Below, piece after piece: positions 1 through 64,000 of a stretch of 64,000 nucleotides of DNA (positions are counted from its first letter, which is position 1; each line of letters begins with the position of its first letter). A program made the position numbers and the translations under genes. The DNA is from Abditibacterium sp. (GTDB taxonomy: Bacteria > Armatimonadota > Abditibacteriia > Abditibacteriales > Abditibacteriaceae). The stretch lies in NCBI GenBank assembly GCA_965199495.1, contig CBDASK010000003.1, positions 4,480,001-4,544,000 on the forward strand, in the 5' to 3' direction. The notes under the pieces were generated by a model. That model had not been told where the DNA came from and searched no databases. It saw only the letters and a list, made by a program, of their open reading frames with translations.

Positions 1-119
1 CGACGCTACTCAACGGCATGACGCTGTTGGCCGTCGCGCCCGAAGAAAAATACGTCGCGCGCGGTCTGGTTCTGGCGCTGGCCGTTTGGATGGACGTGCG
101 CTTGAATCGCGGAAAATAA
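1..119 (+). CDS. C-terminal end of a sugar ABC transporter permease (XylH/RbsC-like), partial
   Basis: Frame from base 3 reads TLLNGMTLLAVAPEEKYVARGLVLALAVWMDVRLNRGK*, resembling the XylH-type C-terminus; TAA at 117-119. Confidence 0.75.
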   Translation, partial: TLLNGMTLLAVAPEEKYVARGLVLALAVWMDVRLNRGK

Positions 120-136
120 ACGACCACAAAAACATC

Positions 137-967
137 ATGAAAAAGTTCAATTCTCTTGCCTTGCTGCGCTCTTTCGCTCTGGCTGGCGTCATCGCTGGCG
201 GCGTGGCTGTTGATTTCGGCTGTCGCTCGCAGGCCGTCGCTCAACCGACGGTAATCGAAGAGAAAGCGCCAGAACCCAAGAAAGCCGACGCGAAAATGTC
301 GGAAACCGTGCCCGCCGATTCGCCTCATGCGGACGAAATCAACGCGTTCATCGCCGCCGACAAAAAGCAGATGCCGCCGCAAGGCGCCGTTTTGTTCATC
401 GGCAGTTCGAGCATCCGCTACTGGGACACCTTAGCGCAGGATTTCCCCGAAATCCCGGTCATCAATCGCGGTTTCGGCGGTTCACTGGTCGAAGAAAGCA
501 CGCGTTATGCCGACCGTATCGCCATTCCGTATAAGCCGAAGATGATCGTGATGTTCGCGGGCACCAACGACCTGGATTACGGCGGCAAAACCCCACAACA
601 GGTCTTCGACGATTACAAAGCGTTCGTTGCCAAAGTCCGCGCGAGTCTGCCCGGCGTGCGCATGGTTTATCTGGCGATTAGCCCGACCAAGTCGCGCTGG
701 AAATCCGAAGAGAAAGTTTTGCAGGCCAACCACCTGATTCAGGATTGGATGATTCTGAACAACTCGCCCGAAAACAAGTTGAATTTCATCAACACGCACG
801 ATCCGTTGTTGACGGCCAATGGTGGGCCGCCAGTGAATCTGGAGCGCGATGACGGTTTGCACTTCAATAAAGAAGGCTACAAAGTGTGGACATCGCTGAT
901 GAAACCGCAAATTCTGGCGCTGGCCGAAATGGAAGGCGTCAAGCGTTTGGATAAAGACAAAAATTAA
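137..967 (+). CDS. Secreted GDSL/SGNH esterase
   Basis: Signal-like N-terminus; FIGSSS, NRGFGG, GTND and DGLH blocks. Confidence 0.9.
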   Translation: MKKFNSLALLRSFALAGVIAGGVAVDFGCRSQAVAQPTVIEEKAPEPKKADAKMSETVPADSPHADEINAFIAADKKQMPPQGAVLFIGSSSIRYWDTLAQDFPEIPVINRGFGGSLVEESTRYADRIAIPYKPKMIVMFAGTNDLDYGGKTPQQVFDDYKAFVAKVRASLPGVRMVYLAISPTKSRWKSEEKVLQANHLIQDWMILNNSPENKLNFINTHDPLLTANGGPPVNLERDDGLHFNKEGYKVWTSLMKPQILALAEMEGVKRLDKDKN

Positions 968-980
968 GCTGTAAAAAATC

Positions 981-1014
981 AAAATCCCGCGATAAAAATA
1001 TCGCGGGATTTTTT
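981..1014 (+). terminator. Intrinsic terminator
   Basis: aaaatcccgcgata-aaaa-tatcgcgggatttt hairpin with T tract. Confidence 0.8.
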
Positions 1015-1310
1015 GGGGTTTCAAGCAGTGAATCACCTTAAAATGTGGGTCTGGGATCGCGCTTCGCGCGCAACTGTCCGCCTTCGCGGACAAAGTGCAT
1101 CGCAATTGCCTGTCGGATTAAACCGTCAAAATGAAACATACTACGAAATGCGTAACGATAATCTAAGCTGGGCTTACGCGAGTGGGAATGTCTGGGACTC
1201 AAACCGGCAAATTAGCAAAATTAATATCAGTGTTGTATACCATAAGCCGTTCTTCCGACTGAATAGTTTCTAAACTAAAAGCGGTTTCCCCAATTTTCAA
1301 ATTTCAAATA

Positions 1311-3746
1311 ATGCCCAAATCTCTGATTCAATCGGTTCTTTCGACGGGCGCGCGCGCAGTTTTGCCTGTGTTGCTGAGTCTGGGAATCGCCCAATCTTCG
1401 CACGCTCAGACTAAAACCAAACTCATCGTCTGGGGCTTGCAAACCGGGCCGGAATCCGCCGGTCTGGACGCGCAACTCGCCGAGTTTGAGAAGCGCAATC
1501 CCGACATCGAAATTTCGGCGCTCTCGATTGGCGCGGGTTCGATGAACCCGCAGAAGTTGATGACTTCGATTGTCGGCGGAGCGCCGCCTGATTTGATCAA
1601 CCAAGATCGTTTCACCATCGGCGACTGGGCTTCGCGCGACGCGTTTTCGCCACTCGATGAGTTTTTGGCTGCCGAAAAAGGCGGCAAAGACCCGATTAGC
1701 GCCGAAAGTTTTTATCCGGCGGCGTGGAAAGAGGCCGTTTACAAGGGCCACGTTTATGGCATCCCGACCAACATTGACGACCGCGCGCTTTATTATAATC
1801 GCAAGCTGTTTCGCGAAGCTGGCCTCGACCCCAACAAGCCGCCACGCACATGGGAGGAGTTGCAGCAAGCCGCCAAAAAGCTGACCAAAACGCGCAAAGA
1901 TGGCTCGTTTGAACAGATCGGTTTCATTCCCAACTGGGGCAACTCGTGGCTTTATCTTTACGCGTGGCAAAATGGCGGCGAGTTCATGAGTCCAGATGGG
2001 AAAAAATGCACGCTCGATGCGCCCCAAAACGTCGGTGCGCTCAAGTATATGGCCGACTTCTACGATATGTTGGGCGGCTACGACAAAGTCAACATCTTCC
2101 AGAGCGGCTTCCAATCGAATGAGCAAGACCCGTTTTTCACCGGCAAAATCGCGATGGTGATCAATGGTTCGTGGAACTTAAACAACATTGCGCGCTACGC
2201 GCCCGACCTGGACTTCGGCGTGGCTCCTGCTCCGGTGCCCGCCGCGCGCTTGAAGGGCGAGGGCCGCTTCAAGGGCGACGATCCGTTTATTACGTGGTCG
2301 GGCGGCGCTTCGCTGGCGATTCCGATGGGCGCCAAGCATCCCAAAGAGGCGTGGCGTTTTCTGAAATGGATGGTCAGCGAAGAGGCCGCCGTTTTGGGCG
2401 CGAGCAAGCAGAAAGCGTTCAACCTGAGACAGGGCCGTCCTTACGTTTTCGATTTCACCTCGCGTCCCGAAATCAATCAAGTTTTGTTGCAAAAATTCGC
2501 GCCATCTTCCAAGAGCTTGAAAGATGGCCAAAGCGAATTTATTGATTTGCTTAAAGTCTCGAAATATCGTCCGGTCACGTTCGTGGGCCAAACGCTGTGG
2601 GACGCGCATGTGCGCGCCTTCGAGCAAGCCTGTCAGCACGCCCAAACGCCCAAAGCGGCGCTAACCGAACAGACGAATTTGGTGCAAAAAGAACTGAACG
2701 CCGCGTTCGCGCGCGATTCTCTGCCGCTGTTTTCGTTCAAGTGGCCGATCATCACGATTGCCGCGCTGTGTTTGTTTGGTCTGGCGTTTGGCGGCACGCG
2801 CATGAAACAGCAGATCGGCGGTTCGCGCATGGCCAAACAAGAAACAAAAGCCGCCTATCTGATGGCCTCGCCGTGGATTATCGGATTTTTGCTGCTGACA
2901 GCCGGACCGATTTTGTCTTCGATTCTGCTGGCGTTTTCCTATTATGATGTGTTGCACGCGCCACGCTACGCGGGCTTAGCGAACTTTCATACGCTCTTCA
3001 CCGACGACCGCGAATTGATGATAAAAGCGTTTTATAACGCGGGCTATCTGGCGATTATCGGTATTCCTCTGGGCATGGCGACGGGACTGGCGATTGCGAT
3101 GCTTTTGAACATGAAAGTCAAGGGCATGAACTGGTATCGCACGGCGTTTTATATTCCTTCGATTGTGCCCGCAGTCGCTTCGGCGGTGTTGTGGAGCTGG
3201 ATTTTGGCGGGCGATCCGTCCAAGGGCTTGCTCAACGCCGTATGGAGCGCGACTTTGACGCAGTGGTTTGGCTGGTTGCCGCCGGGCTGGTTCGGCGTGG
3301 CTGACTGGGCCAAGCCGGGACTTATCGTTCAGGGATTGTGGGGCGCGGGCGGCGGCATGATTTTATGGCTGGCCGGTTTGCAGGGCGTGCCGTCGAGCCT
3401 CTATGAAGCCGCGCGCATTGACGGCGCGAGCGGCTGGAAACAGTTCCGCCACGTCACGCTCCCGATGCTTTCGCCCTATATCTTCTTCAACTTGATTATG
3501 GGCACCATCGGCGCGCTTCAAGAGTTCGACCGCGTTTACGTTCTGGGCGGCGGATCGGGCGGTGCCGGGCCATTGGATTCGATGTTGGTGCCGGTGCTTT
3601 ACCTGTTCAACAACGCGTTCCGCTTCTTCAAGATGGGTTATGCCAGCGCAATTGCGTGGGTTGTGTTCGTGATTATCCTCATTCTGGCGCTGATTCAGTT
3701 CTGGGCGCAGAAATATTGGGTGCATTACGAATCGGATAAAAAGTAG
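1311..3746 (+). CDS. Carbohydrate ABC transporter: substrate-binding protein fused to MalF-type permease
   Basis: Signal peptide and family-1 SBP motifs (ALYYNRKLFREAGLDP..PPRTWEEL), then TM segments with EAA loop (LYEAARIDGA). Confidence 0.92.
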   Translation: MPKSLIQSVLSTGARAVLPVLLSLGIAQSSHAQTKTKLIVWGLQTGPESAGLDAQLAEFEKRNPDIEISALSIGAGSMNPQKLMTSIVGGAPPDLINQDRFTIGDWASRDAFSPLDEFLAAEKGGKDPISAESFYPAAWKEAVYKGHVYGIPTNIDDRALYYNRKLFREAGLDPNKPPRTWEELQQAAKKLTKTRKDGSFEQIGFIPNWGNSWLYLYAWQNGGEFMSPDGKKCTLDAPQNVGALKYMADFYDMLGGYDKVNIFQSGFQSNEQDPFFTGKIAMVINGSWNLNNIARYAPDLDFGVAPAPVPAARLKGEGRFKGDDPFITWSGGASLAIPMGAKHPKEAWRFLKWMVSEEAAVLGASKQKAFNLRQGRPYVFDFTSRPEINQVLLQKFAPSSKSLKDGQSEFIDLLKVSKYRPVTFVGQTLWDAHVRAFEQACQHAQTPKAALTEQTNLVQKELNAAFARDSLPLFSFKWPIITIAALCLFGLAFGGTRMKQQIGGSRMAKQETKAAYLMASPWIIGFLLLTAGPILSSILLAFSYYDVLHAPRYAGLANFHTLFTDDRELMIKAFYNAGYLAIIGIPLGMATGLAIAMLLNMKVKGMNWYRTAFYIPSIVPAVASAVLWSWILAGDPSKGLLNAVWSATLTQWFGWLPPGWFGVADWAKPGLIVQGLWGAGGGMILWLAGLQGVPSSLYEAARIDGASGWKQFRHVTLPMLSPYIFFNLIMGTIGALQEFDRVYVLGGGSGGAGPLDSMLVPVLYLFNNAFRFFKMGYASAIAWVVFVIILILALIQFWAQKYWVHYESDKK

Positions 3747-3785
3747 AGTTGCGGAGAACGTAACATTTAATTTCCACAAAAAATT

Positions 3786-5117
3786 ATGACATCTCTTGTC
3801 TGGCTGATCGCCATTGTTCTGGGCGTCGTGGCGCTCGTTGTTCTGGTGAGTTCCTTTGTCGCGTCCATTCGCGCGGCGCAAATGCCACTTGTTGGCCTAA
3901 GCGCCCTCCTCAACGCCGGATTTTTCGCGACGCTGTGGCTCATTCCCAGCGCCTACATCATCGCGCTGGTTTCGTTGCTAATGATTCCGCTCGCGCTTTT
4001 GCTGGTCAAGCGCGGCACGCGCAACGGCGCGCAGGCGCAGCAGGTCACCAAACTTTCGGCGGCGCATTGCACCCTGATGGCCGGTTCGCTGATGTTTTTG
4101 ATTCCGTTCGCGTGGCTGATTTCGACTTCGCTCAAGCCCGACGACGAGCAGGCGGCATTTCCGCCGATCTGGATTCCGACCCAGCAAATTACGTCGGGCG
4201 CCGTCAAGATGACCGACGGCAAACCCGCGCCGGTTTCGTGGTGGATGAAGGGCACGCCCAAAGAGCAACCCGTCGCCGAAGTCGCCGATTTGCCATCGGG
4301 CAGCATCATGGTGCAACCGCTCGCGCTGGAATCAGGCGTTAAAATTCCCGATGAAGCCTCGAAAGCGCAGGGCGCGACCTTTGAAGCCACGCCGGGCGAG
4401 TTGGAAAAAGTTCGCGCCGTCAACCCGCGCTGGCAGAACTACGCCGACGCCCTCGAATTTTTGCCGCCAGAAACCCATTACGGCTTGACGTTCCTGATGA
4501 ACACGCTGTTTCTCACGCTGATGTCAGTCATCGGAACCGTGATTTCGTCGTCGCTGGTCGCCTACGCGTTCGCGCGTTTGCGCTGGCCGGGCAAAAATTT
4601 GTTGTTTGTGGTTTTGCTGGCGACGATGATGGTGCCGGGCGCCGTCACGTTGATGCCGCAGTTCTTGATTTTCCGCAGTTTGGGCTGGGTTGACACGCTC
4701 TTGCCACTGTGGGTGCCCGCGTTTTTTGCGGCGCCATTCAACGTGTTTTTGCTGCGCCAGTTCTTCATGTCAATCCCCGGCGAACTCGAAGACGCCGCCA
4801 AAATTGACGGTTGCGGCCCGCTCGCGATTTACTGGCGCATCATGTTGCCCCAAGTCAAACCGGCTTTGGCCGCCATCAGCATTTTGAGTATCATGGGCGC
4901 ATGGAACAACTTCCAGGGGCCGCTGATTTACGTCTCGTCGCCCGAAAAGATGCCGCTCGCCTACGCGTTGCAGCTTTACCAGCAACAGCACGGCGGCGAA
5001 CCCGGCTTGCTGATGGCCGCTTCAACCTTAGTCGTGTTACCGATTATCGTGCTGTTCTTCTTCACGCAACGCTACTTCATCGAGGGCGTATCGTTTAGCG
5101 GCATGGGCGGACGATAG
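3786..5117 (+). CDS. Carbohydrate ABC permease (MalG-type) with extra N-terminal helices
   Basis: IPGELEDAAKIDG EAA motif; FFFTQRYFIEG C-terminus. Confidence 0.92.
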   Translation: MTSLVWLIAIVLGVVALVVLVSSFVASIRAAQMPLVGLSALLNAGFFATLWLIPSAYIIALVSLLMIPLALLLVKRGTRNGAQAQQVTKLSAAHCTLMAGSLMFLIPFAWLISTSLKPDDEQAAFPPIWIPTQQITSGAVKMTDGKPAPVSWWMKGTPKEQPVAEVADLPSGSIMVQPLALESGVKIPDEASKAQGATFEATPGELEKVRAVNPRWQNYADALEFLPPETHYGLTFLMNTLFLTLMSVIGTVISSSLVAYAFARLRWPGKNLLFVVLLATMMVPGAVTLMPQFLIFRSLGWVDTLLPLWVPAFFAAPFNVFLLRQFFMSIPGELEDAAKIDGCGPLAIYWRIMLPQVKPALAAISILSIMGAWNNFQGPLIYVSSPEKMPLAYALQLYQQQHGGEPGLLMAASTLVVLPIIVLFFFTQRYFIEGVSFSGMGGR

Positions 5118-5181
5118 ATGGAAACAGCGCGGCCAATGATGCAGCCACGTCGCCCGCGCGGTCTTCTAAAGAACCATCTCA

Positions 5182-5226
5182 AAATAAAAGAGCCGCTTCC
5201 CGTTTTGGGAAGCGGCTCTTTTATTT
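5182..5226. terminator. Bidirectional terminator
   Basis: aaataaaagagccgcttccc..gggaagcggctcttttattt between convergent genes. Confidence 0.85.
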
Positions 5227-5303
5227 CTCATTAATCTTCATGCTCTAAAGTGTCTGCATTTGGCTGTCTCGCACTTCTGCCGAATCTGGTTTGCATCCGT
5301 ATT

Positions 5304-6719
5304 TCACTTCGCCAACTTCATCTTCTCCATCAACTGGCGTTGCTGCTCATCCATCTGGCGCCGATAGGTCTGCCATCGCGCCTCTTCCAAACCCTGTAAA
5401 TGTTTGGGCCACCATTGCGCGCCCACTTCGGCGACTTGCTCTTGCCGGGCATCGAATGCGGAGCGCGGCAGAACTGGCCCCAATTCCGAAACGAGGCGCG
5501 CCAGTATCTGATGAGCACCAAAAGCGACATCGCCTTGCGGGTCGCGAAGCGCGACGAGCAGATAAGGCACGCTACTTTCGTCAGCCAACTTACCGAGAGC
5601 CTGAATTGCGGCTCGCCGAGTGGTTTCGCTCCGCATGAACAATGCTTCGTTGAGCATAGGCAACTCCTCGGCATCGTGCGTTTGACCAGCTTTCAATTCG
5701 ATGGAATCTTTGGCTTCGGCGCGGGAATGTTTGCCCGCTAATTCATCGTGCCACCAGGAAAAGAACAATTGTCGCTCGCCCGTCTTTTGTTTCTCGAACT
5801 GATCTGAACTGAAATTGTTGGGCACCGCGGGCAAAATATCGTGCAAAACGGCGCAACTATAAGGCGCGACAAACTTCTGCGGGTCTTGATCGTATAACGC
5901 CAGTAACAAGAAAGGAACCGAATCTCTTGTCGCCATGTTGGACAACGCCATGACCGAGTTCAACCGGATGCCGCTGGGAGAAGCGAACATCGCTTTTTCC
6001 AGAAAAGGTTTGGCCTCTTTGACTTTATACTCGCTGATTAGCGGACCCGATGCGCCCCCAAAGGTGAAACTCTTAGCACGAGCCACGATCATTGGAATGG
6101 CAGAAACTTGCTGGTTTCGAGCGAAGTTTGATAACGCAGCATCAGCAATATAATCATCTTTATCGTTCACGTAGCGAGCCAGAAATTGCATCGCGGATTT
6201 GGTGCGAAACTGTGATAGCAAGAAAACGGACAGCTGACGCAGAGAATCCTCCTCGCATCCTTTGGCAAGAATTCGCTCGACGTTTTGCTCTGGCGTTAAG
6301 CTCTCGTCTACGAGCGAAATCGCGGCTTCGGACAATGGAACCAAAGAGGCACATTCGGTCCTGAGCTTAAATCCCTCTTTATCATCTGGAATCAGAAGCA
6401 CAAGAAAATTGTCTCCTTCTCTGATTCTGAACGAGAAAAATAGATTACGATAGTAATCCCTGTCTATATCCCACCGAGGATTGAGCGAAATTTTCTGTGG
6501 AGCCTCGCCTTTGATACTCTTCTTGAGAGACAGAACGATCTTCTCGCTTCGATCAAAGTAAGTCGCGTTAGGATCCTCCCCCTCTTCGGCTTGAGCAATA
6601 GCAATGACAGGTGTAGAACGGACAACCGCATCGAAGCTTGAAGGATTTAAAATTCTTGCAAAACTGCTTCCTGTGCCGAGTAACACAGCACAGAGAACAA
6701 AGAAAGTCAATTTGAACAT
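5304..6719 (-). CDS. Secreted HEAT-repeat protein
   Basis: Signal peptide; repeats RxxAxxALGxL..SVPYLLxALxD. Confidence 0.8.
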   Translation of the reverse strand: MFKLTFFVLCAVLLGTGSSFARILNPSSFDAVVRSTPVIAIAQAEEGEDPNATYFDRSEKIVLSLKKSIKGEAPQKISLNPRWDIDRDYYRNLFFSFRIREGDNFLVLLIPDDKEGFKLRTECASLVPLSEAAISLVDESLTPEQNVERILAKGCEEDSLRQLSVFLLSQFRTKSAMQFLARYVNDKDDYIADAALSNFARNQQVSAIPMIVARAKSFTFGGASGPLISEYKVKEAKPFLEKAMFASPSGIRLNSVMALSNMATRDSVPFLLLALYDQDPQKFVAPYSCAVLHDILPAVPNNFSSDQFEKQKTGERQLFFSWWHDELAGKHSRAEAKDSIELKAGQTHDAEELPMLNEALFMRSETTRRAAIQALGKLADESSVPYLLVALRDPQGDVAFGAHQILARLVSELGPVLPRSAFDARQEQVAEVGAQWWPKHLQGLEEARWQTYRRQMDEQQRQLMEKMKLAK

Positions 6720-6875
6720 TTGATATGGTGTTCCGCAAAGGGAATTAGGAAGCGGTTTTCCGACCTTTCGAGGTTAGCAAAGTTGCTTTTGCGAAAAATG
6801 AACCCTCATTTTCAACAGGAGTTACGCAAATGCTTCCAACCGTAGGTAGCGGCCTTTTATGAGATGCAACCGTGC

Positions 6876-6973
6876 CGTAGAGACACCGGCTTATCGTGTC
6901 TAAAATGTCAATGAACGCCACAAGGTTAAAGCAAATCCGGCGTTTTTAGACACGACAAGTCGGTGTCTCTACG
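6876..6973. repeat. REP/REPIN-like inverted repeat, family A (GTAGAGACACCG..TAAAA)
   Basis: About 30-bp inverted arms; related copies at 13136, 21430, 30998, half copy at 44481. Confidence 0.85.
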
Positions 6974-7024
6974 ATACGGCGGCGCAATCCACAACAATAA
7001 TTATCAGCGAGGCTTAACGCAACC

Positions 7025-7060
7025 AAAAAGCGCCGTTCCCCATTGGGAACGGCGCTTTTT
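7025..7060 (-). terminator. Intrinsic terminator
   Basis: aaaaagcgccgttccc-catt-gggaacggcgcttttt. Confidence 0.85.
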
Positions 7061-7074
7061 ACATTCCAGCAGAC

Positions 7075-8793
7075 TCATTTCGCTAACGAAATGCCCGCGA
7101 TTTTGACGTTGGGATTGTTCGGCAAAGTCAGGCTTTGCACCGTCTTATTCGCGTCGAGCGCGAAACCATAGGAATACATCGAGAACGAGCGCGGGTCATT
7201 CGTGCCGTCCATCATGACGCGGCCTTCGGTTTTGATGGCGCGGGTTTCGCCGGGAAAGCTCTGTGGCGCATACCAATCGCTGAAGTTTTGCACCAGAGTT
7301 TGTTTGGTGCCATCGGCGTAATTCACCACGAATTCCTGCGCGCGTTGACCGCCTTCGACTGCGGCGCCCAGCATCCACAACGACGCATATTTGCCCGATG
7401 GCAAATTCACCGTCGCGCCGTTGGCCGTCACGATGTTGTTGACGCCGGGCGTGCCCAGCTTGAAATTCACGTTTTTGGAGGTGACCATCGCGCCGACATC
7501 CTGGGACGAAAACGCCGCGCCGCCGCCATCAAAGCCTTTATCGGCGCCAAATACGGAGCCAGCTTTCACGAAACCCAAAGCATTGAAAGTTTTGGACAGA
7601 TCAACTGCTACGCTCGAATTGGGCGCGACAACTGGCAACTCGCGCGGTCTGTCGGCCAGAGCCACCGGTGGCGTAATCACACCTTTGGGATCGGCTTTAT
7701 AGGCGGCCAAAAACTCCTGCCACAGCGTCGGCGCATCTTTGCCGGTATATTCTTTCCATTTTTCCGGCGTATAGCGGCCAAAGCGCGTGTCGGCATTGAG
7801 CTTGGTGACCAAACGCGAATCGTAGTGCAATTCGCACCACGCCAGAAATGCGCCGGTCGTGCGATACGAATCGTTGTAGTTGGACTTGTCCGTGATATTG
7901 TAGGTAAAATTCTGCGGCTCGAACTTGACCCAGCGCAGATAATCGGCGGTGCCCTCGATGAGCCAGACCGGATTGTAGGCGCTCATCGCCTGGACGACGT
8001 GCGCGACTTCGTGAACCGTCAGGCCGGTGTCATCGGGATGCGCGCCCGCCCACGCAGTGTTAACCGTCATCTCGCCGCCGCCGGTGGCTGCTACGCCCGT
8101 CACGTTGGGGCCGGTACGATAAAAAATGTTGACCTTGTTGGGCGTGATGAAATTATCGGTGTAAAGCACCGCTTCCATTTCGGGCCAGAACTCCATCATC
8201 TGCTTGTCGGCTTTGGCGGCCCAGACTTTGAGGTTGGCGGGCACTTCGTTGCCCTCGAAGGGACGACCGGCGCCCCATTGAACGTGCGAAATTTTGGTTG
8301 GAGAATCAAGAGTAATTTCGCGAATTATCAACGACGCCAAGCCGGTGCCCGCGTTGATTTTGATGCGCAACGCCATAATCGCCTGATTGTTCAAGTTGCC
8401 CGTCGCCACGCCTTTACTATCGAAAGTCGCGGCGCGTTTGTAGGTTTTGCCATCGGTCGAAACTTCGACATAACCTTTGGTCAGCAAGTTGTCACCGTCG
8501 GCGTTGCCAGTTGTAATGGTCATCGAACGCACGGGCAGAGGCCGCGAAAACAGAACGGTGAAATCGTCGCCATCGCCCATGCCATAAACCGTTTTGTAGT
8601 AGGAATTTTGATCGCCATCCATCGCCAGTTCGGCGCGGTTAGCGCGCATCGAGGGCATCGTGGAATAGAGCGTTGCCTCGGTTTCGGGGGGCGCAGCCAT
8701 TGGCATTGCCACCGGTGCGGGTGCGAGCGCGTTTTGCGCGTGGCAACTCGAAGTCAGTCCGGCCAGAGCAGCGAGAAAAAGGATTTGTTTCAT
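7075..8793 (-). CDS. Secreted BSP-family (basic secretory protein) metallopeptidase with flanking beta-sandwich domains
   Basis: HEVAH..WLIEGTADYLR motif; discoidin-like N-terminal region; signal peptide. Confidence 0.8.
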   Translation of the reverse strand: MKQILFLAALAGLTSSCHAQNALAPAPVAMPMAAPPETEATLYSTMPSMRANRAELAMDGDQNSYYKTVYGMGDGDDFTVLFSRPLPVRSMTITTGNADGDNLLTKGYVEVSTDGKTYKRAATFDSKGVATGNLNNQAIMALRIKINAGTGLASLIIREITLDSPTKISHVQWGAGRPFEGNEVPANLKVWAAKADKQMMEFWPEMEAVLYTDNFITPNKVNIFYRTGPNVTGVAATGGGEMTVNTAWAGAHPDDTGLTVHEVAHVVQAMSAYNPVWLIEGTADYLRWVKFEPQNFTYNITDKSNYNDSYRTTGAFLAWCELHYDSRLVTKLNADTRFGRYTPEKWKEYTGKDAPTLWQEFLAAYKADPKGVITPPVALADRPRELPVVAPNSSVAVDLSKTFNALGFVKAGSVFGADKGFDGGGAAFSSQDVGAMVTSKNVNFKLGTPGVNNIVTANGATVNLPSGKYASLWMLGAAVEGGQRAQEFVVNYADGTKQTLVQNFSDWYAPQSFPGETRAIKTEGRVMMDGTNDPRSFSMYSYGFALDANKTVQSLTLPNNPNVKIAGISLAK

Positions 8794-9067
8794 GGGAGGG
8801 TTATCAAATTAAAATGCCCGCTTTGGTATAGCTAAAAAATCGGGCTTTCACAATACCAATATCAATTCGTAAGACAACTCTTCTGTGTTTCAGATTCACA
8901 TAAATTTCAAATTTTCGCCGCATTGTTCCGCATTCCGTCTGCGCGCTATAAACTTATCGTGACGGATTTCTTCGGGCCAATTCGCGCAACCAGAACAGAA
9001 AAAATCGTTCAAAAATCCGTCTAATTTAAGATACCGGTATTGATTATCGGTTAAACTTTCATTAATC

Positions 9068-10786
9068 ATGCAATACCAAAACTCTTCTCTGTTAGCAAAG
9101 TGCAGCCACGTCGTCGTTGGCATGACGATAGTGGCGGGCGGAGCTTTGCTCGCTCCGACGCCCGCGCACGCCAACTACGAACAAAAGGCGCTCGAAACGA
9201 CCGATTACATTCAGCGCGCGTTCTACGATCCCACTGCCAAGCTCTATCGCCCGACGGCGCCGATGAAACCCGATGGCTTGCCCTATGAAGTGATGTGGGG
9301 CAACGGTTTGGAACATTCGGTTTTGACTTTCGCGACCAAATACGATCCGCAGAAATACAAGCCGGTGCTTTACGATTTCAGCCAAAGTTTGCGACGATAC
9401 TGGGACAAAGACGCGCCGATTCCCGGATTTGACGCTTATTTCTCCTCGCCGACCGACGACGATAAATACTATGACGACAACGCGTGGCTGGTGTTGAGTT
9501 TCGTCGAGGCTTATGACGTGACCAAAGACAAGCAGTTTTTGACTTGGGCCGAGCAGACACAAAATTTCGTGTTGAGCGGCTACGACGACAAACTGGGCGG
9601 CGGACTTTATTGGCACCAGCAGAAAAAAGACGGAAAAAATACCTGCGTCTCTGCTCCGGCGGCGGCGGCGGCGCTCGATTTGTATCGCGTGACCGGCGAC
9701 AAAACCGATTTGAATCAGGCCACGCAGCTTTATAACTGGACGTGCAACAAGTTGCAGGACACCGATGGTTTGTTCTTCGACAACATCAATCTCAACGGCG
9801 AAATCGGCAAAGCCAAATTCACCTACAACACGGCTTTGATGCTGCGCAACAACGTCGAATTGTATAAAGTGACCAAAGACCAAAAGTATCTGAAGGAGGC
9901 GCGCCGCGTGGCCGATGCTTCGCTGGATTACTGGACGGGCACGCAGGGCAAATTTGGCGACGATCCCAAATTCAACAACTGGCTGTGCGATGCGCTGTTA
10001 GCGACCTACCGAGTCACTGACGATGTGAAATATCTCAACGCCGTGCGCCGTCACGCCGATTACGGTTATCGCAATGGCCGCGATGCCAGCGATGGCGGCT
10101 ACTGGAATAACTGGAGCGCCACCAGCCACGCGCCCGACGAGCGCAAAACCGTGATAGAAAACGCTTCTGCCGCGCGCATCTTCTGGCTTTTGGCGCCCTA
10201 CGACGATTTGGACGAATTGCGCGTCAAAGTTTCGACGGCACTCAAACAAGGCGATCTCAAAAGCGCGACGAATTATTATCAGCAACTCATCGCCTCCGAT
10301 TCGAGCGTGATGCCACGCACCATCCCCGTCGTGCCAGTCTCGGTTCCGGCGCCTCAGACTTGGAAAATGACGTTTGCCGCGCCACCGCAAAATTGGATGC
10401 AACCCGGCTTCAGCGATGCCAACTGGCAGAGCGCACTCGGCGCGTTCGGCGGCAAAATGGAGGGCGGCCCGCAGATCACATCCAACTGGGAGGGCAGCGA
10501 CATTTGGTTGCGTCGCACCTTCAATCCGGGCAATCTGAGCGCGGAAGAGTTGAAACAATTGGTGTTGCGCCAATATCACGACGACGGCATCGAGATTTAT
10601 ATCAACGGCGTGCTGGCCTATGAAAACGCGGGCGCGACGCACGAATATAATAACGTTCCCATGTCGGATGCGGCCAGAGCCGCGATTAAGCCGGGCGCCA
10701 ATAACCTGCTGGCCGTTCACTGCCACGACGGCGGCGGCGACAAACATATGGATGTCGGCATTTACCGTTTGATTCCGATGCAGTAA
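9068..10786 (+). CDS. GH76 alpha-1,6-mannanase-like protein with C-terminal beta-sandwich domain
   Basis: YYDDNAW catalytic motif, GGGLYW, KNTC, FTYN; signal peptide. Confidence 0.9.
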   Translation: MQYQNSSLLAKCSHVVVGMTIVAGGALLAPTPAHANYEQKALETTDYIQRAFYDPTAKLYRPTAPMKPDGLPYEVMWGNGLEHSVLTFATKYDPQKYKPVLYDFSQSLRRYWDKDAPIPGFDAYFSSPTDDDKYYDDNAWLVLSFVEAYDVTKDKQFLTWAEQTQNFVLSGYDDKLGGGLYWHQQKKDGKNTCVSAPAAAAALDLYRVTGDKTDLNQATQLYNWTCNKLQDTDGLFFDNINLNGEIGKAKFTYNTALMLRNNVELYKVTKDQKYLKEARRVADASLDYWTGTQGKFGDDPKFNNWLCDALLATYRVTDDVKYLNAVRRHADYGYRNGRDASDGGYWNNWSATSHAPDERKTVIENASAARIFWLLAPYDDLDELRVKVSTALKQGDLKSATNYYQQLIASDSSVMPRTIPVVPVSVPAPQTWKMTFAAPPQNWMQPGFSDANWQSALGAFGGKMEGGPQITSNWEGSDIWLRRTFNPGNLSAEELKQLVLRQYHDDGIEIYINGVLAYENAGATHEYNNVPMSDAARAAIKPGANNLLAVHCHDGGGDKHMDVGIYRLIPMQ

Positions 10787-10860
10787 GTTGATAGTCAATT
10801 TAGTTCCCCATGTGCCTTGCGAGTCAATTCCGATTCGCAGGGCACGTTCATATTTTTCGC

Positions 10861-13131
10861 ATGAAATTCTTAGTTCCCCTCGCTGGCGTTCTCGCCCTCT
10901 CTTTTGTCTCCACAACCGCGAATTCCGCTTTCGCACAGACCAACTGGAAACCCGCCAATGGCCCGCTCATGACGCGCTGGGCCAAAGATGTTTCGCCGAC
11001 CAACGCCCTACCCGAATATCCGCGCCCACAGTTGGCACGCAAAAACTGGCAGAACCTCAATGGTTTGTGGCAATACCAACCCGGTGCCGAAGGCGACGCG
11101 GTGCCATCGGGCCAGAAATTGTCCAGTCAAATCATGGTGCCGTTTCCCGTCGAATCGGCGCTGTCGGGCGTCATGGAACATCACGACCGATTGTGGTATC
11201 GGCGCGATTTCACTGTTCCGCCCGCGTGGAATGGTCAGCGCATTAAATTGAATTTCGGCGCGGTGGATTACGAAGCCGAGGTTTATGTCAACGGCGAAAG
11301 CGTCGCTATCCATCGCGGTGGCTACGAGCCGTTCTCGCTCGATATTACGGATTATTTGAAAGGTAATGGCCCGCAGGAACTGATCGTGCGCGTCTTCGAT
11401 GCGACCGACAAAGCCGGAGAACCGCGCGGCAAGCAGACGCTCAATCCCGGCGGCATCATGTATACGCCAACGACCGGCATCTGGCAGACCGTCTGGCTCG
11501 AACCCGTCGCGCGCACCTCGATTGAAGGTATTCATATGGTGCCCGATATTGATAAGGGCATCCTGAAATTTACCGCGACGGTAGATTCGGCGACGCCAGC
11601 GACTTTGGTGACGGTTCAAATCAAAGACCAAGGCAAACTGCTGCGCACGATTTTGGTGAAGCCCGGCGTCGAAGTTTCGATTCCGATGCCCAAAGCGATT
11701 TTGTGGTCGCCCGAACATCCGTTTCTCTACGACATTGACGTGACATTGCGCAACGGCAAGCAGACCGTTGATCAGGTTTCGAGCTATTTCGGAATGCGCA
11801 AAATTTCGCTGGGCAAAGTCAACGGCATCACGCGTATCATGCTGAATAATGCGCCGGTGTTTAATATGGGGCCGCTCGATCAGGGTTTTTGGCCCGATGG
11901 ACTTTACACCGCGCCGACCGATGACGCGCTGAAATACGATATTGCGGCCGAGAAGTTGATGGGCTTTAACATGGTGCGCAAGCACATCAAAGTCGAGCCA
12001 GCGCGCTGGTATTACTGGGCCGACAAATTGGGCATCATGGTGTGGCAGGATATGCCTTCGCCCAACTCCTATTTGGGCAACGCGCCGCCGGTTGATAAAG
12101 CCGCCTTCGAGAAGCAGATCGAGAAAGTCATAGAGGCGCACTGGAATTCGCCCGCGATTATTTCGTGGGTCATGATCAACGAAGGTCAGGGCGCCTACGA
12201 CGAGCCGAAGTTTGTTGCAATCGCCCGCAAAACCGACGATTCGCGTTTGATTAACCGGCATAGCGGCGGCGGCAATGACGGCCCGCCCAAAGGCGAAGTC
12301 GGCGATATTGACGACGTTCACGTTTATCCGGCGCCCGGCGCGCCCAATCCCAGCCCGAATCAGGCGATTGTCTGCGGCGAATATGGCGGCATCGGTTTCC
12401 CGATCAAAGGCCATATGTGGAAGAACGAAAACTGGGGTTATACCAAAGTTTCGACGCCCAAAGAGATGGAAGAGCAATACGGCGAATATACGGGAATGCT
12501 CAAGCAAATGATGGACGAAAAAGGGTTGAGCGGCGCGGTTTATACGCAGACAACCGATGTCGAAGTCGAAACCAACGGTTTGATGACCTACGACCGCATC
12601 TTCAAATGCGATCCGGCGCAAATTGCGCTCGCCAACCGTTTTGGCTATCCGCAACCGACGTATCTGCCGATTGCGGCGGCTTCGATTCCCCAGCCGCAAA
12701 CTTGGAAGACGACAACAGATGCGCCGCCCGATAGTTGGAACCAGCCGAACTTTGACGACAGCAATTGGCAAAGCGCACCCGGCGCGTTCGGCGGCAAAAT
12801 GGAAGGCGGCCCCAAGATTAACAGCCCGTGGAATTCCAGCGATATTTGGCTGCGTCGCACGTTCCAAGTCGGCAATCTGAGCGCGGCGGAAATTGATCAA
12901 TTGGTATTGCACCAATATCACGACGATGGCGTCGAGATTTATATCAACGGCGTTTTGGCCTACAAGGACGGCGGCGCAACCCACGATTATACCAACGTGC
13001 AAATCTCGCCGGAAGCCAAAGCCGCGATTAAGCCGGGCGCAACGAACGTTTTGGCGGTTCACTGCCACGATAACGCTGGCGACCGGCACGTTGATGTCGG
13101 TCTCTATCGTCGCATTCCGCCAACGAAGTAA
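10861..13131 (+). CDS. GH2 glycoside hydrolase with C-terminal beta-sandwich domain
   Basis: YPRPQL, LNFGAVDY, LDQGFWPDG, RKHIKVEP, NEG and GEYGG motifs. Confidence 0.92.
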   Translation: MKFLVPLAGVLALSFVSTTANSAFAQTNWKPANGPLMTRWAKDVSPTNALPEYPRPQLARKNWQNLNGLWQYQPGAEGDAVPSGQKLSSQIMVPFPVESALSGVMEHHDRLWYRRDFTVPPAWNGQRIKLNFGAVDYEAEVYVNGESVAIHRGGYEPFSLDITDYLKGNGPQELIVRVFDATDKAGEPRGKQTLNPGGIMYTPTTGIWQTVWLEPVARTSIEGIHMVPDIDKGILKFTATVDSATPATLVTVQIKDQGKLLRTILVKPGVEVSIPMPKAILWSPEHPFLYDIDVTLRNGKQTVDQVSSYFGMRKISLGKVNGITRIMLNNAPVFNMGPLDQGFWPDGLYTAPTDDALKYDIAAEKLMGFNMVRKHIKVEPARWYYWADKLGIMVWQDMPSPNSYLGNAPPVDKAAFEKQIEKVIEAHWNSPAIISWVMINEGQGAYDEPKFVAIARKTDDSRLINRHSGGGNDGPPKGEVGDIDDVHVYPAPGAPNPSPNQAIVCGEYGGIGFPIKGHMWKNENWGYTKVSTPKEMEEQYGEYTGMLKQMMDEKGLSGAVYTQTTDVEVETNGLMTYDRIFKCDPAQIALANRFGYPQPTYLPIAAASIPQPQTWKTTTDAPPDSWNQPNFDDSNWQSAPGAFGGKMEGGPKINSPWNSSDIWLRRTFQVGNLSAAEIDQLVLHQYHDDGVEIYINGVLAYKDGGATHDYTNVQISPEAKAAIKPGATNVLAVHCHDNAGDRHVDVGLYRRIPPTK

Positions 13132-13135
13132 CGTC

Positions 13136-13262
13136 AAAGTCTGAATGCCCCGGAGAGACACTGATTTATCGTGTCTAAAACGTCGAACTGGCTTCAAATT
13201 TAGTAAGCCCATTACCGTTTTAGACACGATAAATCAGTGTCTCTCCGGGGCATTCAGACTTT
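13136..13262. repeat. REP/REPIN-like inverted repeat, family A, with extended arms
   Basis: About 47-bp inverted arms aaagtctgaatgccccggagagacactg../..cagtgtctctccggggcattcagacttt. Confidence 0.85.
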
Positions 13263-13297
13263 AACCACTCATAAAATATCGCTATCCTCAAACACCA

Positions 13298-15364
13298 ATG
13301 GCCCAATCGCTCCATGTCCCCTCTGGCGAAGTCGTTGATTCGCCCACGCCAACAGCAGCCACGGCGCGCGCTGGAGGCGTGACGTTTCGCGTGGTCGTTC
13401 TCTGTTTGCTGCTGGCCTTCGCCTTCGGCTATTTACTGCCGGTCATTGATTACAAGCTCTACAACACGTTTTTGGGCGCGACGCACTTGCCGCCCGGCGC
13501 GGTCGGCGTGTTGATGATTTTGTTATTGGTCATCAATCCGTTGTTGAAGTTGCTCTCGAAAAATTGGGCATTTTCGCGCGAAGAATCGCTGACGGTTTAT
13601 ATTTCGTGCCTGTTTTCCAGCTTGGTGCCCGGACACGGCGCCGAAACTTTGATCGTTCCGTCGCTGGTCACGCCGTTTTACTACGCGACGCGCGAGAACA
13701 AATGGCTCGACTGGCTGCAACCCTATCTCAAACCGTGGCTGACTCCGGCGCTCAATCCCGATCATAGCTACAACGCGGCGGTCGCGAACGGTTGGTTCAA
13801 CGGCTTGCAACCGGGCGTAGCCATTCCGTGGGGGGCGTGGCTGATACCGCTCGCCGTGTGGATGAGCATGGTTTTGGTTTCGTATGGCATGATGGCGTGC
13901 CTGAGCGTGATACTGCGCCGCCAGTGGGCGGGCAACGAAGCGCTCGCATTTCCGCTTTTGCGTTTGCCGCTCGAAATGGTCGAGCAATCCACGACTTCGG
14001 TTCGTGGCAACGACGGCGTTTCGTTCTGGCGCAACAACTTGATGTGGTGCGGTTTCGGCCTCGTCTTTTTCATCCAAACGATTCGCGGCTTGCACACCTA
14101 TTTCCCCGATGTCCCCGATTTTCCGCTCGATCTCAATTTGAATCCGTATCTGAGCGAACCGCCGTGGAATCAGATGGACGGCATTTACGTGCAGATTTTT
14201 CCCATCGCCATCGGCATTACTTATCTTTTGTCGTCGGAAGTAGCTTTGTCGCTGTGGACGGGTTATTGGTTCATCAAGCTGCAATATATCGTCGCTTATT
14301 ATTGCGGCTATCGCGTTTCGGGCTTGCCGTCGTCGGGCTTTTCCTATGGCAAGGCGTTCGCGTTTTTTCAGGTTCAGGGCGCCTACTGGATGTATGTCGG
14401 ATTGCTGATGTGGACGGCGCGCCATCATCTGCGCGCTGTCTTCTTGCGCGCCATCGGACGCACGCCAGCCGATGCCGAAGAACACACCGAGATGATGAGT
14501 TATCCGTTCGCGTTCTGGGGTTTCGTGACGTGCTTTGCGATTCTCACCGGTTTCGCGGTTTTGGCGGGCGTGCGCCTCGACATCGCCTTGACTTTATGGA
14601 TTTGCTATCTGGCGTTCGCCATCGCTCTGACGCGCGTGGCTGTCGAAGGCGGTTTGCTGATGCTGCTCCATGATTCCGCGCCGATTGGCGCTCTGGCGCG
14701 CCTGCTGCCGGGCGGCGGAGCGGGCTGGCTGTCGCTGAAAAACGGATTGATGCCCGCCGCGCTGATTCAGGACGGTTTTATTATCCATATGCGCGGTTTT
14801 ATCACGCCGTCGTTTTTGCACGCATTTAAACTGGCGCACGATCAAAAAATCGCGCCGCGCCGTTTGGGCGGCTTGCTGACGGGCGTGATTTTCATCTCGG
14901 TCGTGGTTTCATGGATAACCTGCGTTCATTTGGGCTACGACAATGGTGGACTGACTTTAGCCAACACCGGGTGGTCGAAGGTGCTGTCGAACAAGTCCAT
15001 CGAATTCGTGACGACGATGACGAACGATCCCAAAACGTCGTCTTCGTTCAACATTTTCTGGTTTAGCTTCGGCTCGCTCATCACCTTTGGCATGATGTTC
15101 GCGCGCGCGCGTTTGAGCTGGTTTCCGTTCCATCCGGCGGGCTATCTGATGAGCCTGACGTGGCCGGGCGCGGCGCTGTGGTCTTCGATTTTTATCGGTT
15201 GGATCGTTAAATCCATTATCATGCGCTACGGCGGCCCCGATACGTATCGTCGCGCGACGCCGTTTTTTCTGGGCTTAGCTCTGGGCGATGTCGCCAGTGT
15301 TTTACTGTGGCTCGCCATTGACGGCTGGCAAGGACATACACTTCATATGTTGATGCCCGATTAA
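13298..15364 (+). CDS. Polytopic membrane protein, DUF6785/DUF6784-like (putative transporter)
   Basis: Many TM segments; LRRQW..E.LAFPL, WFPFHPAGY, RYGG..YRR..PFFLGL motifs. Confidence 0.7.
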   Translation: MAQSLHVPSGEVVDSPTPTAATARAGGVTFRVVVLCLLLAFAFGYLLPVIDYKLYNTFLGATHLPPGAVGVLMILLLVINPLLKLLSKNWAFSREESLTVYISCLFSSLVPGHGAETLIVPSLVTPFYYATRENKWLDWLQPYLKPWLTPALNPDHSYNAAVANGWFNGLQPGVAIPWGAWLIPLAVWMSMVLVSYGMMACLSVILRRQWAGNEALAFPLLRLPLEMVEQSTTSVRGNDGVSFWRNNLMWCGFGLVFFIQTIRGLHTYFPDVPDFPLDLNLNPYLSEPPWNQMDGIYVQIFPIAIGITYLLSSEVALSLWTGYWFIKLQYIVAYYCGYRVSGLPSSGFSYGKAFAFFQVQGAYWMYVGLLMWTARHHLRAVFLRAIGRTPADAEEHTEMMSYPFAFWGFVTCFAILTGFAVLAGVRLDIALTLWICYLAFAIALTRVAVEGGLLMLLHDSAPIGALARLLPGGGAGWLSLKNGLMPAALIQDGFIIHMRGFITPSFLHAFKLAHDQKIAPRRLGGLLTGVIFISVVVSWITCVHLGYDNGGLTLANTGWSKVLSNKSIEFVTTMTNDPKTSSSFNIFWFSFGSLITFGMMFARARLSWFPFHPAGYLMSLTWPGAALWSSIFIGWIVKSIIMRYGGPDTYRRATPFFLGLALGDVASVLLWLAIDGWQGHTLHMLMPD

Positions 15365-15402
15365 ATTCAGTTCTCTCCACTCAATTTCGACAAAATCTTC
15401 CA

Positions 15403-16848
15403 ATGAAACCTCTCGCCTTACTCTGCGGTTGCGCCGCCGTGGCTGCTTGCACCCGCACCATCAGCCACGCCGCGCCGCAAGTGGCTCCTTCACCAATGAA
15501 CTCTTCCATCTCTTTCCCGACCGTGCGCGTCGCGCCCGAAAAACGCCATTTCCAAAGTCCGGCCATCGAAGCCGCCATCAGCGAATTTCAAAACCATGTC
15601 GCCGATCCAAAATTGGGCTGGCTTTTCAATAACGCTTTCCCCAATACGCTCGATACCACCGTCACACTCGAAACCGAGAATAATCGGCCCAGCACCTACG
15701 TCATCACCGGCGACATAGACGCGATGTGGCTGCGCGACAGCAGCGCGCAGGTTTGGCCTTACCTGAAGTTCGCCAAACGCGACCCGAAACTGCAACAGCT
15801 CATCGCGGGCGTGATTAATAAGCAGACGCAATTCGTTTTGAAAGACCCTTACGCCAACGCGTTTTTCAACGATCCGACCGAAGTTTCGCAGTGGCAGAGC
15901 GACCACACCAAAATGACGCCCGGCGTTCACGAGCGCAAATGGGAAATTGATTCGTTGTGCTACCCGATTCGTCTGGCTTACAATTACTGGAAAACGACCG
16001 GCGACACCGCGCCGTTTGATGAGAATTGGAACCAGGCAATTCGCGCGACGCTGCAAACCTTTCGCGAGCAGCAACGCAAAGAGAATCGCGGGCCGTATCG
16101 CTTCCAGCGCAACACCGCTCAAGCAACCGATACCCAGCCGATGAGCGGCTACGGTTATCCGGTCAATCCTGTCGGTTTGATCAGTTCGGCGTTTCGGCCC
16201 AGCGACGACGCGACGATTTTTTCGTTTCTGGTGCCGTCCAATTTCTTCGCCGTCGTCAGCCTGCGCGAAGCCGCCGAAATGCAGGACACCTTGCCAACCG
16301 GCGATAAACAATTGGCGAACGAACTGCGGGCGCTGGCAAGCGAAGTCGAGACGGCGCTGCAAAAATATGCGATTGTCGAGCATCCCAAATACGGCAAAAT
16401 TTACGCGTTTGAAGTGGACGGTTTCGGCGGCCATTTGCTGATGGACGACGCTAATGTGCCGAGTTTGTTGTCGTTGCCCTATCTGGGCGCAGTCAAAGCC
16501 GACGACCCGATTTATCTCAACACGCGCCGTTTTGTGCTTTCGACCGACAATCCGTTCTTTTATAAGGGCACCGCCGCCGAAGGCATCGGCGGCCCACACG
16601 TCGGACAAGACATGATTTGGCCGATGGCGATCACCATGCGCGCGCTGACCAGCCACGATGACAACGAAATTCGGGCGGCGATTCAAATGCTGAAAAATAC
16701 CGATGCGGACACCGGCTTTATGCACGAAACCTTCAACAAAAACGATCCGTCCAAGTTTTCGCGCTCGTGGTTCGCGTGGGCCAACACGCTGTTTGGCGAA
16801 CTGCTGTGGAAAACCTATCAGGAAAAACCGGGGTTGCTCAAAAATTAA
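15403..16848 (+). CDS. GH125 exo-alpha-1,6-mannosidase
   Basis: TGDIDAMWLRDS, ERKWEIDS, FRPSDDA, MDDANVPSLL, WFAWAN. Confidence 0.95.
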   Translation: MKPLALLCGCAAVAACTRTISHAAPQVAPSPMNSSISFPTVRVAPEKRHFQSPAIEAAISEFQNHVADPKLGWLFNNAFPNTLDTTVTLETENNRPSTYVITGDIDAMWLRDSSAQVWPYLKFAKRDPKLQQLIAGVINKQTQFVLKDPYANAFFNDPTEVSQWQSDHTKMTPGVHERKWEIDSLCYPIRLAYNYWKTTGDTAPFDENWNQAIRATLQTFREQQRKENRGPYRFQRNTAQATDTQPMSGYGYPVNPVGLISSAFRPSDDATIFSFLVPSNFFAVVSLREAAEMQDTLPTGDKQLANELRALASEVETALQKYAIVEHPKYGKIYAFEVDGFGGHLLMDDANVPSLLSLPYLGAVKADDPIYLNTRRFVLSTDNPFFYKGTAAEGIGGPHVGQDMIWPMAITMRALTSHDDNEIRAAIQMLKNTDADTGFMHETFNKNDPSKFSRSWFAWANTLFGELLWKTYQEKPGLLKN

Positions 16849-16926
16849 GCGGAGCGACTCGCAATTCAAAGCGCAAACAGCGACAGGAGTCAGGTTTTGG
16901 CACGCCTTTGGCTTTTCCGTGGTTTC

Positions 16927-17283
16927 ATGTCCAACACCGACAAACAACAAGAAACCTTGGAAGAGTTCCGCAAAGCCGTCAACATGGCGCCCAAAGAACT
17001 GGAAGACTTTCTCAAAACCGACGAATCGAAAAAAGTCGGTTACAAAGGCGAAGATGGCGACGACGAATCGAAAGAATCGGTCGGCCACCAATCGGGCGAG
17101 CGCATCGTCGAGATTCTGCACCGCCACAAAGCCGATTATACCGACGACGATTACGATCACATGAGAAAAGTCGTCGGCTACGTTCACCGACATCTGGCGC
17201 AAAAGCCGAGCAAAGAGGAAATCGAAACTTCCAATTGGCGTTACTCTCTGATGAACTGGGGACACGACCCGTTGAAGAATTAA
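16927..17283 (+). CDS. DUF3140-family protein
   Basis: VNM..EL, ESVGHQSG, HMRKVVGYVHRHLAQ, WRYSLMNWGHDP. Confidence 0.85.
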   Translation: MSNTDKQQETLEEFRKAVNMAPKELEDFLKTDESKKVGYKGEDGDDESKESVGHQSGERIVEILHRHKADYTDDDYDHMRKVVGYVHRHLAQKPSKEEIETSNWRYSLMNWGHDPLKN

Positions 17284-17328
17284 AAACAAAACTCCCGCTT
17301 CGATGGAACGAAGCGGGCGTTTTGGTTT
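17283..17328. terminator. Bidirectional terminator
   Basis: cccgcttcg/cgaagcggg stem flanked by A and T tracts. Confidence 0.7.
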
Positions 17329-17335
17329 GTAGCGA

Positions 17336-18202
17336 CTATTTTACCGGGCCGCGCTGTGGCAATGGTAGGACGTGAAAACCGGATGACGGTTCGCCCGGCT
17401 TGCCGGGAACGGGCAACGGCATATTGTAGAACGGCTGACCGTTGAACTCGCGTTTTTCCCCGTTGGGCAACGGCTGAAGGCGCCCGAAGTTTTTCGGCCA
17501 GGTAAAATCGGGGGCGATACGTGGCAATGTCCGATCTCGCTCCGACAAAAAAGGGACGCCATCGAACGGAGGCGGAACAACGCGTAAATCTTTGGAAGGC
17601 GGCAGCAAATCGAAGCGCTGCCAGGTGCCATCGGGCATTTGAAAATAATTTGTCGGGCCGTTGGTCACAATGGGTTTAGCGGCGAAGAAATAGGTGCCCG
17701 CCGCCGATTTCCATTTTTCAATCGCTTCGCCACGAATCAGCGCCTCGCTCACATCATCGAACGCGTCGTCTTTGACGGCGTTGAAAATAAACGAACGCGT
17801 TGTGGCCGGAAGAAATTTAATTTCGGGATCGATGACGATGCGAACGCCCAAAACTTTGGCGAGTTGGCGCAACGCCTGACCAGTGTCTTGCCGCACGATT
17901 TCGATGGCGAAATTTGACTTCGACGTTTTCAGCCGCGTGCCCGCCGGTTGGTTCTGATCGAAATGGGGAAAAGATTCGCTGGCATCGGGAAACAATCCCA
18001 ACTGAATTCTATCCTTCTTGTCCACCTGAACGCTCCCGCCATCGCGTCGAGGCGCGAACGCGTCAGGCGCGCGCAGTAGCGGCCCAAAATCAGGGGCGTT
18101 CTTTAGTTGAACGCCGTAATCGTCATCGGCAACGAACTGAGCATTGGCCGTGGCTGCCAATGCAGCCACGGCGGCAAGGGCGATTAAAATTGGGGTTTTC
18201 AT
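17336..18202 (-). CDS. Secreted hypothetical protein, tandem paralog 3
   Basis: Signal MKTPILIALAAVAALAATANAQ; GTYFF and KREFNG motifs shared with neighbours. Confidence 0.85.
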   Translation of the reverse strand: MKTPILIALAAVAALAATANAQFVADDDYGVQLKNAPDFGPLLRAPDAFAPRRDGGSVQVDKKDRIQLGLFPDASESFPHFDQNQPAGTRLKTSKSNFAIEIVRQDTGQALRQLAKVLGVRIVIDPEIKFLPATTRSFIFNAVKDDAFDDVSEALIRGEAIEKWKSAAGTYFFAAKPIVTNGPTNYFQMPDGTWQRFDLLPPSKDLRVVPPPFDGVPFLSERDRTLPRIAPDFTWPKNFGRLQPLPNGEKREFNGQPFYNMPLPVPGKPGEPSSGFHVLPLPQRGPVK

Positions 18203-18210
18203 GTCTTTGG

Positions 18211-18990
18211 TTATTTGGCCAAATCCGATTGAGGCAAACCGGGGATATAATAAAATTCGTGTCCGTTGAACTCGCGCTTTTGCCAGTTCGGTTGCGGCTC
18301 GACGGACCGACCAAAATAATCCTTTGGGTTTAAACCTCCGTTGGGATAAACAAACGGATCATAGCGCGGATCGTTGAGCAACTTTTCGCGTTCAAGTTGA
18401 TACTTCTTTCCTTGTTCGTCCAAATCTTGCATTAGCTTCTCAATCGCGCGATTGGGCACCGCCGCAAAAAAGTATGTGCCCGCCGACGATTTCCACATTT
18501 CAGCGCCGCCGATTTTCAACAAATCTTCCCAAGTCGCGGCGCGCACAACTGCGAGACTATAACGCGAGTTCTTCAATACCGGATCAATTACGGCATTTAT
18601 GCCCATAACCGACGTTATGGTAGCCAAAACATCAAACGTACTTTGGCGTACAATCTCAGCTTGAAAAATCTCGCCGCGATAGGTTTGCAAAACCCGAATT
18701 TTGGTGCCAGCCGCTTGAGCCGTATTGAGCTTTGGATAAGCGGGCAACTTTGGATCAAACATCAACTGAACGTCTAAAGGCAGTTTGTCAAGCGGAATCG
18801 GTAATTCACCTGTCCATTGCGGCGGCACGAACTCTTCACCATTCAACTGAATCGGTGCGTGGAATAATGGGCCAATATTAGGAATATCTCGCAACGGAAC
18901 ACCGTCGTTGTTATTCGGAACTGTTTGCGCGTTCGCCGTGGCTGCCAGAGCAGCCACGGCGCCAAGGGCGAAGAGAATTTGGGTTTTCAT
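18211..18990 (-). CDS. Secreted hypothetical protein, tandem paralog 2
   Basis: Same signal peptide; VMGINAVIDP, GTYFF, KREFNGHEFYYIP. Confidence 0.85.
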   Translation of the reverse strand: MKTQILFALGAVAALAATANAQTVPNNNDGVPLRDIPNIGPLFHAPIQLNGEEFVPPQWTGELPIPLDKLPLDVQLMFDPKLPAYPKLNTAQAAGTKIRVLQTYRGEIFQAEIVRQSTFDVLATITSVMGINAVIDPVLKNSRYSLAVVRAATWEDLLKIGGAEMWKSSAGTYFFAAVPNRAIEKLMQDLDEQGKKYQLEREKLLNDPRYDPFVYPNGGLNPKDYFGRSVEPQPNWQKREFNGHEFYYIPGLPQSDLAK

Positions 18991-19009
18991 GTTGTTGTTT
19001 TTCCTTGAT

Positions 19010-19738
19010 TTATTTGGCCGATTTCGGTTGAGGCAGATTGGGAATATAATAAAATTCGTGGCCGTTAAACTCGCGTTTTTCCCAGTGCGGTTGCGGTTCT
19101 ATCGGTCTTCCCATCCGATCTCTGGGATTTAACCCACCGCGCGGAATTACAAACGGGTCGAAATTTGGGTCTTGTCGCAGTTTTTTTTGTTCAGTGGCGT
19201 AATCGTTAGGTTGTGAACTGTAATTGGATGGAATTTTGAGGTTCAAACCAGTGGGTTTGTCACCGAAAAAATAAGTGCCCGACGGTGATTTCACCATCTC
19301 GACTCCAAAGTTGAACGAAGCCAATAATTCGTCCCAACTCAAACCCCGGAAAACTTGTGTGATAGTGAGTTCCTTTTCGAGTTTTGGATCAATAACAGCG
19401 CGCACGCCCATGACATCGGTAATCTTTTTTAAAATAGCCGCCCGACTTTGTTCGTTGGCTTCGAGCTGAAGAATGTCGCCCTTCAGGCTTTTCAACACGC
19501 TCAATTTTAATTTGTCATTGTTGGCGAATCTACGTTTGGGAACTGGCGGCATTTCAGAACCGAAAAGAGGATTTTGTTCAGAGTGCCCAATCTCAATTGA
19601 AAGGCGAAACGATTCGCCGATGTTGGGAATATCTTTCAATTGAACATTGCCGTTTTTGCTGTCGGCAGTTTGCGCATTTGCCGCGCCCGCCAATGCAGCC
19701 ACGGCGCCCAGGGCGATTAAAATTTGAATTTTCATCAT
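19010..19738 (-). CDS. Secreted hypothetical protein, tandem paralog 1
   Basis: Same signal peptide; VMGVRAVIDP, GTYFF, KREFNGHEFYYIP. Confidence 0.85.
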   Translation of the reverse strand: MMKIQILIALGAVAALAGAANAQTADSKNGNVQLKDIPNIGESFRLSIEIGHSEQNPLFGSEMPPVPKRRFANNDKLKLSVLKSLKGDILQLEANEQSRAAILKKITDVMGVRAVIDPKLEKELTITQVFRGLSWDELLASFNFGVEMVKSPSGTYFFGDKPTGLNLKIPSNYSSQPNDYATEQKKLRQDPNFDPFVIPRGGLNPRDRMGRPIEPQPHWEKREFNGHEFYYIPNLPQPKSAK

Positions 19739-19753
19739 AATTTTTCTTATGCA

Positions 19754-19781
19754 ATTATAACGAAATCAAACCAAAAATCAA
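19754..19781 (-). promoter_or_regulatory. Sigma70-like promoter for the paralog cluster
   Basis: Minus strand TTGATT-16 nt-TATAAT, ending 15 nt before the ATG. Confidence 0.5.
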
Positions 19782-19827
19782 GGGCGGCGCCGCACGGGTT
19801 TCAATGCGTTTAAACTTGGCACTTCAA

Positions 19828-21423
19828 ATGGCCGAACCTACCGAAAACGAAATCATCGCCGGACGCCGCGCGCGTCTGGAACAATTGCAAGCCGATGGGC
19901 GCGATCCGTTCGCGCAAACTCGCTTCGAGCGCACGCATTTGGCGGGCGAAATTCACTCGAATTATCCCGAACTCGACGGGCACGACGTGCGCGTGGCTGG
20001 TCGCATCAAGACCAAACGCGGACAAGGCAAAATCTCGTTCGCCGATTTATATGACCCAACCGGCAAAATTCAGGTCGTCGCGCAAATTGATAAATTGGGG
20101 GACGAGAAAATGACCGAATGGCTCAGTTTGGAATTAGGCGATATCGTCGGCATTAGCGGTCAGGTTTTCCAGACCAGACGCGGCGAAACCTCGGTGGCGG
20201 TTTTGGATTTCACATTGCTCGCGACGGCGATTCAGCCGATGCCGGATAAATATCACGGCTTGCAAGATGTCGAACTGCGTTATCGCCAGCGTTACGCGGA
20301 TTTAATCGCCAACGACGAAGTCGTCGAATTGTTCCAAAAGCGCAGCGCCATCGTGCGCGAAATGCGGCGGTTTTTGGACGAGCGCCATTTCATGGAAGTC
20401 GAAACGCCGATGATGCAAGCCATCGCGGGCGGCGCTTCGGCGCGCCCATTTGTGACGCATCACAACGCGCTCGATATGCCGCTTTACCTGCGCATCGCGC
20501 CCGAATTGTATCTCAAGCGTTTGGTCGTCGGCGGGTTGGAGCGCGTTTATGAAATCAATCGCAACTTCCGCAACGAAGGCATCGACACCACGCACAACCC
20601 CGAATTTACTATGATGGAGTGTTATCAGGCGTTCGCCGATTATCACGACATGATGGATTTGACCGAAGCGATGATTAAGCACATCGCGGGCGAGGTCAAC
20701 GGCACAACCGTTATTAATTACGACGACCACGAAATTGATCTGAGCCAAACATGGAAGCGCGCTTCCATGCAGGAATTGGTGCGCGAGAAAATCGGTTTGG
20801 ATTTGAGCGGTTACGCGCTGATTGAGGCGTTCGAGGAACACGTCGAAGGCGAGTTAATCGAGCCGACGTTTGTGATGGATTTTCCGGTGGAAAATTCGCC
20901 ACTCGCCAAGAAAAAAGCCGACGACGAACGGTTTACTTATCGCTTCGAGTTGTTCATCGGCGGCGCCGAAATCGGCAACGCGTTTTCGGAATTGAACGAC
21001 CCGCTCGATCAGGCCGAACGCTTCAAGGCACAGATGAAGGCCAAGGCCAAAGGCGACGAAGAAGCGCAGAGTTATGATACGGATTATCTGCGCGCGCTGC
21101 AATATGGATTGGCGCCATCGGGCGGATTGGGCATCGGCATTGACCGTTTGACGATGCTGCTCACGGGGCAAAACTCGATTCGCGAAGTGATTCTGTTTCC
21201 CTTGCTCAAGCCCGAAATGAACACTGTGGATTCGAGCGCGATTGAAGCCGAATCTTACAACAAGAAAAGAGAGATTCTCACCATCAAATGGAAAAGTGGG
21301 CCGATTTACGCGTATTATGGCGTTGGCCCGAAGGTTTATCGCGAGTTCGAGCAAGCCGAATCGCGCGGCGCGTTTTTGAATGGCGAAATCAAAGGAAAGT
21401 TTGAGGAAGAGAAATTGTTTTGA
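19828..21423 (+). CDS. lysS: Class II lysyl-tRNA synthetase with C-terminal KTSC domain
   Basis: [37 protein letters not shown]; tail [30 protein letters not shown]. Confidence 0.97.
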
Positions 21424-21429
21424 TCGTTT

Positions 21430-21537
21430 TTCATCGGTGGAGACGCCGATTTATCGCGCCTAAAACGTCGAACTGGCTTCAACCAATTGGCACGCGATAC
21501 ATTTTAGACGCGATAAATCGGCGTCTCTACGGATGAA
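21430..21537. repeat. REP/REPIN-like inverted repeat, family A variant
   Basis: gtggagacgccgatttatcgcg../..cgcgataaatcggcgtctctac. Confidence 0.85.
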
Positions 21538-21652
21538 CTAATTCAACAAAAAGGCGCGACCTCTTTGCAGGGCTTCACTCTAAAAATTGGGGCGTTGCCT
21601 TATAATATGCTGTGCCCTTTTCCGCGCCTCGAAAAATGGGCCGTTTACGCTG

Positions 21653-23875
21653 ATGGCTTCCACTCACTCAACTCAAACTCCGAATCAAGAACCGCTTGAT
21701 TCTCCCACCAACGCGCTGAACGCTTCAACTACGGGCGCGCCCGCAATCGCGTTCGATACGTCGGCGGATTATAGTATGCCGCCGTCCAAATTAGATCAAT
21801 GGAGCGCCTCAAAATGGCGGCCTATTGCCGCTTTTGGCGGCGCGCTTTTGATCGGCGGCATTCTGCTGCCGCTCACCATTCAGCGCGGCGACAGCACGGT
21901 TGCGCCCCAAGTCGTTTCGAGTTGGGAACTGTCGCTACCCGCTTCCTCGACGATGGTGACGCAACTTTCGGTGGCGCCGGGCAAGCCGATTCGCGGCCAG
22001 GTCGCGCCCGTGGCTGATATCACCGGCAAAGCGCCCGTCAGCGGCGCGGTCGCGCGCTGGGCGGTGCAACCCGGAACTTCGGTGCAGGCCGGTCAAAACG
22101 TGGTGCAGATTTCGAGCGGCGCGGCCTCGGCGGCGCCCTTGCCCGGCGAATCTCAACAAATCGAGGCCGAGCAACAACAGACCGCCGCCGCCGACGATCA
22201 GTTGGCGCTCTCTAAACGCCTGACGACGACGCAACAGAAATTGGCCGACGCGCAGGCGCGCGTCGAACGGGCGCAGGAAAACATCGGCAAAACGCGCGCG
22301 CTCATCGCCAAACTGCGCGCGGGCGGCGCGGCGCCCGCCGATGTGCCGCCGCCAGCGCCGCGCCGCCAAACCGCCAAAGTCAATTCAAATGTCGCGACAG
22401 CCAAGGCGGCAACCAAAGACGCTCAGGCGAGTTTCGACGGCATCAAGGCGCAACTCGACAGCGCGCGCGCCGACGTGAGCGCATCGCAAAAGTCGCTGGC
22501 ACCGCTCCAATCGCGGTTGGACGACGCGCAGAAAAACGTGGCTACAATCGAGGGGAAATGGGACGGCAGTCTGGCGAGTGCCTCGGACGTGCAGGCCGCG
22601 CGTTCGGCGCGCGACAACGCCAAAAGCACGCTCAAAAGCGCGACGACGCGTTTGGAAACGGCACAAAAACAGATTCCCGCTCTGGAAAAACAGTTGGCCA
22701 CGCGCGAGCGCGCCGTTGACGACGCGCGCCGCGCCGAGCGCGCCATTATCGCCAGCGTGCCCGCCGAAACGCCCGAAGACGCGCCCGTTTCACGCGCTGG
22801 GGGCACCGGAGAGGGCGCGATGTCGGTCGAAGCCGCCGCCAAACTGGTGCAGGACGCGCTGGACGAAAGCCGCGCCGCCACGCGCGAGGCGGATCGTCTG
22901 CGCGCGCAGGTGGATTTGTATCAGGCGCAGGCGCAGAAATCGAACCAGCGCATCACGAGCGCGACGCAGGAATTGCAAACCGCGCAACAGGATTCGCAAG
23001 CCCAAATGGTTCAACGCGTGCCGCGCGTGCGTTTCACCGCCGCCCGTGCCCCCGCCAACGGCGTTGTCGTCTGGATCGCCAGCTTGGCTCGCGAAGTTGG
23101 CGCCGGACAATCGGTCTTTGGAATGTCGAGCGGCAAGACCTATCGGGCGCGCTTTGAAGACCGCACCGGCGGCTGGAAAAACGCGCGCGTCGGCCAAGTC
23201 GTCAACGCTTTGTTGGCGCCGCCCGCGCCCGTCGTGCCAACCGTGACGGCGCCGCTCGCCAAAGCACCCTCGGCCAACGCCGCCGGTTCGCCACCGATGC
23301 CAGTTTTGGTTTCGCCCGCGCCCGCAACGGCTGCGCCCCCAACAGCAGCCACGCCGACGCCCGAATTGAGCGGTGCCAACGCGGCGGAGCAAGGCGCGAC
23401 GCCGGTGAAGGTGCGATTGACGCGTATCGCGCCACCCGAAAAACCCGGCGACCCGGCGATTTTGGAAGGCGAGTTAGTCGGCGACAACAAATCCGCCGGG
23501 CCAGATTTTCGTTTGTTGGCCTCGCTTCCAAACGTCGGCGCGCCCACTATTTTGACCGTGCCCGATTCGGCCTTGGTGCAGCGCGATGGCGTGTGGATGG
23601 TCGCGGTTATCGAAGCGGGCGCGGGCGACAAAACCGAGCCACAAACCGAAGTCACGCCCGCGCCCGATAAACCCATTGAAGCTGCGACACCCGAAGCCGC
23701 CGGGGGAACCTTGGAGTGGCGCACCGTGCAGGTCGGCGAGAGTGACGGCATCGCGCGCCGCGTCAACGGCGGCTTGAAAGCGGGCGAGCGCATCGTCACC
23801 GATCCGCTTCCCCTGCTCGCACAGGCGCCGCCCGAATCGAAAGCGATGCCCCACGTCAAATTGGCGCTGAGCTAA
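21653..23875 (+). CDS. Membrane-fusion/periplasmic-adaptor-like protein with long coiled coil
   Basis: TM anchor, split lipoyl-like halves (APVSGAV..VQPG..V.AGQ and APANGVV), C-terminal LTVPDSALV..GLKAGERIV; start uncertain. Confidence 0.7.
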   Translation: MASTHSTQTPNQEPLDSPTNALNASTTGAPAIAFDTSADYSMPPSKLDQWSASKWRPIAAFGGALLIGGILLPLTIQRGDSTVAPQVVSSWELSLPASSTMVTQLSVAPGKPIRGQVAPVADITGKAPVSGAVARWAVQPGTSVQAGQNVVQISSGAASAAPLPGESQQIEAEQQQTAAADDQLALSKRLTTTQQKLADAQARVERAQENIGKTRALIAKLRAGGAAPADVPPPAPRRQTAKVNSNVATAKAATKDAQASFDGIKAQLDSARADVSASQKSLAPLQSRLDDAQKNVATIEGKWDGSLASASDVQAARSARDNAKSTLKSATTRLETAQKQIPALEKQLATRERAVDDARRAERAIIASVPAETPEDAPVSRAGGTGEGAMSVEAAAKLVQDALDESRAATREADRLRAQVDLYQAQAQKSNQRITSATQELQTAQQDSQAQMVQRVPRVRFTAARAPANGVVVWIASLAREVGAGQSVFGMSSGKTYRARFEDRTGGWKNARVGQVVNALLAPPAPVVPTVTAPLAKAPSANAAGSPPMPVLVSPAPATAAPPTAATPTPELSGANAAEQGATPVKVRLTRIAPPEKPGDPAILEGELVGDNKSAGPDFRLLASLPNVGAPTILTVPDSALVQRDGVWMVAVIEAGAGDKTEPQTEVTPAPDKPIEAATPEAAGGTLEWRTVQVGESDGIARRVNGGLKAGERIVTDPLPLLAQAPPESKAMPHVKLALS

Positions 23876-23877
23876 AA

Positions 23878-23990
23878 GAAAATTTAGAATTTCACGTAGA
23901 GCGCATTGAAATTATTGATCAATTGCTGAACCAATTTTAAGGTGTTTTTCTCTGCGGCCCCGCGCGCTCTGCGTGAAATTTTAAATTTTT
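23878..23990. repeat. Long imperfect intergenic inverted repeat
   Basis: aaaatttagaatttcacgtagagcgc pairs with gcgctctgcgtgaaattttaaatttt. Confidence 0.7.
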
Positions 23991-24135
23991 CGCGTTTAAT
24001 CCAAAGATTCGATAAACCTCAAATAAAACCGCTTGCCGACGATGCACAAGTGAGCGAAACTGCCAGCCATCTCAGCCATCCAAAAGGGGAAGCAACCTCT
24101 TTAAATCTTCGTTCGTTGAAAGCATCAATTCCGTC

Positions 24136-25272
24136 ATGTCCGCTCCCAAACCTCTGCTCGTCCTGTTAGTTCCCGCATTTTTGGCCGTGCCCTGCGCGCT
24201 TGTCACCTCGGCCAGCGCACAGGAAAAAACCGCGCCCGCCACTTCTACCGATGCCTCGCTGACCAAAACGGCGAGTCCCGCCACGACAATCGCGCCGCGC
24301 CAGAGTTTGCCCGCGTTTACTTCGGTCAAATTGAGCGTTGCGCCGGTTTTGGCCACGCCAACGACGGCGCGACAAACCCTATTGACGCCGCCTGTGGCTG
24401 TGAAAACGAGCGCGATTAAAGAAGCGGCGTTGCCCGCGCCAGCGCTCAAAGTGCCGGTGGCTGCATGGAGCGCCGCCGAACGCGCGCAATTGGTCACATC
24501 CACGTTAGCTTCGGCAACGCCGCCAATCGTGAAGCAGCGCCGCGCTTTTGCCGCCGCCGTTTCGCTTTCGACTTCGCCAGACACGCCCGTAAAGCTGGCC
24601 CCACAAGTTTCGGTCGCGCCCGAAACAACAGTTGCGGCTCCCGTCAGCGTTTCGGTTATGGCGCCTTTGACGGCGCCCGTGACAGCCCCAGTGGCTGCTG
24701 TGGCGCGGCCCTCGATTTTGGCGTCGCGTGAAGCCCGTGCGCGCGAAGTCGCGCTCGCTCGCATGGACGCCCAACTCGCCGGAGCCGAAGGCCGTCTGGA
24801 TCGCGCGCAATCAAGATTGACCGAGGGCCAGCGCCAACTGGGCAACGTCAGCAACCTGCTGCAAAGCGCGATGCTTTCTTCGGGCGGTAGCGGTCTGCAT
24901 CCGTTCGTGCGCGTAGCGCAGCGTTATCTGGGCACGCCCTATGTTTGGGGCGGCGAGTCGGCGCGCGGCTTCGATTGTTCGGGTTTCATCATGCGCGTGA
25001 TGCGCGATCTGGGCTATAAAGCCCTGCCGCACTCCGCCGCCGAGCAATTCAACTATGGCCAGCCGATTTCCAAAGGCTTGCTCCAGCCCGGCGACATCGT
25101 GTTTTTCGCCAACACCTATAAACCCGGCATCTCGCACGTCGGCATTTATCTGGGCGGCGGACGCTTTATTCACGCCGCCAACTCGCAGGTCGGCACCATC
25201 GAATCGAACCTCAACTCGCCCAAATGGGTCGCGCATTACGCGGGCGCGCGCCGCTTGATGAAAATGAGTTAA
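24136..25272 (+). CDS. Secreted NlpC/P60 (C40) cell-wall peptidase
   Basis: GTPYVWGG..FDCSGF, HVGIY, FIHA; signal peptide and Ala/Pro/Thr linker. Confidence 0.93.
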   Translation: MSAPKPLLVLLVPAFLAVPCALVTSASAQEKTAPATSTDASLTKTASPATTIAPRQSLPAFTSVKLSVAPVLATPTTARQTLLTPPVAVKTSAIKEAALPAPALKVPVAAWSAAERAQLVTSTLASATPPIVKQRRAFAAAVSLSTSPDTPVKLAPQVSVAPETTVAAPVSVSVMAPLTAPVTAPVAAVARPSILASREARAREVALARMDAQLAGAEGRLDRAQSRLTEGQRQLGNVSNLLQSAMLSSGGSGLHPFVRVAQRYLGTPYVWGGESARGFDCSGFIMRVMRDLGYKALPHSAAEQFNYGQPISKGLLQPGDIVFFANTYKPGISHVGIYLGGGRFIHAANSQVGTIESNLNSPKWVAHYAGARRLMKMS

Positions 25273-25308
25273 AGGTCGTGGAGAGTTTGGGAAAGCGAAA
25301 ATTGGCCA

Positions 25309-25337
25309 TTGACTGTTTTTCTCGTCTTCTGTATCCT
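25309..25337 (+). promoter_or_regulatory. Promoter of the tRNA pair
   Basis: TTGACT-17 nt-TATCCT just upstream of the first tRNA. Confidence 0.7.
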
Positions 25338-25351
25338 GTTTCCCGTTCCAT

Positions 25352-25424
25352 GCGGAAGTAGCTCAGTTGGTAGAGCATCAGCTTCCCAAGCTGAGGGTCG
25401 CGAGTTCGAGCCTCGTCTTCCGCT
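25352..25424 (+). tRNA. tRNA-Gly(CCC)
   Basis: Full cloverleaf; anticodon arm tcagc-ttCCCaa-gctga; TTCGA T-loop; U73; CCA not encoded. Confidence 0.96.
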
Positions 25425-25470
25425 TTTTGATAGGAATTGAAGCCCAAATTTCGATTTTTATCGCTCCCCT

Positions 25471-25541
25471 GCGGGAGTAGCTCAGTGTTAGAGCGCCCTT
25501 CGTCCAGAAGGGAAGCATTGGTTCGATTCCCGTCTCCCGCT
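25471..25541 (+). tRNA. Atypical tRNA-Gly(TCC): non-canonical or pseudo-tRNA
   Basis: Perfect acceptor, D and anticodon stems; D-loop lacks GG; G at position 33; mismatched T-stem. Confidence 0.75.
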
Positions 25542-25552
25542 TTTTAGAAATC

Positions 25553-25582
25553 AGCGCGCCGAAAATATCGGCGCGCTTTTTC
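25553..25582 (+). terminator. Terminator after the tRNAs
   Basis: agcgcgccga-aaata-tcggcgcgct followed by T tract. Confidence 0.8.
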
Positions 25583-25641
25583 TTCGTCTGGCTGCTCGAA
25601 AACCGGGAGAGATTTTCGCTTTTAAGCGTCGTTAGTTTCCA

Positions 25642-26070
25642 ATGCCCGCGCTCTCGCACGACCGTGACGCGATTTTCACGCGTCCGGTTGCCGTCCAACT
25701 AACTTACAACGACTTCCCCGATTTCTACGCGCTACTGGGCGCCGAACATGACGCGAGCGCCCTTGACATCGAGACCGCCATCGTCGAGCGCGGCGCCGAT
25801 CTGCTGGCCGCCAATTTTTCGCGGCGCGGCGGCAGCGAATTCATTCGGCTCATCGAACGCTACCTCAACGATTTTCGCCCAATTCTGCTCAACGCCGACA
25901 ACCGTCGCCGCTACGACGAACAGTTGGCGCGCCATCGCCATCGCGACGCCAACGCGTTGCCCTACTCCGATTGGCGCGCGCGTTTGCCCGCGCCCCAACC
26001 AGCCACGCCGCCCGCGCGTGGCTGGCGCGCGCGGCTGAGACGCGCATTTTTGGAAAGCGATTATCTTTAA
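25642..26070 (+). CDS. J-domain-like small protein lacking HPD
   Basis: PDFYALLGA..AS and ILLNADNRRRYDEQL resemble J-domain ends. Confidence 0.6.
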   Translation: MPALSHDRDAIFTRPVAVQLTYNDFPDFYALLGAEHDASALDIETAIVERGADLLAANFSRRGGSEFIRLIERYLNDFRPILLNADNRRRYDEQLARHRHRDANALPYSDWRARLPAPQPATPPARGWRARLRRAFLESDYL

Positions 26071-26183
26071 AGTGGCAAGTTTCAGGTGGCAAGTAACAAG
26101 TTGGTAAAAAGCCGCCACAAACGCATACTCTATTGGTTCTTTTTCGCTCCTGCCACCTGAAACCTGACACTTGACACCTGATA
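26070..26183. repeat. Inverted pair of heptamer tandem-repeat tracts
   Basis: AAGTGGC-AAGTTTC-AGGTGGC-AAGTAAC ... CCTGCCA-CCTGAAA-CCTGACA-CTTGACA-CCTGATA. Confidence 0.75.
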
Positions 26184-26187
26184 AACT

Positions 26188-27465
26188 ATGGCCAATCCGC
26201 TCCGTGACTTACTTTTCGGCACCGTTGCCGCGCCCAAAAAACCTCTGGCCGATTCCATCGTGCCGCGCCGCTCGTTCGCCGATGTCATCCTGCCCGCCTC
26301 GACGCATCAAGCGCTCGAATGGGCTTTGATTCAAATTAAAAAAGCCGATCTGATTTTCGAGCAATGGGGGCTGGGCGAGCGCCATTCGAGCGGCAAAGGT
26401 CTGGCGTTCAACTTCGCCGGGCCGCCCGGCACCGGCAAAACGATTTGCGCCGAAGCCATCGCGCACGAACTGGGCAAAGCGTTGTTTATCGTGCGCTACG
26501 CCGAAATGGAAAGTTTGTGGGCGGGCGAAACCGGCAAAAACGTGGCGGCGGTTTTTCGCGCCGCAACCGAATCGGACGCGGTTTTGTTTTTCGATGAAGC
26601 CGACGCCATCGCCTCGCGGCGTTTTGGCAGCGTAACGCAAGGTTATCAGCGCGAATCGAACGCGGTCGTCAACGTTTTGCTCAAAGAATTGGAAGATTTC
26701 GCGGGCGTGGTGATTTTCGCCACCAACATCGCCAGCAACTTCGACCCGGCGTTCGAGCGGCGCATCCGCACGCACATTCTGTTCGATATGCCCGATGCTC
26801 CGGCGCGCGAGAAAATCTGGAAAGTGCAATTGCACGCCGGAAAAACGCCTTTGGCCGACGATGTCGATTTCAAAAAGTTGGGCGAGGACTACGCCGTGGC
26901 TGGTGGCGACATCAAGAACGCCGTTTTGAAAGCCGCGCAGATGGCCTCAGCCGAACCCGGCCCCGACGCCGCAAAGAAGATTCATCAACGCCATTTCATC
27001 GCGGGCATCGAAGAAGTGAAAGCCTCCAAACGCGTGATGGAACAGTCCATTATTGACGGCGACGGCAGCGCGCGCCCGCAGATGGATCAAAACGTGATGG
27101 CCGGGATTTCGGCGGCGTTTGAACAACTGGCGCAAAACGATCAAAACATGGGCAACGATTTGCGCGCGACGATGGAGCGCAGCGAAATCATGGAGCAACA
27201 GTTGGCCTCGATTCCCGAAATCTTGAATCGGTTCGAGGAAGCGAACACCGCTTCGCGCGTGGCTTTGAAAGACGAATTGAGCGCGCGTGTTGATGGAATC
27301 GGCAAAGATGTCAACGAGAAATTCACCGACATCAAAGCCGATTTGGCGCGCGGCGACGAACGCGGAATGTCGGCGGCGGGTCAACTCAAAGTCGCTTTAA
27401 CAGTCGGAGTTTTAGGGTTAGTCGCGGGCTTTGGCGGGCTAATCGTGGCGCTAATGTCGAGGTAA
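26188..27465 (+). CDS. AAA+ ATPase with C-terminal coiled coil and membrane anchor
   Basis: GPPGTGKT, LFFDEAD, ATN..DPAFERR; hydrophobic C-terminus. Confidence 0.9.
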   Translation: MANPLRDLLFGTVAAPKKPLADSIVPRRSFADVILPASTHQALEWALIQIKKADLIFEQWGLGERHSSGKGLAFNFAGPPGTGKTICAEAIAHELGKALFIVRYAEMESLWAGETGKNVAAVFRAATESDAVLFFDEADAIASRRFGSVTQGYQRESNAVVNVLLKELEDFAGVVIFATNIASNFDPAFERRIRTHILFDMPDAPAREKIWKVQLHAGKTPLADDVDFKKLGEDYAVAGGDIKNAVLKAAQMASAEPGPDAAKKIHQRHFIAGIEEVKASKRVMEQSIIDGDGSARPQMDQNVMAGISAAFEQLAQNDQNMGNDLRATMERSEIMEQQLASIPEILNRFEEANTASRVALKDELSARVDGIGKDVNEKFTDIKADLARGDERGMSAAGQLKVALTVGVLGLVAGFGGLIVALMSR

Positions 27466-27493
27466 ATCCGAGTTCCGGTGTCATAGCAACAAC

Positions 27494-27570
27494 AGCGGGG
27501 CTAACGCACCCTTCCAATCGGCGGAGTTCATAGAAAGACGATTGATTGGAAGGGTGCGTTAGCCCCCGCT
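27494..27570. repeat. Intergenic inverted repeat, family C
   Basis: ggggctaacgcacccttccaatc / gattggaagggtgcgttagcccc. Confidence 0.75.
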
Positions 27571-27642
27571 CCAAGCGAAGCGCCTGCTCCAAAATTGATG
27601 GGCGCAACACGTCTGTTCAAAACGCGTTTCACGCCGTATAAC

Positions 27643-27690
27643 CAACAAAAACGCCGCGCAGTTTTTCTGACTGCGCGGCATTTTTGTTTC
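27643..27690. terminator. Bidirectional terminator
   Basis: aacaaaaacgccgcgcagt..actgcgcggcatttttgttt. Confidence 0.75.
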
Positions 27691-27699
27691 AAACCATAT

Positions 27700-28452
27700 C
27701 TACTCAACGGCCCTGTCTGCGCCGGGCGAGTCATGTAAAGCCACGCGAAAATCGGTGCTTTTCTTCTGGCCGCGTTCGTTGTAAAGCACAACCGAATAAA
27801 CCAAATCCTTGACTTGCGTTCCTGCGGGCACAGCGAACACGATGTTAAACGGAATCGCCGCGCCCGGCAAGGCATAACGGCCAACGGGCGAACCTTCATC
27901 GGAGGTTACATCGTAAGTCTTGGGCTGATAGGAACCTTCATTTTGATCGGTCAGCGAAGTATTCATACCCCAATCAATGACGCTACTGCCCGACGGAAAG
28001 GCGAATTCGGCTTTCTGGGGCGTGCCATTTTTCAGGCGGCACGAAACTACGATTAAATCATTGCCAGCTTCCGATTCTTCGGCATCTTTGCCCGCGTGGC
28101 TATCGGGATATTTGCGAACCCATTGTTTGGTGCGCGTCACGCCGGTCACGGTAAAACGCCATTTGCCCGAAAACAGCTCTTCGCCCTGATCGCCCTTGAG
28201 CTTGTTGGCGACCTGATTGGCTCCACCCGCCGGGCGCAAAGTAATCTGTCCGTTCGCCACCGACTTTTGCATCTTCAACGCACGAGCCACGTCGTCGAGC
28301 GGCACCCACGTTTTGCCGCCAATCACGCGCGTTTGCGTATTGACAACGTTGCCGTTGATGCTCAATTTGATGGCGCCCTGCGCCCACGCCACACCTGTAA
28401 AGATAATTGCGCTTGTGGCGAGCGCGCTCCCCCATGCCATTTGTTTTTTCAT
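27700..28452 (-). CDS. Secreted protein: copper-amine-oxidase-N-like domain plus DUF4352-like Ig fold
   Basis: Signal peptide; IKLSING..VIGGKTWVPL; LPGA..IVFAVP; AGGAG RBS. Confidence 0.6.
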   Translation of the reverse strand: MKKQMAWGSALATSAIIFTGVAWAQGAIKLSINGNVVNTQTRVIGGKTWVPLDDVARALKMQKSVANGQITLRPAGGANQVANKLKGDQGEELFSGKWRFTVTGVTRTKQWVRKYPDSHAGKDAEESEAGNDLIVVSCRLKNGTPQKAEFAFPSGSSVIDWGMNTSLTDQNEGSYQPKTYDVTSDEGSPVGRYALPGAAIPFNIVFAVPAGTQVKDLVYSVVLYNERGQKKSTDFRVALHDSPGADRAVE

Positions 28453-28616
28453 TGTTTCTCTCCTTAAATTCGTTCGTCACGAATTCAGCTATTATCTTTC
28501 CATATTCACGAGAAATTCGCAATTGACACGCGACAAGCGTTTCAGCCATCTTTTTTCCACCTTCGTTGAGTGCTGACATCGAGTAAAATTTAAGGCGATC
28601 CCCAGGAGGATTTCTC

Positions 28617-29588
28617 ATGCCCGTTGATACCGGACTTAAAACTTTCATCTTCTTTGTCGTGCTGATTATCGGCGGCGTTGTGTCGTCGGTGCTGTGGAAC
28701 CTCAATCCGCTTTTGGGCGCGTTCATGGGCATCATCACTTTCTTCGCGGCGTGGCTGATCGCGTCGGCGGTGCGCATGATCGCGCAATGGGAAAAAGCCG
28801 TGGTTTTGCAACTGGGCAAATATCAAGGCCTCAAAGGGCCGGGCCTGTTTTTCATCACGCCGCTCGTGCAAAGCGTTTCGCGCGTCATTGACACCCGCGT
28901 GATTTCTTCGACCTTTAACGCCGAAGGCACAATCACCGCCGATACCGTTCCCGTTGACGTGGACGCGGTTTTGTTTTGGCGCGTCTTCAACGCCGAACGC
29001 GCCGTTTTAGAAGTGCAGGATTACGCGCAATCGGTCGGCTGGGCCTCGCAAACCGCGCTCCGCGACGTGATTGGCCGCTCCACATTGGCAGATATTTTGT
29101 CGAGCCGCGACAAAATTGACAGCGCGTTGCGCACAATTATTGACCGGCAAACCGAGCCGTGGGGCGTGCGCGTCGAGAGCGTGCAAATCCGCGACGTGAC
29201 GATTCCCGATGCGCTCCAAGACGCCATGAGCCGCCAAGCACAGGCCGAGCGCGAACGTCAGGCGCGCATTATTTTGGGCGAATCGGAAACCCAAGTCGCC
29301 GCCAAGTTCATGGAAGCCGCCAAGCTCTACGAACAGTCGCCGACCGCTTTGCATCTGCGCGCGATGAATATGCTATACGAAGGCATGAAAGACAAAGCCT
29401 CGACGATCATCGTGCCCTCGTCGGCCCTCGAAACGATGAATCTGGGCGCGATTAACATGGCGGCGTTGCAAAACCAATTGCAAATTGACCCGAAAACGCC
29501 GGTGCAAGCACCCGTTGCGGTTCGCACGCCAACAGCAGCCACGCCGCCCGCGCCGCCGAGCGGCGGTTATTTGCCGGGGCAGATTTAA
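28617..29588 (+). CDS. SPFH/stomatin (slipin) protein
   Basis: GPGLFF, AQT-like SQTALRDVIG, AMSRQAQAERERQAR; AGGAGG RBS. Confidence 0.95.
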   Translation: MPVDTGLKTFIFFVVLIIGGVVSSVLWNLNPLLGAFMGIITFFAAWLIASAVRMIAQWEKAVVLQLGKYQGLKGPGLFFITPLVQSVSRVIDTRVISSTFNAEGTITADTVPVDVDAVLFWRVFNAERAVLEVQDYAQSVGWASQTALRDVIGRSTLADILSSRDKIDSALRTIIDRQTEPWGVRVESVQIRDVTIPDALQDAMSRQAQAERERQARIILGESETQVAAKFMEAAKLYEQSPTALHLRAMNMLYEGMKDKASTIIVPSSALETMNLGAINMAALQNQLQIDPKTPVQAPVAVRTPTAATPPAPPSGGYLPGQI

Positions 29589-29602
29589 TTTCGCCGATGT
29601 AA

Positions 29603-29660
29603 AAGCGAAATAACAGCAAAGGGCGCGACAATTGTCGCGCCCTTTGCTGTTATTTCGCTT
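29603..29660. terminator. Perfect 58-bp palindrome between convergent genes (probable terminator)
   Basis: aagcgaaataacagcaaagggcgcgacaattgtcgcgccctttgctgttatttcgctt. Confidence 0.75.
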
Positions 29661-29697
29661 CGCTCCACCGCACAGGTGCGAAGAAGCTCCGTCTCGT

Positions 29698-30423
29698 TTA
29701 TTGCTGCGGTTTTTCAACCGCGAAATCTTCCGGTTTTTCCTGCGGTTGCCAGCCCAAAATTTCGAGCGTCGGTTGCAATTCCATCTGTTCTTCGGGCGTT
29801 TTCGAGGTCGCATTTACAATCGCGTAACCGATCCCCTCTTTCTCGATGGCGGCGCGAAAAACGCCGACGGCATCGCGCGGGGAAAGCCAGATATTGCGCA
29901 TGCCCTGATAGGCCAAACGCGGCGAATCGTATTCTTCAAACGCGCCCAGGCGCAAAGCGATAAATTCCAGCCCGTATTTATCGTGATAATAACGTCCCAG
30001 CGTTTCGCCCCAGACTTTGGTCACGCCATACATCGAGTTGGGGCGCGGCAACGAGACCACATCCATTACGCCCGATTCGCCGCGCCGGTTAAAACCGACG
30101 GCCTGAATCGAAGACGCGAAGACCACGCGGCGCACATTTTCCAAGCGCGCAGCTTCCAAAACGTTGAAAACGCCGATGACGTTGGGATCGAGCAACTTTT
30201 CCATGAAGGGCGCTTCGTCGCTGGTCGCCGCCAGATGAACGACGACATCAACACCGCGCATGGCGGCGCGAAGCGGCTCGATTTCGCTCATATCGCCGAC
30301 GAAACTTTGCGGTTCGGGCGCTGGCTTCAAATCGAAGGTCGCCAGATCGTAGCAATCGCGAAACGGGCCGACCAGATGCGGCCCCAAACGCCCCGAAGGG
30401 CCAGTCAATAAAACTTTTAACAA
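29698..30423 (-). CDS. NAD-dependent epimerase/dehydratase (uronate dehydrogenase-like)
   Basis: LLTGPSGRLG, VVHLAA, VFASS, YGVTK, WLSPRD. Confidence 0.88.
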   Translation of the reverse strand: MLKVLLTGPSGRLGPHLVGPFRDCYDLATFDLKPAPEPQSFVGDMSEIEPLRAAMRGVDVVVHLAATSDEAPFMEKLLDPNVIGVFNVLEAARLENVRRVVFASSIQAVGFNRRGESGVMDVVSLPRPNSMYGVTKVWGETLGRYYHDKYGLEFIALRLGAFEEYDSPRLAYQGMRNIWLSPRDAVGVFRAAIEKEGIGYAIVNATSKTPEEQMELQPTLEILGWQPQEKPEDFAVEKPQQ

Positions 30424-30426
30424 ATC

Positions 30427-30957
30427 CTAATTTTCTCCCAGTGTCGCTTGAATAAGCGGCAACAGTTTATTGGGTTTCCACAATTGGCGGTCATTGTCAT
30501 AAAACTCGCCGTTGATAAAAACCGTCGGCGTGCCGTGCGCGCCACTGCGATGCCCGCTTTCGACCGATTCTTCGACGCTCGCGCGCGTTTCGGGCGCCTT
30601 CATCGCTTCGGTAAATTCGGCGCGCCCAATGCCGACCTGCGCGGCATAACCGATCAAATCCTCATCTTCGAGCATTTTTTGGTTGGCGAACAACAAATCG
30701 TGCATTTCCCAGAACGATTCGCCACTGGCTTCAGCGGCTAAGGCCGCACTAAACGCGTGCGGATGAAGGTCGGACAAAGGGAACGCGCGGAAAATCAGGC
30801 ACATTTTCTCGCCTAATTCGGTTTGTAATTGGTTGAGCAAAGGAGCGAGGGCGCCCGAATACGGGCACGCGAAATCGCCGTAATGAACGACAACAAGCGG
30901 CGCATTCAAATCGCCGCGCGCGTGATCGAGCGGCAGAGGTTGGGGAGTGAGAGACAT
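30427..30957 (-). CDS. DsbA-like thioredoxin-fold protein (CxxS)
   Basis: YGDFACPYS, FPL..HP, GTPTVFING. Confidence 0.88.
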   Translation of the reverse strand: MSLTPQPLPLDHARGDLNAPLVVVHYGDFACPYSGALAPLLNQLQTELGEKMCLIFRAFPLSDLHPHAFSAALAAEASGESFWEMHDLLFANQKMLEDEDLIGYAAQVGIGRAEFTEAMKAPETRASVEESVESGHRSGAHGTPTVFINGEFYDNDRQLWKPNKLLPLIQATLGEN

Positions 30958-30997
30958 AGAAAAGGATAAAAGTCGGCGGTTTTGTAGAGTTACTGCG

Positions 30998-31101
30998 GCC
31001 CGTAGAGACACCGATTTATCGTGTCTAAAACGTCGGACTTGCCGCAACAGCTGCGGGTTCATTCACGTTTTAGACACGATAAATCGGTGTCTCTACGGGG
31101 C
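30998..31101. repeat. REP/REPIN-like inverted repeat, family A (best-preserved copy)
   Basis: cccgtagagacaccgatttatcgtgtctaaaacgt / acgttttagacacgataaatcggtgtctctacggg. Confidence 0.9.
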
Positions 31102-31135
31102 TGAAACCCTGCCAAAACACACGCAGAAATATTGT

Positions 31136-32317
31136 TCAGTTTTGCAGAAGTTGTTTAACGAACGCAGCGCCGCCCGCGTTTGCGTTTTCGTCGAGCCAAT
31201 TTTGCAGCAACGCGCGCGATTCGTCGGGCGAAACGCCGCCCAAAAAGCGGGGGAAACGCGCATCGGGCGTGCGAATGCCCGAAACACGAGCCACGCCGCC
31301 GTTGAACGGCGCTTTGAGCGCATAAATCACGCTTTCGATGCCCGCTTCCAGCGCGGCGCCCGCGCACATTACGCACGGTTCGAGCGTCGTCACCAAAATC
31401 GCGCCTCGGTCGTCGGGCGCAAGTTTGCCGGCGGCATCGGCAAACGCCATCATCTCGGCGTGCGCGACGTGGCTGTTTGTCGCGTGCGCGCAATTCCAGC
31501 CGCGCGCCATAATTGCGCCGCTTCCATCGGCGATAACCGCGCCAATCGGCATTTCGCCGTTGTTCTCGCCTTCGCGCGCGGCATCGAGAGCGGCGCGCAT
31601 TAATTCGTGGATTTTCTCGTCGCTCCACTTGACCGAACCCGGCGAAGCGATCTCCATTGCTTTGTCGAAATCATCGCACAAGTCGGCCAGCGTCGGGTAA
31701 ACCGCGCGCGCTCCGGCCTCGCGCAAATCGGCGGGTTCGTGTTGGCCATCGCCCACGCAAAAGCAAGCCACGCCCGCCTCGCGACAGGCGCGCGCATCGT
31801 AAATCGTGTCGCCGACAAACGCGCAGGCGAGCGGCGGTAATCCCAATTTTTGCGTCGCCGCGCTGATAATATCGGGCGCGGGCTTGCTGGTTTTGGCGTC
31901 GTCGCTCGTCACAATCGTCGGAAACAATTCGCGCCATTTCACGCCGCACGACGCTTCAACCGCGTCCATCACGCTGCTTTCGCCCGAAGTCGCGAGCGCG
32001 ATTTTCAGACCGCGCGCTTTGGCTTTTTCGATAATTTCGAGGGCGCCATCGAAAACAGGAATCGGCTCGGCTTTGACCATTTGGAGATAATGTTTTTCCC
32101 AGCCGTCGCGAATCGCGTCGCCGTCTTTTTCGTCGGCGCTTGCGCCCAGAATCGCGCCGACGAGCAGGTCGCCGCCTTTGCCGATTTCAATCGCGATGCG
32201 GTCGGTCGCGACTTTGTAACCGTTGTCTTCAAATGCGAGGGCGAAAGCGCGCGCGTGGATTAAATTGGTGTCAATCAGAGTTCCGTCGAGGTCGAATAAA
32301 AGTGCGTCAAGGGCCAT
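31136..32317 (-). CDS. HAD phosphatase fused to zinc-dependent nucleoside deaminase
   Basis: FDLDGT, KPAPD, GDTIYD; then EMPIGAVI, HAE, PCVMC. Confidence 0.9.
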   Translation of the reverse strand: MALDALLFDLDGTLIDTNLIHARAFALAFEDNGYKVATDRIAIEIGKGGDLLVGAILGASADEKDGDAIRDGWEKHYLQMVKAEPIPVFDGALEIIEKAKARGLKIALATSGESSVMDAVEASCGVKWRELFPTIVTSDDAKTSKPAPDIISAATQKLGLPPLACAFVGDTIYDARACREAGVACFCVGDGQHEPADLREAGARAVYPTLADLCDDFDKAMEIASPGSVKWSDEKIHELMRAALDAAREGENNGEMPIGAVIADGSGAIMARGWNCAHATNSHVAHAEMMAFADAAGKLAPDDRGAILVTTLEPCVMCAGAALEAGIESVIYALKAPFNGGVARVSGIRTPDARFPRFLGGVSPDESRALLQNWLDENANAGGAAFVKQLLQN

Positions 32318-32407
32318 GAGAAAAAGGATGAGGGATGGAGGCTAAAGAATAAATTTTAGCGGGCGTCGCGAACCGTTTTTGCGGGTCGCGCGTCGAATGA
32401 TGCAACA

Positions 32408-34288
32408 ATGCAAAAGAGAAACCGATTTCGCCCGTTCATCTATGTTTTGGGCGCGGGCGCCGCGCTTCTGACCGGCGCGGGCGCGCTTCAATTTGGCCTG
32501 GCGCAGGGCGAAACGCCCGCCGTGGCTGCGGCGCGCGCACCGCAAAACGGGCGTCCACAATACGATTTGCGCGCCGACATAGACGCCGATTTGCTGACGT
32601 TTAACGCGACAGCCAACGTGACAGTGCCCGCGCAAGGCGCGCCTCTGAACCAAGCGGTTTTCTTTCTTTATGCCAACGCCGATGGCGTGGGCGGCGCCGG
32701 AGCGAACCGCAAAAATCTCAAAGTCGAGAGCGTAAATGTGGACGGCGCGCCTGCGCAGTGGAACTTAAACGGCGCGGTTTTGCGCGTCCATTTGCCCGCG
32801 CCGCGCTCGGATGCGTTTGTGGTGAACGTCAATTATAAAGGCGTCGTGCCGCGCTCGGATGGCAAAGACGACGATTTGATGGGCGGCATGATGGGAACCG
32901 ATATTTCGGGTTTGCTGGGCGGAATGTTGGGCGGCCAAACCGGCGCCAATCAACCGGCGCCCGCGCCCAAAGCCGATAACACCGATTACGGATTATATAC
33001 CGCCAGTCGCAGCATCGTCAGTCTGGGCGCGTTCTGGTATCCGCAGTTGGCGGTTTTCCAAAACGGCAAATGGGCCGACGATGCGCCCGCCGGATTGGGC
33101 GATGTCGCGTTCGCCGTCAAAAGCGATTATCGCGTTTCCCTCGGCGTGCCCGCCAATTATACCGTCGCCGCGCCCGGTTCTGTTACGCGCGGCGCCGATG
33201 GGCGCGCCCAAATCGTCGCCAACGATGTGCGCGAATGCGCAGTTTTGATGAGTTCGGATTACGTTTCCAAATCGAAAGTCTTCGATGTGGCGGGCAAACC
33301 TGTCAAAGTCGAGGCGTTGGCGCGCCGCGAAAGTGCCGCCAAAATTGACCAAACGCTCGACGTGGCTGGTCACGCCTTGCAGATTTACGCCAAACGATTC
33401 GGGCCGTATCAATTCGACCATTTCAAAGTCGTCGAGGCGCCGATGAAGAGCGGAGCGGGCGGCATGGAATATTCGGGGATGACCGGCATTGCGTCGAGTT
33501 TGTATGGCGATATGGGCGCGCAGTTGGGCGGCATGATGAGTTCGCTCTCGATTCCCGGCGCCGACGAACTGCTCAAAAGTCTGGGCGACGATACATTAGG
33601 CGGCGGCGCGGCGCCCAACGAAAACGCGGGCGAAAATAATCCGGCCAATGGCACGCTCGATATGGTCGGCGGCATTTTGGGCCAGCAAAAAGAGATGCTC
33701 GATTCGCTGCTGGAAACCACGGTCGCCCACGAAGTCGCGCATCAATGGTGGGCGATTGGCGTGGGCAGCGACTCGCAAAAGCATCCGTTCGTGGACGAAA
33801 GCCTGACCAACTGGAGCGCGATGCTTTATTACGAAGATCGCTACGGCAAAGCCAAAGCGCAGCAGATGAGCGATTTGAATTTGAACACCTCGTTTTCGAT
33901 GGGCGCCATGCTGGGCGGCGGCGACAAACCGGCGAATTTGCCGACGGCGGCCTACACCAACAATCTGCAATACGGCGCCGTGATTTACGGCAAAGGCGCG
34001 ATTTATTTCGACAAATTGCGCGCTCTGGTCGGCGACGCGGCGTTCTTTGGCGCGCTGCGCGAATATTACGCCAGGTTCGACGATAAGTTGGCCGGGCCGC
34101 AAGATTTAAAAGCGATTGTCATCGAAAAAGCGCCCGCCAAACGCGTGCAAATCGAGGCGCTTTACACACGTTGGATTGACGAAGCGCACGGCAAAGAAGA
34201 CATCGGCGGCGGCATGATGGGCGGCATGGATTTGGGCGATTTACTCGGCGGCGCGTTGGGCGGTTTGGCGGGCGGCGGCGAAGAGTAG
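32408..34288 (+). CDS. Secreted M1-family aminopeptidase
   Basis: GGMEY, HEVAHQWW..DESL, YGKG. Confidence 0.92.
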   Translation: MQKRNRFRPFIYVLGAGAALLTGAGALQFGLAQGETPAVAAARAPQNGRPQYDLRADIDADLLTFNATANVTVPAQGAPLNQAVFFLYANADGVGGAGANRKNLKVESVNVDGAPAQWNLNGAVLRVHLPAPRSDAFVVNVNYKGVVPRSDGKDDDLMGGMMGTDISGLLGGMLGGQTGANQPAPAPKADNTDYGLYTASRSIVSLGAFWYPQLAVFQNGKWADDAPAGLGDVAFAVKSDYRVSLGVPANYTVAAPGSVTRGADGRAQIVANDVRECAVLMSSDYVSKSKVFDVAGKPVKVEALARRESAAKIDQTLDVAGHALQIYAKRFGPYQFDHFKVVEAPMKSGAGGMEYSGMTGIASSLYGDMGAQLGGMMSSLSIPGADELLKSLGDDTLGGGAAPNENAGENNPANGTLDMVGGILGQQKEMLDSLLETTVAHEVAHQWWAIGVGSDSQKHPFVDESLTNWSAMLYYEDRYGKAKAQQMSDLNLNTSFSMGAMLGGGDKPANLPTAAYTNNLQYGAVIYGKGAIYFDKLRALVGDAAFFGALREYYARFDDKLAGPQDLKAIVIEKAPAKRVQIEALYTRWIDEAHGKEDIGGGMMGGMDLGDLLGGALGGLAGGGEE

Positions 34289-34319
34289 CGACAGCAGCCA
34301 CGGCGAGCAGATATTCCGC

Positions 34320-35111
34320 TCACTTTTCGAGTTGGCGCCAGCGCATAATGGACATCGGCTGATTGAACCACGCATTGCGCGTTGGCGTTTTGACTTGGAT
34401 GACGCGATCCCCATAAAGTGCATTGGGGTCGGCTTCGATCCAAGTTTGATTTCCGATGTAGGCCACGACGTGAACGCCACTCGATGTAACAGCGATGTCG
34501 CCGGGCCGAATCGCTGAATAATCCAGATGATTGAGATCGGGCACCGCGAACAAAAACCGTGTTCTACCCTGATACTCTTCCTTGAGAGCTTTGGCGGAGC
34601 TATCGTTCCACCACAGCGAAAAACCTGCGCGAATCGCCGCCGGATTGAACGTGGTCAAACCCTGCTTCACATTGGCGTCAATGAGCGCGCACCGCATCAA
34701 GCCGGAACAGTCAATGCCACGCTTGCTTTCGCCGCCCCAAACGTAAGGCGTGCCGTCGTAATCTTGGAGCGCACGAACGTATTCCTGTCGAAGAATTTGC
34801 GGATTGACGGAGCGCGCGGGCAATAGCAGAAAACCCGCAAAAAGGCCGGAAGCGGCTAAAATGACTCGCTTGGCGATTTTATGTTTCCACAACAGACACA
34901 AAGCGCCCAACCACAAAAATGAGACGCCGACGACGAGAAAAAGACGCAAAGTGCCGAATCGAATTGGATACCAATGAACTGCCACAACCAGCAGCAAAAG
35001 GAGTAGCCACAGGATAAATCCCAGCTTTCTCCAACCTAAATTTCGCCGCGATTGGTTCGTGTTCACAGAATAAAAGTGTATCGAATTTCCAGCGTAACTT
35101 CGCTTCTGCAT
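34320..35111 (-). CDS. Membrane-anchored NlpC/P60 protein
   Basis: Three TM helices then PYVWGGE..IDCSGL and HV; start uncertain. Confidence 0.85.
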   Translation of the reverse strand: MQKRSYAGNSIHFYSVNTNQSRRNLGWRKLGFILWLLLLLLVVAVHWYPIRFGTLRLFLVVGVSFLWLGALCLLWKHKIAKRVILAASGLFAGFLLLPARSVNPQILRQEYVRALQDYDGTPYVWGGESKRGIDCSGLMRCALIDANVKQGLTTFNPAAIRAGFSLWWNDSSAKALKEEYQGRTRFLFAVPDLNHLDYSAIRPGDIAVTSSGVHVVAYIGNQTWIEADPNALYGDRVIQVKTPTRNAWFNQPMSIMRWRQLEK

Positions 35112-35116
35112 TTCTT

Positions 35117-35584
35117 CTATCTCACTTTCGTATTTTTAGACATTTGGAATGCCGCTCTTCGCGTGGGTTTGATTTCTATATTTCGGCTTTTTACTTGGGC
35201 ATCGAAAAACTCAATCCCCTGTTTTTCATCTTTTGTCGCCCATAACATTGTTCCCGGAATCGCCAATCTTTTGTTAGCGCCATGTAAAACCATAGCGCGT
35301 CCTTGGTGCCTCGGCTTCTGGAAAATTTCAAGTGTTTCTACTTCATCCCAATTCATTCGCCATTTGCCTAAAATCGCTGTGACACGGATAAATTCTGTAT
35401 TCATTTCTACCGGGCCAAGAAACAAAATCGGATAAAGACCTACTGCCGCGAAGAGAAAAAACAAAAGTGATAATCCGTGCGAGCCATTTCGCCAATTTCC
35501 AAGGGCGGAAAAGCCAAAAAAGACGATGATAATCCAACCCTGATATTTGGGGTAACTTTCCAGATGGACTTTTAGTGGAATCAT
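35117..35584 (-). CDS. Small membrane protein with bacterial PH-like domain
   Basis: Two TM helices then ILGKWRMNWDEV; AT-rich. Confidence 0.6.
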   Translation of the reverse strand: MIPLKVHLESYPKYQGWIIIVFFGFSALGNWRNGSHGLSLLFFLFAAVGLYPILFLGPVEMNTEFIRVTAILGKWRMNWDEVETLEIFQKPRHQGRAMVLHGANKRLAIPGTMLWATKDEKQGIEFFDAQVKSRNIEIKPTRRAAFQMSKNTKVR

Positions 35585-35631
35585 TTAAGATGTAATTTTA
35601 ACCGATAGATTAATGTTATCCGTCCAAATGT

Positions 35632-36204
35632 TCAACGAGAATCACACTTGCTCCAACACCATTGCAGGAATCGCGTTACTCCCCTATTTCCACTGCGATG
35701 AGCATAGACTGCCATTCGCAGACCAATCCAAGCCCAGGCAGACATTGCCAGAATACTCACGGATAAAGTTAATAGACTTGTTGCTAAATAACCGGGAGGA
35801 AGAGATTTTCCCATGTGTGTGTCGCGCCACAATACACCCAAGAAAACTGCGCCAACGGGGAAAAGCGCAACCATAAACTTATTGAATATTACTTTGCAAG
35901 CCTGGTATAAATCGGCAAATACAGTCAAATTTTTATTATTGGGAAGACAATTATACATCGCTGCGCTGAGACAAGCGCACAGAGGCAACACAACCCAAAG
36001 CAAATAGACAGTGGCCAATAAAAGTATTCTTCGGTCGTTATCGGCAATAAAACCCAATACATCAAGAATAAGTATAAAAAGAAAAAAGGAAATGCCCAAC
36101 CACGCGCCTATAGCTCTTGTGCTGAAACGAAATACAATTTCCGCTGTTCCCGCAGGAGTGGCGTTGTTTTTATCGTATACAATTCGTCGGGTAATTTTAT
36201 TCAT
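35632..36204 (-). CDS. Hypothetical membrane protein
   Basis: About four hydrophobic segments; AT-rich. Confidence 0.6.
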   Translation of the reverse strand: MNKITRRIVYDKNNATPAGTAEIVFRFSTRAIGAWLGISFFLFILILDVLGFIADNDRRILLLATVYLLWVVLPLCACLSAAMYNCLPNNKNLTVFADLYQACKVIFNKFMVALFPVGAVFLGVLWRDTHMGKSLPPGYLATSLLTLSVSILAMSAWAWIGLRMAVYAHRSGNRGVTRFLQWCWSKCDSR

Positions 36205-36222
36205 GAGAATGCTTCAAATTTA

Positions 36223-36591
36223 TTATCTACCCAAAAACAGCGTCTTCCAGAACTTTTTTGGGTCTTTTTCATAATCCTGACGGATTTGCGCCCAGAGCCA
36301 CTTTGGACGCATGAGAGCACCAAGCAATAGCCAGAAAATATAAAGCACGAAACCGGATGTAGGCACCAAAATCATGAGGGACGCTATGAGGGCGATATCA
36401 TCCAAATGGAACTGAAAACAGAGCATCGGGATAACGATCAGCGACTCTAAACCGATGAGCGCCCAAAAGCTGCGTTTATCCTCTCGCCGACTTACGCCGG
36501 TATGACGATACATCGCTTTTCCAGTAACAATTTGAATTACAATCCAGACAGCGAGAATATCTCCGATGTAGAGATAGGAATTAGAGATCAT
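36223..36591 (-). CDS. Hypothetical membrane protein
   Basis: Three hydrophobic segments; start uncertain (ORF open to 36630). Confidence 0.55.
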   Translation of the reverse strand: MISNSYLYIGDILAVWIVIQIVTGKAMYRHTGVSRREDKRSFWALIGLESLIVIPMLCFQFHLDDIALIASLMILVPTSGFVLYIFWLLLGALMRPKWLWAQIRQDYEKDPKKFWKTLFLGR

Positions 36592-36636
36592 AACTTTTTT
36601 GAGAAAACGAACTCTTGCGCGATGTTTCAATCGCGC

Positions 36637-38364
36637 CTACTTCGGTACTGCCGTCGCTGGCGCCGCAACCGCGACAGCAGCCACGGCGGGCGCGGCGCCG
36701 ATATAAAATGGGAAATGCGCGGTTTCGCTCCACTTTCCCGCGCCATCGCGGGCGCGCACATGTAGCCACCACAATCCGCTTTTTCCGGCGAGTGGGATTT
36801 CTAACTCGGCGCCACTTCGCGTGGTTTCGTCGGGCATCGTGTCGGGTTTTTGATCCAAAACATACGAGACGCCCGTCAGTCCGCTCAAATCTCGATTGTC
36901 AACTTTGGCTTTGAGCGTGCCTTCGACGCGCGGCGCTGGGCGCCAATCGTCGATCCACAGTTGAACGCCGCGCGCGTTGCCCGTCCATCCAGCGTCGGAA
37001 AATTGGATGTTCGATAGTTTGAAATCGGTCGCATCGGGTTGGGCTTTTTGCAAGCTCGCCAGCAGATCAACCGTCGCGAGGTGCCACTGCGAATCGGCTT
37101 TGACATCGGCGATGGTCGCGACGCGGACGTTGGGATTATCGCGGTCGAGGAAGCGAATCGAATAGGGTTTGCCGCCCCAGTTGAAAGTCAAATCGGCTCG
37201 CACGCGGTCGTCGGTGCGGTAGGCGAAAGTCAAAACCGGAAATTGGGCCGCGTCTAAAATCGTTTTGCTCAGGCCCGCGCGAAACGGCGAGGCGGTGATT
37301 TTGTTGGTCAGTCGCAAACTGCGCGCACCCGTGGCTGCTGTGCTATCGTCGCTTTCGATATACGCGCTGTTATCATCCGATTGCCACGGCGCGGGCGAGC
37401 CAAACTCCATGTCGTTCCATGCAGCCACGGTGGCGCCATTGATTTTCAGCGTCGGCAACGGCGGCGCGGCTAATTCGGCATAGTTCAGCGTGACTGCGCC
37501 ATTGGCGACGGGTGCATCGGCGCGCGTCAGTCTCCAACCCACGCTTTGCCCGTCTTTGAGCGCGACGTCGTTATTTGCGCCGACATCGGCGATTAAACCG
37601 ACATCGGGCACCAGAAATTGCTGTGCGTTTTCAATCTTCGTGACACCTTCAATTTCTAATTTGAGATTATCAAAATTGAAATTCGATAAATCTCCCATTG
37701 GCAAGATGAATTTTTGGCCTTCCCAACGCGCCGGGCCGAACTGCGGGGTTTCATCGCGGTGTTCCAATTGCAAATCGTCCATTTGCCAATTGGCGCCCGG
37801 CCCGTTGCCGCCGATGCCCGCCATCAGATAACCGGTATTGTCCCAGTTGCCGATCAAAATCTCATCAATCGTCACGGTTTTGGCGTCGGGCAAAACGCTG
37901 CGCAACCAACCTCGCAGCGGGATATGCGCGCGCTTCCATCCGTCTTTGCCCGCGCCAATTTGAACGTCGCCCAGCAAAATCGCGCCGGGCCGCACGCCAG
38001 TTGGGCCGAGAAAATGAACGCCGTAGTAGTTGCCGTTGGCGCGAAAAAACCAGTTGATTTTTGTATCGGGCGACGCCTTGAAATCGAAAGTTAAATCGGT
38101 GATTTGGTCAACGTCGAGCGGTGTGATATTCAATTGAACGCCAAACGAACCGGGCGAGCGATTGACGATATTGAGCGCGCCGTTATCGAGCGCGACTTCG
38201 GCGCCCGAAGCCACGCCGCCGGGCGCGGCATAAGAGGAAACAATTTTGAGATCGTCGGGTTTGGAGAAATCAACGACGCGCGGTTGCATTGCGGCGGGCG
38301 GCGTGGCTGGAGTTTGGGCGAAGGCGGGAGCGGAGAATAAAAGGACGAGGAAAACGGGGCGCAC
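36637..38364 (-). CDS. Secreted protein with probable carbohydrate-binding beta-sandwich domains
   Basis: GTG start gives signal MRPVFLVLLFSAPAFAQ; two similar domains (W..A.I.L..L); C-terminal WLHVRARDGAGKWS. Confidence 0.65.
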   Translation of the reverse strand: MRPVFLVLLFSAPAFAQTPATPPAAMQPRVVDFSKPDDLKIVSSYAAPGGVASGAEVALDNGALNIVNRSPGSFGVQLNITPLDVDQITDLTFDFKASPDTKINWFFRANGNYYGVHFLGPTGVRPGAILLGDVQIGAGKDGWKRAHIPLRGWLRSVLPDAKTVTIDEILIGNWDNTGYLMAGIGGNGPGANWQMDDLQLEHRDETPQFGPARWEGQKFILPMGDLSNFNFDNLKLEIEGVTKIENAQQFLVPDVGLIADVGANNDVALKDGQSVGWRLTRADAPVANGAVTLNYAELAAPPLPTLKINGATVAAWNDMEFGSPAPWQSDDNSAYIESDDSTAATGARSLRLTNKITASPFRAGLSKTILDAAQFPVLTFAYRTDDRVRADLTFNWGGKPYSIRFLDRDNPNVRVATIADVKADSQWHLATVDLLASLQKAQPDATDFKLSNIQFSDAGWTGNARGVQLWIDDWRPAPRVEGTLKAKVDNRDLSGLTGVSYVLDQKPDTMPDETTRSGAELEIPLAGKSGLWWLHVRARDGAGKWSETAHFPFYIGAAPAVAAVAVAAPATAVPK

Positions 38365-38430
38365 GGGAAAGTTAGAAGCGATTGAAGCCGCGCGAGTTCC
38401 GGCGTTGCAGATTTCGTAGCAAATGTTCGT

Positions 38431-38481
38431 GCGAAGTAAGTCGGAGTTGCGCTGCATTTGGACAACTCCGACTTACTTCGC
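38431..38481. repeat. Intergenic inverted repeat
   Basis: gcgaagtaagtcggagttg / caactccgacttacttcgc, 19-bp perfect arms. Confidence 0.75.
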
Positions 38482-38508
38482 CCCACATTAATTTACCACC
38501 ACAAAACC

Positions 38509-38548
38509 AATAAGCGCCCCGCGATTTTCATCGTGAGGCGCTTTTATT
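38509..38548 (-). terminator. Probable terminator
   Basis: aataagcgcc..ggcgcttttatt hairpin downstream of the metalloprotease. Confidence 0.55.
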
Positions 38549-38556
38549 CTCACGAA

Positions 38557-41298
38557 CTAATCCATTTTTTTGGTCAACGCCAGGTCAATGCGGCGAATCG
38601 AATCGGCGAATAGCAAGCGCGACATCGCGTCGGGCGACGATTTGCGTGGCGCAGTCAACTGCTTTTTGAGCGTCTGCAGTTCGCTGAACGCCAGGCGCCG
38701 GGCGTCGCCGGGCATCGCGGTTTTTTCGGTCACAATCGCGACCATGATGTCCACGTAATCCTCGGCTAAATCGCGCTGTAAGGCGGTAAAAGCCGCGCTT
38801 GGTTTGAGGTCGCCCCACACCGATTTGCGCACCGTCGGGAACAGTTCGGAAAGTGGCAAAACCTGACCGGGAAATTTCCATTCGCCGTTGCTAATGCGCG
38901 TGATGCGCGAACCAGTCAGCAGACTGGCCAAGACGCCACCGCGCAAACTGGAAATCTGATCGCGAATCGGGAAGGCGTTGGCCGCGCCCGCGTCGCCGAA
39001 ATTATACGGATCGGGCGCGGTTTTGTTGAGATACGCTTCGGGAATATTAAACGCATCGGGCGCGAAAATCTCGCTTCCGATAATTTTCAAAGCGCGCCGT
39101 TGCTGCGACAACGGCACCGGGCTGAAAGGTTGATCAGTGTTTTTGCCGCCCTTGACCACGCGGCGCACGCGAAAACCGCCGACGTAACGCGCCGCGATGT
39201 TCGCGTCGCGCGCTTTGGCACGAATCAGACTGTTCAATCGCTGCGTGAAACGCACGTAAGTCTCGCCCGCTTTCGGCTGGTTTTTGCCCAAGTCCGCCAA
39301 CAGTTTGCGCGTCACGCCCAGCGAAGCCTCGGCGTAAGTCAACGGGTCGCTCGACAAATCGTAGCGCGCGATGGTCGGGTCGTAGTTGTCGGCCAGACTG
39401 TCCTCGTTGTAGGCGTGGCCGGGCAGATACGACTCGGCGGCGATTTTTTTCAAAGCCGGAATTTGCTCGGCGGGCGTCTGCGCTTTGATCGGCGTGTAAC
39501 CGTATTTAATCGCCCAGTAATCGTAGGTGCCGGGGCCGGTCGCGAACAGTTTGGCGCCGGTTTTGAGGCCAAACACGTTGAAGCCGACATAATCCATTAC
39601 CGAAGACGAAATGCCCTGCGCGGCGACCAGCTTCGGGTCGGCCAACTGCGCGGGCGTGTGATACATCGAAGCGATAAAATTGTGACGCAAACCCAAGATA
39701 TGCCCAAATTCGTGCGTAACGACGCCGCGCAGCAAATCATTCACATATTTTTCGTCCTGAAAACGCGGGTCGGACATCTGCTCGGTCAAATCGCAGATTT
39801 CGTTGGTGCCGGTTGGCGCGGCGATTTTGGTTTGGCCCAATGGGTTGACGACATCAATTTTCTCGCGATAGCCCACGCGCGCCCAGTTGGAATCCACGGT
39901 AATCGAGGCGTTGATAATTTCGCCGGTGAGCGGATTTTCGCGCAGCAACGCGACCGCCGAAGCGCCTCCGTCGCTGGGCGGCACGGCAGTCCAGCGAATC
40001 GTGTTGAAGCGCATATCGGCGTGATCGTAGCCAGCCACGCCCTCGGCATCGCGCACCACGATGGCGCCGACATAACCCAACCGGTCGAACGGCTTGTTCC
40101 ACGCCAGAATCGCCTCGCGCACGATTTTGCGATATTTCTGCGGCACGCTGGTGTCAATATAAAACACAATCGGCTGCGTCGGCGGCGAAACGCGCGCAGT
40201 CGGATCGGCGCGGCGCAGGTTCCATCGGTTGATATAAGTCACGCGCGGATCGGCGGCGGCTTCGTTATCGAACGACTCGAAACCGGTGCGGCCAGCCGAC
40301 AATTGGCCGTTGATGAAATAACCAACGCGCGGATCGGCGGGCCGTGGCTGGTAGGTGCCCTTGTCCGAAATTCCGTAAAGATTGAAGACGACTTTGAGCG
40401 GCAACGAGCGTCCATCGGCGAGCGTGTTTTTATCGTTTTTGTCGCTGGTGCCCGCGCGCTTATAGGAAAAATTGGTCTCGACCACCATGTTGAGCGGAAA
40501 GTTTTTAACCGAATCGTTGAAGGTCAAAGTTGGATCGAGCAGATAAGAGTTTTGGGTTTCTTTGTCGGCGCCCTCGGCGATAAACGCCGTGTTGAGGCCA
40601 GTAATCGAGCCGTCGAAGAAACTGGAAAAATCAATGAGGACGGTTTTCTTTTCGTCGTCTTTGGCGAGAATCGGGAAATCTTCGAGATAGGCTTCGGGAA
40701 AATCGCGCGCGACGGCCTGTTTGAGATTCGGGTCGGTCGAGCGATACCAGACGTTGGGCGCAGCCACGAGCAAGCGGTCGTCGGGCGTGCGCTCCCATTT
40801 CCAGATCAGATCGCGCGCCGGACGCCCCGCCGCGACGATGCCCGCCGCGCCCGTCGCGAAAGTGGACTGCAACATATAAAGCGGCCCAATTTGCGATTCG
40901 CGCACTTCGGCGTAAACTTTCTGTTTGTTGCTGACGACTTTGCGATAAAGCGTGAACAGGCCGTCGTCTTTTTCGTAGCCCTTGGTCAGTTCGGCGATGG
41001 TTTTGGGTTTGGGTTCGGGCTTTTCGGTCGGTTCGGGCGTTGGCGTCACGGGCACTTTGGCGTCTTTGCCATCGCCCGCAGGCAAACCGTCCTGTATCTT
41101 GGGCGCGGGCGTATCGCCGCCGCCCGGCTCTTTGGGTGTCGGAGTCGGAATCGGAATCGGATCGCCGGGTTTGGGCGTCGGAACGGGAACTGGCGGAACC
41201 GGGCCGGGCGGCACGGGAGCCGGTGGCTGCTGCGCCAAGGCTGGCGAAATCGCGCAAACCAGCAACGCTCCGGCAAGGAGAGAATGGAATTTCATCAT
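38557..41298 (-). CDS. Secreted zinc metalloprotease (DUF5117/DUF4953 type)
   Basis: PR.ADPRVGYF, HEFGHILGLRHNF, SSVMDY, YDYWAIKYGY. Confidence 0.92.
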   Translation of the reverse strand: MMKFHSLLAGALLVCAISPALAQQPPAPVPPGPVPPVPVPTPKPGDPIPIPTPTPKEPGGGDTPAPKIQDGLPAGDGKDAKVPVTPTPEPTEKPEPKPKTIAELTKGYEKDDGLFTLYRKVVSNKQKVYAEVRESQIGPLYMLQSTFATGAAGIVAAGRPARDLIWKWERTPDDRLLVAAPNVWYRSTDPNLKQAVARDFPEAYLEDFPILAKDDEKKTVLIDFSSFFDGSITGLNTAFIAEGADKETQNSYLLDPTLTFNDSVKNFPLNMVVETNFSYKRAGTSDKNDKNTLADGRSLPLKVVFNLYGISDKGTYQPRPADPRVGYFINGQLSAGRTGFESFDNEAAADPRVTYINRWNLRRADPTARVSPPTQPIVFYIDTSVPQKYRKIVREAILAWNKPFDRLGYVGAIVVRDAEGVAGYDHADMRFNTIRWTAVPPSDGGASAVALLRENPLTGEIINASITVDSNWARVGYREKIDVVNPLGQTKIAAPTGTNEICDLTEQMSDPRFQDEKYVNDLLRGVVTHEFGHILGLRHNFIASMYHTPAQLADPKLVAAQGISSSVMDYVGFNVFGLKTGAKLFATGPGTYDYWAIKYGYTPIKAQTPAEQIPALKKIAAESYLPGHAYNEDSLADNYDPTIARYDLSSDPLTYAEASLGVTRKLLADLGKNQPKAGETYVRFTQRLNSLIRAKARDANIAARYVGGFRVRRVVKGGKNTDQPFSPVPLSQQRRALKIIGSEIFAPDAFNIPEAYLNKTAPDPYNFGDAGAANAFPIRDQISSLRGGVLASLLTGSRITRISNGEWKFPGQVLPLSELFPTVRKSVWGDLKPSAAFTALQRDLAEDYVDIMVAIVTEKTAMPGDARRLAFSELQTLKKQLTAPRKSSPDAMSRLLFADSIRRIDLALTKKMD

Positions 41299-41528
41299 CA
41301 AAAGCAACAAAAAGAAGCGGAGCAACGCGCGTGGGTTGCCCTCTCCGTGTGAGGAATTGGTTTACAGTTTTCATCTCGCGAATTCAACCCACGCAAAAGG
41401 TAAAATCGCGCCAATTATTGAGATGCGCACGCCGATGCTATCATTGGCTTCGACAGTTAAGTTTGACGGCTGAAAGAAGTCTTATAACGATTCAGCAATT
41501 GTAAGTAAACTCTAACGCGCCCCATCCC

Positions 41529-44474
41529 ATGTCCTCCCGATTATCTCCTCTGGCTATTGCTTCATTATGCTGTTTTCTGCTGCCTCCCATAGCAGCCACG
41601 GCGGGGACAGCGAAACCTTTTTTCGATCTCGACAGCGATAACTCCGCCGTGAAATGGCAATTGACGCCGCAAAGTGCGGTCGGCGAAAACGTCGCGGCGC
41701 TTTTCGCCGCCGATTACAATTCCAATAACTGGGTTAAAGCGGTCGTGCCGGGCGCGACTTTTACGTCGTATGTTGATGCCAAATTGGAAAAAGACCCGAA
41801 CTTTGGCGACAACATTTATCAGGTGGATAAAGCCAAATACGACCGCGATTTTTGGTATCGCGCGCAGTTTCGCGTGCCCAATGCCAATGGGCGCACGGTT
41901 TGGCTTAATTTCGAGGGCGTCAATCGCAAGGGCGACGTTTATTTCAACGGCGAGAAGTTGGGCGCGCTCGACGGTTTCATGGAACGCGGACATTACGATA
42001 TTACGCACTTGATGAAGCCGAATGCGAACAACGTTTTGGCGGTTTTGGTTCATTGGCCGGGTTTGCCGATTCCCAATCGCGCCAGCCCGACTTATATTCC
42101 CAGCGCCAGTTGGGATTGGATGCCTTACGTGCCGGGCCTTCTGAGCGGCATCACCGACGACGTTTATCTTTCGACTTCGGGCGCTTTAACGCTCGATGAT
42201 CCGTGGATTCGCACCCTCGTTCCCAACCAACAAACCGGCGAAGTCTCGCTGCAAACCGGCATTACCAATCACGCAAAAACGCGCGTGAGCGGCATTTTGA
42301 GCGGCGTCATTACGCCGGGCAACGTGCGCTTTTCGCAGCCGATTGAGTTAAACGCGGGACAAACGCAGAACCTCGAACTGAGCAAAGCGCAACTCGCGCA
42401 GTTGGTCATTCGCAATCCGAAATTGTGGTGGCCCAACGGCTATGGCGCGCCCAATTTGTATAATTGCCAACTGACTTTGAGCGCGAACGGCGTGGTTTCG
42501 GATTCCAAAAATATCAAGTTCGGCATTAAGCAGTATTCCTACGATACCAAGGGCGACGTTTTTCATCTGTTCATCAACGGCCAGCCGATTTTCATGAAGG
42601 GCGGCAACTGGGGCATGAGCGAATATCTGCTGCGATGTCGCGGCGACGAATACGATTTGAAGGCCAAGTTACACCGCGACATGAATTTCAACATGATTCG
42701 CAATTGGACGGGCGCCACGACCGACGAAGAGTTTTACGACGCCTGCGACAAATACGGTTTGATGGTGTGGGACGACTTCTGGCTCAACTCGAACCCCAAC
42801 CTGCCCGACGACGTGGCTGCATTCAACGCCAACGCCATCGAAAAAATTAAACGGTTGCGCAATCATCCCAGCGTCGCGGTTTGGTGCGGCGATAACGAGG
42901 CCGTGCCGCAACCGCCGCTCAACGAAAATTTGCGCGACGCGGTCGCCAAATTTGATGGCGGCGACCGTTGGTATCAGCCGCGCTCGAACGGCGGCGCGCT
43001 GAGTGGCAGTGGGCCGTGGGTCAATCGCGATCCGGCGTGGTATTTCACGCCCTACCCGACAACGTGGGGCGACATCAAAAGTTGGGGCATGCGCAGCGAA
43101 ATCGGCACGGCGGTTTTCGTCAACTTCGAGAGCTTTAAAAAGTTCATGCCTCAGAAAAACTGGTGGCCGCGCAACGAAATGTGGAACAAACATTTCTTCG
43201 GCGATTCCGCGGGGAACGCCGGAGCGGATCATTATATGGAGACGCTCGACAAATCGTATGGCCCATCGAGTGGCATCGAAGAATTTTGTCGCAAATCGCA
43301 ACTGCTCAATTTGGAAACCAACAAAGCGTTGTTCGAGGGTTGGCAGCACAACATTAACGCCGACGCTTCGGGCGTTTTGACGTGGATGAGCCAGTCGGCC
43401 TATCCTTCGATGGTGTGGCAGACCTACGATTATTATTACGATTTGAACGGTGCCTACTGGGGCGCGAAAAAGGCGTGCGAGCCGATTCACGTTCAATGGA
43501 ATAGCGGCGATAACTCGGTCAAAGTCGTTAATACAACGTCGAACGCGCTGCGCAACGTGCGCGTGCAAGCGACGATTTTCGGCGAGGATGGCGTGCCCGC
43601 CAAAGGCTTCGGCGCCACATCTACTGTTGCCAGCGTGCCCTCTAATGCAGCCACGGCGGCGTTCGACTTGAATTTCGACCCCGATAATTTGGCCTACAAA
43701 GCCGCGACGTTCGCTTCGTCGGACGAGGGCGCGGGCAAAGAAGCGGGCGCCGCCGTTGATGGCGGCATGGGTTCACGTTGGAGCAGCCAATACAGCGACC
43801 CGCAATGGTTGGCTATTGACTTTGGCGCACCCAAAACGTTTTCGCGCGTGAACCTGATCTGGGAAATTGCGGCGGGCAAAGCGTATAGAATTCAGGTTTC
43901 GGACGACAAAACCGATTGGCGCGACGTTTACTCGACCGAAAACGGCGACGGCGGAACCGACGAAATCACGTTCGCGCCCGTCACTGCGCGTTACGTGCGA
44001 ATGCTGGGTTCGCAGCGCACGACGGGATTTGGTTACTCGCTCTACGAATTTCAGGTTTACAATGGCGCCAAACGCGCGAGCGCGCTTTCGACGGTTCATT
44101 TCATCGAACTGAAACTGACCGATGCGACCGGCAAATTGCTGTCGGATAACTTCTACTGGCGCTCCAGCAAAGGCAGCGACTATACCGATTTCAACAAAAT
44201 GCCCGCCGCGCAACTCAAAGTCAGTTCCAAAACCAGCGAGAAAGCGGGCGTAACCAACATCGTCGCGCAAATCGCCAGTCCGAATAACGTGGCGTTGGCG
44301 ATTCGCGTGACGCCGGTGAATGCGCGCACCGGCGAGCCGATTTTGCCGGTTATGATGAACGATAATTATTTTTCGCTGATGAAAGGCGAAAGCAAAACTG
44401 TGAACATCGAGTTCGACAAATCGCTGTTGGGCAAAGATAAAATGCAGTTACGCGTCGAGGCTTATAATCGGTAG
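41529..44474 (+). CDS. GH2 (beta-mannosidase/exo-beta-glucosaminidase-like) with F5/8 (CBM32) insert
   Basis: WDWMP, KGGNWG, NMIRNW, RNHPS..WCGDNE; AVDG..SRWSSQYSDPQW. Confidence 0.92.
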   Translation: MSSRLSPLAIASLCCFLLPPIAATAGTAKPFFDLDSDNSAVKWQLTPQSAVGENVAALFAADYNSNNWVKAVVPGATFTSYVDAKLEKDPNFGDNIYQVDKAKYDRDFWYRAQFRVPNANGRTVWLNFEGVNRKGDVYFNGEKLGALDGFMERGHYDITHLMKPNANNVLAVLVHWPGLPIPNRASPTYIPSASWDWMPYVPGLLSGITDDVYLSTSGALTLDDPWIRTLVPNQQTGEVSLQTGITNHAKTRVSGILSGVITPGNVRFSQPIELNAGQTQNLELSKAQLAQLVIRNPKLWWPNGYGAPNLYNCQLTLSANGVVSDSKNIKFGIKQYSYDTKGDVFHLFINGQPIFMKGGNWGMSEYLLRCRGDEYDLKAKLHRDMNFNMIRNWTGATTDEEFYDACDKYGLMVWDDFWLNSNPNLPDDVAAFNANAIEKIKRLRNHPSVAVWCGDNEAVPQPPLNENLRDAVAKFDGGDRWYQPRSNGGALSGSGPWVNRDPAWYFTPYPTTWGDIKSWGMRSEIGTAVFVNFESFKKFMPQKNWWPRNEMWNKHFFGDSAGNAGADHYMETLDKSYGPSSGIEEFCRKSQLLNLETNKALFEGWQHNINADASGVLTWMSQSAYPSMVWQTYDYYYDLNGAYWGAKKACEPIHVQWNSGDNSVKVVNTTSNALRNVRVQATIFGEDGVPAKGFGATSTVASVPSNAATAAFDLNFDPDNLAYKAATFASSDEGAGKEAGAAVDGGMGSRWSSQYSDPQWLAIDFGAPKTFSRVNLIWEIAAGKAYRIQVSDDKTDWRDVYSTENGDGGTDEITFAPVTARYVRMLGSQRTTGFGYSLYEFQVYNGAKRASALSTVHFIELKLTDATGKLLSDNFYWRSSKGSDYTDFNKMPAAQLKVSSKTSEKAGVTNIVAQIASPNNVALAIRVTPVNARTGEPILPVMMNDNYFSLMKGESKTVNIEFDKSLLGKDKMQLRVEAYNR

Positions 44475-44480
44475 TTTCTC

Positions 44481-44723
44481 GTAGAGACACCGATTTTGGT
44501 AATGATTTGGAGCGCGGGCTTTAGCATCCGGCAATGTAGGGGCGGGGTTCTCCCGCCCGAAACATATCGCGTCTTTGCACTTAGAAATTTGGTGCATTCA
44601 TCATTGGGCGGGAGAACCCCGCCCCTACATTGCCAGATGCAATAATCGCTCTATCGGCGCAGCGCGGTGATATTCCCGATACCCCGCCCCTACATTGCCG
44701 GATGCAATAACCCGCGCTCCAAA
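44481..44723. repeat. Composite repeat: truncated family A arm plus family B (GTAGGGGCG) arms
   Basis: gtagagacaccgattt, then gcaatgtaggggcggggttctcccgccc and two inverted copies of accccgcccctacattgcc. Confidence 0.85.
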
Positions 44724-44746
44724 CCGTTACCCAATTTTTTAACAGC

Positions 44747-47008
44747 ATGAAATTTCCTTCTTTTCGCGCGCTCGGCGCGTTCGTTTTGGCTACAACACTT
44801 CCGGCGCTCGCCCAACCCAAAACGCCCGATTTGGTGAGTTACGTCAATCCGCTTCAAGGCACCGATTCGAGCGGCAGCTTTTCGCAGGGCAATACTTTGC
44901 CGCTCGTGGCGCGCCCGTTTGCCATGACCGATTGGAGTTTGCAAACCGGCGAGGGCAACTGGGGCTGGTGGTTTTCGCCCAACTCGCGCACGATTCAGGG
45001 CGTGCGCGCCACGCATCAGCCCAGCCCGTGGATGGGCGATTATGGTTATTTCACCGTGATGGCGCAGACCGGCAAATTGTATTTGCAGGGCGGCCAGCGC
45101 ACTTCGAGTTATCGCGCAGACGAAACGACGATTACGCCCAATTATCTCAAAGTGCCGCTCCGCCGTTACGGAACCCTCCTCGAAATGACGCCGACCGAGC
45201 GCTGTTCGCTGTTTCGCTTCTCCTTTCCCAAAGCCGAAACCGGGCGCGTTTTGCTGCAAATGGAAGCCGAATCGCAGGTCAAAGTGGACGCGCAAAACGG
45301 CACAATTTCGGGTTTAACGCGCTCCAAATCGGGCGGCACGCCGGATAATTTCGCGCTCTATTTCGTGGCGAAATTCAATCGTCCGTGGAAGAACGTGCAG
45401 TTGGGATTGGAAAACAAAGTCACCGCGGAAACCGCGCAAGCCGACGGCAAACAGGCGAGCGGCATCGTCGAATTTGGCGACGGCGCTCCCGTCGAAATGC
45501 AAATCGGCACTTCGTTCATCAGCGAAGAACAGGCGGCGCAAAACTTGAAAAACGAAGTCGGCGCCAATCATTTCGATGCCGTGCGAGCGCAAGGCCAAAA
45601 CGTGTGGAACGAGGCGCTGGGCCGCATCACCCTTGCGGGAGCCACGCCGGAGCAGTTGCGCACGTTTTACAGTTGCTTGTATCGCGCGCATCTGTTTCCG
45701 CGTATGTTTCACGAGACCAACGCGCAGGGCCAAACCGTGCATTACAGCGCCTACGATGGCAAAGTCCATCCGGGCGTGAGCTATACCGACAACGGTTTTT
45801 GGGACACCTATCGCACGGTGTGGCCGCTTTTCGCCCTACTTCAGCCCAAGCGTTACGGCGAAATGGTCGAAGGTTTCCTACAGGGCTACCGCGAGGGCGG
45901 TTGGCTGGCGCAGTGGGCGAGTCCGGGTTATCGCGTCAGTATGCCGGGCACGCACGGCGACGCGATTATCGCCGACGCCGTGGTTAAAAATATCGGCGGT
46001 TTCGATGTCAACGAGGCTTATGCGGCGATAACCAAACACGCCAACCAAAAGTCGAATCAGAACGGCGCCGGACGTAATGGCATCGAAGAATATCTCAGGC
46101 TGGGTTATGTGCCCGATTCGGTCAGCGAAACCTTGGATTTCGCTTATGACGATTTTTGTATTTCGCAGGTCGCGGCCCAATTGGGCAAAACCGATGACGC
46201 CCAAAAATATCGCGAGCGCGCCTTGAATTACCGCAAAATTTACGATCCCAATGTCGGTTTTATGCGCGCCAAAGACGCGCAGGGCAACTGGCGTCCCGAT
46301 TTTAACCAATACGCGTGGGGCGGGCCTTATGTCGAGGGCGGGCCGTGGCAATCGTCGTGGGCGGTGCAGCAAGACCCGGTTGGTCTGGCGAATTTGGTCG
46401 GCGGCCAAAAGGCTTTCATCGCCAAATTAGATCAGTTGATGAGCGCGCCGCCGCGTTACGACATCGGCGGTTACGGTTCGGAAATCCACGAAATTACCGA
46501 AATGTCGGTGCTGAACTTCGGCCAATATGGGCACGGCAACCAACCGACGCATCACATTTTGTATTTGTTCGCGGCGGCGGGCCAGCCGTGGAAAACGCAG
46601 TTTTGGACGCGCCGCGTGATGAACGAACTTTACAGACCGCAGGGTTTCGCGGGCGATGAAGACAACGGCGAAATGGGCGCGTGGTATGTTTTGAACGCGC
46701 TGGGCGTTTATCCGCTTTGTCCGGGCCGACCGGAATATGTGCTGGGTTCGCCGTTGTTCCAAAGCGCGCGCGTGCGCGTGCCGGGCCGCAAAGATTTGGT
46801 TATCGAGGCACCCAAAAACTCAGCGAAAAATGTTTACGTTCAAAACGTGAGCGTTAATGGCAAAACGCACGAGCCGTTGTGGATCGATTATCAAACGCTG
46901 ACGGCGGGCGGACAATTGCGCTTTGATATGGGGCCGCAACCCAAAATCAAGGATTACTGGAAAACGCCAGCGCTGTTGCCGCATTCGATGAGCGCTCCGG
47001 GGCAATAA
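44747..47008 (+). CDS. GH92 alpha-mannosidase
   Basis: THQPSPW.GDY, GFWDTYRT, GNQP, GDEDNGEM.AWY. Confidence 0.95.
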   Translation: MKFPSFRALGAFVLATTLPALAQPKTPDLVSYVNPLQGTDSSGSFSQGNTLPLVARPFAMTDWSLQTGEGNWGWWFSPNSRTIQGVRATHQPSPWMGDYGYFTVMAQTGKLYLQGGQRTSSYRADETTITPNYLKVPLRRYGTLLEMTPTERCSLFRFSFPKAETGRVLLQMEAESQVKVDAQNGTISGLTRSKSGGTPDNFALYFVAKFNRPWKNVQLGLENKVTAETAQADGKQASGIVEFGDGAPVEMQIGTSFISEEQAAQNLKNEVGANHFDAVRAQGQNVWNEALGRITLAGATPEQLRTFYSCLYRAHLFPRMFHETNAQGQTVHYSAYDGKVHPGVSYTDNGFWDTYRTVWPLFALLQPKRYGEMVEGFLQGYREGGWLAQWASPGYRVSMPGTHGDAIIADAVVKNIGGFDVNEAYAAITKHANQKSNQNGAGRNGIEEYLRLGYVPDSVSETLDFAYDDFCISQVAAQLGKTDDAQKYRERALNYRKIYDPNVGFMRAKDAQGNWRPDFNQYAWGGPYVEGGPWQSSWAVQQDPVGLANLVGGQKAFIAKLDQLMSAPPRYDIGGYGSEIHEITEMSVLNFGQYGHGNQPTHHILYLFAAAGQPWKTQFWTRRVMNELYRPQGFAGDEDNGEMGAWYVLNALGVYPLCPGRPEYVLGSPLFQSARVRVPGRKDLVIEAPKNSAKNVYVQNVSVNGKTHEPLWIDYQTLTAGGQLRFDMGPQPKIKDYWKTPALLPHSMSAPGQ

Positions 47009-47019
47009 CAAAGCGTAAT

Positions 47020-47895
47020 TCAATTTGCCTTCTCAATCGAAACGCCCAACACATTAGCCACGGCGCGCTCGCGCCCGTCGCTGGGCGTATTCAATACGCG
47101 CAATTGCTCGCTTTGTGCGTCGCGCAAAACCATTTCCGAACTGCCGCCGCCATCCAAATTGAGTGCATCGGTGCAACCCAGACTTCGCATCAAATCGGTT
47201 AATTCGTTTAGCGTCATGCCCAACGCTTTTTGCGCATCGCGGCCATCCACGACAACCAAAACCAGCGTTTTGCCGTCGTCACTCAAACCCACGGCGGTGC
47301 GCGGATGGCGATTAAGGGCGAAATTCGTCGCGTTATTCAACGCGATTTTTCCATCGCGCAACAACAAATCGCTGCCCGCGATAACTTGGCGCGCGCCATC
47401 GGGCATATTTTGCGATTCCGTAATTTGCGCGCGCTTGTTTTTGTCTAACATCAAAACCGGTCGCGCTTTAACAGCCACCGCCCATGCGACGCCATCGGTC
47501 GCGGCAGGGCCGCTCACGCTCGCCCATTTGCCGGTGACAAAACCCGACTGCGCGCCCTCGGCATCACGCGTGGCGCGGGCTTTGAAAAAATCGCCGTTAA
47601 TGGTCAAAGCAAAATGTTCGCGCGCCGCGATAACCGAAGGCGTCAAAAGCGTGGTTTGATACGGCCCGTCGCCATCGGGATCGTCGCCGCCGCGCGCCAC
47701 ACGTACGAGAGTGTGCGCGTCTGTTAAATCAACGCGCGCGATAAAAATGTGCTGTCTGGCGATAGCATCGGCGCGCGTCTCGATGTGAATCGCCCCATAT
47801 GGTTGCGTTTCGACAATCGCGGGTTGCGGCGCGCGCGCGGGCAAAGCGCCGCCGCAGAACGTGATTGCGGAGAGAACGAAAGCAAAACGGTTCAT
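47020..47895 (-). CDS. Phosphodiester glycosidase (NAGPA family)
   Basis: INGDFF, HPRTAVG, VVDGR, ALNLDGGGSS, ERAVAN. Confidence 0.92.
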   Translation of the reverse strand: MNRFAFVLSAITFCGGALPARAPQPAIVETQPYGAIHIETRADAIARQHIFIARVDLTDAHTLVRVARGGDDPDGDGPYQTTLLTPSVIAAREHFALTINGDFFKARATRDAEGAQSGFVTGKWASVSGPAATDGVAWAVAVKARPVLMLDKNKRAQITESQNMPDGARQVIAGSDLLLRDGKIALNNATNFALNRHPRTAVGLSDDGKTLVLVVVDGRDAQKALGMTLNELTDLMRSLGCTDALNLDGGGSSEMVLRDAQSEQLRVLNTPSDGRERAVANVLGVSIEKAN

Positions 47896-47898
47896 AAT

Positions 47899-48723
47899 TT
47901 ACAACGCCATCTTTTCGCGAACGCGCGCGACCAAAGCGCGCCGCACTTCGTCGGGCCAGCCGGTCAGTCCCGGCACATCGTTCGATTCGAGACAAAGCCA
48001 ATTACCCTCACGCGTCTCGATCCAATCCACGCCCAGCACCTCGGCGCCCAAATGCGTTTGCAAACGTCGCGTCCAATCGCCGATAAAATCCGGTGCGGGA
48101 ATAATCTCAAATTCGCTGATGCCGCGATTGACTTTCCAAGCGCTCGAACGCCGCGACATCGCCCACATCTGCTCGCCGACGACCATCACGCGCACGTCGC
48201 GCCCATAATCCACGAAAGGTTCAACCGTCGCATATTCGGGCGAAGTCGCCGCTAAATCGCGTGCATCTTCCCAATTTTCGCGCGAATCCAAACGCGCCTT
48301 GCCGATGCCGCCGTGCCAGTTGCCCAATTTCAAAACGCATGGCAATTCGGGAGTTAAAGCCTCCACGCTGCCCTCGCCCAACGCGCATTGAAATGGCACA
48401 AAGGGCAACCCAACTTCGCGCAGTTCCGCCAGCATGTCCAAACGGTCGAACCCGCGAAGCAGTGTTTGCGCTGCATTGACGCAGGGCACGTTCGCCAATC
48501 GAATCAATTCGAGCGCCTGACGGTGCGCCGAGCGCGGTCGAATCGCGCCGACGCGCCACAATACGCCGTCAATGCGCAGAGCGCCGCCGCGTTCGAGCCA
48601 AAATAATACGTTATTTTCGTCCAACAACCATTTCGCGTTTTGCAACGGGCGCGCGATAACATTCAATTCGGGAAAATCGCCCGCGAAATCGAAGGCGCCG
48701 CCGATGACGAGCAAATTTTTCAC
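47899..48723 (-). CDS. RimK-like ATP-grasp protein
   Basis: VLKLGNWHGGIGK, EPFVD..DVRV, WKVN, GVD, LESN. Confidence 0.8.
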   Translation of the reverse strand: MKNLLVIGGAFDFAGDFPELNVIARPLQNAKWLLDENNVLFWLERGGALRIDGVLWRVGAIRPRSAHRQALELIRLANVPCVNAAQTLLRGFDRLDMLAELREVGLPFVPFQCALGEGSVEALTPELPCVLKLGNWHGGIGKARLDSRENWEDARDLAATSPEYATVEPFVDYGRDVRVMVVGEQMWAMSRRSSAWKVNRGISEFEIIPAPDFIGDWTRRLQTHLGAEVLGVDWIETREGNWLCLESNDVPGLTGWPDEVRRALVARVREKMAL

Positions 48724-48732
48724 AGAGTGAAT

Positions 48733-49014
48733 TTAATCACCTTTTTTATCTTCGGCGTCCTCTTCCCACCATTTCGGCCCGCGTTCACCCAACGCTTCTT
48801 TGGCTGTTTGCACGCGGTCGCGCGCGGCGTCTTCGGCCTCTTTATCCTTCGCTTTGGTGGCGGCACCGACAGCGCGACGCGCGCTCATCAGTTCGTTGAC
48901 CCATTTTTGTCGCACCTCTTCGGGCAAATTGGGATTGGTCGCGCGCCATTTGCGCCCGTCAATAATCACGTAATGCCCATCGGGCGTATGCTCGATTTTC
49001 TTGTTCGTCGCCAT
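48733..49014 (-). CDS. Conserved small hypothetical protein
   Basis: TPDGHY..GRKWRATNP..LMSARRAV..AK.ALGERG..WW. Confidence 0.75.
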   Translation of the reverse strand: MATNKKIEHTPDGHYVIIDGRKWRATNPNLPEEVRQKWVNELMSARRAVGAATKAKDKEAEDAARDRVQTAKEALGERGPKWWEEDAEDKKGD

Positions 49015-49071
49015 GCCCCTCGCCAAAGCAAAGGCGCGGCCACAAACCGCCCATGTCGGCGCCGTGGCTGC

Positions 49072-49449
49072 TTAAATCGAGACAGTGCGTTCGCGCAGGA
49101 ACGCTTCGAGTTGGTCGCGATCCATTTCGCTGGAAGCGATTTGAAGAAAAATTTCGATAATTTCTTCGATACTGGCTTCTATTTCTAAATCGTAGGAATC
49201 CAAGAAAACCAACATTGCCGCCGCCGCGACGCGTTTATTACCATCAACAAACGCGTGCGCTTTCGACAGGTGAAATCCATAAGTTGCCGCGCATCTAATT
49301 TCGTCAACTTCTTCGTGATTTGTGCGATTGATGGGCGCCATCAAAGCTGACTCGAAAGCGCCTTCATCACGCATACCGTAAGAACCGCCGAACTCCTCAA
49401 TGCCGTCGCGGTGAAGTTCGAGAACTTTTTCTTTGGAGAGAAAGTTCAC
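49072..49449 (-). CDS. doc: Doc-family (Fic) toxin
   Basis: HAFVDGNKR motif; GGSYGMRDEG; 125 aa. Confidence 0.92.
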   Translation of the reverse strand: MNFLSKEKVLELHRDGIEEFGGSYGMRDEGAFESALMAPINRTNHEEVDEIRCAATYGFHLSKAHAFVDGNKRVAAAAMLVFLDSYDLEIEASIEEIIEIFLQIASSEMDRDQLEAFLRERTVSI

Positions 49450-49670
49450 TTTGCGCCCTCGGCCAAAGCCTCGAAGACGCGCGCATATTTGGCGAAGACT
49501 TTTTTCTTCGACTTTTGAAACTGCTCGTCAGAGATTTCGCCGTGTTCGGTTGGCGGAACATCCTCGATTAAGAGTTCTTCCACAATCTCTTCAGGTTTAA
49601 CGCCTTTGCGCGCCGCGCGCTCTTCCAACTTGCGCGCGACTTCGGGTTTGAGTTCCAAAACGTAAGTCAT
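49446..49670 (-). CDS. Putative cognate antitoxin
   Basis: 74 aa; ATGA overlap with doc; RHH-like N-terminus. Confidence 0.8.
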   Translation of the reverse strand: MTYVLELKPEVARKLEERAARKGVKPEEIVEELLIEDVPPTEHGEISDEQFQKSKKKVFAKYARVFEALAEGAK

Positions 49671-49735
49671 AATTTATCCTTTGTTGAGCGACAGTTTACT
49701 CTTTGGCGCCCGACGCTTTAAGAATTTGGAGCGCT

Positions 49736-49963
49736 TCATTCAATCGCGGTTTCACGCAGTAGATTATTGCCTTCGTCAATTTTCCCCTGACGAGCGCGCG
49801 CTCTTTCTTCCAAACGCGGAATTTCCGCTTCCGACGCCCCGTGTTGCCGCACAACGCACTCGATAGTTTCGACCAAAAACTGTTCGGGCGTCAAACCTTT
49901 CGCGGCGGAGTTAGCCTCAATCGTGCGCGCGATTTCGGGTTTCACAGTGACTTTATAAATCAT
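49736..49963 (-). CDS. Antitoxin-like paralog
   Basis: N-terminus similar to neighbours; AGGAG RBS. Confidence 0.7.
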   Translation of the reverse strand: MIYKVTVKPEIARTIEANSAAKGLTPEQFLVETIECVVRQHGASEAEIPRLEERARARQGKIDEGNNLLRETAIE

Positions 49964-49977
49964 GAATTCTCCTGCGA

Positions 49978-50232
49978 CTAATTCGATACGTTCGCTCGCA
50001 TTAAAGCCTCTTCATCTTCTCTTTCGCTTTTCGCCAGAGCCTCGAAAACTTTCGCATATTTGGTAAAAATTTCATCAGCAATACGCCGAACTTCTCCCGG
50101 ATCAGCCGTTTTTTGTTCCGTAAAGCGCTCGATAAAACCCGCAAGAAACTCTTCGGGAGCAACGCCCTGACTCGCGGCTTTCGCTTCGATACTGCGCGCG
50201 ATTTCGGGATTGAGTTCGAGGGTATAAGTCAT
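49978..50232 (-). CDS. Antitoxin-like paralog
   Basis: Similar N-terminus and FxKYAxVFEALA C-terminal motif; AGGAG RBS. Confidence 0.75.
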   Translation of the reverse strand: MTYTLELNPEIARSIEAKAASQGVAPEEFLAGFIERFTEQKTADPGEVRRIADEIFTKYAKVFEALAKSEREDEEALMRANVSN

Positions 50233-50272
50233 GATTTTCTCCTGTGTTAGCGAGCAGTTTACTTCAGCAATT

Positions 50273-50752
50273 CTACGAAGCTGTTGAAGCGGTTGTGTAA
50301 ACCTGGGTCGGCGGTTTGCGCAGAATGACGACTACTGGCTGCTTTATCCACGAATTGGAGGAACCCATTCCCCCGTGAAAAACCCAAATGCTTCCCGCCT
50401 TTTGAAGAATCCTAAATCTCCCGGCACCATCATTGAGCATCAAGCCTCGCATGACGTAGGGAAAGTAACCCTTAGGTGTTTCCATCCCGTTTCCCACAAT
50501 CATCTGTGCTTCCGCCCAACCGATTTTTTTAAATCGCACCGTTTTAAGGTCGTTTATATATGCAGAAATGAAGGCAGATTTGACTCGATAGGAGATTTGA
50601 GGTTTTAGTTCGTTCCAGTCGAAATTTGATTTTGGTCTGAGATACCAAGCATCAGATGCTTTCTTCTGCTGCGCGTTCGCGGGAATAGGAATCATTAACT
50701 GAGCGCTGAGCAAAATTAATAATGATACGAGTGAGTGTTTGATGATATTCAT
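50273..50752 (-). CDS. Secreted hypothetical protein
   Basis: Signal peptide ending ANA-Q; AT-rich. Confidence 0.6.
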
Positions 50753-50764
50753 AGCGCGCTTCAG

Positions 50765-50793
50765 TTTACAAACTCCCAAAATCCTGTTATTCT
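50765..50793 (+). promoter_or_regulatory. rpsB-tsf promoter
   Basis: TTTACA-17 nt-TATTCT with TGn extension. Confidence 0.65.
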
Positions 50794-50799
50794 ATACGG

Positions 50800-50920
50800 A
50801 CGGTGTGACCGCAAAACGTCGCAACCGAAATTTCTCCGCCGTGCCTTTGGGTCGAAAGACACCGAAAAATATCGTAACGCGGCGGGGCAAATGAAACCCA
50901 AAGGAGACAGAAAACACAAC
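50800..50920 (+). promoter_or_regulatory. Structured rpsB leader
   Basis: Interleaved pairings 50836-43/50878-85 and 50844-52/50896-904. Confidence 0.55.
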
Positions 50921-52039
50921 ATGCCAGTCAGTTCAATGAAAGACTTGCTCGAAGCGGGAGTTCACTTCGGGCATCACACGCGCAAGTGGAACCCCAAAAT
51001 GAAGCCGTATATCTACGGCGCGCGCAACGATATTTACATTATCGACCTCCACAAAACCCGCAAGAAACTCGAAGTCGCCTACGATAAAGTGCGCCAGATG
51101 GCCTACGAAGGCAAATCGTTCTTGTTCGTCGGCACCAAAAAGCAGGCGCAAGACGCCATCGCCGAAGCAGCCACGTCGTGCAACAGCTTTTACGTCAACC
51201 ATCGTTGGCTGGGCGGAATGCTCACCAACTGGAATACGGTGCAGTTGCGCATTGACCGCTTGAATCAAATCGACAAGATGAACGAGGACGGCACTTTGGC
51301 CAAGCTGGTCAAGAAAGAGCAGTTCCGCATCATGGAAGAGCGCGAAAAGCTCGACAACGTTTTGGGCGGCATCCGCACCATGACGAGCTTGCCCGACGTG
51401 ATTTTCATCATCGATTGCAAAAAGGAACATATCGCCATCAAAGAGGCGCACCGCCTGGAGATTCCGATTGTCGCCGTCGTTGATACCAACTGCGATCCGG
51501 AAGAAATTGATTACGTAATTCCCGGCAACGACGACGCGATTCGCGCCGTTTCGCTGATGGCCGACCAGATGGCGCAGGCGATTAACGAAGGTCGTTTGAT
51601 GGCGGAGAGCGTGCGCGAAGAGCGCGCCGGACAATTATCCGGTGCGGGCGCGGCGCACTTTGGCGGCGGACAGATCGACTATGTCGGCGCCGAGAACGTG
51701 CAGTTCTCGCCGGTTTCGACCGACGACGATGAATCTTCGTTTGAGGAAGAGATGGCGAAACCGTTAGGCGAAATGCCGCGCGACGCCAAAGGCGATACCG
51801 ACGTTGACGCTTCGGCACGCGCGACTGGCGGCATGAACGTCGGCGCGACTTCGCTGGGCGATGCCGCGATGTTCGAGCCAGCCGCGCAGACCACGACCGA
51901 CGAGAGCTTCGCCACGGGTGGCGCCACGGTTATCGACCAGCCAGTTGAGGGCAAGCCGACGCCGGACGCGGTTCCCGTTATCGAGAACGAAGGTGGCGCG
52001 GTTGACCGCGAAGTCAACAAAGCCGTCGCGAACGCGTAA
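50921..52039 (+). CDS. rpsB: 30S ribosomal protein S2 with long acidic C-terminal extension
   Basis: [33 protein letters not shown]. Confidence 0.98.
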
Positions 52040-52063
52040 AATTTAGCAACCGCGAGTTGCTGT

Positions 52064-52222
52064 TTTCGCACGCGCTTGTCATTCTGAGCAAAGAGAGGAA
52101 CGAACGCAGTCGAAGAATCCATAACATTGTAATCTCCGCACACGTTTGTGGAATCCGTTACGTCATGGATTCTTCGACTGCGTTCGTTCCTCTCTTCGCT
52201 CAGAATGACAAAGCATGCGAAA
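52064..52222. repeat. Long palindromic element (GTCATTCTGAGC..GCTCAGAATGAC type)
   Basis: About 47-bp near-perfect arms between rpsB and tsf. Confidence 0.85.
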
Positions 52223-52252
52223 TGGAAAAATACATAGGAGCAAAGAAGTAAA

Positions 52253-53107
52253 ATGGCGACAATTTCAGCCGCACAAGTCAAAGAACTGCGCGAGCGCACC
52301 GGCCTCGCTATGATGGATTGTAAGAAAGCGCTCGTTGATACCGATGGTGACATGGAAGCCGCCGTCGAGCATCTGCGCGAAAAGAACAAAAATCTCGTAG
52401 TGAAAAAAGCGGGCCGCGAAGCCAACGAAGGCGCCATCGGCGTGTTCGTCGTCGAAGATGGGCGTTCGGGCGCGATTATCGAGGTCAACTGCGAAACCGA
52501 TTTCGTGGCGAAAAACCCCGATTTCCGCGAACTGGCTTACGATTTGGCTTATCAAGCCGCTTTGTCGGGCGACGCCGATGTCGAGACGTTTCTGAGCAAA
52601 CCGTTCATCAAAGATGAAAAAGTCACGGTTCAGGAAAAAATCACTGAATACATGGGCAAGTTGGGCGAAAACATCGTCGTTGGTCGCTTTGCGACTGTCG
52701 GCGCGCAAAACGGCGTCATCGGTTCGTATGTCCACTCGGACGCCAAAAAAGGCGCGCTCATCGTGGCCGAAGGCGCCGATAGCGACGAAGCCAAAGAAGT
52801 CGCGCGCGACGTGGCGATGCAAGCCGTTGCGTTGCGCGCGCCTTATGTGAACCGCGAAAAAGTGCCGTCCGATGTCATCGAATCGGAAAAGGCATTGTAT
52901 CGCACGCAAGCCGCCGAAGAGGGCAAACCCGAAGCGATGCAAGACAAAATCGCCGAAGGACGCCTGAACAAATATTACGGCGAGAACACGTTGGCCGAAC
53001 AGAAGTTCATCAAAGACGAGAGCGGCAAAATGTCGGTTTCGGACGTGGCGAAACAAGCGGGCGTGACGATTGACGATTTCGTAAGATACGAAGTCGGTCA
53101 AAGCTAA
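52253..53107 (+). CDS. tsf: Elongation factor Ts
   Basis: VKELRERTG..MMDCKKAL, EVNCETDFVA. Confidence 0.98.
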   Translation: MATISAAQVKELRERTGLAMMDCKKALVDTDGDMEAAVEHLREKNKNLVVKKAGREANEGAIGVFVVEDGRSGAIIEVNCETDFVAKNPDFRELAYDLAYQAALSGDADVETFLSKPFIKDEKVTVQEKITEYMGKLGENIVVGRFATVGAQNGVIGSYVHSDAKKGALIVAEGADSDEAKEVARDVAMQAVALRAPYVNREKVPSDVIESEKALYRTQAAEEGKPEAMQDKIAEGRLNKYYGENTLAEQKFIKDESGKMSVSDVAKQAGVTIDDFVRYEVGQS

Positions 53108-53123
53108 GGCTAACGACATTCCA

Positions 53124-53165
53124 TTAAAAAGAGCGAAGTTGCGATGCAACTTCGCTCTTTTTAAT
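53124..53165. terminator. Terminator after tsf
   Basis: ttaaaaagagcgaagttgc-gat-gcaacttcgctctttttaa. Confidence 0.88.
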
Positions 53166-53208
53166 CGGGACTTATGCAATCTTCTGCATTTAGATGTATA
53201 ATTTCTAT

Positions 53209-53290
53209 TGGAAATGGCCCGCTCTCCGAACTGTGACCTTCATGGATCGCGTGACTCGCAAGAGTATAGGAAGCGGGCCGAACTCATTTT
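53209..53290 (+). ncRNA. Candidate structured RNA next to the DUF3800 gene
   Basis: Three-way junction with GCAA tetraloop; TATAAT at 53197-53202; ends approximate. Confidence 0.6.
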
Positions 53291-53297
53291 AATCCCT

Positions 53298-53940
53298 TTA
53301 TTCTGGCCATCGGCGTATCCATATCTGACGGTGTTTGATAATCTGATGAAACTCGGTCGCGTTCTTTTTCGTTTTCATCTCAGCACGCGCGACGGCACCA
53401 CAGACCATATCTGCTAATTGAATCAGATTGTTGCTACTTGAACGTTGTGCAGCAACATCCTTAATAATTTTATGAGGCGAACTTGGGTCATTAAGACGCT
53501 TTTTCAAGTAGCTCGTTAACTCTACGCGAAATTCTCGGCCACCGCAAAGATCCATTTTAACACTCGCATTGTCGAGATGGGGCTTGGCTGCTTCAAAGAT
53601 TAATCCACAAACCCAGCGATAGAACGCTTCAGAACGCTTCTTTGGATTTAAAATCTATTTCGCGCAATTGAGTTTTGTCAATCACAAACGAGAAGTAGAA
53701 AAAGTTAAAAGGCGCGACCGCCTCCAAAAAAGCCCGACGAATCGCGTGGCTGTTCTCCTTGAAGTGAAATTCAAAATCGTCGCCTTTGTGCAGTTCGCGC
53801 CGTAAAAGCGCGATGCGTTTATCAGTCGCCTGAGCTTCATCGTGGTCTTCAAAAACGACCATCGCCACCGTTAGTATAGGACTGGAACCGGCGCCGATTT
53901 TGAAACCATTATCGCCCGATTCATCGAAAAATACCAGCAT
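53298..53940 (-). pseudogene. DUF3800-family gene interrupted by a 10-bp tandem duplication
   Basis: FFDESGD N-terminus, EFHF, IQLADM C-terminus; agaacgcttc x2 at 53621-53640 creates TGA; removing one copy joins both ORFs (633 nt). Confidence 0.85.
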
Positions 53941-53955
53941 CGTACTTTGATCTCG

Positions 53956-54600
53956 TTAATTCACGTCTTCTTTTCGCCCCAGAAGATATTTGGCGGCGTG
54001 TTTGAAAACAGCTTCGATTTGCTCACTCGAAGCATTCTCAGAAAGAGTTAAGTTCAACTGAACCGAGACTTGTCCCTGTCCTGAACCACTTCTTTCATCG
54101 GGCGGCGAAAGCCGTTGAGTGCCCCGATCTAAACGATCGGTTGGGGGACGATTAGCAGCCACGTCCTCAACCGAAACCGGCTCGGCTTCAAAATCTGAGA
54201 GGGAACAGAGCATTTTAAAAACGCTAACCATTGCACCAACCATTCTCATAGCAGCGTCGGTGTGCGCGCCGATATAATTTTGGATTTCTTTGTCTGACCT
54301 ATTGGGAGCGTCCGGGTAAGCGTCGAACAAACCGGAGTAAGCCTCACGAATAATTTGAGCCATAGAAGCTCCGTATTTTTCTTGGTCGCGTAAAGCGCGC
54401 CACTTCTCTGTGGGTATTCCCGCATCGTCAATCAAACCCAAGAATTTTAAAGTAGGGATAATAGTGCGGTCATTAGTGCTTTTGAGACCACGCTCTTCCA
54501 AAGTCTTGACAATGAGCTTATCAGGAGTTTTTATCGTCGGAATGTCTTTGAGAAATTGCTGCATCCGACCAACGGACAACGAGTAGGGAAATTCAGCCAT
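53956..54600 (-). CDS. DUF5343-like protein
   Basis: PY..TPDK..LKSTNDR.IIP.LKFLG.ID..G.PT..AY..LF; C-terminal VQLNLTL. Confidence 0.75.
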   Translation of the reverse strand: MAEFPYSLSVGRMQQFLKDIPTIKTPDKLIVKTLEERGLKSTNDRTIIPTLKFLGLIDDAGIPTEKWRALRDQEKYGASMAQIIREAYSGLFDAYPDAPNRSDKEIQNYIGAHTDAAMRMVGAMVSVFKMLCSLSDFEAEPVSVEDVAANRPPTDRLDRGTQRLSPPDERSGSGQGQVSVQLNLTLSENASSEQIEAVFKHAAKYLLGRKEDVN

Positions 54601-54756
54601 GTTAAATTTGATTGATTACCAATCAACCTCAAAGGACATTATAAAGCACGACATAATGATTGTCAATGATTTTAACCATATTTTTCAGAGTTTTTATTTT
54701 AGCTCTAAACTCTGAAATTGCCAGAAAAAGTATATTAACAGGCATTCGCTTTAATT

Positions 54757-55404
54757 ATGATTCAACTCATCGTCGCCCGCTACAACGAAGATTTAGCGTG
54801 GCTCAACAACATTCCGCCGCAAATTACGCCGCGCGTTTACGATAAATCGCCTAACGGCAATTTGCCAAACGTCGGGCGCGAGGCGCACACTTATCTGCAT
54901 CACATCTGCGAAAATTACGATAACCTCGCCGATTTTACCATTTTCGCGCAGGGCAAACCGTTCGATCACGCGTTCGATTTTCATAAAACTCTACGCGCCC
55001 TAACAGCAGCCACGCCGGACAAGTCGGGGTTTCGTTGGCTCGGCCACATTATCGATACCGACGACGAAAATGGCGCGCGTTTGTTTGCGACGTGGAGCAA
55101 AAGTAAGGGCGACGAACGTTTGGACATGAACGGATTTCATCGCGCGCTATTTGGCATTGATGGGCCAGCGACTTACACCTTTGTGTTGGGCGCGCAATTC
55201 ATCGCGTCGCGCGATTTGATTCGGTTGCGTTCGCTCGCGTTTTGGCGAAATGCGCTGCAAATTTCGATTGATTTCCCCGATGCGGCTCATTGTTTCGAGC
55301 GCAATTGGGATCGCGTCTTCGGCGTGGCTGGTATTAATCGAGATTGGCTCGATGGGCGCGAAACGGTTTATCTCAAGCCAATTCGGCGTTTAGAAAACAC
55401 CTAA
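54757..55404 (+). CDS. DUF3431-like protein
   Basis: VARYNEDL.W, LPNVGREAHTYLHHI..NYD, GAQF, FER.W. Confidence 0.8.
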   Translation: MIQLIVARYNEDLAWLNNIPPQITPRVYDKSPNGNLPNVGREAHTYLHHICENYDNLADFTIFAQGKPFDHAFDFHKTLRALTAATPDKSGFRWLGHIIDTDDENGARLFATWSKSKGDERLDMNGFHRALFGIDGPATYTFVLGAQFIASRDLIRLRSLAFWRNALQISIDFPDAAHCFERNWDRVFGVAGINRDWLDGRETVYLKPIRRLENT

Positions 55405-55435
55405 ATTTAGAAGAGATTAAGACGAAATATCGCTC

Positions 55436-55831
55436 CTATAGCCGCCCCAAAGCGCGTCGCAGACGCCGCCATAATGAAACGCGTGGCGGCGCGGGCGGCG
55501 GAATAAAAACGGCATTTTCACGCATGCGATTCGGCTCCCATTTTTCGCGCAAACCTCGCACGATTTGACGCGCGATGATCGGCCAGTCCTTCTCCTCGAC
55601 GCCGGGATAATAGTGCCAATGATGATTGCGCGCATCAATCCATTGATCCCAAAAGTTGTAGGCGATGCCCAAACGGTGCGCGCCAATTTCGTCTCGTTTT
55701 TCGTCCAGCCTCCAATCGGGAGCATCGTCAAAACCTCCGCCAATTTCGTTGAAACGTCCCGCTTCGTGCGCGGCGATGTCGCGCTCTAAATGGCGCGCAA
55801 AATAATTGGCGGTATAATCGTAATGGGACAC
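55436..55831 (-). CDS. Hypothetical protein
   Basis: 131-aa ORF with GTG start filling the gap. Confidence 0.55.
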   Translation of the reverse strand: MSHYDYTANYFARHLERDIAAHEAGRFNEIGGGFDDAPDWRLDEKRDEIGAHRLGIAYNFWDQWIDARNHHWHYYPGVEEKDWPIIARQIVRGLREKWEPNRMRENAVFIPPPAPPRVSLWRRLRRALGRL

Positions 55832-55860
55832 GACTTTATTTTATTAAACTTTAGTTTTAT

Positions 55861-57306
55861 TTGATGCCGTTTCCCCTGCCCGACAATTCGCGCTCGTTGC
55901 CGATTCCCGATGAACTTCGCGAAACCCTGGCGCCCGCCCGCGTCGCGCTATTCGAGTGGACGGATTATTTCTTTCACTGGCACCATGCCGACGCGCTCGA
56001 TGTGGACGGGCGCCGCATCGAACCGATTGCGCCGGGCGTGTTTCGCGTGCGTTGGGAAAACGCCTTGGGGCTGGCGAGTTTGACGCCGCTTCTGCAAAAT
56101 GAGCCGTTGGAAGCGCCGTTGTGGGTCGAAGTTTTGTCGCCCAAATTTCCGACGCCCGCCCAACACGTCGCGTTTTTGCGCGGATTGTTGGAGCGATTGT
56201 TCGCGTTATGGCCACATCTGATCTGGCACGCGACAGCAGCCACGGCGCGCGGGACGCGGGAATCAACGCGCCCAATGTCGGCGCCCGAAACGCTCGATTG
56301 GGCATTACGTGTAGGTGACGAATTAACGCGAACATTAGCGGCGATTGCCCGCCAACCCACACGCGATTGGGTTGAGCATCACGCAGATTTTTCGCCCGCG
56401 CAGGTCAGCGAATTGAACGCGTCGCAACTTTCGGTTTTAGCGAGCGAAGGCGCGCGCTGGCAACGCGTCTCGCGCGGTGCAATCGTCGGCGCAATGGCAC
56501 CGGCGCGCGTGCCGCAAACGCGTAAAAATCAGAGTTTCGATAACGCCGATAATCGCGGCGCCCTCACATTTGTCCAAGCGCTCGAACGCGCTTTAACTGA
56601 AACGAAACAAACGCAATGGTGGCGCGCGCTAAATCCCAATCAGCGCGCGCGCCTTGATGAATTATCGCGCGAATTGAACGGTTTTCGCGCCCATTTTCCG
56701 CAACCCATCGGCGCGATGCGGGCGCCGTGGCTGCTGCGCGCGGCGACTTATCGGGCGCTGTGGCAAATCGAACAAAGTTGGCGCGGCGCGGGCGCGCCAG
56801 TCTGGGAAAACGCCGCGCGATTGGCGCGCGTGCGAGACATCGCGACGTTGTGGGAACTGCACGTTTTCTTCGATTTGGTTACACGCATCGAACGCGTGTT
56901 TGCGCAACAGGCGCGCTTAGAAGCCAATTGGGACGAACAGCGCGGATTGTTAGCGCCCTCGCGCGCGTGTTTTGGCGATTACACGCTGACTTTCAACGGC
57001 CCAGCGCCCTCGTATTCGACGCCTTTGCGGCCCGATTATCTGTGGTCGCGCGGTGACAAAGCCATCGCCGCGTTCGACGCCAAGTTTCGCTTTGACGCCA
57101 TCGGCGGAACCGGGCGCGGCGCCGATTTGCACAAAATGCACGCTTACCGCGACGCGCTAAACGTGAGCGCGGCCATCGCGATACATCCCGGCGCGCAGAC
57201 GACGTTTTTCGACCGCGAACGCGGCCCAATTGTGCGCGTGCCGTTGCGCGCGATTCTCGAAAGTCAGGCGGCGGGCGTGGGATTATGGGGATGGGCTACG
57301 AATTAA
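55861..57306 (+). CDS. McrC-like DUF2357/PD-(D/E)xK nuclease
   Basis: D..DNR, DIATLWE, LRPDY, FDAKFR, DLHKMHAYRDAL. Confidence 0.82.
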   Translation: MMPFPLPDNSRSLPIPDELRETLAPARVALFEWTDYFFHWHHADALDVDGRRIEPIAPGVFRVRWENALGLASLTPLLQNEPLEAPLWVEVLSPKFPTPAQHVAFLRGLLERLFALWPHLIWHATAATARGTRESTRPMSAPETLDWALRVGDELTRTLAAIARQPTRDWVEHHADFSPAQVSELNASQLSVLASEGARWQRVSRGAIVGAMAPARVPQTRKNQSFDNADNRGALTFVQALERALTETKQTQWWRALNPNQRARLDELSRELNGFRAHFPQPIGAMRAPWLLRAATYRALWQIEQSWRGAGAPVWENAARLARVRDIATLWELHVFFDLVTRIERVFAQQARLEANWDEQRGLLAPSRACFGDYTLTFNGPAPSYSTPLRPDYLWSRGDKAIAAFDAKFRFDAIGGTGRGADLHKMHAYRDALNVSAAIAIHPGAQTTFFDRERGPIVRVPLRAILESQAAGVGLWGWATN

Positions 57307-57383
57307 TTCGTGCCTCGAATTGACTCAGACCGACGCAATTCAAAATACACTCAAGAGCGCGCTTCTTTGCGCGTGACTTTCTC

Positions 57384-59228
57384 TTGCCTTCTCCCAAAAC
57401 TCCTTTCGACCGCAACGACGCCGATAGCGCGCGGGCCGTCGCGCGCAAACTGATTCCCGACCCGAAGGCGCGCCGTCGCGCGCTCGAATTTTTGCGCGAT
57501 GGCATCGCGCGCGCGCACGCCATTGACGCGGCCAGTTGGGGCGTGACATTGGCGCCCAGTCGCATTCGTTTCAACGTGGGGCGCGGCAGTCGTCTGACAA
57601 TTGCGCCCGATGCGCTCGAATGGAAAGGTCACGAAAGCGCGAAAATCGAAACCGAAAGCGATGTCAAAATGCCCGACGATTGGCTCAACGCGTTAGAAAT
57701 CGAGGCGAGCGAATTCGAGGGCGCTTGGTTTTCCAATCCGGCGTGGCGCCAGGCGCATTCGCCGGGCGTTTTGAAACTGCTGGAAGAAGAGTTCGGCCAG
57801 CCGATGCCCACGCCCGATTACGCGCCACAAAATGTGGAGTCCGACGAAAACTCAGATTGGAAAGCGACGCTGCAAAACGTGATTGTAAGCGCCGATTTGC
57901 GGCTCGATGCGAATTACTTGGCGACGTTTTTCACCGCGCTCCAACTCAAAGGTTTCGCGGTTTTGAGCGGCCTGAGCGGGACGGGAAAAACGCGCTTGGC
58001 GACGAGTTTCGCGGCGCTATTGCCGCAACCGGGCGCGAGCGAAACGCAGGCGCACTTGGACGAAAATTTCGCCGTCAACGGGCGTTTGCATCTGCCCGCG
58101 CCCGCCGCGCGTTTGCTGAGCGGCGCGCGCGCGACTGTCACCTGCGAAGGCGCGGCGCATCCGGCGAAAATCGAAAAAAATTCTCTCGTTCTGCGCGGCG
58201 CTGGGCGCAAATGCGCCCTGAAATTGTTTGGAGAAGGCGCGCCCATCGGCGTCGAAAGCGAGTGGGACGACGCGGGCTACGCCAATTTCCGCTTGTTGCC
58301 GCTCGCGCCCAATGAAACGCCGAGCAATCATTTGTTCGTGCCGGTGCGGCCCGATTGGAGCGACGGCAAAGCGCTGTTAGGCTACTTCAACCCGCTGTTG
58401 TCGCGCTACGAATGGACGCCATTTCTCCGATTTCTGCTGCGCGCCGACGCCGGTTTTCGCGCCAACGACGGCATCGCTTATTTCGTGATTTTGGACGAGA
58501 TGAACTTGGCGCGCGCCGAACATTATTTCGCCGATTTGCTCTCGATTACAGAAAGCGGGCGCGATCAAATGGGCCGCACGCGCGAGCCGCTACGCTTCGA
58601 GTTCGACGCGCGCGCGAGTGGCGATTTGCCGCCGCGCGAATTGCGGTTGCCGCCCAATTTATATTTCGTCGGCACGCTCAACGCCGACGAAACGACTTAC
58701 GCGCTGTCGCCGAAAGTTTTGGATCGCGCGTGGATGCTGCAAGCGCCGCCCGTTGATTTTTGCGATTACCCGCCCAACATCGCCGCGCCCGCTGATGCAG
58801 CCACGGCGCCCGTGGCTGCATTGGCGCGCGTCGAGTTAAATCGCGTTTTCACACGCGACGGCCAGTTCGCGCGCGAAGATAAATCGTTAGTCGCGCGCGA
58901 ATTGGAAGCGCAACCCAAATGGCGCGACGATTTGCAAATTTTGAACGAACAATTGCAAGCGCACGACGCCGGTTTCGGCTATCGCGTCTTCGACGAAATC
59001 GTCGCGTTTTGCGCGTTATCGCGCCAGAGCGGCGCGTTTGAATCGGTCGAAATCGCCTTCGATTGCGCCGTGTGCGCCAAAATCCTTCCGCGATTAAGCG
59101 GCGCGCGCAATTCAGTTGAAGCGCCGCTGCAAATTATCGCGAGTTGGGCCAGTGAACGCGATTTGCGTCAAACGGTGGAGGCGGCAAATCGGCAAATCGC
59201 GAAGTTGGAGCGCGTGGGTTGGTTATAA
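57384..59228 (+). CDS. McrB-like AAA+ NTPase
   Basis: SGLSGTGKT, VPVRPDWSD, LDEMNLARAEHYFAD, GTLNADET..SPKVLDRA, KILPRL. Confidence 0.88.
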   Translation: MPSPKTPFDRNDADSARAVARKLIPDPKARRRALEFLRDGIARAHAIDAASWGVTLAPSRIRFNVGRGSRLTIAPDALEWKGHESAKIETESDVKMPDDWLNALEIEASEFEGAWFSNPAWRQAHSPGVLKLLEEEFGQPMPTPDYAPQNVESDENSDWKATLQNVIVSADLRLDANYLATFFTALQLKGFAVLSGLSGTGKTRLATSFAALLPQPGASETQAHLDENFAVNGRLHLPAPAARLLSGARATVTCEGAAHPAKIEKNSLVLRGAGRKCALKLFGEGAPIGVESEWDDAGYANFRLLPLAPNETPSNHLFVPVRPDWSDGKALLGYFNPLLSRYEWTPFLRFLLRADAGFRANDGIAYFVILDEMNLARAEHYFADLLSITESGRDQMGRTREPLRFEFDARASGDLPPRELRLPPNLYFVGTLNADETTYALSPKVLDRAWMLQAPPVDFCDYPPNIAAPADAATAPVAALARVELNRVFTRDGQFAREDKSLVARELEAQPKWRDDLQILNEQLQAHDAGFGYRVFDEIVAFCALSRQSGAFESVEIAFDCAVCAKILPRLSGARNSVEAPLQIIASWASERDLRQTVEAANRQIAKLERVGWL

Positions 59229-59249
59229 TTTGGGTTAAATATCAGACCA

Positions 59250-59684
59250 ATGTTCGAGAATTTGATTACCGTTAGCGAAACGCCCGCTTGGTATAACTAC
59301 AAATATCTGGCGCGTCTTATCGCGCGTAACGAGCGCAAGAGTTATTATCTGAGTTGCTGGCGTTTATTATCCGATCAGCGCCGCCAAGACCGCGAACAAT
59401 TGGAAGATCATCAGGCACTCAACTGGAAATGCGAAGTGGAAAAAGCGCAAGCCGAAGAGTGGCTGAATTTGTTGCGTTATCAAAGCATTATTGTTGCGCC
59501 CTCGCCGCCCAGTGAGCAAGAGCGCGACGGCAGTATTTTTAGTTTCGCGTGGGAAGAACGCAATCAGCGATTACAATTGAATTGGCACAACGATACTCCC
59601 GTTGGATGGGAAGTTGCGGGAGTAGTGACTCAATTGATGCTCGAAATCGCCGAAGCGCACGCGCCCGATGAAGCAAAAATCTAA
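59250..59684 (+). CDS. Hypothetical protein
   Basis: 144-aa ORF co-oriented with neighbours. Confidence 0.55.
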   Translation: MFENLITVSETPAWYNYKYLARLIARNERKSYYLSCWRLLSDQRRQDREQLEDHQALNWKCEVEKAQAEEWLNLLRYQSIIVAPSPPSEQERDGSIFSFAWEERNQRLQLNWHNDTPVGWEVAGVVTQLMLEIAEAHAPDEAKI

Positions 59685-59697
59685 GACTCCGCTAATT

Positions 59698-60033
59698 ATG
59701 CCAAAACCCCAATGGGCGCAATTCGCCTTTGATGAATTGCACGCGGGGCGCGATGTTCAAGTCAGGCCGCGCGGACATTCGATGACTGGGCGGATTAATG
59801 ATAGCGACTTGGTGACAATTGCGCCGTGTCGCGCGCAAAATTTGGAGGCGGGCGATATTGTGCTGGCGCGAGTGCGAGGGCGAAGATTTTCGCATTTGGT
59901 GTTGCATCTAATTCACGAGCGAGAAGAAAATAAGTTTTTGATTGGCAGCAACCACGGCAGGTTGGATGGCTGGATTGGAATTGACGATATTTTCGGTAAT
60001 GTCAGCGCCATTGAAGAACAGAGCGACGAATAA
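59698..60033 (+). CDS. S24/S26-like peptidase domain protein
   Basis: RGHSM, GDIVL, LHLI; alternative start 59668. Confidence 0.7.
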   Translation: MPKPQWAQFAFDELHAGRDVQVRPRGHSMTGRINDSDLVTIAPCRAQNLEAGDIVLARVRGRRFSHLVLHLIHEREENKFLIGSNHGRLDGWIGIDDIFGNVSAIEEQSDE

Positions 60034-60080
60034 TTTTTCGTCTTGTCACCCGCGCCTCAACTCTTACACTGTTGGGCGCT

Positions 60081-61007
60081 ATGGCAATTACTTCTGAAAT
60101 TGTGTCGTTTGGCGGGTGGGAAAACAATCTCGCGCTTTCCAACGATTATTGTGAGCTTCTTATTACTCTCGATGTTGGGCCGCGCGTGCTGTCGTTCGCG
60201 ATTAACGGCAAGCCCAATGTGTTCAAGGTTTTCAAAAACCAGACCGGCACGACCGGCGAAGATTTATGGATGAGTCGGGGCGGCCACCGTTTGTGGCTGG
60301 CGCCCGAATCGTATCCTTATTCGTATTATCCCGATAACGAGGCGGTGGATTATACGTTGCATCCCAACGGCGGCGTCACACTGATCGCGACCGATGAAAT
60401 GCCGCAGGGTTTTAGCAAGCAGATGGACATCAACCTCGCTCCCGACGCGGCGCGCGTGCGCATCGTGCATCGCCTCATCAACGTTGTGAATGAAGAACAG
60501 GAAGTCGCGGCGTGGGCCTTGTCGGTGATGGCGCCGGGCGGCGTGGCTGTGTTACCGCAGCCACGTCCGCACGCACATCCCGGCGGCGGGCCGGGCGATT
60601 TCGCGCCCAATCGCCAGCTCATCGCGTGGCCATTCACCGATTTATCCGACTCGCGCTTTCATCTGGGTAAAAATTATTGGACGGTCGCGCACGATGCCAA
60701 AAAGGGTGCCACCAAAATCGGCCTCAATTATCCGATGCCGTGGGCCGGTTATCACAACGGCGATACGCTGTTCGTCAAGCGTTTTGAATACGACAAAAAC
60801 GCCAGTTATCCCGACAAAGGCAGCAACGTCGAAATTTTCGCCAACGAAGATATTTTGGAACTCGAAACGCTTGGCCCCATGACCACGCTCAAGCCGGGCG
60901 GAGTGTTGGAATGGATTGAAGAATGGGAATTGTTTGGCAACGTGCCGCAATTTAATCCGACCAACGAAGCAGCCATTGGCGACGCGTTGAAGGGATTGGA
61001 TTTGTAG
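60081..61007 (+). CDS. Hypothetical protein, probable galactose-mutarotase-like fold
   Basis: LDVGPRV, GGHRLW.APE, YPD.G, ELETLGP. Confidence 0.7.
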   Translation: MAITSEIVSFGGWENNLALSNDYCELLITLDVGPRVLSFAINGKPNVFKVFKNQTGTTGEDLWMSRGGHRLWLAPESYPYSYYPDNEAVDYTLHPNGGVTLIATDEMPQGFSKQMDINLAPDAARVRIVHRLINVVNEEQEVAAWALSVMAPGGVAVLPQPRPHAHPGGGPGDFAPNRQLIAWPFTDLSDSRFHLGKNYWTVAHDAKKGATKIGLNYPMPWAGYHNGDTLFVKRFEYDKNASYPDKGSNVEIFANEDILELETLGPMTTLKPGGVLEWIEEWELFGNVPQFNPTNEAAIGDALKGLDL

Positions 61008-61014
61008 AAATTCA

Positions 61015-61076
61015 GTTGATGCGATATAAAATCGCAGCCAACGACTACGTTGGCTGCGATTTTATATCGCATCAAC
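61015..61076. repeat. Palindromic element, family D
   Basis: gttgatgcgatataaaatcgcagccaacg-acta-cgttggctgcgattttatatcgcatcaac. Confidence 0.85.
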
Positions 61077-61125
61077 ACGAAGAAGCGCAACCAAACCCCG
61101 CAGTTTTGCGTTGGAAACTCCCGCT

Positions 61126-61488
61126 ATGGCTTTACTTCCCTCCAAAACTATCGAATCGTTCCCCAATCCGCACCCGAACAACGATTACACCATTCAATTT
61201 TCGACGCAAGAATTTACCACGCTGTGCCCGATGACGAGCCAACCCGACTTCGCCACGATTTCTGTGGAATATTCGCCCGGCCCGCGCTGTCTCGAATCGA
61301 AAAGCATTAAACAGTATTTGTGGAGCTTTCGTGACGAAGGCAATTTTCACGAGGACGTGACCAACATTATTCTCAACGCGATGGTTGCCGCGTGCGAGCC
61401 GAAATGGATGACGGTGACCGGACATTTCAACGCGCGTGGCGGCATTGACTTCGTGATTACGGCCAAGTATGTGTCGGATAGTGCGTAA
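61126..61488 (+). CDS. queF: preQ1 synthase (type I QueF)
   Basis: EFTTLCP.T.QPDFA, ESKS.K.YL.SFR, FHE, RGG. Confidence 0.95.
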   Translation: MALLPSKTIESFPNPHPNNDYTIQFSTQEFTTLCPMTSQPDFATISVEYSPGPRCLESKSIKQYLWSFRDEGNFHEDVTNIILNAMVAACEPKWMTVTGHFNARGGIDFVITAKYVSDSA

Positions 61489-61492
61489 TTAT

Positions 61493-61585
61493 TTTGTGTG
61501 ACGTGCGGGGCTTGCGCCCTCTTCCCATTTTGGTGCGAAGGAATCTCCGATTGGAAGAGGGCGCAAGGCCCGCACGTCACACAAA
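61493..61585. repeat. Palindromic element resembling family C
   Basis: tttgtgtgacgtgcggg.cttgcgccctcttcc / ggaagagggcgcaag.cccgcacgtcacacaaa. Confidence 0.8.
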
Positions 61586-61617
61586 CTCGCTTTATTCAAT
61601 TCTCAAAGTCTGCACTT

Positions 61618-62814
61618 ATGCAAAAAATTCTCAGACCGTCGCTCGATTGGTTGCTACTTTGCGTGCCCATCGCGATTGCGATGAAAATTTTGGGTTCGTC
61701 GCCGACGTGGCTGTTCATCGTGGCGTGTCTGGCGGTCGTGCCGCTCGCCGGTTGGATGGGTCGCGCGACCGAGCATCTGGCCGAAAAAGTTGGCGAGGGC
61801 ATCGGCGGTTTGCTCAACGCGACGTTTGGCAACGCCGCCGAACTGATTATCGCTTTGATAGCCCTGCAAAAAGGTTTGTCTGGCGTCGTCAAAGCCTCGA
61901 TTACCGGCTCGATTATCGGCAATATTCTGTTGGTTTTGGGTTTGTCGTTCGTCGCGGGTGGGGTCAAATTTCCCGAACAGCGATTCAACAGAACGGCGGC
62001 GCGCTCGTCGGTCACGACCTTAATTTTAGCGGCGATTGCGCTGTTGTTGCCGACGGTATTTCATCGCACGGCGGGCCAAAGTTGGACGCCGCAACTCGAA
62101 CAAAATTTATCGCTGGGCATCGCCGTCGTGTTAATCCTCACTTACGCGGCCACGCTGGTATTTTCGCTGGTCACGCACAAAAAGCTGTTCTCTGGCAGCA
62201 GCCACGCCGCGCCCGAACATTCGCCCGATGACGAATTGAAGTCGAAAATCGCCATCGAACCGACAACAACGACGGCGCATGAACTCAGCGAAAGCGAGGG
62301 GCACGGCGAAGGTTGGAGCAAGAGCAAATCCATCGGCGTTTTGGTTGTCGCCACGATTTTCGTCGCACTGATGAGCGAATTTTTGGTCGGCTCCGTCGAA
62401 GCCGCGCGCGAGACTTTGGGTTTAACCGAAGTTTTCGTCGGCGTGATTGTCGTTGCCATTATTGGCAACGCCGCCGAACATTCGACATCGGTTTTGATGG
62501 CGATGCGCAACAAACCCGATTTGAGCATCGCGATTGCGCTGGGTTCGAGCATTCAAATCGCCCTTTTTGTGGCGCCGGTTTTGGTGTTCGCGTCTTATGC
62601 GTTTGGCAAACCCTTGAATTTAGAATTTACGATTCCCGAAGTCGCGGCGGTTTTGGCTTCGGTCGGTATCGTCAGCCAAATCGCGGGCGACGGCGAAAGC
62701 AACTGGCTCGAAGGCGCGCAGTTGCTGGCGGTTTACGCGGTTTTGGGAATTTTGTTTTTCTTCTTGCCCGAAATGGCGCACGGCGCTTCCAATGCACTCG
62801 GTAAAGCGCATTAA
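61618..62814 (+). CDS. cax: Calcium/proton exchanger
   Basis: [44 protein letters not shown]. Confidence 0.93.
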
Positions 62815-62959
62815 GGCGAATGAATTCGCAGCCAGAGAAAAGTGTCGGTTTCAAGCCGACACGTTGCAAACTCTACAACGATCAACGGTTCTTCTACGTT
62901 TTGATTTCGTCGTGTCGGCTTGAAACAGACGCTTTTCTCTGGCTGCGAATTCATTCGCC
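62815..62959. repeat. Long palindromic element
   Basis: ggcgaatgaattcgcagccagagaaaag..tttcaagccgacacg and its inverse. Confidence 0.85.
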
Positions 62960-62969
62960 AATTTCATTT

Positions 62970-63611
62970 ATGTTCACTCCGCTTCCCCGCGATTTCTTCC
63001 GCCCAACTGCCGACGCTGTCGCGCCCGCGCTCCTCGGACATTTGCTGATGCGCCGCGTTGGAGACGTTTGGCTGGGCGGCGAAATCGTCGAAACCGAAGC
63101 GTATTTGGTGGACGATCCGGCGTGCCACGCGTATGTGCGCGAGACGCCGCGCAACCGCGTGATGTGGGGCGAATACGGTTTCGCGTACGTTTTTAAAATT
63201 TACGGCGGCTATCACTGCGTCAACGCGGTTTGTCGGCCCAAAGGTCGCGCCGAAGCCGTCTTAATTCGCGCCATCGAACCGCGTTTTGGCCTTGAGACAA
63301 TGCGCGAATTGCGGCCCATCAATAAAGACGTGGATTTGACCAACGGCCCCTCGAAATTATGTCTCGCGTTGGGCATCAATTCTGACGACAACGGCGCCGA
63401 TATTTGCCTACGCGAGAGCGATTTAATTTTGGCCGACAATCCTGAACGCGACGCGTTTTTGCAAACGCGCGCGCCGATGATTCAAACGACGCGAATTGGT
63501 CTCAGCAAAGGCGTGGATTGGCCGTTGCGCTGGATTTTGCGCGGCTCGAAAAGCGTGTCGCGGCGCGGCGAAGCGGCGGATTGGCCCGAAGGATTGGTGC
63601 GGGAATTGTGA
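62970..63611 (+). CDS. mpg: DNA-3-methyladenine glycosylase (AAG/MPG family)
   Basis: IVETEAY, AYVFKIYG, AVLIRAIEP, LTNGPSKLC, RIGL. Confidence 0.93.
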   Translation: MFTPLPRDFFRPTADAVAPALLGHLLMRRVGDVWLGGEIVETEAYLVDDPACHAYVRETPRNRVMWGEYGFAYVFKIYGGYHCVNAVCRPKGRAEAVLIRAIEPRFGLETMRELRPINKDVDLTNGPSKLCLALGINSDDNGADICLRESDLILADNPERDAFLQTRAPMIQTTRIGLSKGVDWPLRWILRGSKSVSRRGEAADWPEGLVREL

Positions 63612-63722
63612 GTGCGATATAAAATCGCAGCCAAGGAAGTCGTCGGCCTTCGCCGACACAAGAAAGTTCGGCTTGTCGGCGAAGGCCGACGACTTCCTTG
63701 GCTGCGATTTTATATCGCACTC
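63610..63722. repeat. Palindromic element, family D (long form)
   Basis: Outer arms tgcgatataaaatcgcagccaa identical to 61015 copy, with longer inner stem. Confidence 0.85.
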
Positions 63723-63724
63723 CA

Positions 63725-64000
63725 TCAAAAGCTGCCGCCCGATAGCGTGCCGAAGACCAGCAAAATCAAAAACAGAACCGCCATTGTTATCCCAAACATG
63801 ATGCGCCCATTGGCGCGTCCGGTCGCGCTCAAAACTTTGGAGACGCCCCACAGCAAACCACCGACTGCACCGACGATGCCCCACATGACGGGCGCATTAT
63901 CGAGCGCGAGTTTGCCAAATTGCCCCGGCAGCAGACGAGCCAACGGATAAAAGAACCAATCGCCCAGACTCCACAGCGTCCAGTGCAGCAGTTGCGCGCC
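63725..64000 (-). CDS. C-terminal part of a membrane protein, partial
   Basis: Frame open from window end; hydrophobic segments. Confidence 0.6.
   Translation of the reverse strand, partial: GAQLLHWTLWSLGDWFFYPLARLLPGQFGKLALDNAPVMWGIVGAVGGLLWGVSKVLSATGRANGRIMFGITMAVLFLILLVFGTLSGGSF

What the first reader, a model, noticed from the sequence alone, without database searches (positions are those of the whole stretch)
5141..62206. Over-represented non-palindromic motif GCAGCCAC(G) on both strands: candidate uptake or chromosome-marking signal
By eye about 35 exact copies. Plus strand: 5141, 9102, 13355, 18162, 18950, 19695, 23345, 29535, 34294, 36677, 37421, 40760, 41592, 43647, 51167, 54155, 55006, 56236, 58797, 60557, 62198. 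Minus strand: 8084, 15439, 15726, 18150, 18938, 24457, 24691, 32522, 37331, 41223, 42813, 49064, 56727, 58812. A rough base-composition estimate gives only about 3. Copies often extend to ACAGCAGCCACG or ATGCAGCCACG, occur in more than one frame and between genes (5141, 34294, 49064), sit in signal peptides and linkers using GCA/GCT codons, and form close inverted pairs (18150/18162, 18938/18950, 58797/58812). Weak strand polarity argues against Chi/KOPS; the pattern resembles DNA uptake sequences (inference).
Basis: partly seen in the sequence, partly recalled or inferred. Interest (0 to 1): 0.75.

Follow-up and report, generated by a model that had tools for sequence, protein, structure and literature searches.

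The report
Strand-read self tag in bacterial genome
A bacterium writes one 10-13-letter DNA word about every 1.7 kb into its own genes, much like the tags some bacteria use to recognise and take up their own DNA, but copies on the same strand keep about a kilobase apart while copies on opposite strands do not, which suggests the tag is read on one strand at a time; its function is untested.

Summary
Observation confirmed: 35 of 35 copies at the stated places (shuffles give 1.8). The full word is W-G-C-AGCCACG-B-C-G: 2,801 core 10-mers genome-wide, 93% in genes, enriched 4-49-fold in all six frames over codon-preserving shuffles, conserved in a sister species, missing from islands, plasmid and phage, and without replichore polarity (1405:1394; KOPS 273:107). 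New here: same-strand copies avoid each other (66 pairs under 400 bp, 332 expected), opposite-strand copies do not (365 vs 332). The effect follows the DNA strand, not the transcript, reaches about 1 kb and recurs in G011; Neisseria and Pasteurellaceae-type controls show only a weaker, shorter version. The word is confined to 3 of 27 family genomes; seven others carry different words, six of them AGTACT palindromes. Competence genes are present and RecBCD/AddAB was not found, but no reader protein was identified. Best reading (about 0.5): an uptake-sequence-type self tag spread by transformation drive and read per strand. Chi-like and methylation-ratchet rivals remain. The scan noted uptake-like words in other lineages before, none on this DNA.

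The parts
5141..62206 (.). Dispersed word W-G-C-AGCCACG-B-C-G on both strands: 35 GCAGCCAC, 42 AGCCACGBCG and 88 AGCCAC in the window; part of 2,801 AGCCACGBCG genome-wide
5140..5152 (+). Intergenic full-consensus copy (T-GC-AGCCACG-T-CG), downstream of an ABC-permease gene
34293..34305 (+). Intergenic full-consensus copy between two convergent genes
49060..49072 (-). Intergenic full-consensus copy
13354..13366 (+). Copy in the commonest sense frame, encoding A-A-T-A near the start of a DUF6785/DUF6784 protein (13298-15364); genome-wide 289 of 368 AATA peptides use exactly GCAGCCACGGCG although GCA is 6% of Ala codons
18150..18169 (.). Close inverted pair in the leader of gene 17336-18202; repeated at 18938/18950 in the look-alike neighbour 18211-18990 (not independent)
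58797..58819 (.). Close inverted pair inside gene 57384-59228 (D-A-A-T-A-P-V-A-A)
36676..36688 (+). Copy in the commonest antisense frame, encoding A-V-A-A in gene 36637-38457
51167..51178 (+). Copy within rpsB (in the part upstream of the S2 family match in the longest reading; start codon uncertain)

Best explanation
The word is a lineage-specific self-recognition tag for homologous DNA exchange, most likely natural transformation, and it has been driven to thousands of copies by biased gene conversion as DUS and USS were. SHOWN: it is a DNA-level signal written into genes by point substitutions, kept between sister species, absent from foreign DNA, indifferent to replication and transcription direction, and saturating separately on each strand over about 1 kb. 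INFERRED: a reader recognises the word on one strand and favours that strand for entry or recombination (choice of the strand passed through ComEC, or protection and RecA loading on the incoming single strand). One copy on a strand serves about 1-2 kb of that strand, so a second same-strand copy gains little drive, while a copy on the other strand serves the other strand and keeps its full advantage. A palindromic word serves both strands at once, which would explain why relatives with AGTACT palindromes show exclusion between all neighbours. The reader protein is not identified.
For: Abundance and frame independence: 2,607 AGCCACGBCG in 3,956 self-called genes vs 115+-9 and 178+-10 in two kinds of synonymous shuffle (8 each), all six frames 4-49-fold. 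No polarity: 1405 leading vs 1394 lagging; KOPS 273 vs 107; 1,168 sense vs 1,439 antisense. Same-strand exclusion: 66 vs 332 expected under 400 bp, opposite 365 vs 332; neighbours alternate 1,733 of 2,798 times vs 1,399+-26 in 2,000 permutations; three abundant control words show none. It follows the DNA strand even across oppositely oriented genes (23 vs 63, p=2e-5) and with intergenic sites (31 vs 90), and vanishes at 1.5-3 kb. Repeated in G011 (2 same, 13 opposite, 15 expected, 116 sites). Palindromic sites in G035, G032, G014: 25 pairs under 400 bp vs 69 expected. Toy model: orientation-blind saturation depletes both classes, per-strand saturation only the same-strand class. Conserved in G011: 70 of 95 gap-free sites identical vs 30% of control windows; 0 of 18 present in G006. 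Encoded residues differ more from word-free relatives (53% identity) than flanks (65%), as reported for DUS/USS (PMC2817400, abstract). Plasmid and phage contigs: 0 and 2 copies, about 53 expected at chromosome density. comEC, comEA, dprA, pilB/pilT/pilC/pilD and four minor pilins present. Dialects across the family. USS-type control loci show a weak short version of the same bias (16 vs 35, p=0.011), so uptake systems can produce it.
Against: No uptake or transformation data exist for these genomes. Competence genes do not discriminate: comEC is in 13 of 13 genus genomes and the pilus cluster in all 20 relatives sampled, word-positive or not. In word-positive G014 several pil genes are in pieces (assembly error or decay not resolved). 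No ComP- or ComZ-like reader was found. The exclusion is not clearly reproduced in G004 (13 same, 19 opposite, 19 expected among unpaired sites) or G001 (16 vs 22). 93% of sites are coding and 5% paired, unlike DUS/USS (35-65% in ORFs, section headings of PMC2817400). The sequence pattern cannot separate transformation from other strand-specific gene conversion.
Confidence: 0.5

Rival explanations
1. Chi-like recombinator for a pathway that needs neither RecBCD nor AddAB: an unknown helicase-nuclease resects from DNA ends until it meets the word in one orientation. Two-ended breaks or incoming linear DNA would remove any replichore bias, and first-encounter use would thin same-strand neighbours.
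For: Orientation-specific exclusion. No AddAB or RecBCD found in G000, G004, G011 nor in G035, G032, G014, while the 10 genus genomes without this word all have an AddAB-like pair. A 1,421-aa nuclease-helicase occurs in exactly the 3 of 13 genus genomes with the word. HIP1 acted in a Chi-like, addAB-independent way in Synechococcus (10.1101/2024.09.10.611283, Discussion).
Against: The 10 AddAB genomes are one clade, so this is one event; G001 has AddAB and its own word; G017 and G013 lack AddAB and showed no word in 43-60 kb. The nuclease-helicase is in pieces in G011, present in word-free G016 and G017, and not found in the AGTACT genomes. No 5'/3' asymmetry in weak or near-miss neighbours. 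Known Chi sites are shorter and strand-biased (PMC5861425 passage).
Confidence: 0.2
2. Methylation ratchet: a methyltransferase marks one strand of the asymmetric core, a repair system uses the mark to choose the template strand, and new sites are fixed until each strand has one within about 1 kb (Elhai's HIP model moved to a one-strand mark).
For: The model predicts saturation near one site per 1,000 nt (PMC4390886 section 3.4), close to the range seen; mutS and mutL present; G000 has several one-strand-type enzymes (MmeI-, ISP- and Eco57I-like); relatives have HIP-like palindromes.
Against: Divergence at 24,201 fourfold sites between G000 and G011 is flat (0.283-0.289, +-0.01) with distance from a site. 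No methyltransferase tracked the word: one is shared with G011 only, 34% in G004; one is family-wide, 21 of 26, and missing from G004; one specificity domain is partial in G011 and G004 and present in word-free G009. The 10-18-nt consensus is longer than usual methyltransferase sites (recalled). Only 3 of about 10 candidate enzymes were tested across genomes.
Confidence: 0.12
3. An ordinary orientation-blind uptake sequence read on duplex DNA by a pilin, with the strand pattern a by-product.
For: Most DUS/USS traits are met; USS-type loci show a same-strand deficit under 400 bp; G004 and G001 have many terminator-like inverted pairs as Neisseria does.
Against: Orientation-blind saturation should thin opposite-strand neighbours too and it does not; G000 differs from both controls at 50-400 bp (Fisher p=0.018 USS, 1.5e-7 DUS) and at 400-1,000 bp (p=0.0015, 6e-5).
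Confidence: 0.1
4. Binding site of a directional chromosome protein (nucleoid organiser, primase or restart factor) kept by selection for even coverage.
For: Even per-strand spacing: gap CV 0.74-0.75 vs 1 for random; conserved positions.
Against: No replichore polarity although the chromosome has ordinary replichores; 8-23 kb word-free islands are tolerated; close relatives live without any such word.
Confidence: 0.05
5. Remnants of a mobile REP element, or a codon and peptide artefact.
For: A REP flanking a RAYT-like gene contains GCAGCCAC, and one G004 copy runs on into the G001 word.
Against: That REP explains 19-21 of 2,073 copies and also occurs in word-free G006, G008, G009; sites arise by substitution, mostly without gaps; codon-preserving shuffles leave 13-24-fold enrichment overall.
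Confidence: 0.03

Closest known systems
DNA uptake sequences: DUS of Neisseriaceae (read by the pilin ComP, eight dialects; PMC3630211 abstract) and USS of Pasteurellaceae (PMC7811141 passages)
   Same: About 10-nt non-palindromic core with weaker flanks, thousands of copies, both strands, all frames, point-mutation origin, depletion in acquired DNA, dialects that follow the tree, competence genes present.
   Different: Another phylum; 93% coding and 5% in close inverted pairs; strong same-strand-only exclusion to about 1 kb (controls: weak, under about 400 bp); relatives use palindromes; no receptor found; no uptake test.
HIP1 and alternative HIPs of cyanobacteria (PMC4390886; PMC5861425; 10.1101/2024.09.10.611283; PMC13756078)
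   Same: Hyper-abundant coding word at 0.6-1 per kb, no polarity, conserved, lineage switches of sequence, extended flanks; many hosts lack RecBCD (PMC5101192 passages); the AGTACT relatives are palindromic like HIP1.
   Different: The word here is not palindromic; no cognate methyltransferase was found; HIP1 periodicity is reported at 10-90 kb, not as strand-specific exclusion at 1 kb.
Chi sites of RecBCD and AddAB
   Same: Non-palindromic, orientation matters.
   Different: No replichore bias, longer and far more abundant, and neither enzyme was found in the genome.
GTAG-family REP/REPIN elements with RAYT nucleases (PMC3733652, PMC8266576; search listing only)
   Same: A genus-wide REP shares the letters GCAGCCA; G004 and G001 copies often form long extragenic inverted doublets.
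   Different: G000 copies are single, coding, hairpin-free and made by substitution.

Membership tests
DUS/USS uptake sequences | Short word strongly over-represented beyond codon and amino-acid use, in all frames and both strands | tested here: met
DUS/USS uptake sequences | No replichore polarity | tested here: met
   1405:1394 vs KOPS 273:107
DUS/USS uptake sequences | Arises by point mutation, conserved between relatives, placed at tolerant residues | tested here: met
DUS/USS uptake sequences | Depleted in recently acquired DNA | tested here: met
   C1 0 and C2 2 copies vs about 53; 8-23 kb gaps
DUS/USS uptake sequences | Large share of copies in intergenic inverted pairs acting as terminators | tested here: not met
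   150 of 2,796 paired, 190 of 2,799 intergenic in G000; met in G004 (88 of 236) and G001 (29 of 71)
DUS/USS uptake sequences | Natural-competence machinery encoded | tested here: met
   also present in word-free relatives
DUS/USS uptake sequences | Sequence-specific receptor pilin (ComP type) | tested here: inconclusive
   Two pilus proteins modelled; only a generic pilin core (best Z 5.7, rmsd 3.4, 84 residues) and sandwich domains matched; three other pilins not modelled
DUS/USS uptake sequences | Word increases DNA uptake or transformation | not testable with these tools
   needs an assay
HIP1-type palindromes | Palindromic sequence | tested here: not met
   met by the AGTACT words of G032-G035, G014, G018
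HIP1-type palindromes | Cognate methyltransferase that tracks the word | tested here: inconclusive
   3 candidates tested, none tracks it; others untested
HIP1-type palindromes | Methylation inside the word | not testable with these tools
   needs a methylome
Chi | RecBCD or AddAB encoded | tested here: not met
   not found in G000 (single 4.72 Mb contig, 95% complete) by family search, tblastn or protein search
Chi | Co-orientation with replication | tested here: not met
KOPS/AIMS | Strand skew switching at origin and terminus | tested here: not met
   the 8-mer alone shows a slight 955:1105 bias
REP/REPIN | Extragenic hairpin repeats spread by insertion | tested here: not met
   93% coding, substitution origin; REP copies are 1% of sites

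The most novel reading that the evidence does not exclude
A self tag read on single-stranded DNA (at strand choice during import or at RecA loading) in bacteria that lack RecBCD/AddAB, with a reader whose specificity switches between palindromic (HIP-like) and asymmetric (DUS-like) words within one family. HIP1 and uptake sequences would then be two outcomes of one per-strand drive, and same-strand exclusion would be a sequence-only test for it in any genome.
Probability: 0.25. Interest if true: 0.88.

Novelty: new variant of a known kind. Interest (0 to 1): 0.72.

Why it matters
Sequence-specific DNA uptake is established in two bacterial families, and the job of HIP1 has been open for three decades. 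The per-strand spacing rule points to the step at which the word is read and gives cheap, sharp predictions. In practice the word could raise transformation of these little-studied bacteria, and its absence marks foreign DNA in their genomes.

Tried and rejected
Codon or peptide artefact: rejected. RNA-level signal: rejected, the exclusion follows the DNA strand. Loss of AddAB as cause: first looked perfect (3 of 3 vs 10 of 10), then fell to one phylogenetic event with exceptions. 1,421-aa nuclease-helicase as reader: does not track the words outside the genus. Methyltransferases: RsrI-like enzyme is family-wide; Eco57I-like and ISP-like enzymes do not track; the MjaI-type pair beside mutS looks like a plain restriction pair; a G035 enzyme considered for AGTACT is half of a pair shared with G004; further methyltransferase loci of G004, G035 and G014 were not examined. 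Local G-C skew around sites (-5.6 and +5.0 per thousand) lies inside the scatter of 10 control words: dropped. Lower divergence near sites: not seen in G011; a slight transition trend in G004 (0.105 to 0.125) is unexplained. One-sided versus two-sided action: no asymmetry, but my simulation lacked decay of redundant sites, so a one-sided model is not excluded. Pilin comparison and folds: no ComP or ComZ match by sequence or Foldseek; ComZ appears only at Z 3.4; an Atlas lead to PilX-type proteins scored under 0.9. RAYT/REP origin: rejected for G000. Viral contigs: no inverted pair of the word found. Sequencing runs: no RNA holder listed; contigs only, nothing on ends or strands. Literature: seven searches listed no paper on such a word in this group or on same-strand exclusion; subscription papers are not covered.
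Full report
1. Observation. The window holds 35 GCAGCCAC at exactly the listed places; 100 dinucleotide shuffles give 1.77. It lies at G000:C3:4,480,001-4,544,000 in a 4.81 Mb genome of three contigs. Genome-wide there are 2,073 copies against 275 from an order-4 Markov model. Flank and single-mismatch scans give the full word: invariant AGCCAC(G), 3' B-C-G, weaker 5' W-G-C; AGCCACGBCG occurs 2,801 times, and a mixture model assigns about 4,230 of 6,436 AGCCAC to the signal. The phylum is probably Armatimonadota: nearest Atlas clusters of one window protein are mostly from it (a lead only) and the many DUF1559-type prepilins fit (recalled). Family Abditibacteriaceae is my guess, not a tool result.

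2. Not a coding artefact. With my own gene caller (3,956 genes, 85% coding), 2,607 of 2,801 sites are coding. Synonymous shuffles (8 within-gene, 8 in amino-acid-pair context) give 115+-9 and 178+-10; each of six frames is enriched 4-49-fold. 289 of 368 AATA peptides use exactly GCAGCCACGGCG although GCA is 6% of Ala codons. Sense copies are about twice as dense 30-120 nt after the start, which bears out the signal-peptide remark.

3. No polarity. With replichores set from GC skew, KOPS (recalled pattern) splits 273:107 but the 10-mer 1405:1394; the 8-mer shows a slight 955:1105. Sense and antisense copies are 1,168 and 1,439.

4. The new feature. Same-strand pairs closer than 400 bp number 66 against 332 expected; opposite-strand pairs 365 against 332; the deficit closes by about 1.5 kb. 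Neighbours alternate in 1,733 of 2,798 steps (1,399+-26, largest 1,493, in 2,000 permutations). Three abundant control words show no deficit. Among 3,442 scored sites the deficit at 60-700 bp holds within a gene (138 vs 547), across co-oriented genes (66 vs 114), across oppositely oriented genes (23 vs 63) and with intergenic sites (31 vs 90), and is gone at 1.5-3 kb: it follows the DNA strand, not the transcript. It is symmetric 5' and 3'. It recurs in 240 kb of G011 (2, 13, 15 expected) but is unclear in G004 (13, 19, 19) and G001 (16 vs 22). In a toy birth-death model orientation-blind saturation thins both classes and per-strand saturation only the same-strand class.

5. Controls from known uptake systems. 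I fetched loci around inverted DUS pairs from named Neisseriaceae genomes (81 loci of 8 kb or more kept, 807 kb after removing overlaps) and around inverted USS pairs from unnamed metagenome contigs (57 loci kept by length and USS density, 641 kb). Unpaired sites at 50-400 bp, same/opposite/expected: G000 55/283/257, USS 16/35/29, DUS 46/64/51; at 400-1,000 bp same/opposite: 248/495, 55/57, 97/100. G000 differs from both (p=0.018 to 1.5e-7), yet USS has a real short-range bias of the same sign (p=0.011). So the effect is not unique in kind but is much stronger and longer here. The control loci are partial and chosen around pairs.

6. Evolution. 70 of 95 gap-free sites are identical in G011 (controls 30%); 15 of 112 in G004 (controls 23%); 0 of 18 in G006, with 1-6 substitutions each. 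Residues at sites are 53% identical to word-free relatives against 65% in flanks (126 site alignments, not independent) and 92% against 88% elsewhere in G011. The plasmid-like C1 and phage-like C2 hold 0 and 2 copies (about 53 expected), and their GCAGCCAC mostly lack the 3' flank. The longest gaps (8-23 kb) hold phage-, defence- and CRISPR-type genes by my reading of gene starts. 21 repair and competence genes of my choosing have 1.07 sites per kb against 0.73 overall, a modest excess.

7. Distribution. CAGCCACGBCG is abundant in 3 of 27 family genomes (G000 2,113; G011 1,776; G004 720; next 94) and in none of 12 more distant genomes. De novo searches of 9-320 kb samples found a drifted form in G004 (GACACCAGCCACGTCC, 88 of 236 sites in long inverted doublets), TTCCACAAAAAATGAAG in G001 (2,035 copies of its core against 17 in sister G008; mostly extragenic) and palindromes TCGAGTACTCGA, TGCAAGTACTTGCA, CAAAGTACTTTG in G035, G014, G018. 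SRAGTACTYS occurs 2,299-3,287 times in G032-G035 and G014 (5 of 31 class genomes). Nothing was seen in 20-100 kb samples of 15 others; G036 and G037 are effectively untested. Palindromic sites also avoid each other (25 vs 69 under 400 bp). A two-protein tree places word-positive genomes in at least four spots, so words were gained, lost or switched repeatedly.

8. Machinery. G000 has comEC, comEA, dprA, recJ, recQ, mutS, mutL and a pilB-pilT-pilC-pilD cluster with four minor pilins and two large tip-like proteins. RecBCD/AddAB was not found. All 10 genus genomes without this word have an AddAB-like pair, but they form one clade, G001 among them has its own word, and several AddAB-free genomes showed none. 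The pilus cluster is in all 20 relatives sampled; pil genes of G014 and G038 are in pieces. Two pilus proteins were folded (pLDDT 77 and 63) and matched only generic pilin and sandwich folds. No tested methyltransferase tracks the word. Fourfold-site divergence is flat with distance from sites, against a replication-error repair mark.

9. Mechanism. Shown: a DNA-level, strand-specific, saturating signal with a reach near 1 kb, independent of replication and transcription, maintained by substitution. Inferred: drive through homologous exchange; transformation as the route, because it is the process that hands one strand of either sense to RecA; a reader at or after strand choice. I give this 0.5, a Chi-like site 0.2, a one-strand methylation ratchet 0.12, an orientation-blind DUS 0.1.

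10. Literature seen. Abstracts: PMC3630211, PMC2817400 with section headings. Passages: PMC7811141 (USS arise by point mutation; a second close USS adds nothing), PMC5861425, PMC5101192, PMC13756078, PMC6561018, 10.1101/2025.10.24.684340 (no hit for 'orientation' or 'spacing'). Sections: PMC4390886 section 3.4, first part; 10.1101/2024.09.10.611283 abstract and Discussion. No supplements were read; those of the DUS/USS surveys may hold spacing analyses. Seven searches listed no report of this word or of same-strand exclusion. Earlier scan notes describe uptake-like words in other lineages; none overlaps this genome's word.

11. Verdict. Real, genome-wide and not explained by known members. It works like an uptake sequence in most respects but is not filed as a DUS/USS member: function and receptor are untested and the terminator-pair trait is not met. 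New variant of a known kind; interest 0.72.

Noticed in passing
G001 genome (loci L253-L256, L034): A different word, TTCCACAAAAAATGAAG, about 2,035 copies, mostly extragenic and often in inverted pairs but also in coding DNA; sister G008 has 17, clustered on a few contigs.
   Followed up: partly
G032-G035, G014, G018 (loci L215-L219, L229-L232, L242-L243, L271-L272): HIP-like hyper-abundant palindromes with core AGTACT and lineage-specific flanks of 10-14 nt, 2,299-3,287 copies in five genomes; GTAC is strongly avoided in G000.
   Followed up: partly
G000:C3:3721449-3721901 and L042 (G004): RAYT-like Y1 gene flanked by REP doublets GCGAAT-NN-ATTCGCAGCCA; one G004 copy carries both the G000 core and the G001 word in a row. 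The REP family is genus-wide, also in word-free genomes.
   Followed up: partly
L422:1692-2396 (G000:C3:1807692-1808396): Orphan RsrI-like beta-class methyltransferase conserved in 21 of 26 other family genomes, not found in four other class genomes; broken in G003 and G006.
   Followed up: partly
L030-L036 (G006, G009, G012, G010, G001, G008, G002): AddAB-like helicase-nuclease pair confined to one 10-genome clade of the genus; the rest of the family appears to lack RecBCD/AddAB.
   Followed up: yes
G000:C3:2766400-2775200: CRISPR array of about 131 repeats beside cas1/cas2-like genes; free of the word.
   Followed up: no
G000:C3, genome-wide: Three further extragenic repeat families (161, 123 and 91 copies of their core words) and very strong avoidance of 22 palindromic 6-mers (observed/expected 0.25 or less).
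   Followed up: no
window:52253-53107: EF-Ts comes in a long form (about 284 aa) in this genus, g3 and most of g6, and a short form (about 200-230 aa) in the other genera.
   Followed up: no
window:17336-19738: Three adjacent look-alike secreted proteins with no Pfam or NCBIfam match; their leaders carry five of the 35 motif copies.
   Followed up: no
window:1311-3746: ABC sugar-binding domain fused to a permease domain in one 811-aa frame.
   Followed up: no
L420:1698-3543 (G000:C3:2187698-2189543): MjaI-family endonuclease and methyltransferase with a weak C-terminal SNase-like match, directly downstream of mutS.
   Followed up: partly
L419:11694-19963: Two tandem 1,330-1,340-aa pilus-tip-like proteins without Pfam match; tandem copies also in G004, G032, G031, single elsewhere, missing at this locus in G017.
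   Followed up: partly

Follow-up and report, generated by a model that had tools for sequence, protein, structure and literature searches.

The window analysed here, a stretch of 64,000 nucleotides from an Abditibacterium sp. genome, carries a tRNA-Gly(UCC) gene, the fourth glycine tRNA of the genome, that is spare, structurally constrained and specific to one clade, with deviations that fall on translation-facing sites. Judged from its sequence, the tRNA encoded by this gene (hereafter the window tRNA) probably hands glycine to a cell-wall-building enzyme and does not serve protein synthesis. That it acts as a non-ribosomal glycine donor of some kind is fairly likely, and the narrower reading, in which it is a dedicated glycine donor for peptidoglycan bridging by a Fem transferase, falls slightly short of an even chance.

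The gene was described base by base in a first-pass annotation, and re-reading the sequence bears out all of its base-level statements. The acceptor stem holds seven of seven pairs, including G1-C72, C2-G71 and G3-C70, and is followed by U73; the D-stem (4/4 pairs) and anticodon stem (5/5 pairs) are likewise perfect, and C35 and C36 are intact. The D-loop, AGUGUUA (AGTGTTA in the DNA), lacks the GG, and G33 (25502) precedes the UCC anticodon (25503-25505). The T-stem reads A49-U65, U50.G64, U51.C63, G52-C62 and G53-C61, with the T-loop UUCGAUU. The annotation's view of this stem as odd is sustained in part: the U51.C63 mismatch is real, but A49-U65 is no deviation, being found in the genome's normal Gly(UCC) as well, and the U50.G64 wobble, though present, is private to the window genome, the other four orthologs having U50-A64. 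A trait that the annotation missed is the pairing of C32 with G38, which closes in the predicted fold to give a six-pair anticodon stem and a five-base loop. None of the standard elongator traits U33, G18G19 and a paired G51-C63 is found in the window tRNA. The anticodon U-turn depends on U33, and the contact between the D- and T-loops on G18 and G19. Calls were taken from ARAGORN at its default setting; a relaxed run (-ps85) gave 1369 calls, mostly noise. Among the genome's calls, a few of which are parsed off register, the window tRNA is the sole case of G at position 33. It scores 47.0 bits against RF00005 (Rfam), rank 58 among the 60 matches listed for the genome, while the adjacent Gly(CCC) scores 70.2. 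The absent CCA is normal here, since only 7 of the genome's 66 ARAGORN calls have CCA near the 3′ end. DNA contigs of runs X2 and X3 span the gene with their listed differences outside it, which is only a hint; an X4 contig shows an anticodon-loop difference with gaps and is probably another tRNA.

The window genome (G000; 4.8 Mb, three contigs, 95% complete) separately encodes normal Gly(GCC), Gly(UCC) and Gly(CCC) genes, all with GG, U33, C50-G64 and G51-C63, and so the window tRNA is spare, with no codon depending on it. The canonical Gly(UCC), for which the first-pass annotation had proposed a search, lies at C3:4190290, so the window gene is not the sole GGA reader. In other parts of the genome, small clusters of extra tRNAs unlike the main set (Gln, Asn, Leu, Glu, Trp, Ala, Tyr and Ser) lie at C3:1551680-1552003, 4061305-4061537 and 4263025-4309380, and may be what is left of a tRNA array. 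A tRNA-Ile(UAU) call, with an anticodon seldom found in bacteria, lies at C3:4621966-4622040 (-), about 0.5 kb past the fem gene, in a genome that has TilS.

Table 1. Features of the tRNA pair and its surroundings in the window (coordinates are window positions).
Feature	Coordinates	Strand	Evidence and remarks
NlpC/P60 peptidase gene, upstream, context only	24136..25272	+	PF00877, E 2.6e-27
Sigma-70-like promoter candidate	25309..25337	+	9/12 consensus match
Normal tRNA-Gly(CCC), first gene of a probable two-tRNA transcript	25352..25424	+	ARAGORN, RF00005; identical in G000, G011 and G004
Supernumerary tRNA-Gly(UCC), candidate non-proteinogenic glycine donor	25471..25541	+	ARAGORN, RF00005, sequence; CCA not encoded
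D-loop without G18G19 (G18, U19)	25484..25490	+	Sequence; orthologs G18U19 (type A) or A18G19 (type B)
Anticodon loop C32 G33 U34 C35 C36 A37 G38	25501..25507	+	C32-G38 pairable; G33 in the place of the U-turn uridine
T arm: U50.G64 wobble, U51.C63 mismatch, normal UUC T-loop	25517..25533	+	51.63 unpaired in 4/4 distinct orthologs
Intrinsic-terminator-like hairpin, 10 pairs	25553..25577	+	Same stem, altered loop in G011
142-aa gene, no Pfam family, synteny marker	25642..26070	+	Matched in 23/27 family genomes

The claim that a promoter and terminator bracket the tRNA pair (Table 1) is upheld for the promoter-like site, found once against 0.3 in shuffles, but the hairpin (one against 1.2) is by itself not above chance. 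Both promoter hexamers are kept in the relative G011, and L239, G004 and L240 have a consensus -10 box in the corresponding position. The position just behind an NlpC/P60 gene was correctly noted, yet this neighbour adds little, because other ORFs intervene between it and the tRNAs in G004 and L239. Among the 23 family genomes with the 142-aa marker gene, the two tRNAs precede it only in G000, G011 and G004. The window holds only these two tRNAs in 64 kb and no dense tRNA cluster; no integrase was found among the seven neighbouring proteins scanned, nor a GC step at the locus. Short inverted repeats occur between genes at 26072-26180 of the window and in the tRNA flanks of L239, L240 and L177, some of them adjoining tRNAs.

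G011 and G004, the latter of the same genus as the window genome, were found by similarity of the locus sequence, independently of the odd features. A structured Gly-tRNA pattern, which replaced looser patterns with many chance matches, places the spare odd Gly(UCC) in these two and the window genome among 27 family genomes, and a covariance model built from 15 odd tRNAs and applied to 150 candidates in each of the 27 added no odd Gly tRNA to these three, its other high scorers being normal Gly genes. Two metagenome contigs, L239 and L240, carry syntenic orthologs; they were found by a pattern demanding the 51.63 mismatch and G38, so those traits are circular there, while the synteny is not. 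At all five loci the tRNA stands behind Gly(CCC) and ahead of the same 142-aa gene, and a tree of the flanking genes joins them in one clade (98/98); in a Fem tree, G000, G011 and G004 also group together (100/99). The orthologs are of two types. In type A (window, G011, L239), G18U19 is found together with G33 and a UUC T-loop; in type B (G004, L240), A18G19 goes with U33, a UGC T-loop and a C7.A66 mismatch. Common to both are the Gly identity set, U34, C32-G38 (in 4/4 distinct ortholog sequences) and an unpaired 51.63, and all five lack G18G19. G1-C72, C2-G71, C35, C36 and U73 are invariant, as are G10 and U16. Pairs 49-65, 50-64 and 51-63 of the T-stem are A-U, U-A and C.C in G011 and L239, and G-C, U-A and C.C in G004. 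Across 401 genomes of the phylum, a C32-G38 pattern (7-base D-loops) finds three genomes, all of them those of the orthologs, and a 51.63-mismatch pattern finds the same three plus one Arg-type tRNA. Elsewhere, G041 has a Gly tRNA with an extra anticodon-loop base (CCCC; L038:1504-1577), and G015 has a second Gly(CCC) that is degenerate (L012:2721-2793); either may be an assembly error.

The mechanism that we propose would begin with transcription together with tRNA-Gly(CCC), processing and CCA addition, followed by glycine charging by the dimeric GlyRS, as the intact identity elements suggest. Loss of G51-C63 would then weaken binding of the charged tRNA to EF-Tu, and it would decode poorly because of G33, of the anticodon loop closed by C32-G38 and of the lost contact between the D- and T-loops. 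Finally, and least securely, the charged tRNA would stay free for the single Fem protein, which would pass the glycine to the stem peptide of a peptidoglycan precursor. The genome has a dimeric GlyRS (C3:3435417-3436739), and no alpha subunit of the tetrameric form was found in it; DTD is present, as is EF-Tu with its REGGRT motif, in which the Glu has a role. In Table 2 of PMC3239215, A49-U65 is a fairly tight EF-Tu pair, not a weak one. Affinities computed from that source are -10.8 kcal/mol for the genome's normal Gly(UCC), -11.2 for Gly(CCC/GCC) and -9.5 for the staphylococcal non-proteinogenic (NP) stem. The window tRNA computes to -10.2 kcal/mol before the 51.63 term, and, the table having no U.C or C.C value at 51-63, its affinity is a range and not a prediction, from -10.0 (U.C taken as A.C) to -9.1 (as A-U).

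It is unlikely that the gene is instead an accessory translating reader of GGA and GGG, a backup that is slow, used under stress or resistant to toxins, with an unusual anticodon loop that would let it escape a toxin which cuts or acetylates tRNAs. The invariant UCC anticodon, the U33 of type B and the several other extra tRNA clusters of the genome fit such a role, as does the PemK/MazF-like gene that separates Gly(CCC) from the odd Gly(UCC) in the two loci scanned among L272-L275 of Propionibacteriaceae (below). However, several translation-facing sites are broken together, and differently in types A and B; the 51.63-mismatch and C32-G38 patterns each pick the same three orthologs from the phylum; and GG and U33 are retained in most of the further extra tRNAs of the genome. 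GGA is moreover the rarest Gly codon (7932/83543 in a rough ORF set), and no toxin gene was seen adjoining the window tRNA in the ORF list or the Pfam scan of its neighbours.

The search for Fem, MurM or MprF-type transferases that the first-pass annotation called for turns up both a Fem transferase and an MprF-type operon. The single FemAB-family gene (C3:4620342-4621430; 363 aa) lies about 115 kb from the window tRNA. Its best PDB match is 6snr, a Lipid II:glycine glycyltransferase (E 1.9e-44), and the next are FemX entries, among them the alanine-transferring FemX 3gkr (E 1.8e-28, residues 23-344); because 3gkr also matches, the amino acid that this Fem transfers is unreadable from similarity. 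Its database homologs carry automatic labels, mostly of glycyltransferase and in one case of alanyltransferase. The protein does not have the insert of about 55 residues of 6snr (query residues 246-248 face residues 235-303 of the chain), which is taken to be the coiled coil proposed as the reader of the D- and T-loops of NP tRNAs (PMC7826273). The genome's MurE has a DNPR motif, which is of the diaminopimelate type. Our literature search found no paper on the peptidoglycan of this Abditibacterium clade. Of the 27 family genomes, 26 have Fem but just three the odd tRNA, so that Fem works without this tRNA in the others and does not explain the restriction of the tRNA to a subclade. This wide occurrence, the 115-kb distance, the retention of U34 in all orthologs and the normal UUC T-loop all count against the Fem reading.

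The annotation's proposal of a dedicated glycine donor for envelope or lipid modification is supported in part, a Fem transferase being present, and is weakened on the lipid side. A non-ribosomal donor for some other transferase, be it of the MprF type, an Acetyltransf_6 enzyme acting on lipid or polysaccharide, or an unrecognised enzyme, would draw on the same tRNA evidence as the Fem reading, but we regard it as quite unlikely. The MprF-type operon (C3:4570087-4574228; L232, G000) consists of a separate LPG_synthase_TM gene, an LPG_synthase_C gene and an esterase gene. Its PF09924 gene occurs in G000 and G011 and in 10 of 24 family genomes without the tRNA, and was not found in the tRNA-bearing G004 (92% complete), so MprF was rejected as a partner because its distribution across the family does not fit that of the tRNA. 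Acetyltransf_6 genes occur in 27/27 family genomes, two more lying over the cut-off in the window genome, and none is confined to G000, G011 and G004 among the 27. The gene at C3:1386985 has counterparts across the family, and no listed match in G004 or G011 reaches the length and score of the one at C3:3482096. FemAB_like gave a sub-cut-off match only. The Acetyltransf_6 neighbours of odd tRNAs at L183 and L189 (below), which are not classical Fem proteins, favour a donor of this kind, yet they have no tblastn match in the window genome. A Leu/Phe transferase is present in the genome and was rejected as a partner, since such enzymes are not known to use Gly. At G011:C4:33012-35887 (L233) lie two additional genes of the FemAB/Acetyltransf_6 kind, each some 340 aa long, for which no match of that level is listed in G000 or G004.

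Both of these donor readings, with Fem or with another transferase, require charging. The rules for Gly identity are those given for GlyRS in PMC9976931, which also describes reading of C50-G64 by the Thermus thermophilus enzyme. This pair is absent from the window tRNA, and G004 has the C7.A66 mismatch, both of which would suit an RNA shaped like a tRNA that is charged badly or not at all and acts as a regulator or decoy. We consider this improbable: orthologs with as many as 24 differences in 71 sites share all the main Gly identity elements, and the S. aureus P2 and NP tRNAs, which have U50-A64, are charged (PMC7826273).

The pattern of change among the orthologs points to structural constraint. 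Six of 22 pairs show double changes among the four distinct ortholog sequences, and 94.3% of cells pair against 88.3% in shuffles, none of 500 shuffles reaching 94.3%; five of the six double-changed pairs stem from the single type A/type B split, and so are not independent events across many lineages. The tertiary pair G15-C48 also becomes A15-U48, with both sides changed. Within types, divergence lies far under that of four-fold sites in neighbouring genes: 3/71 against 100/453 for window and G011 (p 1.6e-4), 6/71 against 89/303 for window and L239 (p 1.3e-4), and 0/71 against 36/139 for G004 and L240 (p 9e-8). Between types, it is not below neutral (24/71 against 116/399; Fisher p 0.48), and the 24 changes nevertheless keep 20 of 21 pairs, an outcome of at least 20/21 being reached in 64 of 200000 random trials (P ~3e-4). 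Judged from these comparisons, the window tRNA is under structural constraint, looser than that on translating tRNAs, the normal Gly tRNAs being identical in G000, G011 and G004, and what separates the types is one burst of change or one replacement. A pseudogene or relaxed, slowly decaying duplicate, to which the low Rfam score, the patchy distribution (3/27) and the A/B divergence at neutral level beside unchanged normal Gly tRNAs would point, is largely refuted and deserves very little credence, given the kept pairs and the low within-type divergence beside an inter-tRNA spacer that varies from 28 to 108 bases. The deviations are, as the annotation had asked, conserved in relatives, with compensatory changes and without random decay.

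The donor reading invites comparison with staphylococci, where NP1-NP3 of S. aureus and tRNA-Gly Ia/Ib of S. epidermidis donate to FmhB(FemX), FemA and FemB (PMC7826273, PMC4052509, PMC3239215). Like these, the window tRNA is an extra UCC copy beside normal isoacceptors with its Gly identity kept, as far as sequence alone can tell, and its genome, like its staphylococcal counterparts, has a Fem transferase and a dimeric GlyRS. G18G19 is replaced in the staphylococcal NP tRNAs, by UU or CU in S. aureus (PMC4052509); the window tRNA and its orthologs also lack GG, but with different letters, GU (type A) or AG (type B). The S. aureus NP traits given in PMC7826273 include a six-pair anticodon stem and UGC or UGU for UUC in the T-loop. 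The closed stem and five-base loop recur in the window tRNA and its orthologs; the UGC T-loop recurs in the type B orthologs G004 and L240, while the window tRNA differs in having UUC. The staphylococcal NP T-stem has A49-U65, U50-A64 and A51-U63, whereas the window tRNA loses G51-C63 by a pyrimidine mismatch. Further differences are the single copy in place of three, the G33 of type A, the one short Fem in place of three, the different phylum and a basis in sequence. The window tRNA is 46/71 identical to the staphylococcal-type gene L199, against 54-55/71 to the normal Gly(UCC) of its own family. It is no member of the NP class, because its T-stem, T-loop and sequence lineage differ, and by these comparisons the likeness is probably convergent.

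Other precedents are partial. Table 4 of Schrader and Uhlenbeck (2011; PMC3239215) lists outlier tRNAs that bind EF-Tu weakly and have a second, normal copy, among them Bifidobacterium longum Thr CGU, Sorangium Ala CGC, Helicobacter Glu UUC and Acaryochloris Gly GCC; in the part of that table covered, Gly UCC is not entered for Abditibacterium, Luteococcus or any other bacterium outside the staphylococci. Like these outliers, the window tRNA is spare, has a T-stem for which weak EF-Tu binding is expected and is proposed for a use outside translation, but they were scored from tabulated pairs, and its 51.63 mismatch falls outside the table. The genome's Fem has the short FemX length known from Weissella FemX, S. 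pneumoniae MurM and Streptomyces FemX/VanK. FemX-type transferases without a dedicated tRNA are described as sharing the normal tRNA pool (PMC7826273), and a dedicated tRNA would set the window genome apart from the Weissella FemX, MurM and VanK systems; the 23 family genomes that have Fem and no odd tRNA presumably share the pool likewise.

Similar spare tRNAs occur in other bacteria. A GTDB scan for Gly tRNAs with a pyrimidine at 51 opposite C63 found 26 loci, of which 15 are UCC; C32-G38, for which the pattern did not ask, occurs in 9 of these 15 and in none of the 11 with CCC or GCC. Five Luteococcus records (L179, L182, L188, L194, L195) have an odd Gly(UCC) with A18G19, a type B T-loop, Y51.C63 and C32-G38, and normal GCC, UCC and CCC genes are also present in the 3/3 Luteococcus genomes checked. 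A spare Gly(UCC) without GG and with a UGC T-loop, Y51.C63 and C32-G38 is also found in L237, L238 and L276. From these shared features, this type of gene, which in the eight records lies mostly beside metallophosphoesterase, GT4 glycosyltransferase and PIG-L genes, is the closest parallel to the type B ortholog. The anticodon loop of the window tRNA (G33, C32-G38) recurs together with C51.C63 in tRNA-Gly(UCC) genes beside copper-resistance genes at L235:3046-3115 and L236:4001-4070. Propionibacteriaceae often have glycine-bridged walls, and a pattern search of this family gave at least 11 of 301 genomes with an odd Gly tRNA (two matches each, Arg(CCG) tRNAs also being caught). In L272-L275 (G514, G498, G461, G530), an odd Gly(UCC) with C32-G38 lies some 500-600 bases from Gly(CCC), and in L178 an odd Gly(UCC) follows Gly(CCC) directly. 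Plasmids gave no match to the window tRNA and 35 records at 76-82% to the L236 tRNA; viral contigs gave one staphylococcal-type match with one pattern and none with the mismatch pattern.

Some of these genes stand beside candidate acceptor enzymes. In Propionimicrobium (L186:1795-4614), whose record also has normal Gly tRNAs, an odd Gly(UCC) with C51.C63 and A32-U38 is divergent from murE-femAB, about 180 bases off. Two Acetyltransf_6 genes lie just downstream of an odd Gly-type tRNA with an irregular anticodon arm at L183:3001-6070, and at L189:2979-4223 an Acetyltransf_6 gene, its end probably frameshifted, runs into an odd tRNA of the same strand. No PDB match was found for the proteins of L183 and L189, which are candidates, from sequence and position, for tRNA-dependent glycyltransferases of a new type. 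Fem-like neighbours occur in three of six lineages with a closed or irregular anticodon loop against none of 15 other loci (Fisher p 0.015), or in 3/11 when counted by loci (p 0.06), with groups drawn after seeing the data and a Pfam scan covering selected long ORFs, without L174 and L192. None was found in the five GTDB Luteococcus loci, the Tessaracoccus locus, eight metagenome loci or five further Propionibacteriaceae loci (three of the five scanned with Pfam).

Tentatively, and with rather less than an even chance, dedicated non-ribosomal Gly(UCC) genes may have arisen repeatedly outside staphylococci, in the Abditibacterium subclade, in Luteococcus and other Propionibacteriaceae, in an alphaproteobacterium and in others. 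They would converge on one signature, a closed C32-G38 with G51-C63 lost and often the GG lost and a UGC T-loop gained, and would feed Fem or Fem-like GNAT transferases. If true, this signature could find new tRNA-dependent glycylation pathways from genomes alone. According to the Discussion of PMC7826273 (2020), dedicated cell-wall tRNAs were detected only in S. aureus and S. epidermidis; its supplement has a tRNA tree that may bear on novelty. Our search, mostly of openly accessible literature, found no account of the window tRNA, nor of comparable ones from Abditibacterium or Luteococcus, and no paper on Luteococcus. In PMC4052509, the passage of the substrate past EF-Tu to most Fem and other aminoacyl-tRNA transferases is described as unclear. 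A spare Gly tRNA that is under selection in a distant phylum and comes in two natural versions that break different translation contacts, together with sister genomes that have Fem but not the odd tRNA, offers a direct comparative test, and the same signature in named Luteococcus strains makes experiments practical. Natural tRNAs that are charged yet avoid EF-Tu would also be useful for tRNA engineering.

The window holds several other features. A lysyl-tRNA synthetase-type gene with a fused C-terminal KTSC domain lies at 19804-21423 (-), next to three tandem ORFs (17336-19738, -) with alike signal-peptide starts and C-terminal motifs, one of which was scanned and matched no Pfam family. A DUF3800-IX RNA match is found at 53216-53283 (+), at 47.9 bits (cut-off 36.8).
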